A DNA stretch of 64,000 bases from Eledone cirrhosa (Eukaryota): assembly GCA_964016885.1 (NCBI GenBank), contig OZ024741.1, positions 24,986,001 through 25,050,000 of the forward strand, in the 5' to 3' direction. Position numbers and translations under genes: made by a program. Positions 1-64,000 of this stretch are shown here, one piece after another. The first letter of the stretch is position 1; the number at the start of each line of letters is the position of its first letter. Under the pieces are notes generated by a model. The model searched no databases and was not told the DNA's origin. It was given only the letters and a program-made list of their open reading frames with translations.

Positions 1-3000
1 GAAATATGATAATGAAAGGGTTAAAAAACATAGACAGTGTCTTGTATTAGAAATATGGTAATGAAAGGGTTAAACAACATAGACAGTGTCTTTTATTGGA
101 AATATGATAATGAAAGGGTTAAACAACATAGACAGTGTCTTTTATTAGAAATATGGTAATGAAAGGGTTAAACAACATGGACAGTGTCTTTTATTAGAAA
201 TATGGTAATGAAAGGGTTAAACAACATAGACAGTGTCTTTTATTAGAAATATGATAATGAAAGGTTTAAACAACATAGACAGTGTCTTTTATTAGATATA
301 GGGTAATGAAAGGGTTAAACAACATAGACAGTGTCTTTTTTTAGAAATATGGTAATGAAAGGATTAAACAACATAGACAGTGTCTTTTATTAGAAATATG
401 GTAATGAAAGGGTTTAACAACATAAACAGTATCTTTTATTAGAAATGTGGTAATGAAAGGGTTAAACAACATAGACAGTGTCTTTTATTAGAAATATGAT
501 AATGAAACGGTTAAACAACATAGAGAGTGTCTTTTATTAGAAATATGGTAATGAAAGGGTTAAACAACATAGACAGTGTTTTTTATTAGAAATATGGTAA
601 TGAAAGGTTTAAACAACATAGACAGTGTCTTTTATTAGAAATATGGTAATGAAAGCATTAAACAACATAGACAGTGTCTTTTATTAGCAATATGGTAATG
701 AAAGGGTTAAACAACATAGACAGTGTCTTTTATTAGAAATATGGTAATGAAAGGGTTAAACAACATAGACAGTGTCTTTTATTAGAAATATGATAATGAA
801 AGGGTTAAACAACATAGACAGTGTCTTTTATTAGATATAGGGTAATGAAAGGGTTAAACAACATAGACAGTGTCTTTTTTTAGAAATATGGTAATGAAAG
901 GATTAAACAACATAGACAGTGTCTTTTATTAGAAATATGGTAATGAAAGGGTTTAACAACATAAACAGTATCTTTTATTAGAAATGTGGTAATGAAAGGG
1001 TTAAACAACATAGACAGTGTCTTTTATTAGAAATATGATAATGAAACGGTTAAACAACATAGAGAGTGTCTTTTATTAGAAATATGGTAATGAAAGGGTT
1101 AAACAACATAGACAGTGTTTTTTATTAGAAATATGGTAATGAAAGGTTTAAACAACATAGACAGTGTCTTTTATTAGAAATATGGTAATGAAAGCGTTAA
1201 ACAACATAGACAGTGTCTTTTATTAGCAATATGGTAATGAAAGGGTTAAACAACATAGACAGTGTCTTTTATTAGAAATATGGTAATGAAAGGGTTAAAC
1301 AACATAGACAGTGTCTTTTATTAGAAATATGGTAATGCAAGAGTTAAACAACATAGACAGTGTCTTTTATTAGAAATATGGTAATGAAAGGGTTAAACAA
1401 CATAGATAGTGTCTTTCATTAGAAATATGGTAATGAAAGTGTTAAACAACATAGACAGTGTCTTTTGTTAGAAATATGGTAATGAAAGTGTTAAACAACA
1501 TAGACAGTGTCTTTTATTAGAAATGTGGTAATGAAAGTGTTAAACAACATAGACAGTATCTTTTATTAGAAATGTGGTAATGAAAGTGTTAAACAACATA
1601 GACAGTATCTTTTATTAGAAATGTGGTAATGAAAGGGATAAAAAACATAGACAGTGTCTTTTATTAGAAATATGGTAATGAAAGTGTTAAACAACATAGA
1701 CAGTGTCTTTTATTAGAAATATGGTAATGAAAGGGTTAAACAACATAGATAGTGTCTTTCATTAGAAATATGGTAATGAAAGGGTTAAATTACATAGGCA
1801 GTGTCTTCTATTAGAAATATGATAATGAAAGGGTTAAACAACATAGACAGTGTCTTTTATTAGAAATATGGTAATGAAAGTGTTAAACAACATAGACAGT
1901 GTCTTGTATTAGAAATATGGTAATAAAAGTGTTGAACAACATAGACAGTGTCTTTTATTAGAAATATGGTAATGAAAGGGTTAAACAACATAGACAGTGT
2001 CTTTTATTAGAAATATGGTAATGAAAGGGTTAAACAACATAGACAGTGTCTTTTATTAGAAATATGGTAATGAAAGGTTTAAACAACATAGACAGTGTGT
2101 TTTATTAGAAATATGGTAATGAAAGGGTTAAACAACATAGACAGTGTCTTTTATTAGAAATATGGTAATGAAAGGGTTAAACAACATAGACAGTGTCTTT
2201 TATTAGAAATATGGTAATGAAAGATTTAAACAACATAGACAGTGTGTTTTATTAGAAATATGGTAATGAAAGGGTTAAACAACATGGACAGTGTCTTTTA
2301 TTAGAAATATGATAAAGAAAGGGTTAAAAAACATAGACAGTGTCTTGTATTAGAAATATGGTAATGAAAGGGTTAAACAACATAGACAGTGTCTTTTGTT
2401 AGAAATATGGTAATGAAAGTGTTAAACAACATAGACAGTGTCTTTTATTAGAAATGTGGTAATGAAAGTGTTAAACAACATAGACAGTATCTTTTATTAG
2501 AAATGTGGTAATGAAAGTGTTAAACAACATAGACAGTATCTTTTATTAGAAATGTGGTAATGAAAGGGATAAAAAACATAGACAGTGTCTTTTATTAGAA
2601 ATATGGTAATGAAAGTGTTAAACAACATAGACAGTGTCTTTTATTAGAAATATGGTAATGAAAGGGTTAAACAACATAGATAGTGTCTTTCATTAGAAAT
2701 ATGGTAATGAAAGGGTTAAATTACATAGGCAGTGTCTTCTATTAGAAATATGATAATGAAAGGGTTAAACAACATAGACAGTGTCTTTTATTAGAAATAT
2801 GGTAATGAAAGTGTTAAACAACATAGACAGTGTCTTGTATTAGAAATATGGTAATAAAAGTGTTGAACAACATAGACAGTGTCTTTTATTAGAAATATGG
2901 TAATGAAAGGGTTAAACAACATAGACAGTGTCTTTTATTAGAAATATGGTAATGAAAGATTTAAACAACATAGACAGTGTGTTTTATTAGAAATATGGTA

Positions 3001-6000
3001 ATGAAAGGGTTAAACAACATGGACAGTGTCTTTTATTAGAAATATGATAATGAAAGGGTTAAAAAACATAGACAGTGTCTTTTATTAGAAATATGGTAAT
3101 GAAAGTGTTAAACAACATAGACAGTGTCTTTTGTTAGAAATATGGTAATGAAAGTGTTAAACAACATAGACAGTGTCTTTTATTAGAAATGTGGTAATGA
3201 AAGTGTTAAACAATATAGACAGTATCTTTTATTAGAAATGTGGTAATGAAAGTGTTAAACAACATAGACAGTATCTTTTATTAGAAATGTGGTAATGAAA
3301 GGGATTAAAAACATAGACAGTGTCTTTTATTAGAAATATGGTAATGAAAGTGTTAAACAACATAGACAGTGTTTTTTATTAGAAATATGGTAATGAAAGG
3401 GTTAAACAACATAGATAGTGTCTTTCATTAGAAATATGGTAATGAAAGGGTTAAATTACATAGGCAGTGTCTTCTATTAGAAATATGATAATGAAAGGGT
3501 TAAACAACATAGACAGTGTCTTTTATTAGAAATATGGTAATGAAAGTGTTAAACAACATAGACAGTGTCTTGTATTAGAAATATGGTAATAAAAGTGTTG
3601 AACAACATAGACAGTGTCTTTTATTAGAAATATGGTAATGAAAGGGTTAAACAACATAGACAGTGTCTTTTATTAGAAATATGGTAATGAAAGGGTTAAA
3701 CAACATAGACAGTGTCTTTTATTAGAAATATGGTAATGAAAGGTTTAAACAACATAGACAGTGTGTTTTATTAGAAATATGGTAATGAAAGGGTTAAACA
3801 ACATAGACAGTGTCTTTTATTAGAAATATGGTAATGAAAGGGTTAAACAACATAGACAGTGTCTTTTATTAGAAATATGGTAATGAAAGATTTAAACAAC
3901 ATAGACAGTGTGTTTTATTAGAAATATGGTAATGAAAGGGTTAAACAACATGGACAGTGTCTTTTATTAGAAATATGATAATGAAAGGGTTAAAAAACAT
4001 AGACAGTGTCTTGTATTAGAAATATGGTAATGAAAGGGTTAAACAACATAGACAGTGTCTTTTATTGGAAATATGATAATGAAAGGGTTAAACAACATAG
4101 ACAGTGTCTTTTATTAGAAATATGGTAATGAAAGGGTTAAACAACATGGACAGTGTCTTTTATTAGAAATATGGTAATGAAAGGGTTAAACAACATAGAC
4201 AGTGTCTTTTATTAGAAATATGATAATGAAAGGGTTAAACAACATAGACAGTGTCTTTTATTAGATATAGGGTAATGAAAGGGTTAAACAACATAGACAG
4301 TGTCTTTTTTTAGAAATATGGTAATGAAAGGATTAAACAACATAGACAGTGTCTTTTATTAGAAATATGGTAATGAAAGGGTTTAACAACATAAACAGTA
4401 TCTTTTATTAGAAATGTGGTAATGAAAGGGTTAAACAACATAGACAGTGTCTTTTATTAGAAATATGATAATGAAACGGTTAAACAACATAGACAGTGTC
4501 TTTTGTTAGAAATATGATAATGAAAGGGTTAAACAACATAGACAGTGTCTTTTATTAGAAATATGGTAATGAAAGGGTTAAACAACATAGACAGTGTCTT
4601 TTATTAGAAATATGGTAATGAAAGGGTTAAACAACATAGATAGTGTCTTTTATTAGAAATATGGTAATGAAAGGGTTAAACAACATAGACAGTGTCTTTT
4701 ATTAGCAATATGGTAATGAAAGGGTTAAACAACATAGACAGTGTCTTTTATTAGAAATATGGTAATGAAAGTGTTAAACAACATAGACAGTGTCTTTTGT
4801 TAGAAATATGGTAATGAAAGTGTTAAACAACATAGACAGTGTCTTTTATTAGAAATGTGGTAATGAAAGTGTTAAACAATATAGACAGTATCTTTTATTA
4901 GAAATGTGGTAATGAAAGTGTTAAACAACATAGACAGTATCTTTTATTAGAAATGTGGTAATGAAAGGGATAAAAAACATAGACAGTGTCTTTTATTAGA
5001 AATATGGTAATGAAAGTGTTAAACAACATAGACAGTGTTTTTTATTAGAAATATGGTAATGAAAGGGTTAAACAACATAGATAGTGTCTTTCATTAGAAA
5101 TATGGTAATGAAAGGGTTAAATTACATAGGCAGTGTCTTCTATTAGAAATATGATAATGAAAGGGTTAAACAACATAGACAGTGTCTTTTATTAGAAATA
5201 TGGTAATGAAAGTGTTAAACAACATAGACAGTGTCTTGTATTAGAAATATGGTAATAAAAGTGTTGAACAACATAGACAGTGTCTTTTATTAGAAATATG
5301 GTAATGAAAGGGTTAAACAACATAGACAGTGTCTTTTATTAGAAATATGGTAATGAAAGGGTTAAACAACATAGACAGTGTCTTTTATTAGAAATATGGT
5401 AATGAAAGGTTTAAACAACATAGACAGTGTGTTTTATTAGAAATATGGTAATGAAAGGGTTAAACAACATAGACAGTGTCTTTTATTAGAAATATGGTAA
5501 TGAAAGGGTTAAACAACATAGACAGTGTCTTTTATTAGAAATATGGTAATGAAAGATTTAAACAACATAGACAGTGTGTTTTATTAGAAATATGGTAATG
5601 AAAGGGTTAAACAACATGGACAGTGTCTTTTATTAGAAATATGATAATGAAAGGGTTAAAAAACATAGACAGTGTCTTGTATTAGAAATATGGTAATGAA
5701 AGGGTTAAACAACATAGACAGTGTCTTTTATTGGAAATATGATAATGAAAGGGTTAAACAACATAGACAGTGTCTTTTATTAGAAATATGGTAATGAAAG
5801 GGTTAAACAACATGGACAGTGTCTTTTATTAGAAATATGGTAATGAAAGGGTTAAACAACATAGACAGTGTCTTTTATTAGAAATATGATAATGAAAGGG
5901 TTAAACAACATAGACAGTGTCTTTTATTAGATATAGGGTAATGAAAGGGTTAAACAACATAGACAGTGTCTTTTTTTAGAAATATGGTAATGAAAGGATT

Positions 6001-7359
6001 AAACAACATAGACAGTGTCTTTTATTAGAAATATGGTAATGAAAGGGTTTAACAACATAAACAGTATCTTTTATTAGAAATGTGGTAATGAAAGGGTTAA
6101 ACAACATAGACAGTGTCTTTTATTAGAAATATGATAATGAAACGGTTAAACAACATAGACAGTGTCTTTTGTTAGAAATATGATAATGAAAGGGTTAAAC
6201 AACATAGACAGTGTCTTTTATTAGAAATATGGTAATGAAAGGGTTAAACAACATAGACAGTGTCTTTTATTAGAAATATGGTAATGAAAGGGTTAAACAA
6301 CATAGATAGTGTCTTTTATTAGAAATATGGTAATGAAAGGGTTAAACAACATAGACAGTGTCTTTTATTAGCAATATGGTAATGAAAGGGTTAAACAACA
6401 TAGACAGTGTCTTTTATTAGAAATATGGTAATGAAAGGGTTAAACAACATAGACAGTATCTTTTATTAGAAATATGGTAATGAAAGGGTTAAACAACATA
6501 GACAGTGTCTTTTATTAGAAATATGGTAATGAAAGGGTTAAACAACATAGACAGTGTCTTTTATTAGAAATATGGTAATGCAAGAGTTAAACAACATAGA
6601 CAGTGTCTTTTATTAGAAATATGGTAATGAAAGGGTTAAACAACATAGATAGTGTCTTTCATTAGAAATATGGTAATGAAAGGGTTAAATTACATAGGCA
6701 GAGTCTTCTATTAGAAATATCATAATGAAAGGGTTAAACAACATAGACAGTGTCTTTTATTAGAAATATGGTAATGAAAGTGCTAAACAACATAGACAGT
6801 GTCTTTTGTTAGAAATATGGTAATGAAAGTGTTAAACAACATAGACAGTGTCTTTTATTAGAAATGTGGTAATGAAAGTGTTAAACAACATAGACAGTAT
6901 CTTTTATTAGAAATGTGGTAATGAAAGTGTTAAACAACATAGACAGTATCTTTTATTAGAAATGTGGTAATGAAAGGGATAAAAAACATAGACAGTGTCT
7001 TTTATTAGAAATATGGTAATGAAAGTGTTAAACAACATAGACAGTGTCTTTTATTAGAAATATGGTAATGAAAGTGTTAAACAACATAGACAGTGTCTTT
7101 TATTAGAAATGTGGTAATGAAAGTGTTAAACAACATAGACAGTATCTTTTATTAGAAATGTGGTAATGAAAGGGTTAAACAACATAGACAGTGTCTTTTA
7201 TTAGAAATGTGGTAATGAAAGGGTTAAACAACATAGACAGTGTCTTTTATTAGAAATATGGTAATGAAAGGGTTAAACAACATAGACAGTGTCTTTTATT
7301 AGAAATATGGTAATGAAAGGGTTAAACAACATAGACAGTGTCTTTTATTAGAAATATGG

Positions 7360-10300
7360 TAATGAAAGGGTTAAACAACATAGACAGTGTCTTTTATTAG
7401 AAATATGATAATGAAAGGGTTAAACAACATAGACAGTGTCTTTTATTAGAAATATGGTAATGAAAGGGTTAAACAACATAGACAGTGTCTTTTATTAGAA
7501 ATAGGGTAATGAAAGGGTTAAACAACATAGACAGTGTCTTTTATTAGATATAGGGTAATGAAAGTGTTAAACAACATAGACAGTGTCTTTTATTAGAAAT
7601 ATGGTAATGAAAGGGTTAAACAACATAGACAGTGTCTTTTATTAGAAATATGGTAATGAAAGGGTTAAACAACATAGACAGTGTCTTTTATTAGATATAG
7701 GGTAATGAATGTGTTAAACAACATAGACAGTGTCTTTTATTAGAAATATGGTAATGAAAGGGTTAAACCACATAGACAGTGTCTTTTATTAGAAATATGG
7801 TAATGAAAGAGTTAAACAACATAGACAGTGTCTTTTATTAGATATAGGGTAAGGAAAGGGTTAAACAACATAGACAGTGTCTTTTATTAGAAATATGGTA
7901 ATGAAAGGGTTAAACAACATAGACAGTGTCTTTTATTAGAAATATGGTAATGAAAGGTTTAAACAACATAGACAGTGTCTTTTATTAGAAATATGGTAAT
8001 GAAAGGGTTAAACAACATAGACAGTGTCTTTTATTAGAAATATTGTAATGAAAGGGTTAAACAACATAGACAGTGTGTTTTGTTAGACATATGGTAATGA
8101 AAGGGTTAAACAACATAGACAGTGTCTTTTATTAGATATAGGGTAATGAAAGTGTTAAACAACATAGACAGTGTCTTTTATTAGAAATATGGTAATGAAA
8201 GGGTTAAACAACATAGACAGTGTCTTTTATTAGAAATATGGTAATGAAAGGGTTAAACAACATAGACAGTGTCTTTTATTAGAAATATGGTAATGAAAGG
8301 GTTAAACAACATAGACAGTGTCTTTTATTAAATATAGGGTAATGAAAGTGTTAAAAAACATAGACAGTGTCTTTTATTAGAAATATAATAATGAAAGGGT
8401 TAAACAACAGAAATATGGTAATGATAGGGTTAAACAACATACACAGTGTCTTTTATTAGAAATATGATAATGAAAGGGTTAAAAAACATAGACAGTGTCT
8501 TGTATTAGACATATGGTAATGAAAGGGTTAAACAACATAGACAGTGTCTTTTATTAGAAATATTGTAATGAAAGGGTTAAACAACATAGACAGTGTCTTT
8601 TATTAGAAATATGGTAATGAAAGTGTTAAACAACATAGACAGTGTCTTTTATTAGAAATACAACATAGACAGTGTCTTTTATTAGAAATATGGTAATGAA
8701 AGGGTTAAACAACATAGACAGTGTCTTTTATTAGAAATAGGGTAATGAAAGGGTTAAACAACATAGACAGTGTCTATTATTAGAAATATGATAATGAAAG
8801 GGTTAAACAACATAGACAGTGTCTTTTATTAGAAATATGATAATGAAAGGGTTAAACAACATAGACAGTGTCTTTTATTAGAAATATGGTAATGAAAGGG
8901 TTAAACAACATAGACAGTGTCTTTTATTAGAAATATGGTAATGAAAGGGTTAAACAACATAGATAGTGTCTTTTATTAGAAATATGGTAATGAAAGGGTT
9001 AAACAACATAGACAGTGTCTTTTATTAGCAATATGGTAATGAAAGGGTTAAACAACATAGACAGTGTCTTTTATTAGAAATGTGGTAATGAAAGTGTTAA
9101 ACAACATAGACAGTATCTTTTATTAGAAATGTGGTAATGAAAGGGTTAAACAACATAGACAGTGTCTTTTATTAGAAATGTGGTAATGAAAGGGGTAAAC
9201 AACATAGACAGTGTCTTTTATTAGAAATATGATAATGAAAGGGTTAAACAACATAGACAGTGTCTTTTATTAGAAATATGGTAATGAAAGGGTTAAACAA
9301 CATAGACAGTGTCTTTTATTAGAAATATGGTAATGAAAGGGTTAAACAACATAGACAGTGTCTTTTATTAGAAATATGATAATGAAAGGGTTAAACAACA
9401 TAGACAGTGTCTTTTATTAGAAATATGGTAATGAAAGGGTTAAACAACATAGACAGTGTCTTTTATTAGAAATAGGGTAATGAAAGGGTTAAACAACATA
9501 GACAGTGTCTTTTATTAGAAATATGATAATGAAAGGGTTAAACAACATAGACAGTGACTTTTATTAGAAATATGATAATGAAAGGGTTAAACAACATAGA
9601 CAGTGTCTTTTATTAGAAATATGGTAATGAAAGGGTTAAACAACATAGACAGTGTCTTTTATTAGAAATATGGTAATGAAAGGGTTAAACAACATAGATA
9701 GTGTCTTTTATTAGAAATATGGTAATGAAAGGGTTAAACAACATAGACAGTGTCTTTTATTAGAAATATGGTAATGAAAGGGTTAAACAACATAGACAGT
9801 GTCTTTTATTAGAAATATGGTAATGAAAGGGTTAAACAACATAGACAGTATCTTTTATTAGAAATATGGTAATGAAAGGGTTAAACAACATAGACAGTGT
9901 CTTTTATTAGAAATATGGTAATGAAAGGGTCAAACAACATAGAGAGTGTCTTTTATTAGAAATATGGTAATGCAAGAGTTAAACAACATAGACAGTGTCT
10001 TTTATTAGAAATATGGTAATGAAAGGGTTAAACAACATAGATAGTGTCTTTCATTAGAAATATGGTAATGAAAGGGTTAAATTACATAGGCAGTGTCTTC
10101 TATTAGAAATATGATAATGAAAGGGTTAAACAACATAGACAGTGTCTTTTATTAGAAATATGGTAATGAAAGTGTTAAACAACATAGACAGTGTCTTTTA
10201 TTAGAAATATGGTAATGAAAGTGTTAAACAACATAGACAGTGTCTTTTATTAGAAATGTGGTAATGAAAGTGTTAAACAACATAGACAGTATCTTTTATT

Positions 10301-13300
10301 AGAAATGTGGTAATGAAAGGGTTAAACAACATAGACAGTGTGTTTTATTAGAAATATGGTAATGAAAGGGTTAAACAACATAGACAGTGTCTTTTATTAG
10401 AAATATGGTAATGAAAGGGTTAAACAACATAGATAGTGTCTTTCATTAGAAATATGGTAATGAAAGGGTTAAATTACATAGGCAGTGTCTTCTATTAGAA
10501 ATATGATAATGAAAGGGTTAAACAACATAGACAGTGTCTTTTATTAGAAATATGGTAATGAAAGTGTTAAACAACATAGACAGTGTCTTTTATTAGAAAT
10601 ATGGTAATGAAAGTGTTAAACAACATAGACAGTGTCTTTTATTAGAAATGTGGTAATGAAAGTGTTAAACAACATAGACAGTATCTTTTATTAGAAATGT
10701 GGTACTGAAAGGGTTAAACAACATAGACAGTGTCTTTTATTAGAAATATGGTAATGAAAGGGTTAAACAACATAGACAGTGTCTTTTATTAGAAATATGG
10801 TAATGAAAGGGTTAAACAACATAGACAATGTCTTTTATTAGAAATATGGTAATGAAAGGGTTAAACAACATAGACAGTGTCTTTTATTAGAAATATGGTA
10901 ATGAAAGGGTTAAACAACATAGACAGTGTCTTTTATTGGAAATATGATAATGAAAGGGTTAAACAACATAGACAGTGTCTTTTATTAGAAATATGGTAAT
11001 GAAAGGGTTAAACAACATGGACAGTGTCTTTTATTAGAAATATGGTAATGAAAGGGTTAAACAACATAGACAGTGTCTTTTATTAGAAATATGATAATGA
11101 AACGGTTAAACAACATAGAGAGTGTCTTTTATTAGAAATATGGTAATGAAAGGGTTAAACAACATAGACAGTGTTTTTTATTAGAAATATGGTAATGAAA
11201 GGTTTAAACAACATAGACAGTGTCTTTTTTTAGAAATATGGTAATGAAAGGGTTAAACAACATAGACAGTGTCTTTTATTAGAAATATGGTAATGAAAGG
11301 GTTAAACAACATAGACAGTGTCTTTTATTAGAAATATGATAATGAAAGGTTTAAACAACATAGAGAGTGTCTTTTATTAGATATAGGGTAATGAATGTGT
11401 TAAACAACATAGACAGTGTCTTTCATTAGAAATATGGTAATGAAAGGGTTAAATTACATAGGCAGTGTCTTCTATTAGAAATATGATAATGAAAGGGTTA
11501 AACAACATAGACAGTGTCTTTTATTAGAAATATGGTAATGAAAGTGTTAAACAACATAGACAGTGTCTTTTATTAGAAATATGGTAATGAAAGTGTTAAA
11601 CAACATAGACAGTGTCTTTTATTAGAAATGTGGTAATGAAAGTGTTAAACAACATAGACAGTATCTTTTATTAGAAATATGGTAATGAAAGTGTTAAACA
11701 ACATAGACAGTGTCTTTTATTAGAAATGTGGTAATGAAAGTGTTAAACAACATAGACAGTATCTTTTATTAGAAATGTGATAATGAAAGGGTTAAACAAC
11801 ATAGACAGTGTCTTTTATTAGAAATATGATAATGAAAGGGTTAAACAACATAGACAGTGTCTTTTATTAGAAATATGGTAATGAAAGGGTTAAACAACAT
11901 AGACAGTGTCTTTTATTAGAAATAGGGTAATGAAAGGGTTAAACAACATAGACAGTGTCTTTTATTAGATATAGGGTAATGAAAGTGTTAAACAACATAG
12001 ACAGTGTCTTTTATTAGAAATATGGTAATGAAAGGGTTAAACAACATAGACAGTGTCTTTTATTAGAAATATGGTAATGAAAGGGTTAAACAACATAGAC
12101 AGTGTCTTTTATTAGATATAGGGTAATGAATGTGTTAAACAACATAGACAGTGTCTTTTATTAGAAATATGGTAATGAAAGGGTTAAACAACATAGACAG
12201 TGTCTTTTATTAGAAATATGGTAATGAAAGAGTTAAACAACATAGACAGTGTCTTTTATTAGATATAGGGTAAGGAAAGGGTTAAACAACATAGACAGTG
12301 TCTTTTATTAGAAATATGGTAATGAAAGGGTTAAACAACATAGACAGTGTCTTTTATTAGAAATATGGTAATGAAAGGTTTAAACAACATAGACAGTGTC
12401 TTTTATTAGAAATATGGTAATGAAAGGGTTAAACAACATAGACAGTGTCTTTTATTAGAAATATTGTAATGAAAGGGTTAAACAACATAGACAGTGTGTT
12501 TTGTTAGACATATGGTAATGAAAGGGTTAAACAACATAGACAGTGTCTTTTATTAGATATAGGGTAATGAAAGTGTTAAACAACATAGACAGTGTCTTTT
12601 ATTAGAAATATGGTAATGAAAGGGTTAAACAACATAGACAGTGTCTTTTATTAGAAATATGGTAATGAAAGGGTTAAACAACATAGACAGTGTCTTTTAT
12701 TAGAAATATGGTAATGAAAGGGTTAAACAACATAGACAGTGTCTTTTATTAAATATAGGGTAATGAAAGTGTTAAAAAACATAGACAGTGTCTTTTATTA
12801 GAAATATAATAATGAAAGGGTTAAACAACAGAAATATGGTAATGATAGGGTTAAACAACATACACAGTGTCTTTTATTAGAAATATGATAATGAAAGGGT
12901 TAAAAAACATAGACAGTGTCTTGTATTAGACATATGGTAATGAAAGGGTTAAACAACATAGACAGTGTCTTTTATTAGAAATATTGTAATGAAAGGGTTA
13001 AACAACATAGACAGTGTCTTTTATTAGAAATATGGTAATGAAAGTGTTAAACAACATAGACAGTGTCTTTTATTAGAAATACAACATAGACAGTGTCTTT
13101 TATTAGAAATATGGTAATGAAAGGGTTAAACAACATAGACAGTGTCTTTTATTAGAAATAGGGTAATGAAAGGGTTAAACAACATAGACAGTGTCTATTA
13201 TTAGAAATATGATAATGAAAGGGTTAAACAACATAGACAGTGTCTTTTATTAGAAATATGATAATGAAAGGGTTAAACAACATAGACAGTGTCTTTTATT

Positions 13301-16200
13301 AGAAATATGGTAATGAAAGGGTTAAACAACATAGACAGTGTCTTTTATTAGAAATATGGTAATGAAAGGGTTAAACAACATAGATAGTGTCTTTTATTAG
13401 AAATATGGTAATGAAAGGGTTAAACAACATAGACAGTGTCTTTTATTAGCAATATGGTAATGAAAGGGTTAAACAACATAGACAGTGTCTTTTATTAGAA
13501 ATGTGGTAATGAAAGTGTTAAACAACATAGACAGTATCTTTTATTAGAAATGTGGTAATGAAAGGGTTAAACAACATAGACAGTGTCTTTTATTAGAAAT
13601 GTGGTAATGAAAGGGTTAAACAACATAGACAGTGTCTTTTATTAGAAATATGGTAATGAAAGGGTTAAACAACATAGACAGTGTCTTTTATTAGAAATAT
13701 GGTAATGAAAGGGTTAAACAACATAGACAGTGTCTTTTATTAGAAATATGGTAATGAAAGGGTTAAACAACATAGACAGTGTCTTTTATTAGAAATATGA
13801 TAATGAAAGGGTTAAACAACATAGACAGTGTCTTTTATTAGAAATATGGTAATGAAAGGGTTAAACAACATAGACAGTGTCTTTTATTAGAAATAGGGTA
13901 ATGAAAGGGTTAAACAACATAGACAGTGTCTTTTATTAGAAATATGATAATGAAAGGGTTAAACAACATAGACAGTGACTTTTATTAGAAATATGATAAT
14001 GAAAGGGTTAAACAACATAGACAGTGTCTTTTATTAGAAATATGGTAATGAAAGGGTTAAACAACATAGACAGTGTCTTTTATTAGAAATATGGTAATGA
14101 AAGGGTTAAACAACATAGATAGTGTCTTTTATTAGAAATATGGTAATGAAAGGGTTAAACAACATAGACAGTGTCTTTTATTAGAAATATGGTAATGAAA
14201 GGGTTAAACAACATAGACAGTGTCTTTTATTAGAAATATGGTAATGAAAGGGTTAAACAACATAGACAGTATCTTTTATTAGAAATATGGTAATGAAAGG
14301 GTTAAACAACATAGACAGTGTCTTTTATTAGAAATATGGTAATGAAAGGGTCAAACAACATAGAGAGTGTCTTTTATTAGAAATATGGTAATGCAAGAGT
14401 TAAACAACATAGACAGTGTCTTTTATTAGAAATATGGTAATGAAAGGGTTAAACAACATAGATAGTGTCTTTCATTAGAAATATGGTAATGAAAGGGTTA
14501 AATTACATAGGCAGTGTCTTCTATTAGAAATATGATAATGAAAGGGTTAAACAACATAGACAGTGTCTTTTATTAGAAATATGGTAATGAAAGTGTTAAA
14601 CAACATAGACAGTGTCTTTTATTAGAAATATGGTAATGAAAGTGTTAAACAACATAGACAGTGTCTTTTATTAGAAATGTGGTAATGAAAGTGTTAAACA
14701 ACATAGACAGTATCTTTTATTAGAAATGTGGTAATGAAAGGGTTAAACAACATAGACAGTGTGTTTTATTAGAAATATGGTAATGAAAGGGTTAAACAAC
14801 ATAGACAGTGTCTTTTATTAGAAATATGGTAATGAAAGGGTTAAACAACATAGATAGTGTCTTTCATTAGAAATATGGTAATGAAAGGGTTAAATTACAT
14901 AGGCAGTGTCTTCTATTAGAAATATGATAATGAAAGGGTTAAACAGCATAGACAGTGTCTTTTATTAGAAATATGGTAATGAAAGTGTTAAACAACATAG
15001 ACAGTGTCTTTTATTAGAAATATGGTAATGAAAGTGTTAAACAACATAGACAGTGTCTTTTATTAGAAATGTGGTAATGAAAGTGTTAAACAACATAGAC
15101 AGTATCTTTTATTAGAAATGTGGTAATGAAAGGGTTAAACAACATAGACAGTGTCTTTTATTAGAAATATGGTAATGAAAGGGTTAAACAACATAGACAG
15201 TGTCTTTTATTAGAAATATGGTAATGAAAGGGTTAAACAACATAGACAATGTCTTTTATTAGAAATATGGTAATGAAAGGGTTAAACAACATAGACAGTG
15301 TCTTTTATTAGAAATATGGTAATGAAAGGGTTAAACAACATAGACAGTGTCTTTTATTGGAAATATGATAATGAAAGGGTTAAACAACATAGACAGTGTC
15401 TTTTATTAGAAATATGGTAATGAAAGGGTTAAACAACATGGACAGTGTCTTTTATTAGAAATATGGTAATGAAAGGGTTAAACAACATAGACAGTGTCTT
15501 TTATTAGAAATATGATAATGAAACGGTTAAACAACATAGAGAGTGTCTTTTATTAGAAATATGGTAATGAAAGGGTTAAACAACATAGACAGTGTTTTTT
15601 ATTAGAAATATGGTAATGAAAGGTTTAAACAACATAGACAGTGTCTTTTTTTAGAAATATGGTAATGAAAGGGTTAAACAACATAGACAGTGTCTTTTAT
15701 TAGAAATATGGTAATGAAAGGGTTAAACAACATAGACAGTGTCTTTTATTAGAAATATGATAATGAAAGGTTTAAACAACATAGAGAGTGTCTTTTATTA
15801 GATATAGGGTAATGAATGTGTTAAACAACATAGACAGTGTCTTTCATTAGAAATATGGTAATGAAAGGGTTAAATTACATAGGCAGTGTCTTCTATTAGA
15901 AATATGATAATGAAAGGGTTAAACAACATAGACAGTGTCTTTTATTAGAAATATGGTAATGAAAGTGTTAAACAACATAGACAGTGTCTTTTATTAGAAA
16001 TATGGTAATGAAAGTGTTAAACAACATAGACAGTGTCTTTTATTAGAAATGTGGTAATGAAAGTGTTAAACAACATAGACAGTATCTTTTATTAGAAATA
16101 TGGTAATGAAAGTGTTAAACAACATAGACAGTGTCTTTTATTAGAAATGTGGTAATGAAAGTGTTAAACAACATAGACAGTATCTTTTATTAGAAATGTG
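7360..16200. repeat. Tandem duplication of a 4421-bp satellite block (91 monomers, two shortened by 19 bp)
   Basis: Diagnostic deletions and variants recur at offset 4421 (8410/12831, 8661/13082, 7501/11922, 11381/15802); 91x49-38=4421. Boundaries are approximate. Confidence 0.9.
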
Positions 16201-19200
16201 GTAATGAAAGGGTTAAACAACATAGACAGTGTCTTTAATTAGAAATATGGTAATGAAAGGGTTAAACAACATAGACAATGTCTTTTATTAGAAATATGGT
16301 AATGAAAGGGTTAAACAACATAGACAGTGTCTTTTATTAGAAATATGGTAATGAAAGGGTTAAACAACATAGACAGTGTCTTTTATTGGAAATATGATAA
16401 TGAAAGGGTTAAACAACATAGACAGTGTCTTTTATTAGAAATATGGTAATGAAAGGGTTAAACAACATGGAGAGTGTCTTTTATTAGAAATATGGTAATG
16501 AAAGGGTTAAACAACATAGACAGTGTCTTTTATTAGAAATATGATAATGAAACGGTTAAACAACATAGAGAGTGTCTTTTATTAGAAATATGGTAATGAA
16601 AGGGTTAAACAACATAGACAGTGTTTTTTATTAGAAATATGGTAATGAAAGGTTTAAACAACATAGACAGTGTCTTTTTTTAGAAATATGGTAATGAAAG
16701 GATTAAACAACATAGACAGTGTCTTTTATTAGAAATATGGTAATGAAAGGGTTTAACAACATAAACAGTATCTTTTATTAGAAATGTGGTAATGAAAGGG
16801 TTAAACAACATAGACAGTGTCTTTTATTAGAAATATGATAATGAAACGGTTAAACAACATAGAGAGTGTCTTTTATTAGAAATATGGTAATGAAAGGGTT
16901 AAACAACATAGACAGTGTTTTTTATTAGAAATATGGTAATGAAAGGTTTAAACAACATAGACAGTGTCTTTTATTAGAAATATGGTAATGAAAGCGTTAA
17001 ACAACATAGACAGTGTCTTTTATTAGAAATATGGTAATGAAAGGGTTACACAACATAGACAGTGTCTTTTATTAGAAATATGGTAATGAAAGGGTTAAAC
17101 AACATAGACAGTGTCTTTTATTAGAAATATGGTAATGAAAGGGTTAAACAACATAGACAGTGTCTTTTATTAGAAATATGATAATGAAAGGGTTAAACAA
17201 CATAGACAGTGTCTTTTATTAGAAATATGATAATGAAAGGGTTAAACAACATAGACAGTGTCTTTTATTAGAAATATGATAATGAAAGGGTTAAACAACA
17301 TAGACAGTGTCTTTTATTAGAAATATGATAATGAAAGGGTTAAACAACATAGACAGTGTCTTTTATTAGAAATATGGTAATGAAAGGGTTAAACAACATA
17401 GACAGTGTCTTTTATTAGAAGTATGGTAATGAAAGGGTTAAACAACATAGATAGTGTCTTTTATTAGAAATATGGTAATGAAAGGGTTAAACAACATAGA
17501 CAGTGTCTTTTATTAGAAATATGGTAATGAAAGGGTTAAACAACATAGACAGTGTCTTTTATTAGAAATATGGTAATGAAAGCGTTAAACAACATAGACA
17601 GTGTCTTTTATTAGAAATATGGTAATGAAAGGGTTACACAACATAGACAGTGTCTTTTATTAGAAATATGGTAATGAAAGGGTTAAACAACATAGACAGT
17701 GTCTTTTATTAGAAATATGGTAATGAAAGGGTTAAACAACATAGACAGTGTCTTTTATTAGAAATATGATAATGAAAGGGTTAAACAACATAGACAGTGT
17801 CTTTTATTAGAAATATGGTAATGAAAGGGTTAAACAACATAGACAGTGTCTTTTATTAGAAATAGGGTAATGAAAGGGTTAAACAACATAGACAGTGTCT
17901 TTTATTAGAAATATGATAATGAAAGGGTTAAACAACATAGACAGTGTCTTTTATTAGAAATATGATAATGAAAGGGTTAAACAACATAGACAGTGTCTTT
18001 TATTAGAAATATGATAATGAAAGGGTTAAACAACATAGACAGTGTCTTTTATTAGAAATATGGTAATGAAAGGGTTAAACAACATAGACAGTGTCTTTTA
18101 TTAGAAATATGGTAATGAAAGGGTTAAACAACATAGACAGTATCTTTTATTAGAAATATGGTAATGAAAGGGTTAAACAACATAGACAGTGTCTTTTATT
18201 AGAAATATGGTAATGAAAGGGTTAAACAACATAGACAGTGTCTTTTATTAGAAATATGGTAATGCAAGAGTTAAACAACATAGACAGTGTCTTTTATTAG
18301 AAATATGGTAATGAAAGGGTTATACACCATAGATAGTGTCTTTCATTAGAAATATGGTAATGAAAGGGTTAAATTACATAGGCAGTGTCTTCTATTAGAA
18401 ATATGATAATGAAAGGGTTAAACAACATAGACAGTGTCTTTTATTAGAAATATGGTAATGAAAGTGTTAAACAACATAGACAGTGTCTTTTATTAGAAAT
18501 GTGGTAATGAAAGTGTTAAACAACATAGACAGTATCTTTTATTAGAAATGTGGTAATGAAAGGGTTAAACAACATAGACAGTGTCTTTTATTAGAAATAT
18601 GGTAATGAAAGGGTTAAACAACATAGACAGTGTCTTTTATTAGAAATATGGTAATGAAAGGGTTAAACAACATAGACAATGTCTTTTATTAGAAATATGG
18701 TAATGAAAGGGTTAAACAACATAGACAGTGTCTTTTATTAGAAATATGGTAATGAAAGGGTTAAACAACATAGACAGTGTCTTTTATTGGAAATATGATA
18801 ATGAAAGGGTTAAACAACATAGACAGTGTCTTTTATTAGAAATATGGTAATGAAAGGGTTAAACAACATGGACAGTGTCTTTTATTAGAAATATGGTAAT
18901 GAAAGGGTTAAACAACATAGACAGTGTCTTTTATTAGAAATATGATAATGAAACGGTTAAACAACATAGAGAGTGTCTTTTATTAGAAATATGGTAATGA
19001 AAGGGTTAAACAACATAGACTGTGTTTTTTATTAGAAATATGGTAATGAAAGGTTTAAACAACATAGACAGTGTCTTTTATTAGAAATATGGTAATGAAA
19101 GGGTTACACAACATAGACAGTGTCTTTTATTAGAAATATGGTAATGAAAGGGTTAAACAACATAGACAGTGTCTTTTATTAGAAATATGGTAATGAAATG

Positions 19201-19838
19201 GTTAAACAACATAGACAGTGTCTTTTATTAGAAATATGATAATGAAAGGGTTAAACAACATAGACAGTGTCTTTTATTAGAAATATGGTAATGAAAGGGT
19301 TAAACAACATAGACAGTGTCTTTTATTAGAAATAGGGTAATGAAAGGGTTAAACAACATAGACAGTGTCTTTTATTAGAAATATGGTAATGAAAGGTTTA
19401 AACAACATAGACAGTGTCTTTTATTAGAAATATGGTAATGAAAGGTTTAAACAACATAGACAGTGTCTTTTATTAGAAATATGGTAATGAAAGCATTAAA
19501 CAACATAGACAGTGTCTTTTATTAGAAATATGGTAATGAAAGGGTTACACAACATAGACAGTGTCTTTTATTAGAAATATGGTAATGAAAGGGTTAAACA
19601 ACATAGACAGTGTCTTTTATTAGAAATATGGTAATGAAAGGGTTAAACAACATAGACAGTGTCTTTTATTAGAAATATGATAATGAAAGGGTTAAACAAC
19701 ATAGACAGTGTGTTCTATTAGAAATATGGTAATGAAAGGGTTAAACAACATAGACATTGTCTTTTATTAGATATAGGGTAATGAAAGTGTTAAACAACAT
19801 AGACAGTGTCTTTTCTTAGAAATATGGTAATGAAAGGG

Positions 19839-19854
19839 TTAAACAACATAGATA
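19839..19854 (+). repeat. Target-site duplication of copy 1, left (TTAAACAACATAGATA)
   Basis: The same 16-mer occurs at 21545-21560 and breaks the monomer phase as a duplication would. T21545 also matches the element, so the TSD is 15 or 16 bp. Confidence 0.85.
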
Positions 19855-21545
19855 TATTTCTTTTATTTGCCACTAGGGCATCAAAAGTGGGACAAGTACA
19901 AAGGGGGGAGTTTACACAAAAAGGCGTCCTCAATAAGGAGAAGGCAATAACAAAATATAAAAATAAAATAAGATATAACAAAAAATAAAATTTTTAACAA
20001 AATCCTCAATAGAGAGGAGGCGCCTTGGGGGGTCGCACACACCCCCGAAAAAAGTGTGCAACCCTTCTCCTCAGGAGCACAGAGAAGGGGTGCTCCCTTG
20101 GTCTTTCATCTTCCTCACCTATAGTCTGATGTAGAGTGAAGGCCCATTCACACGGGCCATTCTCGCCACTTTCACCCATCTTTCATAGAAACGGCTGGGG
20201 TGCAGCACCTCTCTCTCCATCCTGATCCTTCTTCCGAAATGATATCGGAAGAAACGGACCAGTTGTTGGCCAGAGAGAAAGGTGCCCGACCTCAGTCCTT
20301 TCAGACGCGTCCACCATACAACCTCTTTCGCCATGGCTATTACGCACAGAAACACCGCCTCTGCTTCATCTTTGAAGGGGGGAGGCGGCTTGATCATTAC
20401 AATAGACTCGGTGGTCAACCGGATCGGTCCCACCCTTGACAGCAGTTGTTCGACATAGCCCCACAGATCGGCTACGCCCGAGCAGTGTACTAATGCGTGT
20501 TCAACGGTTTCCTCGTCGCACACGCATCTGGGACAGATCTTTTTGGCGGGGTCCCTACCCGGGCGCCCGTGTCTGTAGAGCCTTTCTCGAACGGGTAAAG
20601 CCCCTCGGTAGCACTGCCAGGCCAGGGACTTCTGGAAGTTGTCCATAGGTCCCGGGCTGAATGTCCTACCGAACAGGCTGGCCAGTTCGTCCTCCTCCAT
20701 GTCTAGGGCTTCTCCGAGGGCGTCGTCGCACCTGCTGCGTACCAGCCCTCTATAGAATGTTGCGGTGGAGTCTCCACTGATAACCGGATCCGCCTGCCAG
20801 AGGGCGGTGAGCGCCTGGGCACACTCAGTGTGCCAGGCGCCCAGTTTTCTCGGTCTTTGCTTGACCCAGGATTGCAGCTCGGTGAGTGAGACGAGTCTGG
20901 GAAAGGTTCGTCTCACAAACGAGGCCCACACCGGTTGTCCGGTGAGGAATACGTAGAGGTGCCGTAGCCTTAATGCGTGTTTACGCATCATTAGCCACGG
21001 CATCCCCAGCCCTCCTTTCGAAGGGTGTTGACAGCAGATGGATCTCCTCACCATAGGAGCCCGCCTCTTCCAAAGGAATTGGAAGAGCGCGCGCTCCATC
21101 TTGGTGAGGGTTTCCCTTGGGCAGGGCACTACGGTCAGGCGGTAGTAGATGACGGACGCTATGTAGGTGTTCGCCACCTCCGCCCGACCTTTCAGGGATA
21201 GTTTGCAACTGGCCCACTTCTGGGTCAGTGCAAACACCCTGTTCGTAACCTCCGCCCAGTTTTTCTCCACCTGGAGGTCCGGTCCGAACCAGACCCCGAG
21301 CAACTTCACCGGGCCCTCCGTCCAGCGTCCGACGACGCTATCGGAGGGCATCGGTCTGCCCCTCCACGTGCCGAGTTGCAAACCGATCGACTTGTCCCGG
21401 TTCAGCTTAGCCCCTGTGAACTTTTCGTACTCCTCCAGTAAGGTGCCGACCGCCTCGATTTCGCAGGCCGTCGACACCATTACTGTCACGTCATCGGCGT
21501 AGGCCGACACCGCTTTCCGCAATCCCGGTTCCAAAGGGATGCCCT
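19855..21545 (-). mobile_element. 5'-truncated Tx1-like (L1 clade) non-LTR retrotransposon, copy 1
   Basis: Matches 40715-42405 at offset 20860, with 5 substitutions seen by eye. Contains the 3' UTR and the ORF2 C-terminal part, is truncated inside the RT just before YADD, and is flanked by a TSD. Confidence 0.96.
20119..21545 (-). pseudogene. Truncated ORF2 (partial RT with YADD, plus C-terminal CCHC zinc-binding domain)
   Basis: The 478-aa ORF matches the C-terminus of the full ORF2. Its MLFK start is supplied by satellite sequence, and the endonuclease and N-terminal RT are missing. Confidence 0.92.
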
Positions 21546-21560
21546 TAAACAACATAGATA
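21545..21560 (+). repeat. Target-site duplication of copy 1, right (TTAAACAACATAGATA)
   Basis: Duplicate of 19839-19854, followed by GTGTCTTTTATT, the normal continuation of the monomer. Confidence 0.85.
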
Positions 21561-24500
21561 GTGTCTTTTATTAGAAATATCGTAATGAAAGGGTTAAACA
21601 ACATAGACAGTGTCTTTTATTAGCAATATGGTAATGAAAGGGTTAAACAACATAGATAGTGTCTTTCATTAGAAATATGGTAATGAAAGGGTTAAATTAC
21701 ATAGGCAGTGTCTTCTATTAGAAATATCATAATGAAAGCGTTAAACAACATAGACAGTGTCTTTTATTAGAAATATGGTAATGAAAGTGTTAAACAACAT
21801 AGACAGTGTCTTTTATTAGAAATATGGTAATGAAAGTGTTAAACAACATAGACAGTGTCTTTTATTAGAAATGTGGTAATGAAAGTGTTAAACAACATAG
21901 ACAGTATCTTTTATTAGAAATGTGGTAATGAAAGTGTTAAACAACATAGACAGTATCTTTTATTAGAAATGTGGTAATGAAAGGGATGAAAAACATAGAC
22001 AGTGTCTTTTATTAGAAATATGGTAATGAAAGTGTTAAACAACATAGACAGTGTCTTTTATTAGAAATATGGTAATGAAAGGGTTAAACAACATAGATAG
22101 TGTCTTTCATTAGAAATATGGTAATGAAAGGGTTAAATTACATAGGCAGTGTCTTCTATTAGAAATATGATAATGAAAGGGTTAAACAACATAGACAGTG
22201 TCTTTTATTAGAAATATGGTAATGAAAGTGTTAAACAACATAGACAGTGTCTTTTATTAGAAATATGGTAATGAAAGTGTTAAACAACATAGACAGTGTC
22301 TTTTATTAGAAATGTGGTAACGAAAGTGTTAAACAACATAGACAGTATCTTTTATTAGAAATGTGGTAATGAAAGGGTTAAACAACATAGACAGTGTCTT
22401 TTATTAGAAATATGGTAATGAAAGGGTTAAACAACATAGACAGTGTCTTTTATTAGAAATATGGTAATGAAAGGGTTAAACAACATAGACAATGTCTTTT
22501 ATTAGAAATATGGTAATGAAAGGGTTAAACAACATAGACAGTGTCTTTTATTAGAAATATGGTAATGCAAGAGTTAAACAACATAGACAGTGTCTTTTAT
22601 TAGAAATATGGTAATGAAAGGGTTAAACAACATAGATAGTGTCTTTCATTGGAAATATGGTAATGAAAGGGTTAAATTACATAGGCAGTGTCTTCTATTA
22701 GAAATATGATAATGAAAGGGTTAAACAACATAGACAGTGTCTTTTATTAGAAATATGGTAATGAAAGTGTTAAACAACATAGACAGTGTCTTTTATTAGA
22801 AATATGGTAATGAAAGTGTTAAACAACATAGACAGTGTCTTTTATTAGAAATGTGGTAATGAAAGTGTTAAACAACATAGACAGTATCTTTTATTAGAAA
22901 TGTGGTAATGAAAGGGTTAAACAACATAGACAGTGTCTTTTATTAGAAATATGGTAATGAAAGGGTTTAACAACATAGACAGTGTCTTTTATTAGAAATA
23001 TGGTAATGAAAGGGTTAAACAACATAGACAGTGTCTTTTATTAGAAATATGGTAATGAAAGGGTTAAACAACATGGACAGTGTCTTTTATTAGAAATATG
23101 GTAATGAAAGGGTTAAACAACATAGACAGTGTCTTTTATTAGAAATATGATAATGAAACGGTTAAACAACATAGAGAGTGTCTTTTATTAGAAATATCGT
23201 AATGAAAGGGTTAAACAACATAGACATTGTTTTTTATTAGAAATATGGTAATGAAAGGTTTAAACAACATAGACAGTGTCTTTTTTTAGAAATATGGTAA
23301 TGAAAGGGTTAAACAACATAGACAGTGTCTTCTATTAGAAATATGGTAATGAAAGGGTTAAACAACATAGACAGTGTCTTTTATTAGAAATATGATAATG
23401 AAAGGTTTAAACAACATAGAGAGTGTCTTTTATTAGATATAGGGTAATGAATGTGTTAAACAACATAGACAGTGTCTTTCATTAGAAATATGGTAATGAA
23501 AGGGTTAAATTACATAGGCAGTGTCTTCTATTAGAAATATGATAATGAAAGGGTTAAACAACATAGACAGTGTCTTTTATTAGAAATATGGTAATGAAAG
23601 TGTTAAACAACATAGACAGTGTCTTATATTAGAAATGTGGTAATGAAAGTGTTAAACAACATAGACAGTATCTTTTATTAGAAATGTGGTAATGAAAGGG
23701 TTAAACAACATAGACAGTGTCTTTTATTAGGAATATGGTAATGAAAGGGTTAAACAACATAGACAGTGTCTTTTATTAGAAATATGGTAATGAAAGGGTT
23801 AAACAACATAGACAATGTCTTTTATTAGAAATATGGTAATGAAAGGGTTAAACAACATAGACAGTGTCTTTTATTAGAAATATGGTAATGAAACGGTTAA
23901 ACAACATAGACAGTGTCTTTTATTGGAAATATGATAATGAAAGGGTTAAACAACATAGACAGTGTCTTTTATTAGAAATATGGTAATGAAAGGGTTAAAC
24001 AACATGGACAGTGTCTTTTATTAGAAATATGGTAATGAAAGGGTTAAACAACATAGACAGTGTCTTTCATTAGAAATATGGTAATGAAAGGGTTAAATTA
24101 CATAGGCAGTGTCTTCTATTAGAAATATGATAATGAAAGGGTTAAACAACATAGACAGTGTCTTTTATTAGAAATATGGTAATGAAAGTGTTAAACAACA
24201 TAGACAGTGTCTTTTATTAGAAATATGGTAATGAAAGTGTTAAACAACATAGACAGTGTCTTTTATTAGAAATGTGGTAATGAAAGTGTTAAACAACATA
24301 GACAGTATCTTTTATTAGAAATATGGTAATGAAAGTGTTAAACAACATAGACAGTGTCTTATATTAGAAATGTGGTAATGAAAGTGTTAAACAACATAGA
24401 CAGTATCTTTTATTAGAAATGTGGTAATGAAAGGGTTAAACAACATAGACAGTGTCTTTTATTAGGAATATGGTAATGAAAGGGTTAAACAACATAGACA

Positions 24501-27500
24501 GTGTCTTTTATTAGAAATATGGTAATGAAAGGGTTAAACAACATAGACAATGTCTTTTATTAGAAATATGGTAATGAAAGGGTTAAACAACATAGACAGT
24601 GTCTTTTATTAGAAATATGGTAATGAAACGGTTAAACAACATAGACAGTGTCTTTTATTGGAAATATGATAATGAAAGGGTTAAACAACATAGACAGTGT
24701 CTTTTATTAGAAATATGGTAATGAAAGGGTTAAACAACATGGACAGTGTCTTTTATTAGAAATATGGTAATGAAAGGGTTAAACAACATAGACAGTGTCT
24801 TTTATTAGAAATATGATAATGAAACGGTTAAACAACATAGAGAGTGTCTTTTATTAGAAATATGGTAATGAAAGGGTTAAACAACATAGACAGTGTTTTT
24901 TATTAGAAATATGGTAATGAAAGGTTTAAACAACATAGACAGTGTCTTTTATTAGAAATATGGTAATGAAAGCGTTAAACAACATAGACAGTGTCTTTTA
25001 TTAGAAATATGGTAATGAAAGGGTTACACAACATAGACAGTGTCTTTTATTAGAAATGTGGTAATGAAAGTGTTAAACAACATAGACAGTATCTTTTATT
25101 AGAAATATGGTAATGAAAGTGTTAAACAACATAGACAGTGTCTTTTATTAGAAATGTGGTAATGAAAGTGTTAAACAACATAGACAGTATCTTTTATTAG
25201 AAATGTGGTAATGAAAGGGTTAAACAACATAGACAGTGTCTTTTATTAGAAATATGGTAATGAAAGGGTTAAACAACATAGACAGTGTCTTTTATTAGAA
25301 ATATGGTAATGAAAGGGTTAAACAACATAGACAATGTCTTTTATTAGAAATATGGTAATGAAAGGGTTAAACAACATAGACAGTGTCTTTTATTAGAAAT
25401 ATGGTAATGAAAGGGTTAAACAACATAGACAGTGTCTTTTATTGGAAATATGATAATGAAAGGGTTAAACAACATAGACAGTGTCTTTTATTAGAAATAT
25501 GGTAATGAAAGGGTTAAACAACATGGACAGTGTCTTTTATTAGAAATATGGTAATGAAAGGGTTAAACAACATAGACAGTGTCTTTTATTAGAAATATGA
25601 TAATGAAACGGTTAAACAACATAGACAGTGTCTTTTATTAGAAATATGGTAATGAAAGGGTTAAACAACATAGACAGTGTTTTTTATTAGAAATATGGTA
25701 ATGAAAGGTTTAAACAACATAGACAGTGTCTTTTTTTAGAAATATGGTAATGAAAGGATTAAACAACATAGACAGTGTCTTTTATTAGAAATATGGTAAT
25801 GAAAGGGTTTAACAACATAAACAGTATCTTTTATTAGAAATATGGTAATGAAAGTGTTAAACAACATAGACAGTGTCTTTTATTAGAAATGTGGTAATGA
25901 AAGTGTTAAACAACATAGACAGTATCTTTTATTAGAAATGTGGTAATGAAAGGGTTAAACAACATAGACAGTGTCTTTTATTAGAAATATGGTAATGAAA
26001 GGGTTAAACAACATAGACAGTGTCTTTTATTAGAAATATGGTAATGAAAGGGTTAAACAACATAGACAATGTCTTTTATTAGAAATATGGTAATGAAAGG
26101 GTTAAACAACATAGACAGTGTCTTTTATTAGAAATATGGTAATGAAAGGGTTAAACAACATAGACAGTGTCTTTTATTGGAAATATGATAATGAAAGGGT
26201 TAAACAACATAGACAGTGTCTTTTATTAGAAATATGGTAATGAAAGGGTTAAACAACATGGACAGTGTCTTTTATTAGAAATATGGTAATGAAAGGGTTA
26301 AACAACATAGACAGTGTCTTTTATTAGAAATATGATAATGAAACGGTTAAACAACATAGACAGTGTCTTTTATTAGAAATATGGTAATGAAAGGGTTAAA
26401 CAACATAGACAGTGTTTTTTATTAGAAATATGGTAATGAAAGGTTTAAACAACATAGACAGTGTCTTTTTTTAGAAATATGGTAATGAAAGGATTAAACA
26501 ACATAGACAGTGTCTTTTATTAGAAATATGGTAATGAAAGGGTTTAACAACATAAACAGTATCTTTTATTAGAAATGTGGTAATGAAAGGGTTAAACAAC
26601 ATAGACAGTGTCTTTTATTAGAAATATGATAATGAAACGGTTAAACAACATAGAGAGTGTCTTTTATTAGAAATATGGTAATGAAAGGGTTAAACAACAT
26701 AGACAGTGTTTTTTATTAGAAATATGGTAATGAAAGGTTTAAACAACATAGACAGTGTCTTTTATTAGAAATATGGTAAAGAAAGCGTTAAACAACATAG
26801 ACAGTGTCTTTTATTAGAAATATGGTAATGAAAGGGTTACACAACATAGACAGTGTCTTTTATTAGAAATATGGTAATGAAAGGGTTAAACAACATAGAC
26901 AGTGTCTTTTATTAGAAATATGGTAATGAAAGGGTTAAACAACATAGACAGTGTCTTTTATTAGAAATATGATAATGAAAGGGTTAAACAACATAGACAG
27001 TGTCTTTTATTAGAAATATGGTAATGAAAGGGTTAAACAACATAGACAGTGTCTTTTATTAGAAATAGGGTAATGAAAGGGTTAAACAACATAGACAGTG
27101 TCTTTTATTAGAAATATGATAATGAAAGGGTTAAACAACATAGACAGTGTCTTTTATTAGAAATATGATAATGAAAGGGTTAAACAACATAGACAGTGTC
27201 TTTTATTAGAAATATGGTAATGAAAGGGTTAAACAACATAGACAGTGTCTTTTATTAGAAATATGGTAATGAAAGGGTTAAACAACATAGATAGTGTCTT
27301 TTATTAGAAATATAGTAATGAAAGGGTTAAACAACATAGACAGTGTCTTTTATTAGCAATATGGTAATGAAAGGGTTAAACAACATAGACAGTGTCTTTT
27401 ATTAGAAATGTGGTAATGAAAGGGTTAAACAACATAGACAGTGTCTTTTATTAGAAATGTGGTAATGAAAGGGTTAAACAACATGGACAGTGTCTTTTAT

Positions 27501-30500
27501 TAGAAATATGGTAATGAAAGGGTTAAACAACATAGACAGTGTCTTTTATTAGAAATATGATAATGAAACGGTTAAACAACATAGAGAGTGTCTTTTATTA
27601 GAAATATGGTAATGAAAGGGTTAAACAACATAGACAGTGTTTTTTATTAGAAATATGGTAATGAAAGGTTTAAACAACATAGACAGTGTCTTTTTTTAGA
27701 AATATGGTAATGAAAGGGTTTAACAACATAAACAGTATCTTTTATTAGAAATGTGGTAATGAAAGGGTTAAACAACATAGACAGTGTCTTTTATTAGAAA
27801 TATGATAATGAAACGGTTAAACAACATAGAGAGTGTCTTTTATTAGAAATATGGTAATGAAAGGGTTAAACAACATAGACAGTGTTTTTTATTAGAAATA
27901 TGGTAATGAAAGGTTTAAACAACATAGACAGTGTCTTTTATTAGAAATATGGTAATGAAAGCGTTAAACAACATAGACAGTGTCTTTTATTAGAAATATG
28001 GTAATGAAAGGGTTACACAACATAGACAGTGTCTTTTATTAGAAATGTGGTAATGAAAGTGTTAAACAACATAGACAGTATCTTTTATTAGAAATATGGT
28101 AATGAAAGTGTTAAACAACATAGACAGTGTCTTTTATTAGAAATATGGTAATGAAAGGGTTAAACAACATAGACAGTGTCTTTTATTGGAAATATGATAA
28201 TGAAAGGGTTAAACAACATAGACAGTGTCTTTTATTAGAAATATGGTAATGAAAGGGTTAAACAACATGGACAGTGTCTTTTATTAGAAATATGGTAATG
28301 AAAGGGTTAAACAACATAGACAGTGTCTTTTATTAGAAATATGATAATGAAACGGTTAAACAACATAGAGAGTGTCTTTTATTAGAAATATGGTAATGAA
28401 AGGGTTAAACAACATAGACAGTGTTTTTTATTAGAAATATGGTAATGAAAGGTTTAAACAACATAGACAGTGTCTTTTTTTAGAAATATGGTAATGAAAG
28501 GATTAAACAACATAGACAGTGTCTTTTATTAGAAATATGGTAATGAAAGGGTTTAACAACATAAACAGTATCTTTTATTAGAAATGTGGTAATGAAAGGG
28601 TTAAACAACATAGACAGTGTCTTTTATTAGAAATATGATAATGAAACGGTTAAACAACATAGAGAGTGTCTTTTATTAGAAATATGGTAATGAAAGGGTT
28701 AAACAACATAGACAGTGTTTTTTATTAGAAATATGGTAATGAAAGGTTTAAACAACATAGACAGTGTCTTTTATTAGAAATATGGTAAAGAAAGCGTTAA
28801 ACAACATAGACAGTGTCTTTTATTAGAAATATGGTAATGAAAGGGTTACACAACATAGACAGTGTCTTTTATTAGAAATATGGTAATGAAAGGGTTAAAC
28901 AACATAGACAGTGTCTTTTATTAGAAATATGGTAATGAAAGGGTTAAACAACATAGACAGTGTCTTTTATTAGAAATATGATAATGAAAGGGTTAAACAA
29001 CATAGACAGTGTCTTTTATTAGAAATATGGTAATGAAAGGGTTAAACAACATAGACAGTGTCTTTTATTAGAAATAGGGTAATGAAAGGGTTAAACAACA
29101 TAGACAGTGTCTTTTATTAGAAATATGATAATGAAAGGGTTAAACAACATAGACAGTGTCTTTTATTAGAAATATGATAATGAAAGGGTTAAACAACATA
29201 GACAGTGTCTTTTATTAGAAATATGGTAATGAAAGGGTTAAACAACATAGATAGTGTCTTTTATTAGAAATATAGTAATGAAAGGGTTAAACAACATAGA
29301 CAGTGTCTTTTATTAGCAATATGGTAATGAAAGGGTTAAACAACATAGACAGTGTCTTTTATTAGAAATGTGGTAATGAAAGGGTTAAACAACATAGACA
29401 GTGTCTTTTATTAGAAATGTGGTAATGAAAGGGTTAAACAACATGGACAGTGTCTTTTATTAGAAATATGGTAATGAAAGGGTTAAACAACATAGACAGT
29501 GTCTTTTATTAGAAATATGATAATGAAACGGTTAAACAACATAGAGAGTGTCTTTTATTAGAAATATGGTAATGAAAGGGTTAAACAACATAGACAGTGT
29601 TTTTTATTAGAAATATGGTAATGAAAGGTTTAAACAACATAGACAGTGTCTTTTTTTAGAAATATGGTAATGAAAGGATTAAACAACATAGACAGTGTCT
29701 TTTATTAGAAATATGGTAATGAAAGGGTTTAACAACATAAACAGTATCTTTTATTAGAAATGTGGTAATGAAAGGGTTAAACAACATAGACAGTGTCTTT
29801 TATTAGAAATATGATAATGAAACGGTTAAACAACATAGAGAGTGTCTTTTATTAGAAATATGGTAATGAAAGGGTTAAACAACATAGACAGTGTTTTTTA
29901 TTAGAAATATGGTAATGAAAGGTTTAAACAACATAGACAGTGTCTTTTATTAGAAATATGGTAATGAAAGCGTTAAACAACATAGACAGTGTCTTTTATT
30001 AGAAATATGGTAATGAAAGGGTTACACAACATAGACAGTGTCTTTTATTAGAAATGTGGTAATGAAAGTGTTAAACAACATAGACAGTATCTTTTATTAG
30101 AAATATGGTAATGAAAGTGTTAAACAACATAGACAGTGTCTTTTATTAGAAATGTGGTAATGAAAGTGTTAAACAACATAGACAGTTTCTTTTATTAGAA
30201 ATGTGGTAATGAAAGGGTTAAACAACATAGACAGTGTCTTTTATTAGAAATATGGTAATGAAAGGGTTAAACAACATAGACAGTGTCTTTTATTAGAAAT
30301 ATGGTAATGAAAGGGTTAAACAACATAGACAATGTCTTTTATTAGAAATATGGTAATGAAAGGGTTAAACAACATAGACAGTGTCTTTTATTAGAAATAT
30401 GGTAATGAAAGGGTTAAACAACATAGACAGTGTCTTTTATTGGAAATATGATAATGAAAGGGTTAAACAACATAGACAGTGTCTTTTATTAGAAATATGG

Positions 30501-33500
30501 TAATGAAAGGGTTAAACAACATGGACAGTGTCTTTTATTAGAAATATGGTAATGAAAGGGTTAAACAACATAGACAGTGTCTTTTAAATATGATAATGAA
30601 ACGGTTAAACAACATAGAGAGTGTCTTTTATTAGAAATATGGTAATGAAAGGGTTAAACAACATAGACAGTGTTTTTTATTAGAAATATGGTAATGAAAG
30701 GTTTAAACAACATAGACAGTGTCTTTTTTTAGAAATATGGTAATGAAAGGATTAAACAACATAGACAGTGTCTTTTATTAGAAATATGGTAATGAAAGGG
30801 TTTAACAACATAAACAGTATCTTTTATTAGAAATGTGGTAATGAAAGGGTTAAACAACATAGACAGTGTCTTCTATTAGAAATATGATAATGAAACGGTT
30901 AAACAACATAGAGAGTGTCTTTTATTAGAAATATGGTAATGAAAGGGTTAAACAACATAGACAGTGTTTTTTATTAGAAATATGGTAATGAAAGGTTTAA
31001 ACAACATAGACAGTGTCTTTTATTAGAAATATGGTAAAGAAAGCGTTAAACAACATAGACAGTGTCTTTTATTAGAAATATGGTAATGAAAGGGTTACAC
31101 AACATAGACAGTGTCTTTTATTAGAAATATGGTAATGAAAGGGTTAAACAACATAGACAGTGTCTTTTATTAGAAATATGGTAATGAAAGGGTTAAACAA
31201 CATAGACAGTGTCTTTTATTAGAAATATGATAATGAAAGGGTTAAACAACATAGACAGTGTCTTTTATTAGAAATATGGTAATGAAAGGGTTAAACAACA
31301 TAGACAGTGTCTTTTATTAGAAATAGGGTAATGAAAGGGTTAAACAACATAGACAGTGTCTTTTATTAGAAATATGATAATGAAAGGGTTAAACAACATA
31401 GACAGTGTCTTTTATTAGAAATATGATAATGAAAGGGTTAAACAACATAGACAGTGTCTTTTATTAGAAATATGGTAATGAAAGGGTTAAACAACATAGA
31501 CAGTGTCTTTTATTAGAAATATGGTAATGAAAGGGTTAAACAACATAGATAGTGTCTTTTATTAGAAATATAGTAATGAAAGGGTTAAACAACATAGACA
31601 GTGTCTTTTATTAGCAATATGGTAATGAAAGGGTTAAACAACATAGACAGTGTCTTTTATTAGAAATGTGGTAATGAAAGGGTTAAACAACATAGACAGT
31701 GTCTTTTATTAGAAATGTGGTGATGAAAGGGTTAAACAACATAGACAGTGTCTTTTATTAGAAATATGGTAATGAAAGGGTTAAACAACATAGACAGTGT
31801 CTTTTATTAGAAATATGGTAATGAAAGGGTTAAACAACATAGACAGTGTCTTTTATTAGAAATATGGTAATGAAAGGGTTAAACAACATAGACAGTGTCT
31901 TTTATTAGAAATATGATAATGAAAGGGTTAAACAACATAGACAGTGTCTTTTATTAGAAATATGGTAATTAAAGGGTTAAACAACATAGACAGTGTCTTT
32001 TATTAGAAATAGGGTAATGAAAGGGTTAAACAACATAGACAGTGTCTTTTATTAGAAATATGATAATGAAAGGGTTAAACAACATAGACAGTGTCTTTTA
32101 TTAGAAATATGATAATGAAAGGGTTAAACAACATAGACAGTGTCTTTTATTAGAAATATGGTAATGAAAGGGTTAAACAACATAGACAGTGTCTTTTATT
32201 AGAAATATGGTAATGAAAGGGTTAAACAACATAGACAGTGTCTTTTATTAGAAATATGGTAATGAAAGGGTTAAACAACATAGACAGTGTCTTTTATTAG
32301 AAATATGGTAATGAAAGGGTTAAACAACATAGATAGTGTCTTTTATTAGAAATATGGTAATGAAAGGGTTAAACAACATAGACAGTGTCTTTTATTAGAA
32401 ATAGGGTAATGAAAGGGTTAAACAACATAGACAGTGTCTTTTATTAGAAATATGATAATGAAAGGGTTAAACAACATAGACAGTGTCTTTTATTAGAAAT
32501 ATGATAATGAAAGGGTTAAACAACATAGACAGTGTCTTTTATTAGAAATATGGTAATGAAAGGGTTAAACAACATAGACAGTGTTTTTTATTAGAAATAT
32601 GGTAATGAAAGGTTTAAACAACATAGACAGTGTCTTTTATTAGAAATATGGTAATGAAAGCGTTAAACAACATAGACAGTGTCTTTTATTAGAAATATGG
32701 TAATGAAAGGGTTACACAACATAGACAGTGTCTTTTATTAGAAATATGGTAATGAAAGGGTTAAACAACATAGACAGTGTCTTTTATTAGAAATATGGTA
32801 ATGAAAGGGTTAAACAACATAGACAGTGTCTTTTATTAGAAATATGATAATGAAACGGTTAAACAACATAGACAGTGTCTTTTATTAGAAATATGGTAAT
32901 GAAAGGGTTTAACAACATAAACAGTATCTTTTATTAGAAATGTGGTAATGAAAGGGTTAAACAACATAGACAGTGTCTTTTATTAGAAATATGATAATGA
33001 AACGGTTAAACAACATAGAGAGTGTCTTTTATTAGAAATATGGTAATGAAAGGGTTAAACAACATAGACAGTGTCTTTTATTAGAAATAGGGTAATGAAA
33101 GGGTTAAACAACATAGACAGTGTCTTTTATTAGAAATATGATAATGAAAGGGTTAAACAACATAGACAGTGTCTTTTATTAGAAATATGATAATGAAAGG
33201 GTTAAACAACGTAGACAGTGTCTTTTATTAGAAATATGGTAATGAAAGGGTTAAACAACATAGACAGTGTCTTTTATTAGAAATATGGTAATGAAAGGGT
33301 TAAACAACATAGATAGTGTCTTTTATTAGAAATATAGTAATGAAAGGGTTAAACAACATAGACAGTGTCTTTTATTAGCAATATGGTAATGAAAGGGTTA
33401 AACAACATAGACAGTGTCTTTTATTAGAAATGTGGTAATGAAAGGGTTAAACAACATAGACAGTGTCTTTTATTAGAAATGTGGTAATGAAAGGGTTAAA

Positions 33501-36500
33501 CAACATAGACAGTGTCTTTTATTAGAAATATGGTAATGAAAGGGTTAAACAACATAGACAGTGTCTTTTATTAGAAATATGGTAATGAAAGGGTTAAACA
33601 ACATAGACAGTGTCTTTTATTAGAAATATGGTAATGAAAGGGTTAAACAACATAGACAGTGTCTTTTATTAGAAATATGATAATGAAAGGGTTTAACAAC
33701 ATAGACAGTGTCTTTTATTAGAAATATGGTAATTAAAGGGTTAAACAACATAGACAGTGTCTTTTATTAGAAATAGGGTAATGAAAGGGTTAAACAACAT
33801 AGACAGTGTCTTTTATTAGAAATATGATAATGAAAGGGTTAAACAACATAGACAGTGTCTTTTATTAGAAATATGATAATGAAAGGGTTAAACAACATAG
33901 ACAGTGTCTTTTATTAGAAATATGGTAATGAAAGGGTTAAACAACATAGACAGTGTCTTTTATTAGAAATATGGTAATGAAAGGGTTAAACAACATAGAT
34001 AGTGTCTTTTATTAGAAATATGGTAATGAAAGGGTTAAACAACATAGACAGTGTCTTTTATTAGAAATAGGGTAATGAAAGGGTTAAACAACATAGACAG
34101 TGTCTTTTATTAGAAATATGATAATGAAAGGGTTAAACAACATAGACAGTGTCTTTTATTAGAAATATGATAATGAAAGGGTTAAACAACATAGACAGTG
34201 TCTTTTATTAGAAATATGGTAATGAAAGGGTTAAACAACATAGACAGTGTCTTTTATCAGAAATATGATAATGAAAGGGTTAAACAACATAGACAGTGTC
34301 TTTTATTAGAAATATGGTAATGAAAGGGTTAAACAACATAGACAGTGTCTTTTATTAGAAATAGGGTAATGAAAGGGTTAAACAACATAGACAGTGTCTT
34401 TTATTAGAAATATCATAATGAAAGGGTTAAACAACATAGACAGTGTCTTTTATTAGAAATATGATAATGAAAGGGTTAAACAACATAGACAGTGTCTTTT
34501 ATTAGAAATATGGTAATGAAAGGGTTAAACAACATAGACAGTGTCTTTTATTAGAAATATGGTAATGAAAGGGTTAAACAACATAGATAGTGTCTTTTAT
34601 TAGAAATATAGTAATGAAAGGGTTAAACAACATAGACAGTGTCTTTTATTAGCAATATGGTAATGAAAGTGTTAAACAACATAGACAGTGTCTTTTATTA
34701 GAAATGTGGTAATGAAAGGGTTAAACAACATAGACAGTGTCTTTTATTAGAAATGTGGTAATGAAAGGGTTAAACAACATAGACAGTGTCTTTTATTAGA
34801 AATATGGTAATGAAAGGGTTAAACAACATAGACAGTGTCTTTTATTAGAAATATGGTAATGAAAGGGTTAAACAACATAGACAGTGTCTTTTATTAGAAA
34901 TATGATAATGAAAGGGTTAAACAACATAGACAGTGTCTTTTATTAGAAATATGGTAATGAAAGGGTTAAACAACATAGACAGTGTCTTTTATTAGAAATA
35001 GGGTAATGAAAGGGTTAAACAACATAGACAGTGTCTTTTATTAGAAATATGATAATGAAAGGGTTAAACAACATAGACAGTGTCTTTTGTTAGAAATATG
35101 ATAATGAAAGGGTTAAACAACATAGACAGTGTCTTTTATTAGAAATATGGTAATGAAAGGGTTAAACAACATAGACAGTGTCTTTTATTAGAAATATGGT
35201 AATGAAAGGGTTAAACAACATAGATAGTGTCTTTTATTAGAAATATGGTAATGAAAGGGTTAAACAACATAGACAGTGTCTTTTATTAGAAATATGGTAA
35301 TGCAAGAGTTAAACAACATAGACAGTTTCTTTTATTAGAAATATGGTAATGAAAGGGTTAAACAACATAGATAGTGTCTTTCATTAGAAATATGGTAATG
35401 AAAGGGTTAAATTACATAGGCAGTGTCTTCTATTAGAAATATGATAATGAAAGGGTTAAACAACATAGACAGTGTCTTTTATTAGAAATATGGTAATGAA
35501 AGTGTTAAACAACATAGACAGTGTCTTTTATTAGAAATATGGTAATGAAAGTGTTAAACAACATAGACAGTGTCTTTTATTAGAAATGTGGTAATGAAAG
35601 TGTTAAACAACTTAGACAGTATCTTTTATTAGAAATGTGGTAATGAAAGGGTTAAACAACATAGACAGTGTCTTTTATTAGAAATATGGTAATGAAAGGG
35701 TTAAACAACATAGACAGTGTCTTTTATTAGAAATATGGTAATGAAAGGGTTAAACAACATAGACAATGTCTTTTATTAGAAATATGGTAATGAAAGGGTT
35801 AAACAACATAGACAGTGTCTTTTATTAGAAATATGGTAATGAAAGGGTTAAACAACATAGACAGTGTCTTTTATTGGAAATATGATAATGAAAGGGTTAA
35901 ACAACATAGACAGTGTCTTTTATTAGAAATATGGTAATGAAAGGGTTAAACAACATGGACAGTGTCTTTTATTAGAAATATGGTAATGAAAGGGTTAAAC
36001 AACATAGACAGTGTCTTTTATTAGAAATATGATAATGAAACGGTTAAACAACATAGAGAGTGTCTTTTATTAGAAATATGGTAATGAAAGGGTTAAACAA
36101 CATAGACAGTGTTTTTTATTAGAAATATGGTAATGAAAGGTTTAAACAACATAGACAGTGTCTTTTTTTAGAAATATGGTAATGAAAGGATTAAACAACA
36201 TAGACAGTGTCTTTTATTAGAAATATGGTAATGAAAGGGTTTAACAACATAAACAGTATCTTTTATTAGAAATGTGGTAATGAAAGGGTTAAACAACATA
36301 GACAGTGTCTTTTATTAGAAATATGATAATGAAACGGTTAAACAACATAGAGAGTGTCTTTTATTAGAAATATGGTAATGAAAGGGTTAAACAACATAGA
36401 CAGTGTTTTTTATTAGAAATATGGTAATGAAAGGTTTAAACAACATAGACAGTGTCTTTTATTAGAAATATGGTAATGAAAGCGTTAAACAACATAGACA

Positions 36501-39500
36501 GTGTCTTTTATTAGAAATATGGTAATGAAAGGGTTACACAACATAGACAGTGTCTTTTATTAGAAATATGGTAATGAAAGGGTTAAACAACATAGACAGT
36601 GTCTTTTATTAGAAATATGGTAATGAAAGGGTTAAACAACATAGACAGTGTCTTTTATTAGAAATATGATAATGAAAGGGTTAAACAACATAGACAGTGT
36701 CTTTTATTAGAAATATGGTAATGAAAGGGTTAAACAACATAGACAGTGTCTTTTATTAGAAATAGGGTAATGAAAGGGTTAAACAACATAGACAGTGTCT
36801 TTTATTAGAAATATGATAATGAAAGGGTTAAACAACATAGACAGTGTCTTTTATTAGAAATATGATAATGAAAGGGTTAAACAACATAGACAGTGTCTTT
36901 TATTAGAAATATGGTAATGAAATGGTTAAACAACATAGACAGTGTCTTTTATTAGAAATATGGTAATGAAAGGGTTAAACAACATAGATAGTGTCTTTTA
37001 TTAGAAATATGGTAATGAAAGGGTTAAACAACATAGACAGTGTCTTTTATTAGCAATATGGTAATGAAAGGGTTAAACAACATAGATAGTGTCTTTCATT
37101 AGAAATATGGTAATGAAAGGGTTAAATTACATAGGCAGTGTCTTCTATTAGAAATATCATAATGAAAGGGTTAAACAACATAGACAGTGTCTTTTATTAG
37201 AAATATGGTAATGAAAGTGTTAAACAACATAGACAGTGTCTTTTATTAGAAATATGGTAATGAAAGTGTTAAACAACATAGACAGTGTCTTTTATTAGAA
37301 ATGTGGTAATGAAAGTGTTAAACAACATAGACAGTATCTTTTATTAGAAATGTGGTAATGAAAGTGTTAAACAACATAGACAGTATCTTTTATTAGAAAT
37401 GTGGTAATGAAAGGGATGAAAAACATAGACAGTGTCTTTTATTAGAAATATGGTAATGAAAGTGTTAAACAACATAGACAGTGTCTTTTATTAGAAATAT
37501 GGTAATGAAAGGGTTAAACAACATAGATAGTGTCTTTCATTAGAAATATGGTAATGAAAGGGTTAAATTACATAGGCAGTGTCTTCTATTAGAAATATGA
37601 TAATGAAAGGGTTAAACAACATAGACAGTGTCTTTTATTAGAAATATGGTAATGAAAGTGTTAAACAACATAGACAGTGTCTTTTATTAGAAATATGGTA
37701 ATGAAAGTGTTAAACAACATAGACAGTGTCTTTTATTAGAAATGTGGTAATGAAAGTGTTAAACAACATAGACAGTATCTTTTATTAGAAATGTGGTAAT
37801 GAAAGGGTTAAACAACATAGACAGTGTCTTTTATTAGAAATGTGGTAATGAAAGGGTTAAACAACATAGACAGTGTCTTTTATTAGAAATATGGTAATGA
37901 AAGGGTTAAACAACATAGATAGTGTCTTTTATTAGAAATATGGTAATGAAAGGGTTAAACAACATAGACAGTGTCTTTTATTAGAAATATGGTAATGAAA
38001 GGGTTAAACAACATAGACAGTGTCTTTTATTAGAAATATGGTAATGAAAGGGTTAAACAACATAGACAGTATCTTTTATTAGAAATATGGTAATGAAAGG
38101 GTTAAACAACATAGACAGTGTCTTTTATTAGAAATATGGTAATGAAAGGGTTAAACAACATAGACAGTGTCTTTTATTAGAAATATGGTAATGCAAGAGT
38201 TAAACAACATAAACAGTGTCTTTTATTAGAAATATGGTAATGAAAGGGTTAAACAACATAGATAGTGTCTTTCATTAGAAATATGGTAATGAAAGGGTTA
38301 AATTACATAGGCAGTGTCTTCTATTAGAAATATGATAATGAAAGGGTTAAACAACATAGACAGTGTCTTTTATTAGAAATATGGTAATGAAAGTGTTAAA
38401 CAACATAGACAGTGTCTTTTATTAGAAATGTGGTAATGAAAGTGTTAAACAACATAGACAGTATCTTTTATTAGAAATGTGGTAATGAAAGGGTTAAACA
38501 ACATAGACAGTGTCTTTTATTAGAAATGTGGTAATGAAAGGGTTAAACAACATAGACAGTGTCTTTTATTAGAAATATGGTAATGAAAGATTTAAACAAC
38601 ATAGACAGTGTGTTTTATTAGAAATATGGTAATGAAAGGGTAAAACAACATGGACAGTGTCTTTTATTAGAAATATGATAATGAAAGGGTTAAAAAACAT
38701 AGACAGTGTCTTGTATTAGAAATATGGTAATGAAAGGGTTAAACAACATAGACAGTGTCTTTTATTAGAAATATGGTAATGAAAGGGTTAAACAACATAG
38801 ACAGTGTCTTTTATTAGAAATATGGGAATGAAAGGGTTAAACAACATAGACAATGTCTTTTATTAGAAATATGGTAATGAAAGGGTTAAACAACATAGAC
38901 AGTGTCTTTTATTAGAAATATGGTAATGAAAGGGTTAAACAACATAGATAGTGTCTTTTATTAGAAATATGGTAATGAAAGGGTTAAACAACATAGACAG
39001 TGTCTTTTATTAGAAATATGGTAATGCAAGAGTTAAACAACATAGACAGTTTCTTTTATTAGAAATATGGTAATGAAAGGGTTAAACAACATAGATAGTG
39101 TCTTTCATTAGAAATATGGTAATGAAAGGGTTAAATTACATAGGCAGTGTCTTCTATTAGAAATATGATAATGAAAGGGTTAAACAACATAGACAGTGTC
39201 TTTTATTAGAAATATGGTAATGAAAGTGTTAAACAACATAGACAGTGTCTTTTATTAGAAATATGGTAATGAAAGTGTTAAACAACATAGACAGTGTCTT
39301 TTATTAGAAATGTGGTAATGAAAGTGTTAAACAACTTAGACAGTATCTTTTATTAGAAATGTGGTAATGAAAGGGTTAAACAACATAGACAGTGTCTTTT
39401 ATTAGAAATATGGTAATGAAAGGGTTAAACAACATAGACAGTGTCTTTTATTAGAAATATGGTAATGAAAGGGTTAAACAACATAGACAATGTCTTTTAT

Positions 39501-40714
39501 TAGAAATATGGTAATGAAAGGGTTAAACAACATAGACAGTGTCTTTTATTAGAAATATGGTAATGAAAGGGTTAAACAACATAGACAGTGTCTTTTATTG
39601 GAAATATGATAATGAAAGGGTTAAACAACATAGACAGTGTCTTTTATTAGAAATATGGTAATGAAAGGGTTAAACAACATGGACAGTGTCTTTTATTAGA
39701 AATATGGTAATGAAAGGGTTAAACAACATAGACAGTGTCTTTTATTAGAAATATGATAATGAAACGGTTAAACAACATAGAGAGTGTCTTTTATTAGAAA
39801 TATGGTAATGAAAGGGTTAAACAACATAGACAGTGTTTTTTATTAGAAATATGGTAATGAAAGGTTTAAACAACATAGACAGTGTCTTTTTTTAGAAATA
39901 TGGTAATGAAAGGATTAAACAACATAGACAGTGTCTTTTATTAGAAATATGGTAATGAAAGGGTTTAACAACATAAACAGTATCTTTTATTAGAAATGTG
40001 GTAATGAAAGGGTTAAACAACATAGACAGTGTCTTTTATTAGAAATATGATAATGAAACGGTTAAACAACATAGAGAGTGTCTTTTATTAGAAATATGGT
40101 AATGAAAGGGTTAAACAACATAGACAGTGTTTTTTATTAGAAATATGGTAATGAAAGGTTTAAACAACATAGACAGTGTCTTTTATTAGAAATATGGTAA
40201 TGAAAGCGTTAAACAACATAGACAGTGTCTTTTATTAGAAATATGGTAATGAAAGGGTTACACAACATAGACAGTGTCTTTTATTAGAAATATGGTAATG
40301 AAAGGGTTAAACAACATAGACAGTGTCTTTTATTAGAAATATGGTAATGAAAGGGTTAAACAACATAGACAGTGTCTTTTATTAGAAATATGATAATGAA
40401 AGGTTTAAACAACATAGACAGTGTCTTTTATTAGAAATATGGTAATGAAAGGGTTAAACAACATAGACAGTGTCTTTTATTAGAAATAGGGTAATGAAAG
40501 GGTTAAACAACATAGACAGTGTCTTTTATTAGAAATATGATAATGAAAGGGTTAAACAACATAGACAGTGTCTTTTATTAGAAATATGATAATGAAAGGG
40601 TTAAACAACATAGACAGTGTCTTTTATTAGAAATATGGTAATGAAAGGGTTAAACAACATAGACAGTGTCTTTTATTAGAAATATGGTAATGAAAGGGTT
40701 AAACAACATAGATA
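21545..40714. repeat. 49-bp tandem satellite array, segment 2
   Basis: Same monomer and orientation. Includes a block duplicated at offset 3724 (76 monomers; markers 35321/39045 and 35611/39335). Confidence 0.99.
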
Positions 40715-40721
40715 TATTTCT

Positions 40722-40727
40722 TTTATT
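40722..40727 (-). promoter_or_regulatory. AATAAA polyadenylation-like signal at the element 3' terminus (also 19862-19867)
   Basis: The minus strand reads GGCAAATAAAAGAAATA directly before the target sequence. Confidence 0.55.
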
Positions 40728-40978
40728 TGCCACTAGGGCATCAAAAGTGGGACAAGTACAAAGGGGGGAGTTTACACAAAAAGGCGTCCTCAATAAGGAG
40801 GAGGCAATAACAAAATATAAAAATAAAATAAGATATAACAAAAAATAAAATTTTTAACAAAATCCTCAATAGAGAGGAGGCGCCTTGGGGGGTCGCACAC
40901 ACCCCCGAAAAAAGTGTGCAACCCTTCTCCTCAGGAGCACAGAGAAGGGGTGCTCCCTTGGTCTTTCATCTTCCTCAC

Positions 40979-43900
40979 CTATAGTCTGATGTAGAGTGAA
41001 GGCCCATTCATACGGGCCATTCTCGCCACTTTCACCCATCTTTCATAGAAACGGCTGGGGTGCAGCACCTCTCTCTCCATCCTGATCCTTCTTCCGAAAT
41101 GATATCGGAAGAAACGGACCAGTTGTTGGCCAGAGAGAAAGGTGCCCGACCTCAGTCCTTTCAGACGCGTCCACCATACAACCTCTTTCGCCATGGCTAT
41201 TACGCACAGAAACACCGCCTCTGCTTCATCTTTGAAGGGGGGAGGCGGCTTGATCATTACAATAGACTCGGTGGTCAACCGGATCGGTCCCACCCTTGAC
41301 AGCAGTTGTTCGACATAGCCCCACAGATCGGCTACGCCCGAGCAGTGTACTAATGCGTGTGCAACGGTTTCCTCGTCGCACACGCATCTGGGACAGATCT
41401 TTTTGGCGGGGTCCCTACCCGGGCGCCCGTGTCTGTAGAGCCTTTCTCGAACGGGTAAAGCCCCTCGGTAGCACTGCCAGGCCAGGGACTTCTGGAAGTT
41501 GTCCATAGGTCCCGGGCTGAATGTCCTACCGAACAGGCTGGCCAGTTCGTCCTCCTCCATGTCTAGGGCTTCTCCGAGGGCGTCGTCGCACCTGCTGCGT
41601 ACCAGCCCTCTATAGAATGTTGCGGTGGAGTCTCCACTGATAACCGGATCCGCCTGCCAGAGGGCGGTGAGCGCCTGGGCACACTCAGTGTGCCAGGCGC
41701 CCAGTTTTCTCGGTCTTTGCTTGACCCAGGATTGCAGCTCGGTGAGTGAGACGAGTCTGGGAAAGGTTCGTCTCACAAACGAGGCCCACACCGGTTGTCC
41801 GGTGAGGAATACGTAGAGGTGCCGTAGCCTTAATGCGTGTTTACGCATCATTAGCCACGGCATCCCCAGCCCTCCTTTCGAAGGGTGTTGACAGCAGATG
41901 GATCTCCTCACCATAGGAGCCCGCCTCTTCCAAAGGAATTGGAAGAGCGCGCGCTCCATCTTGGTGAGGGTTTCCCTTGGGCAGGGCACTACGGTCAGGC
42001 GGTAGTAGATGACGGACGCTATGTAGGTGTTCGCCACCTCCGCCCGGCCTTTCAGGGATAGTTTGCAACTGGCCCACTTCTGGGTCAGTGCAAACACCCT
42101 GTTCGTAACCTCCGCCCAGTTTTTCTCCACCTGGAGGTCCGGTCCGAACCAGACCCCGAGCAACTTCACCGGGCCCTCCGTCCAGCGTCCGACGACGCTA
42201 TCGGAGGGCATCGGTCTGCCCCTCCACGTGCCGAGTTGCAAACCGATCGACTTGTCCCGGTTCAGCTTAGCCCCTGTGAACTTTTCGTACTCCTCCAGTA
42301 AGGTGCCGACCGCCTCGATTTCGGAGGCCGTCGACACCATTACTGTCACGTCATCGGCGTAGGCCGACACCGCTTTCCGCAATCCCGGTTCCAAAGGGAT
42401 GCCCTGCAACAACTCCAACTTCCGCAGTAGTGGCTCGAGAGTCAACACATACAGAAGGGAGGAGAGAGGGCACCCTTGTCGGATGGACCGCGCGATTTTG
42501 AACGGCTCCGAGAGGTAGCCGTTCACCTTGACCCTAGAGCAGATGCGGCTGCTGTGCATAGCAGTGATCCAGCCCCTGAAAACGGGTCCGAAGCCTGCCG
42601 CCGCTAGCACCGCATCGAGGTAACCATGGTCGACCCTATCGAACGCCTTAGATTGATCCAAGTTGATCAGAGCCCCACCAAAGCCGGGTTCGTTCCCAAC
42701 CCTCTCTATGATGTATCGCATGAGGTGGAGGTTGTCATGGATGGACCTGGACGGGATAGCGCATGTCTGCGCATCTCCCACCAGGTTGCCCACGACAAGC
42801 GCCAACCTCTTTGCTAGCACCTTGGCCAAAATCTGTAACTCTGTATTTAGCAGAGTTATGGGCCTGAAGTTACTTATTTCGTCCCCCTTGTTCTCGTCCT
42901 TCCTCACTAGCGTGACTACGCCCTTGGTCACAGTACAGGGAATTCTCCCGTTCTGTTGCCAGTTGCAGTAGACCGCCTCGAGGAGATCGGGGAACAAGTC
43001 CGGCATAGCTAGATATAATTCGTAAGGAAGACCATCGAGACCCGGGGATTTGCGTTTGCCGCATTGGCTCAGCACGTCCTCTATCTCAGCGGCCGAAATC
43101 GGCTCCTCGCAGGACTTCGCCTCCCTGTCCGAGAGGCGCGGCAGGCCGTCGAGGTATGGACCGAAGTCCACGTTCCCAACCGGCTCCCCGCCCCTCCCGA
43201 ACAGTCGGGCAAAGTGCCTTTGAAAGGCCTCACACATCTGCTTAGGCTCAAGAATCGCCCGTCCATCCAGGTCTCGCAAAGACCGGATGGTGGATTTAGT
43301 TCCACTGTTGGCCTCTGTCACGCGGGCCCAGCTAACAGCTTTGGTCCCCTCGTTCCCTAGAGCACGTATTTTACTTCGGACAACGCAGCCTTCGTGCTTC
43401 GCGTCGAAAAACTGGCTCAAAGCCGTTCTCGATGCTAGCACTCTGGCCACGTCGCCGCTTCTAATTGCCTCTTCTACTCTATCTATTAGCTCCCTTTCCT
43501 TCCTATTCCTATCCGCAGCTAGAACCTTACTAAATTCTATCGAGACTACTCTAATCTCTCTCTTTAGAGATACCCACCACCTGCTGTTGACGATCGCTCC
43601 AGTCAACCGTTCCTTAACTAACGTACTAATCCGATTCCTGTAGGCTCTACTTGCCGGCAAGGACAAGTTGAGCTTCCAGTAACCGGGGCCCTGTCTATGA
43701 GTTCTGTCAAGGTTGACCATGCAGGTCACTAATTTGTGGTCTGAATAGCCAACCATGCGCATTATTGGACAACTTAAAAAGTCCTTATCCTTAATTCTAA
43801 CTAAGAACCTATCTAGGTACGACCTAGATGATCCGCTACGATTTGCCCAAGTCCAGGTTGGCGCAGTCGGAAAATCTAGTCGATATCTATCGGCCAGGTC

Positions 43901-44416
43901 AAATCGACCGATTAACCCTTTGAGGCTATTACACCCCTCTCTATCGGGGCAGGCCCCTACGTAGTCCCAGCGTGCATCTAGGATACCATTCCAGTCCCCC
44001 ACTAATAGCAAGGAGCGGGACGTCCCTAGAAAAGTCTCCAGACGATGGAAGAAGTCCGGCCGCATTGACCCGAAAGGGCCGTAGGCGGCTACCAACCTAA
44101 ACGCTCCGCCTTTACCACTGCCAAGGTCCAGAACCACTAGTCGACCCTCCGGGTCCAAATGTACCATCTGTGTTGCGAGACCCAGATGTTTTTGCAGCAG
44201 AACGACAACTCCACCCCCACCTCCGGGCTGACAGAGAGATGCGTGCATCTCAAAGTCATCAAAGGTGGGGGCCAGCTGTCGCACGTTGCTGATCCGGGCC
44301 TCGCAAATAACCATCACATCTATACGTTGTGACCTGAGGTCATTTAGAAGCATTGCTTGCTTCCAAGTTGAGCCCAGGCCACGCGCATTTAAACAGCCTA
44401 CTCTTAGCATAGCCAT
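40979..44416 (-). CDS. ORF2: AP-like endonuclease / reverse transcriptase / C-terminal zinc-binding protein (~1145 aa from the first ATG)
   Basis: APE motifs GCLNARGL, ICE, AYGP, GDWN, LDRFLV and SDH. RT motifs KSPGLDGLPYELY, NFRPITLLN, DQSKAFDRVDH, RQGCPLS and YADD. C-terminal CPRC..EETVAHALVHC. The ORF-track start at 44440 is GTG; the first ATGs are at 44416 and 44410. Confidence 0.96.
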   Translation of the reverse strand: MAMLRVGCLNARGLGSTWKQAMLLNDLRSQRIDVMVICEARISNVRQLAPTFDDFEMHASLCQPGGGGGVVVLLQKHLGLATQMVHLDPEGRLVVLDLGSGKGGAFRLVAAYGPFGSMRPDFFHRLETFLGTSRSLLLVGDWNGILDARWDYVGACPDREGCNSLKGLIGRFDLADRYRLDFPTAPTWTWANRSGSSRSYLDRFLVRIKDKDFLSCPIMRMVGYSDHKLVTCMVNLDRTHRQGPGYWKLNLSLPASRAYRNRISTLVKERLTGAIVNSRWWVSLKREIRVVSIEFSKVLAADRNRKERELIDRVEEAIRSGDVARVLASRTALSQFFDAKHEGCVVRSKIRALGNEGTKAVSWARVTEANSGTKSTIRSLRDLDGRAILEPKQMCEAFQRHFARLFGRGGEPVGNVDFGPYLDGLPRLSDREAKSCEEPISAAEIEDVLSQCGKRKSPGLDGLPYELYLAMPDLFPDLLEAVYCNWQQNGRIPCTVTKGVVTLVRKDENKGDEISNFRPITLLNTELQILAKVLAKRLALVVGNLVGDAQTCAIPSRSIHDNLHLMRYIIERVGNEPGFGGALINLDQSKAFDRVDHGYLDAVLAAAGFGPVFRGWITAMHSSRICSRVKVNGYLSEPFKIARSIRQGCPLSSLLYVLTLEPLLRKLELLQGIPLEPGLRKAVSAYADDVTVMVSTASEIEAVGTLLEEYEKFTGAKLNRDKSIGLQLGTWRGRPMPSDSVVGRWTEGPVKLLGVWFGPDLQVEKNWAEVTNRVFALTQKWASCKLSLKGRAEVANTYIASVIYYRLTVVPCPRETLTKMERALFQFLWKRRAPMVRRSICCQHPSKGGLGMPWLMMRKHALRLRHLYVFLTGQPVWASFVRRTFPRLVSLTELQSWVKQRPRKLGAWHTECAQALTALWQADPVISGDSTATFYRGLVRSRCDDALGEALDMEEDELASLFGRTFSPGPMDNFQKSLAWQCYRGALPVRERLYRHGRPGRDPAKKICPRCVCDEETVAHALVHCSGVADLWGYVEQLLSRVGPIRLTTESIVMIKPPPPFKDEAEAVFLCVIAMAKEVVWWTRLKGLRSGTFLSGQQLVRFFRYHFGRRIRMEREVLHPSRFYERWVKVARMARMNGPSLYIRL

Positions 44417-44440
44417 GTTGGTGGTGAAGAGAAAAGGCAC

Positions 44441-46219
44441 TTACCTCTCTGCGTCCCGGGTATCGGGCTGCACAATTTCCATTAGGGTGGGGGATGGGTT
44501 GTTGGGTGGGGTGGTGGTTTGTGGAAGTGTGGGGGCATCAGTGTGTTGTGTGGTTGGGGAGCTTGGAGTTGTGAGGGTGTTTGGGGAGGGGGTGGGATAG
44601 TTTTTTAGGAGGACGCGGTTAATGGGCCCGACGCAGGGGGGACCCACGTCCTCTTTAAAATTGTTTTTTAAAGTTTTATAGGTGTCCTGTGGGGCCTTAA
44701 TCATTTTGAGGTGGGGGAAATCCCCTGCCTGGGTGAAGTTAGGCCCTTGTGTTTTTATTAGATTGTTGTTGTACACAATGTTTAACAGTTTTTTGTTTCT
44801 TGTATTTATGTATGTGTATGCATGTTTTTGTTTTTGTGTGGTGTTTTTTGTTTGCTGTTGTGAGCTCTTTTGTGTTGGTGTCAGTGTTATGTTTTGGGGA
44901 GGGGTTTTTTTCATTTGTGTGTCTGAGGTGTGTTTTCTTTTTTTTCTTTTGATTGTGTGGAAGTGCTCCTCCTCGTCTGACGACGAACTAGGGTCATCTT
45001 CCGCGTTGGAGGGGAGGGGTATATTTTCGGGTTGTGTTTGCGGTACGGGTGTTTTGGAAATTGTTTTTGTTTTTTGAGTGGAGGGGATGGGTTGGACATT
45101 GTTTTGTTTTGGTTTGAGCTGTGGTGGTTGTTTTTGTAGTGGTAGTTGTGGTGATTGTGTTGGTTGTGCAGTTGTTGGTGGTGTAGGCAGGATTGGGGTT
45201 TTCTTATTAAGTTGGGGACAGACAGCCCTCAGGTGACCTCTGGTTCCGCAGAGGTAACACGAGGGCCGTCTACCCTCAACGGTAATGTTGATGAAGGTTA
45301 GATCATCCAGTATGACGCGTTCAGGGATCTGGGCGATCCTTTCGGGCCTCATTTGAACTACAAGTTCGAGGCTCGTTCCACTGAACGCGTCACCCGATGC
45401 CTTTCCCATGGACACCAGCATGTCATCCTCCAGGTCGAGAAAACCTGTCAAAACCCACCATATGTCCATAATCGGCAGGATGGTGTGGATTTTTATTTTT
45501 TGCGTTCTTCTACCCATGTACGTAGGGTAGAAGGTGTATGCGGTGGATGTGATTGGTTTGATGGACAGTTTCACTGCTGTGTCCCTGTCCTTCATGAGAA
45601 TGGATAGACTCCCGTAGAGTCTATCCTTCTGAATGAAGGTGATGTCCTTCATGACGTCTTTTAAAACCAGCTCTATCTCGCTCTGTGATGGTTGAGCTGG
45701 TTTTTTACTTTTGTTCGAGATTGTCCTAAACATGACCGTGTTTAGGAGTCTCTGGCTTTTTAGTTCCGGGGGGGAATGGATTGTGAATGAACCATTTTCC
45801 CCGTACACTATATATTTTTTCGCATCCGCCAGTAGCTCCTTCGCTTTTGTTATATCTACTGGCAGATAGTCGAGGGTTTTCCTTGTCGTCTCGGCGAAGG
45901 AGAAATTTTGTTTGTTTGTGTTGTTGTTGTCGTTGGTGGTGTTGTTGTTATCATTGTTGTTGTTGTCACCGTTATTGGTCTTGTTGTTGTTATTGTTATT
46001 GGTGTTGTTTTCGTCCGTCGCATTGTTGTTGTTGCTGTTGCCGCTGGTTCTTTGAGTTGTTGCCATGGCAACGTCAAGTTGTCGGTTAACAGGTGGAGAG
46101 AATTCTTCCTCTGGCTGACCTTTCTTCTTGACCTCTGCTACTGTGACAGTGGCAGGGGGAAGCTGTAAGTTCATCTTCCCCTTTCCTCCTTCGAATTTTG
46201 GTGAAGAAGCTTCGGCCAT
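44441..46219 (-). CDS. ORF1: gag-like nucleic-acid-binding protein with CCHC zinc knuckle (592 aa)
   Basis: ATG start, directly upstream of ORF2. CYLCGTRGHLRAVC (CX2CX4HX4C) at 45218-45259, an Asn/Thr-rich N-terminal tract, a P/Q/T-rich linker, and an acidic patch followed by KRKKRK. Confidence 0.92.
   Translation of the reverse strand: MAEASSPKFEGGKGKMNLQLPPATVTVAEVKKKGQPEEEFSPPVNRQLDVAMATTQRTSGNSNNNNATDENNTNNNNNNKTNNGDNNNNDNNNTTNDNNNTNKQNFSFAETTRKTLDYLPVDITKAKELLADAKKYIVYGENGSFTIHSPPELKSQRLLNTVMFRTISNKSKKPAQPSQSEIELVLKDVMKDITFIQKDRLYGSLSILMKDRDTAVKLSIKPITSTAYTFYPTYMGRRTQKIKIHTILPIMDIWWVLTGFLDLEDDMLVSMGKASGDAFSGTSLELVVQMRPERIAQIPERVILDDLTFINITVEGRRPSCYLCGTRGHLRAVCPQLNKKTPILPTPPTTAQPTQSPQLPLQKQPPQLKPKQNNVQPIPSTQKTKTISKTPVPQTQPENIPLPSNAEDDPSSSSDEEEHFHTIKRKKRKHTSDTQMKKTPPQNITLTPTQKSSQQQTKNTTQKQKHAYTYINTRNKKLLNIVYNNNLIKTQGPNFTQAGDFPHLKMIKAPQDTYKTLKNNFKEDVGPPCVGPINRVLLKNYPTPSPNTLTTPSSPTTQHTDAPTLPQTTTPPNNPSPTLMEIVQPDTRDAER
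45910..46045 (-). repeat. Degenerate (AAC)n coding microsatellite in ORF1
   Basis: TTG/GTT repeats on the plus strand encode the NNNN/TTN tracts. Confidence 0.8.
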
Positions 46220-46435
46220 TTAAAAAAATATTGACTTTTCAACAAGAAAAAACTTTTTTTTTGTTTAACTATTTCGCCTAAAGGCGTAGAATATTTTGAG
46301 AGACTGACCAGATCAAAGTTTGACCTGGCAGTCCCTCTACAAAATGGTACAAAAATTAAAGTTATCAGACAAGAATTTCTATAGAAATTTAAACAGAACT
46401 TACTCAGCAGGTTATACGCGTGTGTCCATCCCAGA
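46220..46435 (-). promoter_or_regulatory. Retrotransposon 5' UTR (presumed internal promoter)
   Basis: Non-satellite, non-coding stretch upstream of the ORF1 ATG, containing inverted repeats. The promoter role is inferred from L1-clade biology. Confidence 0.55.
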
Positions 46436-46451
46436 GATAGATAGATAGATA
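46436..46451 (+). repeat. (GATA)4 microsatellite at the 5' junction of the full-length element
   Basis: CCAGA-GATAGATAGATAGATA-TACAGTATC; I saw no comparable tract in the satellite. Confidence 0.92.
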
Positions 46452-49400
46452 TACAGTATCTTTTATTAGAAATGTGGTAATAAAAGGGTTAAACAACATA
46501 GACAGTGTCTTTTATTAGAAATATGTTAATGAAAGGGTTAAACAACATAGACAGTGTCTTTTATTAGAAATATGGTAATGAAAGGGTTAAACAACTTAGA
46601 CAGTGTCTTTTATTAAAAATATGGTAATGAAAGGGTTAAACAACATAGATAGTGTCTTTCATTAGAAATATGGTAATGAAAGGGTTAAACAACATAGGCA
46701 ATGTCTTCTATTAGAAATATGATAATGAAAGGGTTAAATAACATAGACAGTTTCGTTTATTAGAAATATGGTAATGAAAGGGTTAAACAACATAGACAGT
46801 GTCTTTTATTACAAATATGGTAATGAAAGGGTTGAACAACATAGACAGTGTCTTTTATTAGAAATATGGTAATGAAAGTGTTAAACAACATAGACAGTGT
46901 CTTTTATTAGAAATATGGTAATGAAAGTGTTAAACAACATAGACAGTGTCTTTTATTAGAAATGTGGTAATGAAAGTGTTAAACAAAATAGACAGTGTCT
47001 TTTATTAGAAATATGGTAATGAAAGGGTTTAGCAACATATACAGTATCTTTTATTAGAAATGTGGTAATGAAAGGGTTAAACAACATAGACAGTGTCTTT
47101 TATTAGAAATATGTTAATGAAAGGGTTAAACAACATAGACAGTGTCTTTTATTAGAAATATGATAATGAAAGGGTTAAACAACATAGATAGTGTCTTTCA
47201 TTAGAAATATGGTAATGAAAGGGTTAAACAACATAGGCAATGTCTTCTATTAGAAATATGTTAATGAAAGGGTTAAACAACATAGACAGTTTCGTTTATT
47301 AGAAATATGGTAATGAAAGGGTTAAACAACATAGACAGTGTCTTTTATTAGAAATAGGGTAATGAAAGGGTTAAACAACATAGTGTCTTCTATTAGAAAT
47401 ATGATAATGAAAGGGTTAAACAACATAGACAGTGTCTTTTATTAGAAATATGGTAATGAAAGGGTTAAACAACATAGACAGTGTGTTTTATTAGAAATAT
47501 GATAATGAAAGTGTTAAACAACATAGATAGTGTCTTTTATTAGAAATATGGTACTGAAAGGGTTAAACAACATAGATAGTGTCTTTTATTAGAAATATGG
47601 TAATGAAAGGGTTAAACAACATAGACAGTATCTTTTATTAGAAATGTGGTAATAAAAGGGTTAAACAACATAGACAGTGTCTTTTTTTAGAAATATGGTA
47701 ATGAAAGGGTTAAACAACATAGACAGTGTCTTTTATTAGAAATATGGTAATGAAAGGGTTTAACAACATATACAGTATCTTTTATTAGAAATGTGGTAAT
47801 GAAAGGGTTAAACAACATAGACAGTGTCTTTTATTAGAAATATGTTAATGAAAGGGTTAAACAACATAGACAGTGTCTTTTATTAGAAATATGATAATGA
47901 AAGGGTTAAACAACATAGATAGTGTCTTTCATTAGAAATATGGTAATGAAAGGGTTAAACAACATAGGCAATGTCTTCTATTAGAAATATGATAATGAAA
48001 GGGTTAAATAACATAGACAGTTTCGTTTATTAGAAATATGGTAATGAAAGGGTTAAACAACATAGACAGTGTTTTTTATTAGAAATATGGTAATGAAAGG
48101 GTTGAAAAACATAGACAGTGTCTTTTATTAGAAATATGGTAATGAAAGGGTTAAACAACATAGACAGTGTCTTTTATTAGAAATATGGTAATGAAAGTGT
48201 TAAACAACATAGACAGTGTCTTTTATTAGAAATGTGGTAATGAAAGTGTTAAACAAAATAGACAGTGTCTTTTATTAGAAATGTGGTAATGAAAGGGTTA
48301 AACAACATAGACAGTCTCTTACATTAGAAATATGGTAATGAAAGGGTTAAACAACATAGACAGTGTCTTTTATTAGAAATATGGTAATGCAAGCGTTAAA
48401 CAACATAGACAGTGTCTTTTATTAGAAATATGGTAATGAAAGGGTTAAACAACATAGACAGTGTCTTTTATTAGAAATATGGTAATGAAAGGGTTTAACA
48501 ACATATACAGTATCTTTTATTAGAAATGTGGTAATGAAAGGGTTAAACAACATAGACAGTGTCTTTTATTAGAAATATGTTAATGAAAGGTTTAAACAAC
48601 ATAGACAGTGTCTTTTATTAGAAATATGATAATGAAAGGGTTAAACAACATAGATAGTGTCTTTCATTAGAAATATGGTAATGAAAGGGTTAAACAACAT
48701 AGACAGTGTTTTTTATTAGAAATATGGTAATGAAAGTGTTAAACAACATAGACAGTATCTTTTATTAGAAATATGATAATGAAAGGGTTAAGTAACATAG
48801 ACAGTGTGTTTTATTAGAAATATGGTAATGAAAGGGTTAAACAACATAGACAGTCTCTTACATTAGAAATATGGTAATGAAAGGGTTAAACAACATAGAC
48901 AGTATCTTTTATTAGAAATGTGCTAATGAAAGGGTTAAACAACATAGACAGTGTCTTTTTTTAGAAATATGGTAATGAAAGGATTAAACAACATAGACAG
49001 TGTCTTTTATTAGAAATATGGTAATGAAAGGGTTTAACAACATAAACAGTGTGTATTATTAGAAATGTGGTAATGAAAGGGTTAAACAACTTAGACAGTG
49101 TCTTTTATTAGAAATATAGTAATGAAAGGGTTAAACAACTTAGACAGTGTCTTTTATTAGAAATATGGTAATGAAAGGGTTAAACAACATAGACAGTATC
49201 TTTTATTAGAAATATGGTAATGAAAGGGTTAAACAACATAGACAGTGTCTTTTATTAGAAATATGGTAATGAAAGGGTTAAACAACATAGACAGTGTCTT
49301 TTATTAGAAATATGGTAATGCAAGAGTTAAACAACATAAACAGTGTCTTTTATTAGAAATATGGTAATGAAAGGGTTAAACAACATAGATAGTGTCTTTC

Positions 49401-52400
49401 ATTAGAAATATGGTAATGAAAGGGTTAAATTACATAGGCAGTGTCTTCTATTAGAAATATGATAATGAAAGGGTTAAACAACATAGACAGTGTCTTTTAT
49501 TAGAAATATGGTAATGAAAGTGTTAAACAACATAGACAGTGTCTTTTATTAGAAATGTGGTAATGAAAGTGTTAAACAACATAGACAGTATCTTTTATTA
49601 GAAATGTGGTAATGAAAGGGTTAAACAACATAGACAGTGTCTTTTATTAGAAATGTGGTAATGAAAGGGTTAAACAACATAGACAGTGTCTTTTATTAGA
49701 AATATGGTAATGAAAGATTTAAACAACATAGACAGTGTGTTTTATTAGAAATATGGTAATGAAAGGGTAAAACAACATGGACAGTGTCTTTTATTAGAAA
49801 TATGATAATGAAAGGGTTAAAAAACATAGACAGTGTCTTGTATTAGAAATATGGTAATGAAAGGGTTAAACAACATAGACAGTGTCTTTTATTAGAAATA
49901 TGGTAATGAAAGGGTTAAACAACATAGACAGTGTCTTTTATTAGAAATATGGTAATGAAAGTGTTAAACAACATAGACAATGTCTTTTATTAGAAATATG
50001 GTAATGAAAGGGTTAAACAACATAGACAGTGTCTTTTATTAGAAATATGGTAATGAAAGGGTTAAACAACATAGACAGTGTCTTTTATTGGAAATATGAT
50101 AATGAAAGGGTTAAACAACATAGACAGTGTCTTTTATTAGAAATATGGTAATGAAAGGGTTAAACAACATGGACAGTGTCTTTTATTAGAAATATGGTAA
50201 TGAAAGGGTTAAACAACATAGACAGTGTCTTTTATTAGAAATATGATAATGAAAGGGTTAAACAACACAGACAGTGTCTTTTATTAGATATAGGGTAATG
50301 AAAGGGTTAAACAACATAGACAGTGTCTTTTTTTAGAAATATGGTAATGAAAGGATTAAACAACATAGACAGTGTCTTTTATTAGAAATATGGTAATGAA
50401 AGGGTTTAACAACATAAACAGTATCTTTTATTAGAAATGTGGTAATGAAAGGGTTAAACAACATAGACAGTGTCTTTTATTAGAAATATGATAATGAAAC
50501 GGTTAAACAACATAGACAGTGTCTTTTATTATAAATATGGTAATGAAAGGGTTAAACAACATAGACAGTGTTTTTTATTAGAAATATGGTAATGAAAGGT
50601 TTAAACAACATAGACAGTGTCTTTTATTAGAAATATGGTAATGAAAGCGTTAAACAACATAGACAGTGTCTTTTATTAGAAATATGGTAATGAAAGGGTT
50701 ACACAACATAGACAGTGTCTTTTATTAGAAATATGGTAATGAAAGGGTTAAACAACATAGACAGTGTCTTTTATTAGAAATATGGTAATGAAAGGGTTAA
50801 ACAACATAGACAGTGTCTTTTATTAGAAATATGGTAATGAAAGGGTTAAACAACATAGATAGTGTCTTTTATTAGAAATATGGTAATGAAAGGGTTAAAC
50901 AACATAAACAGTGTCTTTTATTAGAAATATGGTAATGAAAGGGTTAAACAACATAGATAGTGTCTTTCATTAGAAATATGGTAATGAAAGGGTTAAATTA
51001 CATAGGCAGTGTCTTCTATTAGAAATATGATAATGAAAGGGTTAAACAACATAGACAGTGTCTTTTATTAGAAATATGGTAATGAAAGTGTTAAACAACA
51101 TAGACAGTGTCTTTTATTAGAAATGTGGTAATGAAAGTGTTAAACAACATAGACAGTATCTTTTATTAGAAATGTGGTAATGAAAGGGTTAAACAACATA
51201 GACAGTGTCTTTTATTAGAAATGTGGTAATGAAAGGGTTAAACAACATAGACAGTGTCTTTTATTAGAAATATGGTAATGAAAGATTTAAACAACATAGA
51301 CAGTGTGTTTTATTAGAAATATGGTAATGAAAGGGTAAAACAACATGGACAGTGTCTTTTATTAGAAATATGATAATGAAAGGGTTAAAAAACATAGACA
51401 GTGTCTTGTATTAGAAATATGGTAATGAAAGGGTTAAACAACATAGACAGTGTCTTTTATTAGAAATATGGTAATGAAAGGGTTAAACAACATAGACAGT
51501 GTCTTTTATTAGAAATATGGTAATGAAAGGGTTAAACAACATAGACAATGTCTTTTATTAGAAATATGGTAATGAAAGGGTTAAACAACATAGACAGTGT
51601 CTTTTATTAGAAATATGGTAATGAAAGGGTTAAACAACATAGACAGTGTCTTTTATTGGAAATATGATAATGAAAGGGTTAAACAACATAGAGAGTGTCT
51701 TTTATTAGAAATATGGTAATGAAAGGGTTAAACAACATGGACAGTGTCTTTTATTAGAAATATGGTAATGAAAGGGTTAAACAACATAGACAGTGTCTTT
51801 TATTAGAAATATGATAATGAAAGGGTTAAACAACACAGACAGTGTCTTTTATTAGATATAGGGTAATGAAAGGGTTAAACAACATAGACAGTGTCTTTTT
51901 TTAGAAATATGGTAATGAAAGGATTAAACAACATAGACAGTGTCTTTTATTAGAAATATGGTAATGAAAGGGTTTAACAACATAAACAGTATCTTTTATT
52001 AGAAATGTGGTAATGAAAGGGTTAAACAACATAGACAGTGTCTTTTATTAGAAATATGATAATGAAACGGTTAAACAACATAGACAGTGTCTTTTATTAG
52101 AAATATGGTAATGAAAGGGTTAAACAACATAGACAGTGTTTTTTATTAGAAATATGGTAATGAAAAGTTTAAACAACATAGACAGTGTCTTTTATTAGAA
52201 ATATGGTAATGAAAGCGTTAAACAACATAGACAGTGTCTTTTATTAGAAATATGGTAATGAAAGGGTTACACAACATAGACAGTGTCTTTTATTAGAAAT
52301 ATGGTAATGAAAGGGTTAAACAACATAGACAGTGTCTTTTATTAGAAATATGGTAATGAAAGGGTTAAACAACATAGACAGTGTCTTTTATTAGAAATAT

Positions 52401-55400
52401 GATAATGAAAGGGTTAAACAACATAGATAGTGTCTTTCATTAGAAATATGGTAATGAAAGGGTTAAATTACATAGGCAGTGTCTTCTATTAGAAATATCA
52501 TAATGAAAGGGTTAAACAACATAGACAGTGTCTTTTATTAGAAATATGGTAATGAAAGTGTTAAACAACATAGACAGTGTCTTTTATTAGAAATATGGTA
52601 ATGAAAGTGTTAAACAACATAGACAGTGTCTTTTATTAGAAATGTGGTAATGAAAGTGTTAAACAACATAGACAGTATCTTTTATTAGAAATGTGGTAAT
52701 GAAAGTGTTAAACAACATAGACAGTATCTTTTATTAGAAATGTGGTAATGAAAGGGATGAAAAACATAGACAGTGTCTTTTATTAGAAATATGGTAATGA
52801 AAGTGTTAAACAACATAGACAGTGTCTTTTATTAGAAATATGGTAATGAAAGGGTTAAACAACATAGATAGTGTCTTTCATTAGAAATATGGTAATGAAA
52901 GGGTTAAATTACATAGGCAGTGTCTTCTATTAGAAATATGATAATGAAAGGGTTAAACAACATAGACAGTGTCTTTTATTAGAAATATGGTAATGAAAGT
53001 GTTAAACAACATAGACAGTATCTTTTATTAGAAATGTGGTAATGAAAGGGTTAAACAACATAGACAGTGTCTTTTATTAGAAATGTGGTAATGAAAGGGT
53101 TAAACAACATAGACAGTGTCTTTTATTAGAAATATGGTAATGAAAGGGTTAAACAACATAGATAGTGTCTTTTATTAGAAATATGGTAATGAAAGGGTTA
53201 AACAACATAGACAGTGTCTTTTATTAGAAATATGGTAATGAAAGGGTTAAACAACATAGACAGTGTCTTTTATTAGAAATATGGTAATGAAAGGGTTAAA
53301 CAACATAGACAGTATCTTTTATTAGAAATATGGTAATGAAAGGGTTAAACAACATAGACAGTGTCTTTTATTAGAAATATGGTAATGAAAGGGTTAAACA
53401 ACATAGACAGTGTCTTTTATTAGAAATATGGTAATGCAAGAGTTAAACAACATAAACAGTGTCTTTTATTAGAAATATGGTAATGAAAGGGTTAAACAAC
53501 ATAGATAGTGTCTTTCATTAGAAATATGGTAATGAAAGGGTTAAATTACATAGGCAGTGTCTTCTATTAGAAATATGATAATGAAAGGGTTAAACAACAT
53601 AGACAGTGTCTTTTATTAGAAATATGGTAATGAAAGTGTTAAACAACATAGACAGTGTCTTTTATTAGAAATGTGGTAATGAAAGTGTTAAACAACATAG
53701 ACAGTATCTTTTATTAGAAATGTGGTAATGAAAGGGTTAAACAACATAGACAGTGTCTTTTATTAGAAATGTGGTAATGAAAGGGTTAAACAACATAGAC
53801 AGTGTCTTTTATTAGAAATATGGTAATGAAAGATTTAAACAACATAGACAGTGTGTTTTATTAGAAATATGGTAATGAAAGGGTAAAACAACATGGACAG
53901 TGTCTTTTATTAGAAATATGATAATGAAAGGGTTAAAAAACATAGACAGTGTCTTGTATTAGAAATATGGTAATGAAAGGGTTAAACAACATAGACAGTG
54001 TCTTTTATTAGAAATATGGTAATGAAAGGGTTAAACAACATAGACAGTGTCTTTTATTAGAAATATGGTAATGAAAGTGTTAAACAACATAGACAATGTC
54101 TTTTATTAGAAATATGGTAATGAAAGGGTTAAACAACATAGACAGTGTCTTTTATTAGAAATATGGTAATGAAAGGGTTAAACAACATAGACAGTGTCTT
54201 TTATTGGAAATATGATAATGAAAGGGTTAAACAACATAGACAGTGTCTTTTATTAGAAATATGGTAATGAAAGGGTTAAACAACATGGACAGTGTCTTTT
54301 ATTAGAAATATGGTAATGAAAGGGTTAAACAACATAGACAGTGTCTTTTATTAGAAATATGATAATGAAAGGGTTAAACAACACAGACAGTGTCTTTTAT
54401 TAGATATAGGGTAATGAAAGGGTTAAACAACATAGACAGTGTCTTTTTTTAGAAATATGGTAATGAAAGGATTAAACAACATAGACAGTGTCTTTTATTA
54501 GAAATATGGTAATGAAAGGGTTTAACAACATAAACAGTATCTTTTATTAGAAATGTGGTAATGAAAGGGTTAAACAACATAGACAGTGTCTTTTATTAGA
54601 AATATGATAATGAAACGGTTAAACAACATAGACAGTGTCTTTTATTATAAATATGGTAATGAAAGGGTTAAACAACATAGACAGTGTTTTTTATTAGAAA
54701 TATGGTAATGAAAGGTTTAAACAACATAGACAGTGTCTTTTATTAGAAATATGGTAATGAAAGCGTTAAACAACATAGACAGTGTCTTTTATTAGAAATA
54801 TGGTAATGAAAGGGTTACACAACATAGACAGTGTCTTTTATTAGAAATATGGTAATGAAAGGGTTAAACAACATAGACAGTGTCTTTTATTAGAAATATG
54901 GTAATGAAAGGGTTAAACAACATAGACAGTGTCTTTTATTAGAAATATGATAATGAAAGGGTTAAACAACATAGACAGTGTCTTTTATTAGAAATAGGGT
55001 AATGAAAGGGTTAAACAACATAGACAGTGTCTTTTATTAGAAATATGATAATGAAAGGGTTAAACAACATAGACAGTGTCTTTTATTAGAAATATGGTAA
55101 TGAAAGGGTTAAACAACATAGATAGTGTCTTTTATTAGAAATATGGTAATGAAAGGGTTAAACAACATAAACAGTGTCTTTTATTAGAAATATGGTAATG
55201 AAAGGGTTAAACAACATAGATAGTGTCTTTCATTAGAAATATGGTAATGAAAGGGTTAAATTACATAGGCAGTGTCTTCTATTAGAAATATGATAATGAA
55301 AGGGTTAAACAACATAGACAGTGTCTTTTATTAGAAATATGGTAATGAAAGTGTTAAACAACATAGACAGTGTCTTTTATTAGAAATGTGGTAATGAAAG

Positions 55401-58400
55401 TGTTAAACAACATAGACAGTATCTTTTATTAGAAATGTGGTAATGAAAGGGTTAAACAACATAGACAGTGTCTTTTATTAGAAATGTGGTAATGAAAGGG
55501 TTAAACAACATAGACAGTGTCTTTTATTAGAAATATGGTAATGAAAGATTTAAACAACATAGACAGTGTGTTTTATTAGAAATATGGTAATGAAAGGGTA
55601 AAACAACATGGACAGTGTCTTTTATTAGAAATATGATAATGAAAGGGTTAAAAAACATAGACAGTGTCTTGTATTAGAAATATGGTAATGAAAGGGTTAA
55701 ACAACATAGACAGTGTCTTTTATTAGAAATATGGTAATGAAAGGGTTAAACAACATAGACAGTGTCTTTTATTAGAAATATGGTAATGAAAGGGTTAAAC
55801 AACATAGACAATGTCTTTTATTAGAAATATGGTAATGAAAGGGTTAAACAACATAGACAGTGTCTTTTATTAGAAATATGGTAATGAAAGGGTTAAACAA
55901 CATAGACAGTGTCTTTTATTGGAAATATGATAATGAAAGGGTTAAACAACATAGAGAGTGTCTTTTATTAGAAATATGGTAATGAAAGGGTTAAACAACA
56001 TGGACAGTGTCTTTTATTAGAAATATGGTAATGAAAGGGTTAAACAACATAGACAGTGTCTTTTATTAGAAATATGATAATGAAAGGGTTAAACAACACA
56101 GACAGTGTCTTTTATTAGATATAGGGTAATGAAAGGGTTAAACAACATAGACAGTGTCTTTTTTTAGAAATATGGTAATGAAAGGATTAAACAACATAGA
56201 CAGTGTCTTTTATTAGAAATATGGTAATGAAAGGGTTTAACAACATAAACAGTATCTTTTATTAGAAATGTGGTAATGAAAGGGTTAAACAACATAGACA
56301 GTGTCTTTTATTAGAAATATGATAATGAAACGGTTAAACAACATAGACAGTGTCTTTTATTAGAAATATGGTAATGAAAGGGTTAAACAACATAGACAGT
56401 GTTTTTTATTAGAAATATGGTAATGAAAAGTTTAAACAACATAGACAGTGTCTTTTATTAGAAATATGGTAATGAAAGCGTTAAACAACATAGACAGTGT
56501 CTTTTATTAGAAATATGGTAATGAAAGGGTTAAACAACATAGACAGTGTCTTTTATTAGAAATATGATAATGCAAGAGTTAAACAACATAGACAGTGTCT
56601 TTTATTAGAAATATGGTAATGAAAGGGTTAAACAACATAGATAGTGTCTTTCATTAGAAATATGGTAATGAAAGGGTTAAATTACATAGGCAGTGTCTTC
56701 TATTAGAAATATCATAATGAAAGGGTTAAACAACATAGACAGTGTCTTTTATTAGAAATATGGTAATGAAAGGGTTAAACAACATAGACAGTGTCTTTTA
56801 TTAGAAATATGGTAATGAAAGGGTTAAACAACATAGACAGTGTCTTTTATTAGAAATATGGTAATGAAAGGGTTAAACAACATAGATAGTGTCTTTTATT
56901 AGAAATATGGTAATGAAAGGGTTAAACAACATAGACAGTGTCTTTTATTAGAAATATGGTAATGAAAGGGTTAAACAACATAGACAGTGTCTTTTATTAG
57001 AAATATGGTAATGAAAGGGTTAAACAACATAGACAGTATCTTTTATTAGAAATATGGTAATGAAAGGGTTAAACAACATAGACAGTGTCTTTTATTAGAA
57101 ATATGGTAATGAAAGGGTTAAACAACATAGACAGTGTCTTTTATTAGAAATATGGTAATGCAAGAGTTAAACAACATAGACAGTGTCTTTTATTAGAAAT
57201 ATGGTAATGAAAGGGTTAAACAACATAGATAGTGTCTTTCATTAGAAATATGGTAATGAAAGGGTTAAATTACATAGGCAGTGTCTTCTATTAGAAATAT
57301 GATAATGAAAGGGTTAAACAACATAGACAGTGTCTTTTATTAGAAATATGGTAATGAAAGTGTTAAACAACATAGACAGTGTCTTTTATTAGAAATATGG
57401 TAATGAAAGTGTTAAACAACATAGACAGTATCTTTTATTAGAAATGTGGTAATGAAAGGGTTAAACAACATAGACAGTGTCTTTTATTAGAAATGTGGTA
57501 ATGAAAGGGTTAAACAACATAGACAGTGTCTTTTATTAGAAATATGGTAATGAAAGGGTTAAACAACATAGACAGTGTCTTTTATTAGAAATATGGTAAT
57601 GAAAGGGTTAAACAACATAGATAGTGTCTTTTATTAGAAATATGGTAATGAAAGGGTTAAACAACATAGACAGTGTCTTTTATTAGAAATATGATAATGA
57701 AAGGGTTAAACAACATAGACAGTGTCTTTTATTAGAAATATGGTAATGAAAGTGTTAAACAACATAGACAGTGTCTTTTATTAGAAATATGGTAATGAAA
57801 GGGTTAACCAACATAGACAGTGTCTTCTATTAGAAATATGATAATGAAAGGGTTAAACAACATAGACAGTGTCTTTTATTAGAAATATGGCAATGCAAGG
57901 GTTAAACAACATAGACAGTGTGTTTTATTAGAAATATGACAATGAAAGGGTTAAATAACATAGACAGTGTCTTTTATTAGAAATATGGTAATGAAAGGGT
58001 TAAACGACATAGACAGTGTCTTTTATTAGAAATAGGGTAATGAAAGGGTTAAACAACATAGACAGTGTCTTTTATTAGAAATATGATAATGAAAGGGTTA
58101 AACAACATAGACAGTGTATTTTATTAGAAATATGATAATGAAAGGGTTAAACGAAATAGACAGTGTCGTTTATTAGAAATAGGGTAATGAAAGGGTTAAA
58201 CAACATAGACAGTGTCTTTTATTAGAAACATCATAATGAGAGGGTTAAACAACATAGACAGTGTCTTTTATTAGAAATATGATAATGAAAGGGTTAAACA
58301 ATATAGACAGTGTCTTTTATTAGAAATAGGGTAATGAAAGGGTTAAACAACATAGACAGTGTCTTTTATTAGAAATATGTTAATGAAAGGGTTTAACAAC

Positions 58401-61400
58401 ATAGACAGTGTCTTTTATTAGAAATATGATAATGAAAGGGTTAAACAACATAGATAGTGTCTTTCATTAGAAATATGGTAATGAAAGGATTAAACAACAT
58501 AGGCAATGTCTTCTATTAGAAATATGATAATGAAAGGGTTAAACAACATAGACAGTTTTGTTTATTAGAAATATGGTAATGAAAGGGTAAAACAACATAG
58601 ACAGTGTCTTTTATTAGAAATATGGTAATGAAAGTGTTAAACAACATAGACAGTGTCTTTTATTAGAAATGTGGGAATGAAAGTGTTAAACAAAATAGAC
58701 AGTGTCTTTTATTAGAAATGTGGTAATGAAAGGGTTAAACAACATAGACAGTCTCTTACATTAGAAATATGGTAATGAAAGGGTTAAACAACATAGACAG
58801 TGTCTTTTATTAGAAATATGGTAATGCAAGCGTTAAACAACATAGACAGTGTCTTCTATTAGAAATATGGTAATGAAAGGGTTAAACAACATAGACAGTG
58901 TCTTTTATTAGAAATATGGTAATGAAAGGGTTTAACAACATATACAGTATCTTTTATTAGAAATGTGGTAATGAAAGGGTTAAACAACATAGACAGTGTC
59001 TTTTATTAGAAATATGTTAATGAAAGGGTTAAACAACATAGACTGTGTCTCTTATTAGAAATATGATAATGAAAGGGTTAAACAACATAGATAGTGTCTT
59101 TCATTAGAAATATGGTAATGAAAGGGTTAAACAACATAGGCAATGTCTTCTATTAGAAATATGATAATGAAAGGGTTAAACAACATAGACAGTTTCGTTT
59201 ATTAGAAATATGGTAATGAAAGGGTTAAACAACATAGACAGTGTCTTTTATTAGAAATATGGTAATGAAAGGGTTAAACAACATAGACAGTGTCTTCTAT
59301 TAGAAATATGATAATGAAAGGGTTAAACAACATAGACAGTGTCTTTTATTAGAAATATGGTAATGAAAGTGTTAAACAACATAGACAGTGTCTTTTATTA
59401 GAAATATGGTAATGAAAGTGTTAAACAACATAGACAGTGTCTTTTATTAGAAATGTGGTAATGAAAGTGTTAAACAACATAGACAGTATCTTTTATTAGA
59501 AATGTGGTAATGAAAGGGTTAAACAACATAGACAGTGTCTTTTATTAGAAATGTGGTAATGAAAGGGTTAAACAACATAGACAGTGTCTTTTATTAGAAA
59601 TATGGTAATGAAAGGGTTAAACAACATAGACAGTGTCTTTTATTAGAAATATGGTAATGAAAGGGTTAAACAACATAGATAGTGTCTTTTATTAGAAATA
59701 TGGTAATGAAAGGGTTAAACAACATAGACAGTGTCTTTTATTAGAAATATGATAATGAAAGGGTTAAACAACATAGACAGTGTCTTTTATTAGAAATATG
59801 GTAATGAAAGTGTTAAACAACATAGACAGTGTCTTTTATTAGAAATATGGTAATGAAAGGGTTAACCAACATAGACAGTGTCATCTATTAGAAATATGAT
59901 AATGAAAGGGTTAAACAACATAGACAGTGTCTTTTATTAGAAATATGGCAATGCAAGGGTTAAACAACATAGACAGTGTGTTTTATTAGAAATATGACAA
60001 TGAAAGGGTTAAATAACATAGACAGTGTCTTTTATTAGAAATATGGTAATGAAAGGGTTAAACGACATAGACAGTGTCTTTTATTAGAAATAGGGTAATG
60101 AAAGGGTTAAACAACATAGACAGTGTCTTTTATTAGAAATATGATAATGAAAGGGTTAAACAACATAGACAGTGTATTTTATTAGAAATATGATAATGAA
60201 AGGGTTAAACGAAATAGACAGTGTCGTTTATTAGAAATAGGGTAATGAAAGGGTTAAACAACATAGACAGTGTCTTTTATTAGAAACATCATAATGAGAG
60301 GGTTAAACAACATAGACAGTGTCTTTTATTAGAAATATGATAATGAAAGGGTTAAACAATATAGACAGTGTCTTTTATTAGAAATAGGGTAATGAAAGGG
60401 TTAAACAACATAGACAGTGTCTTTTATTAGAAATATGTTAATGAAAGGGTTTAACAACATAGACAGTGTCTTTTATTAGAAATATGATAATGAAAGGGTT
60501 AAACAACATAGATAGTGTCTTTCATTAGAAATATGGTAATGAAAGGGTTAAACAACATAGGCAATGTCTTCTATTAGAAATATGATAATGAAAGGGTTAA
60601 ACAACATAGACAGTTTTGTTTATTAGAAATATGGTAATGAAAGGGTAAAACAACATAGACAGTGTCTTTTATTAGAAATATGGTAATGAAAGTGTTAAAC
60701 AACATAGACAGTGTCTTTTATTAGAAATGTGGGAATGAAAGTGTTAAACAACATAGACAGTATCTTTTATTAGAAATGTGGTAATGAAAGGGTTAAACAA
60801 CATAGACAGTGTCTTTTATTAGAAATGTGGTAATGAAAGGGTTAAACAACATAGACAGTGTCTTTTATTAGAAATATGGTAATGAAAGGGTTAAACAACA
60901 TAGACAGTGTCTTTTATTAGAAATATGGTAATGAAAGGGTTAAACAACATAGATAGTGTCTTTTATTAGAAATATGTTAATGAAAGGGTTAAACAACATA
61001 GACAGTGTCTTTTATTAGAAATATGATAATGAAAGGGTTAAACAACATAGACAGTGTCTTTTATTAGAAATATGGTAATGAAAGTGTTAAACAACATAGA
61101 CAGTGTCTTTTATTAGAAATATGGTAATGAAAGGGTTAACCAACATAGACAGTGTCTCTTATTAGAAATATGATAATGAAAGGGTTAAACAACATAGATA
61201 GTGTCTTTCATTAGAAATATGGTAATGAAAGGGTTAAACAACATAGGCAATGTCTTCTATTAGAAATATGATAATGAAAGGGTTAAACAACATAGACAGT
61301 TTCGTTTATTAGAAATATGGTAATGAAAGGGTTAAACAACATAGACAGTGTCTTTTATTAGAAATATGGTAATGAAAGGGTTAAACAACATAGACAGTGT

Positions 61401-64000
61401 CTTCTATTAGAAATATGATAATGAAAGGGTTAAACAACATAGACAGTGTCTTTTATTAGAAATATGGTAATGAAAGTGTTAAACAACATAGACAGTGTCT
61501 TTTATTAGAAATATGGTAATGAAAGTGTTAAACAACATAGACAGTGTCTTTTATTAGAAATGTGGTAATGAAAGTGTTAAACAACATAGACAGTATCTTT
61601 TATTAGAAATGTGGTAATGAAAGGGTTAAACAACATAGACAGTGTCTTTTATTAGAAATATGATAATGAAAGGGTTAAACAACATAGACAGTGTCTTTTA
61701 TTAGAAATATGGTAATGAAAGGGTTAAACAACATAGACAGTGTCTTTTATTAGAAATATGGTAATGAAAGGGTTAAACAACATAGATAGTGTCTTTTATT
61801 AGAAATATGGTAATGAAAGGGTTAAACAACATAGACAGTGTCTTTTATTAGAAATATGATAATGAAAGGGTTAAACAACATAGACAGTGTCTTTTATTAG
61901 AAATATGGTAATGAAAGTGTTAAACAACATAGACAGTGTCTTTTATTAGAAATATGGTAATGAAAGGGTTAACCAACATAGACAGTGTCTTCTATTAGAA
62001 ATATGATAATGAAAGGGTTAAACAACATAGACAGTGTCTTTTATTAGAAATATGGCAATGCAAGGGTTAAACAACATAGACAGTGTGTTTTATTAGAAAT
62101 ATGACAATGAAAGGGTTAAATAACATAGACAGTGTCTTTTATTAGAAATATGGTAATGAAAGGGTTAAACGACATAGACAGTGTCTTTTATTAGAAATAG
62201 GGTAATGAAAGGGTTAAACAACATAGACAGTGTCTTTTATTAGAAATATGATAATGAAAGGGTTAAACAACATAGACAGTGTCTTTTATTAGAAATATGA
62301 TAATGAAAGGGTTAAACAATATAGACAGTGTCTTTTATTAGAAATAGGGTAATGAAAGGGTTAAACAACATAGACAGTGTCTTTTATTAGAAATATGTTA
62401 ATGAAAGGGTTTAACAACATAGACAGTGTCTTTTATTAGAAATATGATAATGAAAGGGTTAAACAACATAGATAGTGTCTTTCATTAGAAATATGGTAAT
62501 GAAAGGATTAAACAAAATAGGCAATGTCTTCTATTAGAAATATGATAATGAAAGGGTTAAACAACATAGACAGTTTTGTTTATTAGAAATATGGTAATGA
62601 AAGGGTAAAACAACATAGACAGTGTCTTTTATTAGAAATATGGTAATGAAAGTGTTAAACAACATAGACAGTGTCTTTTATTAGAAATGTGGGAATGAAA
62701 GTGTTAAACAACATAGACAGTATCTTTTATTAGAAATGTGGTAATGAAAGGGTTAAACAACATAGACAGTGTCTTTTATTAGAAATGTGGTAATGAAAGG
62801 GTTAAACAACATAGACAGTGTCTTTTATTAGAAATATGGTAATGAAAGGGTTAAACAACATAGACAGTGTCTTTTATTAGAAATATGGTAATGAAAGGGT
62901 TAAACAACATAGATAGTGTCTTTTATTAGAAATATGGTAATGAAAGGGTTAAACAACATAGACAGTGTCTTTTATTAGAAATATGATAATGAAAGGGTTA
63001 AACAACATAGACAGTGTCTTTTATTAGAAATATGGTAATGAAAGTGTTAAACAACATAGACAGTGTCTTTTATTAGAAATATGGTAATGAAAGGGTTAAC
63101 CAACATAGACAGTGTCTCTTATTAGAAATATGATAATGAAAGGGTTAAACAACATAGATAGTGTCTTTCATTAGAAATATGGTAATGAAAGGGTTAAACA
63201 ACATAGGCAATGTCTTCTATTAGAAATATGATAATGAAAGGGTTAAATAACATAGACAGTTTCGTTTATTAGAAATATGGTAATGAAAGGGTTAAACAAC
63301 ATAGACAGTGTCTTTTATTAGAAATATGGTAATGAAAGGGTTAAACAACATAGACAGTGTCTTCTATTAGAAATATGATAATGAAAGGGTTAAACAACAT
63401 AGACAGTGTCTTTTATTAGAAATATGGTAATGAAAGTGTTAAACAACATAGACAGTGTCTTTTATTAGAAATATGGTAATGAAAGTGTTAAACAACATAG
63501 ACAGTGTCTTTTATTAGAAATGTGGTAATGAAAGTGTTAAACAACATAGACAGTATCTTTTATTAGAAATGTGGTAATGAAAGGGTTAAACAACATAGAC
63601 AGTGTCTTTTATTAGAAATATGATAATGAAAGGGTTAAACAACATAGACAGTGTCTTTTATTAGAAATATGGTAATGAAAGGGTTAAACAACATAGACAG
63701 TGTCTTTTATTAGAAATATGGTAATGAAAGGGTTAAACAACATAGATAGTGTCTTTTATTAGAAATATGGTAATGAAAGGGTTAAACAACATAGACAGTG
63801 TCTTTTATTAGAAATATGATAATGAAAGGGTTAAACAACATAGACAGTGTCTTTTATTAGAAATATGGTAATGAAAGTGTTAAACAACATAGACAGTGTC
63901 TTTTATTAGAAATATGGTAATGAAAGGGTTAACCAACATAGACAGTGTCTTCTATTAGAAATATGATAATGAAAGGGTTAAACAACATAGACAGTGTCTT
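46452..64000. repeat. 49-bp tandem satellite array, segment 3
   Basis: Same monomer and orientation. More diverged monomer variants occur at ~46450-49100 and ~57780-64000. Block repeats occur at offsets 4116 and ~1960-2107. Confidence 0.99.

Follow-up and report, generated by a model that had tools for sequence, protein, structure and literature searches.

The window, by which the whole 64,000-nucleotide stretch that was analysed is meant, is occupied from end to end (1–64000, plus strand) by a 49-bp satellite array. It is a segment of a larger array of about 375 kb, whose limits lie at about −160,200 and 214,900 in window numbering and which offers about 7,000 near-identical monomers. At the site of interest the consensus monomer, which makes up 80% of the array units (class size 5,441), reads ACATAGACA. 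A minority variant, found in 4.8% of the monomers, reads ACATAGATA. The two differ by a single base, a C-to-T change that places a T at position −2. The target motif occurs 323 times at this monomer position and 3 times on the opposite strand.

Two copies of a LINE interrupt the window. Copy 1 (19855–21545, minus strand) is 5′-truncated and consists of the 3′ UTR, the C-terminal zinc finger and part of the reverse transcriptase (RT), inside which the truncation point falls. It is bordered by a target-site duplication (TSD) of 15–16 bp: the 16-mers at 19839–19854 and 21545–21560 (both given on the plus strand) are identical, with one base common to the element. The left repeat terminates in the target motif ACATAGATA. 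The right repeat runs on as a GATA-variant monomer and reveals the original target. Among the pieces listed from the public runs X1, X3, X5 and X24, none bridges the 5′ junction of this copy.

Copy 2 (40715–46436, minus strand) is full length, and both of its reading frames are open. The target motif lies at its 3′ junction (40706–40714, plus strand), directly followed by a 3′ UTR (40715–40978, minus strand) that lacks poly(A) and carries AATAAA (40727–40722) 7 nt from its end. ORF2 (40979–44416, minus strand; 1145 aa) encodes an APE endonuclease, an RT and a C-terminal zf-RVT, and ORF1 (44441–46219, minus strand; 592 aa) contains an Asn-rich tract and one CCHC knuckle (320–336). The 5′ UTR (46220–46436, minus strand) is bordered by (ATAG)3ATA (46437–46451, plus strand), which is not part of the monomer and was likely brought along from a donor residing in a GATA microsatellite. 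Comparison of the flanks of copy 2 gave no TSD.

A first-pass annotation had reported two co-oriented copies with one and the same 3′ junction. This was found to be correct: the junction string occurs exactly at 19836 and 40696 only (offset 20,860), on the minus strand in both cases. A reversed control pattern gave no matches, so the shared junction is not due to chance. The five internal substitutions (19941/40801, 20151/41011, 20501/41361, 21187/42047 and 21464/42324), the difference in the left flank (19815 C versus 40675 A) and the TSD of the truncated copy were likewise correct on recheck. Its claim of at least two insertion events also holds, as the genome contains four satellite junctions, every one within the ~375-kb array, with four distinct 3′ junctions.

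By its encoded domains, the element is assigned to the L1 group of non-LTR retrotransposons. ORF2 combines the APE endonuclease, RT and C-terminal zinc finger by which this group is recognised (Pfam: Exo_endo_phos, 4.9e-8; RVT_1, 5.2e-26; zf-RVT, 3.8e-5, the last under the curated cut-off), and the family displays the 5′ truncations and TSDs of target-primed reverse transcription. The APE motifs are N9, E39, D141/N143, D202 and D226/H227, and the YADD of the RT lies at 686. Profile comparison of ORF2 gives 5e-207 for L1 versus 6e-67 for R2. Among solved non-LTR proteins, L1 ORF2p reaches 164 bits and R2 56–72 bits, a coarse comparison as the PDB covers few clades. The endonuclease alone finds weak matches only in the PDB (phmmer).

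Membership of the Tx1 clade is likely, on indirect evidence. In a quick tree of 60 selected rows, which holds no named Tx1 sequence, the query pairs with an Argonauta protein (99), and both belong to a clade of 47 rows (99) that also includes fish and turtle RTs, away from plant L1. The turtle protein P0207, 33% identical to ORF2 over 694 aa, scores 61.5 bits with the Tx1L-loop chimera LTx, 56.5 bits with L1-EN and 51.7 bits with LR1. The endonuclease loop of the element itself (WANRSGSSR) is shorter than that of the turtle relative and dissimilar. A cluster look-up and an Atlas search returned no Tx1 names or taxa. The Type I ORF1 of the Tx1 clade is composed of an RRM and a CCHC motif (PMC5203782). 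In the present ORF1 the CCHC motif is visible (weak in Pfam, E 0.051), Transposase_22 has no Pfam match, no homologues are found at E 1e-4, and residues 105–345 are unmatched among 947 candidates. The earlier L1/Tx1-like label was right, with the L1 group borne out by ORF2 domains and scores and the Tx1 clade as likely.

At least 1,893 exact 37-nt 3′ ends of the family are present in the genome. The genome-wide junction contexts (27-nt core) read TAGATA-NN in 1,558 cases and TATATA-NN in 193. For contig C1, the flanks of the 50 copies listed first were sampled. Next to the junction, on its primer side, all 50 3′ flanks read A-n-n-n-A-[G/T]-A-T-A (invariant: A−9, A−5, [G/T]−4, A−3, T−2 and A−1), and none carries a poly(A). 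At least three GATA units are found in 23 flanks, two units in 10, at least five TA units in 6, and other AT-rich repeats or short motifs in 11. A family is called target-specific when one sequence type occupies over 20% of its flanks (PMC4494074); here, two or more GATA or five or more TA units precede 39 of the 50 junctions. The (TC)n or (TTC)n tracts of Kibi and Koshi insertions were seen at none of these 50 junctions. In the flank comparison suggested in the first-pass annotation, what the flanks share is a GATA/TA motif and not the satellite. Full-length copies number 9 in the sample, and at the 5′ ends GATAGATA comes next in 28 of the best 30 by score. Raw reads of run X24 contain 826 loose ends at the element junction, with (GATA)n as consensus. 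In a sister family (~83% identical; 5,946 ends) the motif is present in 25 of 30 flanks.

A tie between the AG-ended subfamily, in which the endonuclease is often divergent, and (TA)n was apparent in the 50-copy sample (7/15 versus 3/35, p 0.0045). It failed replication: among the 100 junctions listed first for each motif, AG ends number 30 for TATATA and 20 for TAGATA (p 0.14). These lists were counted by hand and include the discovery copies.

All four satellite copies entered ACATAGATA monomers. For two copies this is shown by their TSDs and for the other two by empty-site homologs, which carry the GATA variant in 7/7 cases for copy 2 (exact, 490-bp homologs) and in 2/2 for copy 3. The consensus class of 5,441 units received no insertion, and the chance that four out of four fall in a class of 4.8% is about 5e-6. 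The common position and orientation of the copies follow from the strong bias of the motif in the array. What stands of the proposed site-specific insertion is that it is sequence-specific, at the same monomer position and on the same strand. The satellite itself is a side target and not the home of the family, since of at least 1,893 copies only 4 (0.2%) lie there and GATA-variant monomers alone were used.

Very probably, then, the element is a young and abundant L1-group (likely Tx1-clade) LINE of a likely octopod, with most of its copies in (GATA)n and (TA)n, and it entered the satellite four times, always in a ACATAGATA monomer, likely because such monomers act as a microsatellite mimic. 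The mechanism can be pictured on the model of L1, R1Bm and SART1: on the strand that reads GATA, the APE domain would nick among the final bases of the motif, at a position uncertain by several bases. The probable nick is the TpA step, which is missing from the consensus monomer (GACA). An RNA extending a few bases beyond AATAAA into the (UAUC)n flank of its donor could then pair with the freed 3′ end, and this pairing would prime reverse transcription. A second nick 11–20 bp off would generate the TSD, which measures 11–20 bp at the 7 resolvable sites. Full-length RNAs would begin in the upstream microsatellite and may leave some GATA units at the 5′ junction, of which copy 2 would be an example. 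No RNA data set is listed as carrying the element, which says nothing on its expression in either direction. Target choice may be shared between the endonuclease and RNA pairing.

The bare motif, however, is insufficient to account for the insertions in the array, which is a better per-site target than predicted. At AACATAGATA sites, 4 insertions are found at about 323 sites inside the array versus 0 at about 24,400 outside. When the two copies that drew attention to the window are left out of account, the p value is still 1.7e-4, and the variant monomer is used at least about 100 times as often per site as the same 10-mer elsewhere. This excess indicates that array context beyond the motif matters. 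It is possible, though less likely than not, that the satellite is a cryptic second target of a microsatellite-targeting LINE. In this case the C-to-T change would switch the monomer on, and context would add the at least 100-fold use over the motif elsewhere, to roughly the rate of a whole GATA microsatellite. The context may consist of near-cognate ATAGAC sites every 49 bp or of array chromatin, either of which might, at a guess, concentrate the particle; satellite-bearing read-through RNA may be another candidate.

That last candidate can be extended to an array that is a true second target by feedback, where read-through satellite RNA of resident copies pairs over a longer stretch with the nicked monomer, so that daughters return. 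The per-site excess and the residence of the intact copy 2 in the array would fit such a loop, and for SART1Bm and R1Bm it has been proposed that RNA–target pairing positions the start of reverse transcription (PMC7265360). Moreover, all four satellite copies are TA-ended and mutually close (mean of 5.7 differences per 1,670 bp versus 10.0 among 8 other TA copies). Nevertheless, the sequence common to the four contains no derived allele that would group them, which leaves a single array-resident founder unsupported. Copy 1 has the A at 40801 that is present in 6/18 outside TA copies and absent from copies 2–4. Between copies 2 and 3 there are several differences at sites that are polymorphic, with the same two alleles, among outside copies. 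This pattern suggests that the donors were different. Copies 1 and 2 also have outside copies among their nearest neighbours. The feedback loop is therefore considered improbable.

The first-pass annotation had favoured a satellite-monomer-specific endonuclease with the satellite as safe harbour. Four insertions at one position and on one strand, the per-site hotspot and the satellite-targeting Tx1 families implied by a figure legend (Fig. 3 of PMC4494074) speak in its favour, but the 0.2% share lies far under the 20% criterion cited above, the consensus class is untouched and none of the 5,946 sister-family ends lies in the array. The actual target being (GATA)n/(TA)n, the satellite is refuted as the main target, and this proposal is very unlikely to be right. 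Equally hard to credit is near-random insertion with (GATA)n as a 3′ tail that belongs to the element itself. GATA does adjoin most 3′ ends, and four loci (L118, L119, L132 and L157) have it on the 3′ side only. However, no tail is added wherever the TSD can be resolved: copies 1 and 4, like five C1 copies (L097, L130, L144, L151 and L153), have a flank that the TSD explains entirely. Compound repeats run on at both sides (L008), TATATA precedes 193 junctions, and GATA or TA is also found at the 5′ side of truncated copies.

Finally, the four satellite copies could go back to one insertion that was multiplied through duplication, deletion or gene conversion. The array is rich in exact duplications at the kb scale, and copies 2 and 3, both without TSD, share an identical run of 3,675 bp (933 bp of the element's 5′ end and 2,742 bp of flank); this shared 5′ junction is probably the result of conversion, exchange or assembly error. 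A single origin is nonetheless highly improbable: the left flanks of all four copies differ, copies 2 and 3 differ at 13 positions over the remaining 4.8 kb and have different higher-order surroundings, each with matching empty sites of the GATA variant, and copies 1 and 4 both resume in a GATA-variant monomer, for which deletion gives a chance of about 0.2%.

With the microsatellite-targeting LINE as preferred reading, GATA/TA becomes one more entry among the targets of target-specific APE retrotransposons, a group in which every family tends towards a repeat of its own. In the literature searched, Repbase apart, no APE retrotransposon targeting GATA/TA was found. Microsatellite targeting by APE elements is described as mechanistically poorly understood (PMC3812793). 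The locus acts as a natural experiment: about 7,000 monomers were available and all four insertions lie in the variant with T at −2, which, without any bench work, fixes one base of the rule for recognition or priming. With an element that is intact and very young and a motif that is short and defined, the question of endonuclease versus RNA pairing can be tested directly. If the satellite is indeed a cryptic second target, it offers a snapshot of Tx1 families switching between repeat targets.

Several known systems can be compared. Human LINE-1 is the best solved relative of ORF2 (164 bits versus 72 for R2); the TSD size ranges are alike, and in LINE-1 specificity lies upstream of the nick (PMC1950540), as it would in the element. 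Unlike LINE-1, the element has no poly(A) at the junction, a GATA/TA instead of a T-tract target and a CCHC-type ORF1. SART1Bm, R1Bm, Waldo, Mino and Dong are also repeat-targeted non-LTR elements, but belong to other clades and use other repeats (TTAGG, 28S rDNA, ACAY, AC and TAA; PMC7265360, PMC3812793). YURE occasionally inserts in U2_sat through resemblance to its true target, as the element likely does in its satellite; however, the endonuclease of YURE is restriction-like and its target derives from U2, whereas here a single monomer base makes the mimic (PMC4640811). Xenopus Tx1L and crocodilian Tx1-Mar are target-specific L1-group elements too, although their targets are DNA transposons (PMC4494074), and a Tx1L-like endonuclease loop is found in vertebrate relatives of the element's ORF2. 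Compared by target and type only, further parallels are Kibi in (TC)n, Koshi in (TTC)n and the crocodilian Tx1 group in (TTCC)n/(TTTC)n (PMC4494074, PMC3812793). These are likewise L1-group APE-type LINEs in microsatellites, often in tandem stacks, with pyrimidine tracts in place of the (GATA)n/(TA)n of the element.

The 49-bp satellite makes up the whole window and is broken at two places by GC-rich DNA. These islands are two copies of a single element, both on the minus strand. Copy 1 (19855-21545) is 5'-truncated with identical 16-mers on both flanks, and copy 2 (40715-46436) contains an open ORF1 (592 aa) and an open ORF2 (1145 aa), followed by (ATAG)3ATA. The first-pass annotation had described this pair correctly: the 3' junction is identical (the string is present at 19836 and 40696), five internal sites differ, the upstream monomers are different, and copy 1 is truncated with a clean TSD. 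The array extends over ~375 kb (~7,290 monomers) and holds two more copies outside the window. In window numbering, copy 3 (L064/L065) lies at 102,922, full length with a broken ORF2 (738 aa), and copy 4 at 118,765, truncated with a 12-bp TSD. Exact duplications of several kb are frequent in the array; within the window, 8232-9302 and 12653-13723 form a 4,421-bp duplication with irregular 30/79/128-bp units. The sole other array insertion (locus L160, ~2,200-4,800, near the array start) is unrelated and 2.5 kb long; it begins near CTAG, ends in a TA run and resembles a Helitron-type element.

The ORF2 product matches APE, RT and zf-RVT domains, and ORF1 shows a single, weak CCHC match. The best solved relative of ORF2 is human L1 ORF2p (164 bits vs 72 for R2), and among named proteins an Argonauta sequence comes nearest (67% identity), which makes an octopod the likely host. 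In a quick tree of 60 hand-selected rows without a named Tx1 sequence, the RT groups with fish and turtle proteins, away from plant L1. For one turtle protein, a Tx1L-loop chimera scores higher than the plain L1 endonuclease. Judged by these similarities, the element likely belongs to Tx1. Thirteen recently active L1-Tx1 families are listed for Octopus vulgaris in PMC13282606. A recombinant subfamily (L123, L137 and L143, also L118, L119, L120 and L151) is 98-99% identical to copy 2 in the RT and C-terminus, ~88% in the endonuclease and ~69% in ORF1, with a switch point near window 43,700-43,900; its target looks unchanged. A related endonuclease (75% identical; L158:3858-4574) is located ~16 kb ahead of the array start.

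The element family is real, sequence-specific and young, and it is aimed at GATA/TA microsatellites. The last 37 bases of the element have 1,893 exact genome matches; with a 27-base core, TAGATA precedes 1,558 junctions and TATATA 193, a ratio to the 1,893 that is approximate given the different core lengths. The satellite monomer precedes just four junctions genome-wide, every one in this array, and the proposal that the satellite is the specific target is overturned by this count. Already in the first search, satellite was seen at the window's own locus only, among 30 loci from 48 matches. Flanks were sampled for the first 50 of 100 listed matches. These 50 copies all lie on contig C1; 40 were retrieved in their entirety, and 10 were short copies already complete within the search loci. 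The motif A-n-n-n-A-[G/T]-A-T-A ends 50/50 of these flanks, with at least three GATA units in 23, two units in 10, at least five TA in 6 and other sequence in 11. Nine of the 50 copies are full length, and GATAGATA follows 28/30 best-scoring 5' ends. In the raw reads of the public run X24, 826 exit the element end into the (GATA)n consensus, a count from reduced-representation data and not a proportion. Several related GATA-flanked families form head-to-tail stacks in the same microsatellites (L178-L207; L014, L020, L024, L029, L106-L108). One of them, a sister family (~83% identical) with 5,946 exact ends, carries the motif in 25/30 flanks and has no copy within the satellite array.

The GATA at the 3' junctions is target and not element tail. 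An 11-20 bp TSD covers the entire 3' flank at the seven sites whose flank is no uniform repeat (copies 1 and 4, L097, L130, L144, L151 and L153), and neither poly(A) nor added GATA occurs at these seven. Six loci with rearranged or unmatched 5' flanks (L118, L119, L127, L132, L140, L157) lie outside this comparison. The bases past the insertion site vary, and the specificity therefore resides on the primer side. Many non-microsatellite targets are minisatellites or degenerate tandem repeats (L097, L130, L048, L088, L153). There is a hint that tandem context favours insertion.

Within the array, CATAGACAG is found in 80% of 6,789 anchored monomers and the variant CATAGATA in 4.8%. After copies 1 and 4 the array resumes as variant monomer, and standard TPRT takes this TSD copy to be the pre-insertion sequence. 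Stretches elsewhere in the array that match the left flank exactly over 490 bp run on as variant in 7/7 cases for copy 2 and 2/2 for copy 3 (12/12 and 5/6 with one mismatch allowed); the left flanks of copies 1 and 4 lack counterparts of this kind. The chance that all four hits fall in the 4.8% class is ~5e-6. The common position and orientation of the satellite copies are explained by the motif, which occurs 323 times at the insertion position, 114 times at three other plus-strand positions and 3 times on the minus strand. The genome also holds 30 reverse-strand GATA-variant monomers, whereas none is reversed in this array, so that a second, smaller array must exist elsewhere; no junction of this LINE family was found in it.

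The array excess runs against a reading by motif alone. AACATAGATA has 24,770 genomic occurrences; the four insertions that follow it all belong to the ~323 sites of this array. For this 10-mer, picked post hoc and with an insertion count of four, the per-site rate is 1.2e-2 in the array vs a 95% upper bound of 1.2e-4 elsewhere. Once the two window-flagging copies are discounted, the chance is still 1.7e-4. Roughly 870 young copies (23/50 of 1,893) follow long GATA runs, of which 30,527 start in one phase (the true number is higher). To an order of magnitude, a variant monomer is thus used about as often as a whole microsatellite.

At least two insertion events had been postulated, and the four distinct 3' junctions in the array, each in a different context, uphold this. 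The segregating variants point to different donors for the array copies and lend no support to one local founder. Copies 2 and 3 both lack a TSD and have in common an identical 3,675-bp run spanning the 5' junction (window 45504-46436 plus 2,742 bp of flank; the partner copy lies 62,207 bp further on). Their left flanks differ, and the two copies show 13 differences outside the run. Given the common run and the missing TSDs, one of the two 5' junctions is likely secondary; the run may represent conversion, exchange or assembly error.

Beside the observed anatomy, motif, TSDs and variant choice, a course of insertion can be proposed by analogy to L1 (PMC1950540) and SART1Bm/R1Bm (PMC7265360). 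A nick would be set near the motif end, probably at TpA. A few read-through bases after AATAAA would then pair with the target, followed by reverse transcription and a second nick 11-20 bp away. The endonuclease model and the RNA-pairing model both predict failure at GACA, and the variant-choice data therefore fit both. The monomer lacks the GATA units seen at the 5' end of copy 2, and these likely arrived with the RNA.

APE elements that target microsatellites are known for TC, TTC, TTCC, TTTC, AC and ACAY (PMC4494074, PMC3812793). A literature search, with most hits seen as titles and Repbase not covered, found no report of a GATA-targeting Tx1. The locus provides a natural one-base test of the target rule and a hotspot in the array. 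A similar behaviour is described for YURE elements, which stray into a satellite similar to their own target (PMC4640811).

Follow-up and report, generated by a model that had tools for sequence, protein, structure and literature searches.

Whether a single-base difference among the monomers of a satellite can determine where a retrotransposon enters it is the question raised by this locus. The window, by which we mean the whole 64-kb stretch of Eledone cirrhosa DNA that was analysed (1..64000), is occupied by an unstranded AT-rich satellite array of 49-bp periodicity, with about 1150 monomers and duplicated blocks of 0.8-4.6 kb, and this array is broken twice by GC-richer inserts. A sequence-only reading of the left junction of one of these inserts (19845-19860) had proposed that a minority monomer variant determines the susceptibility of the array to insertion.

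Two copies of one LINE in a satellite array

Ungapped monomers (n = 1151) account for 56,364 of the 56,573 satellite bases in the window. With the two junction monomers left out, the common variant ATAGACAG (hereafter GAC) is found in 920 of 1149 monomers and the variant ATAGATAG (hereafter GAT) in 67 (5.8%), which bears out the majority and minority previously assigned to them, and random monomers diverge from each other by 5.5%. The array contains a 4421-bp tandem duplication, with 12 mismatches in 4604 bp (window 7321-16345 and others), and many duplicated blocks of 0.8-1.9 kb throughout; no fixed higher-order repeat was found in the block map of the 64-kb window. Partial monomers of 30 bp lie near 8379, 8630, 12800 and 13051, and a monomer at 47351-47395 lacks four core bases, CATAG being followed directly by TGTC, a gap equivalent to the loss of one tetranucleotide unit by slippage, at the monomer position used by the element. 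The minus strand of the monomer also carries TTAACCC, which we take to recall the TTAA site and terminus of piggyBac-type elements; a non-autonomous piggyBac is the target of Xenopus Tx1 (PMC4494074).

Both inserts are minus-strand copies of a single two-ORF, APE-type LINE, and both are young, with 5 differences spread along an overlap of about 1.7 kb. Copy 1 (19855..21545) is 5'-truncated inside the reverse transcriptase domain. Copy 2 (40715 to ~46435) is full-length and comprises, all on the minus strand, a 3' UTR (40715..40978) with AATAAA 7 nt before its end and no poly(A) tail, an uninterrupted ORF2 of about 1145 aa (40979..44416) with an APE endonuclease, a reverse transcriptase and a C-terminal zinc-binding motif, an intact ORF1 of 592 aa (44441..46219) with an Asn-rich tract and one CCHC knuckle, and a 5' UTR (46220..46435). 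Pfam matches in ORF2 cover Exo_endo_phos (residues 22-226) and RVT_1 (511-754), with zf-RVT (975-1031) below the cut-off; by motif inspection the APE catalytic motifs are present and intact. The zf-CCHC match of ORF1 likewise falls below the cut-off (E 0.051), and its look-alikes in the Atlas, a lead only, belong to CCHC and ZCCHC3-RBD clusters (scores 0.89-0.92) and carry zf-CCHC. An (AAC)n tract at 45914-46040 encodes the Asn-rich stretch of ORF1, whose length differs from copy to copy in other sequencing runs. The 3' UTR folds no better than its shuffles (z -1.5), and no Rfam match was found within 40500-46700.

A profile of 19 sequences searched against the PDB ranks human L1 ORF2p (E 1e-105) above R2 (E 1e-37); a single-sequence PDB search with the endonuclease returned one match, which was spurious. 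Together with the ORF2 domains, the presence of two ORFs, and the 5' truncation and target-site duplication (TSD) of copy 1, this ranking establishes the element as an APE-type non-LTR retrotransposon of the L1 group, closer to L1 than to R2. The closest named relatives are from Argonauta hians (67% identity in the reverse transcriptase region) and Acanthosepion pharaonis (52%), and in a tree of 19 reverse transcriptase rows the element groups with the Argonauta and Acanthosepion proteins (support 100/100). An ORF1 with a CCHC zinc knuckle is a feature of the Tx1 clade, to which the element likely belongs; the rows of the tree include no named Tx1 reference (Tx1L, Keno, Kibi or Koshi). L1-Tx1 families are listed as recently active in Octopus vulgaris (PMC13282606), and general background on Tx1 is given elsewhere (PMC3747384, PMC9004415).

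Junction monomers and their paralogues

The 3' junctions of the two copies are identical, lying after ATAGATA at monomer position 36. At copy 1 the satellite runs through CATAGATA and is followed by element sequence starting TATTTC. The left copy of its TSD (19840..19854, plus strand) ends in ATAGATA, and the right copy (21546..21560, plus strand) is of the GAT variant and continues into satellite GTGTC, as the sequence-only reading had described, so that the T of GAT is target-derived at this copy. The TSD measures 15 bp, or 16 bp with a 1-nt overlap (a shared T). The monomer to the left of copy 2 (40679..40714, plus strand) also ends in ATAGATA, in the same register as copy 1. The probability of finding GAT at two of two junctions by chance is 0.0034 if the events are independent, 0.006 if any shared minority core is admitted and 0.012 if the two junctions may share whichever minority allele at positions 20-36.

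The block at 35053-36992 matches 38777-40716, with 2 mismatches across 35130-36990 (1861 bp), and ends in a GAT monomer; position 36981 does lie exactly 3724 bp upstream of 40705 in this duplicated block, as previously reported, and is one of several GAT paralogues of the copy 2 left flank, of which 27292 and 31550 match that flank equally well over 600 bp. Of 14 occurrences of the upstream context of that flank, 11 are followed by GAT. The empty GAT monomer concerned (36955..37003, plus strand) gives the best match on its upstream side to the left flank of copy 2 (offset 3724) and on its downstream side to the right flank of copy 1 (offset 15430), the latter match, 21546-22567 against 36976-37997, having 6 mismatches in 1022 bp; downstream of 36981, the sequence matches the right flank of copy 1 and not that of copy 2. 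Since the same empty monomer stands behind both proofs of a pre-existing GAT, the two may derive from a single insertion, each showing one side of it, after an exchange of flanks by way of the 1.7 kb common to both copies, in which case n may be 1 and the probability of GAT at the junction becomes 0.058. The left flank of copy 1 is a mosaic: the ten closest matches to its last 150 bp are all GAC and distant (5-7 mismatches), and its segment 19496-19690 is an exact match to a GAT-bearing haplotype with three monomers skipped, so that it does not decide between a GAT and a GAC origin. We clearly favour two separate insertions over one, because a full-length copy cannot arise from one that is truncated and has a clean TSD, and because an exchange of flanks requires extra crossovers.

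No TSD was found at the junctions of copy 2. At its 5' junction a (GATA)4 run (46436..46451, plus strand) lies outside the satellite monomer, which itself contains no run of this type, and overlaps by ATA with the next monomer, a rare ATATACAG type present here as its right half (46449..46468, plus strand) and of which four other, intact copies occur at 47037, 47768, 48503 and 58940. The right flank of copy 2 is hence (GATA)4 followed by this rare monomer and not a GAT monomer. The string ATAGATATA is present at both ends of the copy (40708-40716 and 46445-46453); we considered it as a TSD and rejected it, as the array holds no such empty monomer.

Sequencing runs provide a view of the family beyond the window. 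The element is present, whole or in part, in 20 of 24 listed runs, six of which hold half of its words or more, and none of the 24 is an RNA run holding the element. Contigs from four of the 24 runs were aligned to the element. In one of them, X1, 32,834 contigs align, which makes the family very abundant and suggests that it is not confined to the 49-bp satellite of the window. Contig joints in X1 also show satellite variants, and the displayed loose ends in X1 and a second run, X4, run on into non-satellite sequence, which argues against a satellite-specific family. We examined 24 of 2496 loose ends, which do not constitute a random sample; 11 of them are downstream, on the plus strand, where the TSD of a truncated copy is expected. 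ATAGATAG occurs in two of these 11, at 41108 in X4, where it continues into a GATA/GACA repeat, and at 41563 in X1, where it follows a diverged stretch. ATAGATA is absent from the other nine, several of which are diverged element or AT-rich matches, and at least two ends without GATA (X4 41130 and 41957) look like true junctions. No 3' flank of another copy was found among the 24 of 2496 ends. One X4 contig joins the 3' UTR to a GATA run across 16 other letters, an ambiguous case that could be diverged UTR. At the 5' end, the alignment of a near-identical X4 contig breaks off at 46435, whereas that of a diverged X1 contig (record 7), with 18 differences in 169 letters, extends across the GATA run as far as 46448, which suggests that this run is flanking sequence rather than a constant component of the element. 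The GATA-type flanks of other copies are no more than suggestive of a GATA preference.

More distant relatives contribute little on this point. Exact searches with the 3' end of the element retrieved 0 stretches from either metagenome or viral contigs, and no relative emerged when viral contigs were scanned at the protein level. The scan of genome contigs yielded 42 loci and that of metagenome contigs 80 loci, kept from 91 stretches, all of them relatives at only about 21-51% identity in the best segment. (GATA)3 or (TATC)3 occurs in 0 of these 122 loci, which at such identities are uninformative on the target of the LINE family in the window. A separate observation is that 39 of the 42 genome-collection loci (L001-L037, L040, L041) come from a single record, CAXXMW01, labelled as a bacterial metagenome-assembled genome (Arenicella). 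In it, copies of a related LINE (ORF2 identity 40-43%) follow one another at short intervals, apparently head to tail, and the end of every copy lies a few bases beyond AATAAA. The loci probably represent DNA of an animal host that was assigned to a bacterial bin, and their arrangement hints at tandem-array formation by this LINE lineage.

Selection of the insertion site

The reading that we prefer, and to which we give an even chance of being correct, is that a young and abundant LINE of L1/Tx1 type encodes an endonuclease with a putative preference for ATAGATA^G, a unit of (GATA)n, and that the satellite is an off-target. The common ATAGACAG monomer is devoid of the ATAGATA^G step, which the 5.8% GAT variant would supply once. 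The plus strand would be nicked at or near this step, priming reverse transcription of an RNA that ends just after AATAAA; placing the first nick here (after 19854 at copy 1), as the sequence-only reading had done, agrees with the geometry of target-primed reverse transcription (TPRT) for an element on the minus strand, and the same geometry would put the second nick about 15 bp leftward, on the minus strand. At copy 1 the outcome can be read directly as a 5' truncation with a TSD of 15-16 bp. At copy 2, a full-length cDNA carrying (GATA)4 from a donor located in a GATA repeat may have been joined to another monomer through ATA microhomology or, alternatively, the flanks may have been exchanged later by unequal crossover. 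The 49-bp satellite would be an occasional off-target and not the home of the family, with the GAT monomer as the only (GATA)n look-alike in the array.

This preference is proposed on the strength of GAT at two of two junctions against 67 of 1149 monomers (P 0.003-0.012), the target-derived GAT in the right TSD of copy 1 and the GAT paralogues of the copy 2 left flank, the (GATA)4 at the 5' end of copy 2, the GATA-type flanks in X4 and X1, the intact APE motifs, and the precedents of microsatellite-targeting Tx1 families and of base sensitivity in R1Bm. Against it stand the shared empty monomer at 36955, the GAC-like left flank of copy 1, the right flank of copy 2, the nine of 11 downstream loose ends without ATAGATA and the absence of (GATA)3 from all 122 distant loci. 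The earlier proposal that the GAT variant determines insertion is therefore upheld in part: the shared register, the pre-existing GAT and the GATA-type flanks elsewhere speak for it, only two junctions are available, and the 67 empty GAT monomers in the window make the variant at most permissive.

A preference for the same variant might instead arise from pairing between RNA and DNA, with donors sited in (GATA)n giving read-through transcripts that end in (UAUC)n, loose nicking and favoured use of primers ending in ATAGATA; a GAC mismatch two bases from the primer end would then block the start of reverse transcription. The lack of a poly(A) tail, the 3' end running straight into TATCTAT and the (GATA)4 at copy 2, which suggests a co-transcribed flanking repeat, are what such pairing would lead one to expect, and the last 13 nt of the element have a 9-nt run, TCTTTTATT, in common with the satellite to the right of the nick (element 40715-40727 against satellite 36991-37003), so that insertion nearly rebuilds the monomer. 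That run, however, consists largely of the AATAAA signal (P 0.058 given AATAAA; 7 of 49 registers pass), neither 3' junction contains extra GATA units, and in the cases already described it is chiefly the endonuclease that decides the target (PMC4494074, PMC1919474). We consider pairing an unlikely selector. Protection of the common monomers by the AGACA-n-TGTCT dyad, whether as a hairpin or through a bound protein, with any breaking change exposing the site, is far less probable still. The dyad is present, and the C>T change does break it and create a pair of ATAG units, as the sequence-only reading had observed; the importance attached to it did not hold up, as the dyad is broken in 340 of 1149 monomers (P 0.088 for two of two), both junctions have the same variant, and the hairpin, with a mere -1.2 to -1.4 kcal/mol, does not outperform shuffled sequences for either variant (z 0.66 and 0.15).

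The remaining account dispenses with any variant preference: a single chance insertion in a GAT monomer, with flanks exchanged afterwards, by an endonuclease cutting near CATAGA in any monomer and with the TA at the junction derived from the element. The agreement of the copy 2 left flank and the copy 1 right flank with the one empty site at 36955 suits it, as do the GAC paralogues of the copy 1 left flank, the ATATACAG variant on the right of copy 2 and an array full of duplicated blocks. It nevertheless needs a second insertion and one or two crossovers on top of a coincidence of 5.8%, and it leaves unexplained both the (GATA)4 at copy 2 and the GATA-type flanks in other runs. The 5 differences are spread along the overlap, the truncated copy with its clean TSD cannot be the source of the full-length one, and the exact match of 19496-19690 to a GAT-bearing haplotype also goes against it; we regard it as improbable. 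Whether exerted by the endonuclease or by RNA pairing, a preference for GAT would on balance be the probable explanation of this locus, as judged from the sequence of one or two events and a few flanks outside the window.

Known systems and significance

Human L1 carries a poly(A) tail and cleaves at TTTT/A. Its ORF2p (PDB 8uw3, 8sxt, 1vyb) is the best structure match to the family profile, over the endonuclease and reverse transcriptase, and the two elements have in common the logic of TPRT and the range of TSD lengths, whereas the LINE in the window lacks poly(A) and has a CCHC-type ORF1. Parallels are found among Tx1 families. Kibi, Koshi and the crocodilian families, whose hosts are fish and crocodilians, have (TC)n, (TTC)n, (TTCC)n and (TTTC)n as their named targets, satellites ('Sat') are among the known Tx1 targets (Fig. 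3 legend), and a family is classed as microsatellite-specific when more than 20% of its copies are flanked by the target repeat (PMC4494074). Like the LINE described here, Kibi/Koshi-type elements are non-LTR retrotransposons inserted into a short tandem repeat, which in their case is chosen mainly by the endonuclease; unlike their named targets, the putative target here is (GATA)n; the host lineage is a cephalopod one, and the target is seen by way of a variant of a 49-bp satellite.

L1-CS in the CUS-TR24 satellite of Cuscuta europaea is likewise an L1-group element found at fixed monomer positions, with ends offset by about 13-16 bp (PMC8091179). There the target is a conserved feature of the consensus monomer, and satellite-associated copies make up 91% of the elements (PMC8091179), whereas the LINE in the window appears to use a minority variant only and its family seems dispersed. 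Sensitivity to individual bases has precedent in R1Bm, where some single or double substitutions nearly abolish endonuclease cleavage (PMC1919474), and SART1 of Bombyx mori enters related repeats at low efficiency (PMC7265360). These elements resemble the one proposed here in that single target bases matter for APE-type LINEs and, for SART1, in the inefficient use of related repeats; they differ in belonging to the R1 clade, with telomeric or rDNA targets established experimentally. SART1, moreover, needs three repeat units, against just two ATAG units in the GAT monomer.

Satellite-fixed insertion and single-base sensitivity of LINE endonucleases are thus already published, and no principle is changed by this locus. 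A (GATA)n-targeting LINE or a variant-specific satellite insertion was not found in the literature searched, outside which lie Repbase and most subscription papers. If the preferred reading is true, (GATA)n would be added to the list of Tx1 targets, and the array would constitute a natural experiment in which about a thousand near-identical sites with single-base differences allow the target choice of a LINE to be read from genomes, linking the turnover of satellite sequence to transposon load. A fuller picture, which we put forward tentatively and hold somewhat less probable than its opposite, is that of a (GATA)n-targeting octopod family of Tx1 type that enters the satellite only through monomers rendered GATA-like by the C>T change. 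As satellite homogenisation spread or removed the GAT variant, the array would become more or less open to invasion, and (GATA)n brought in at the 5' ends of new copies would seed further, better targets inside it.
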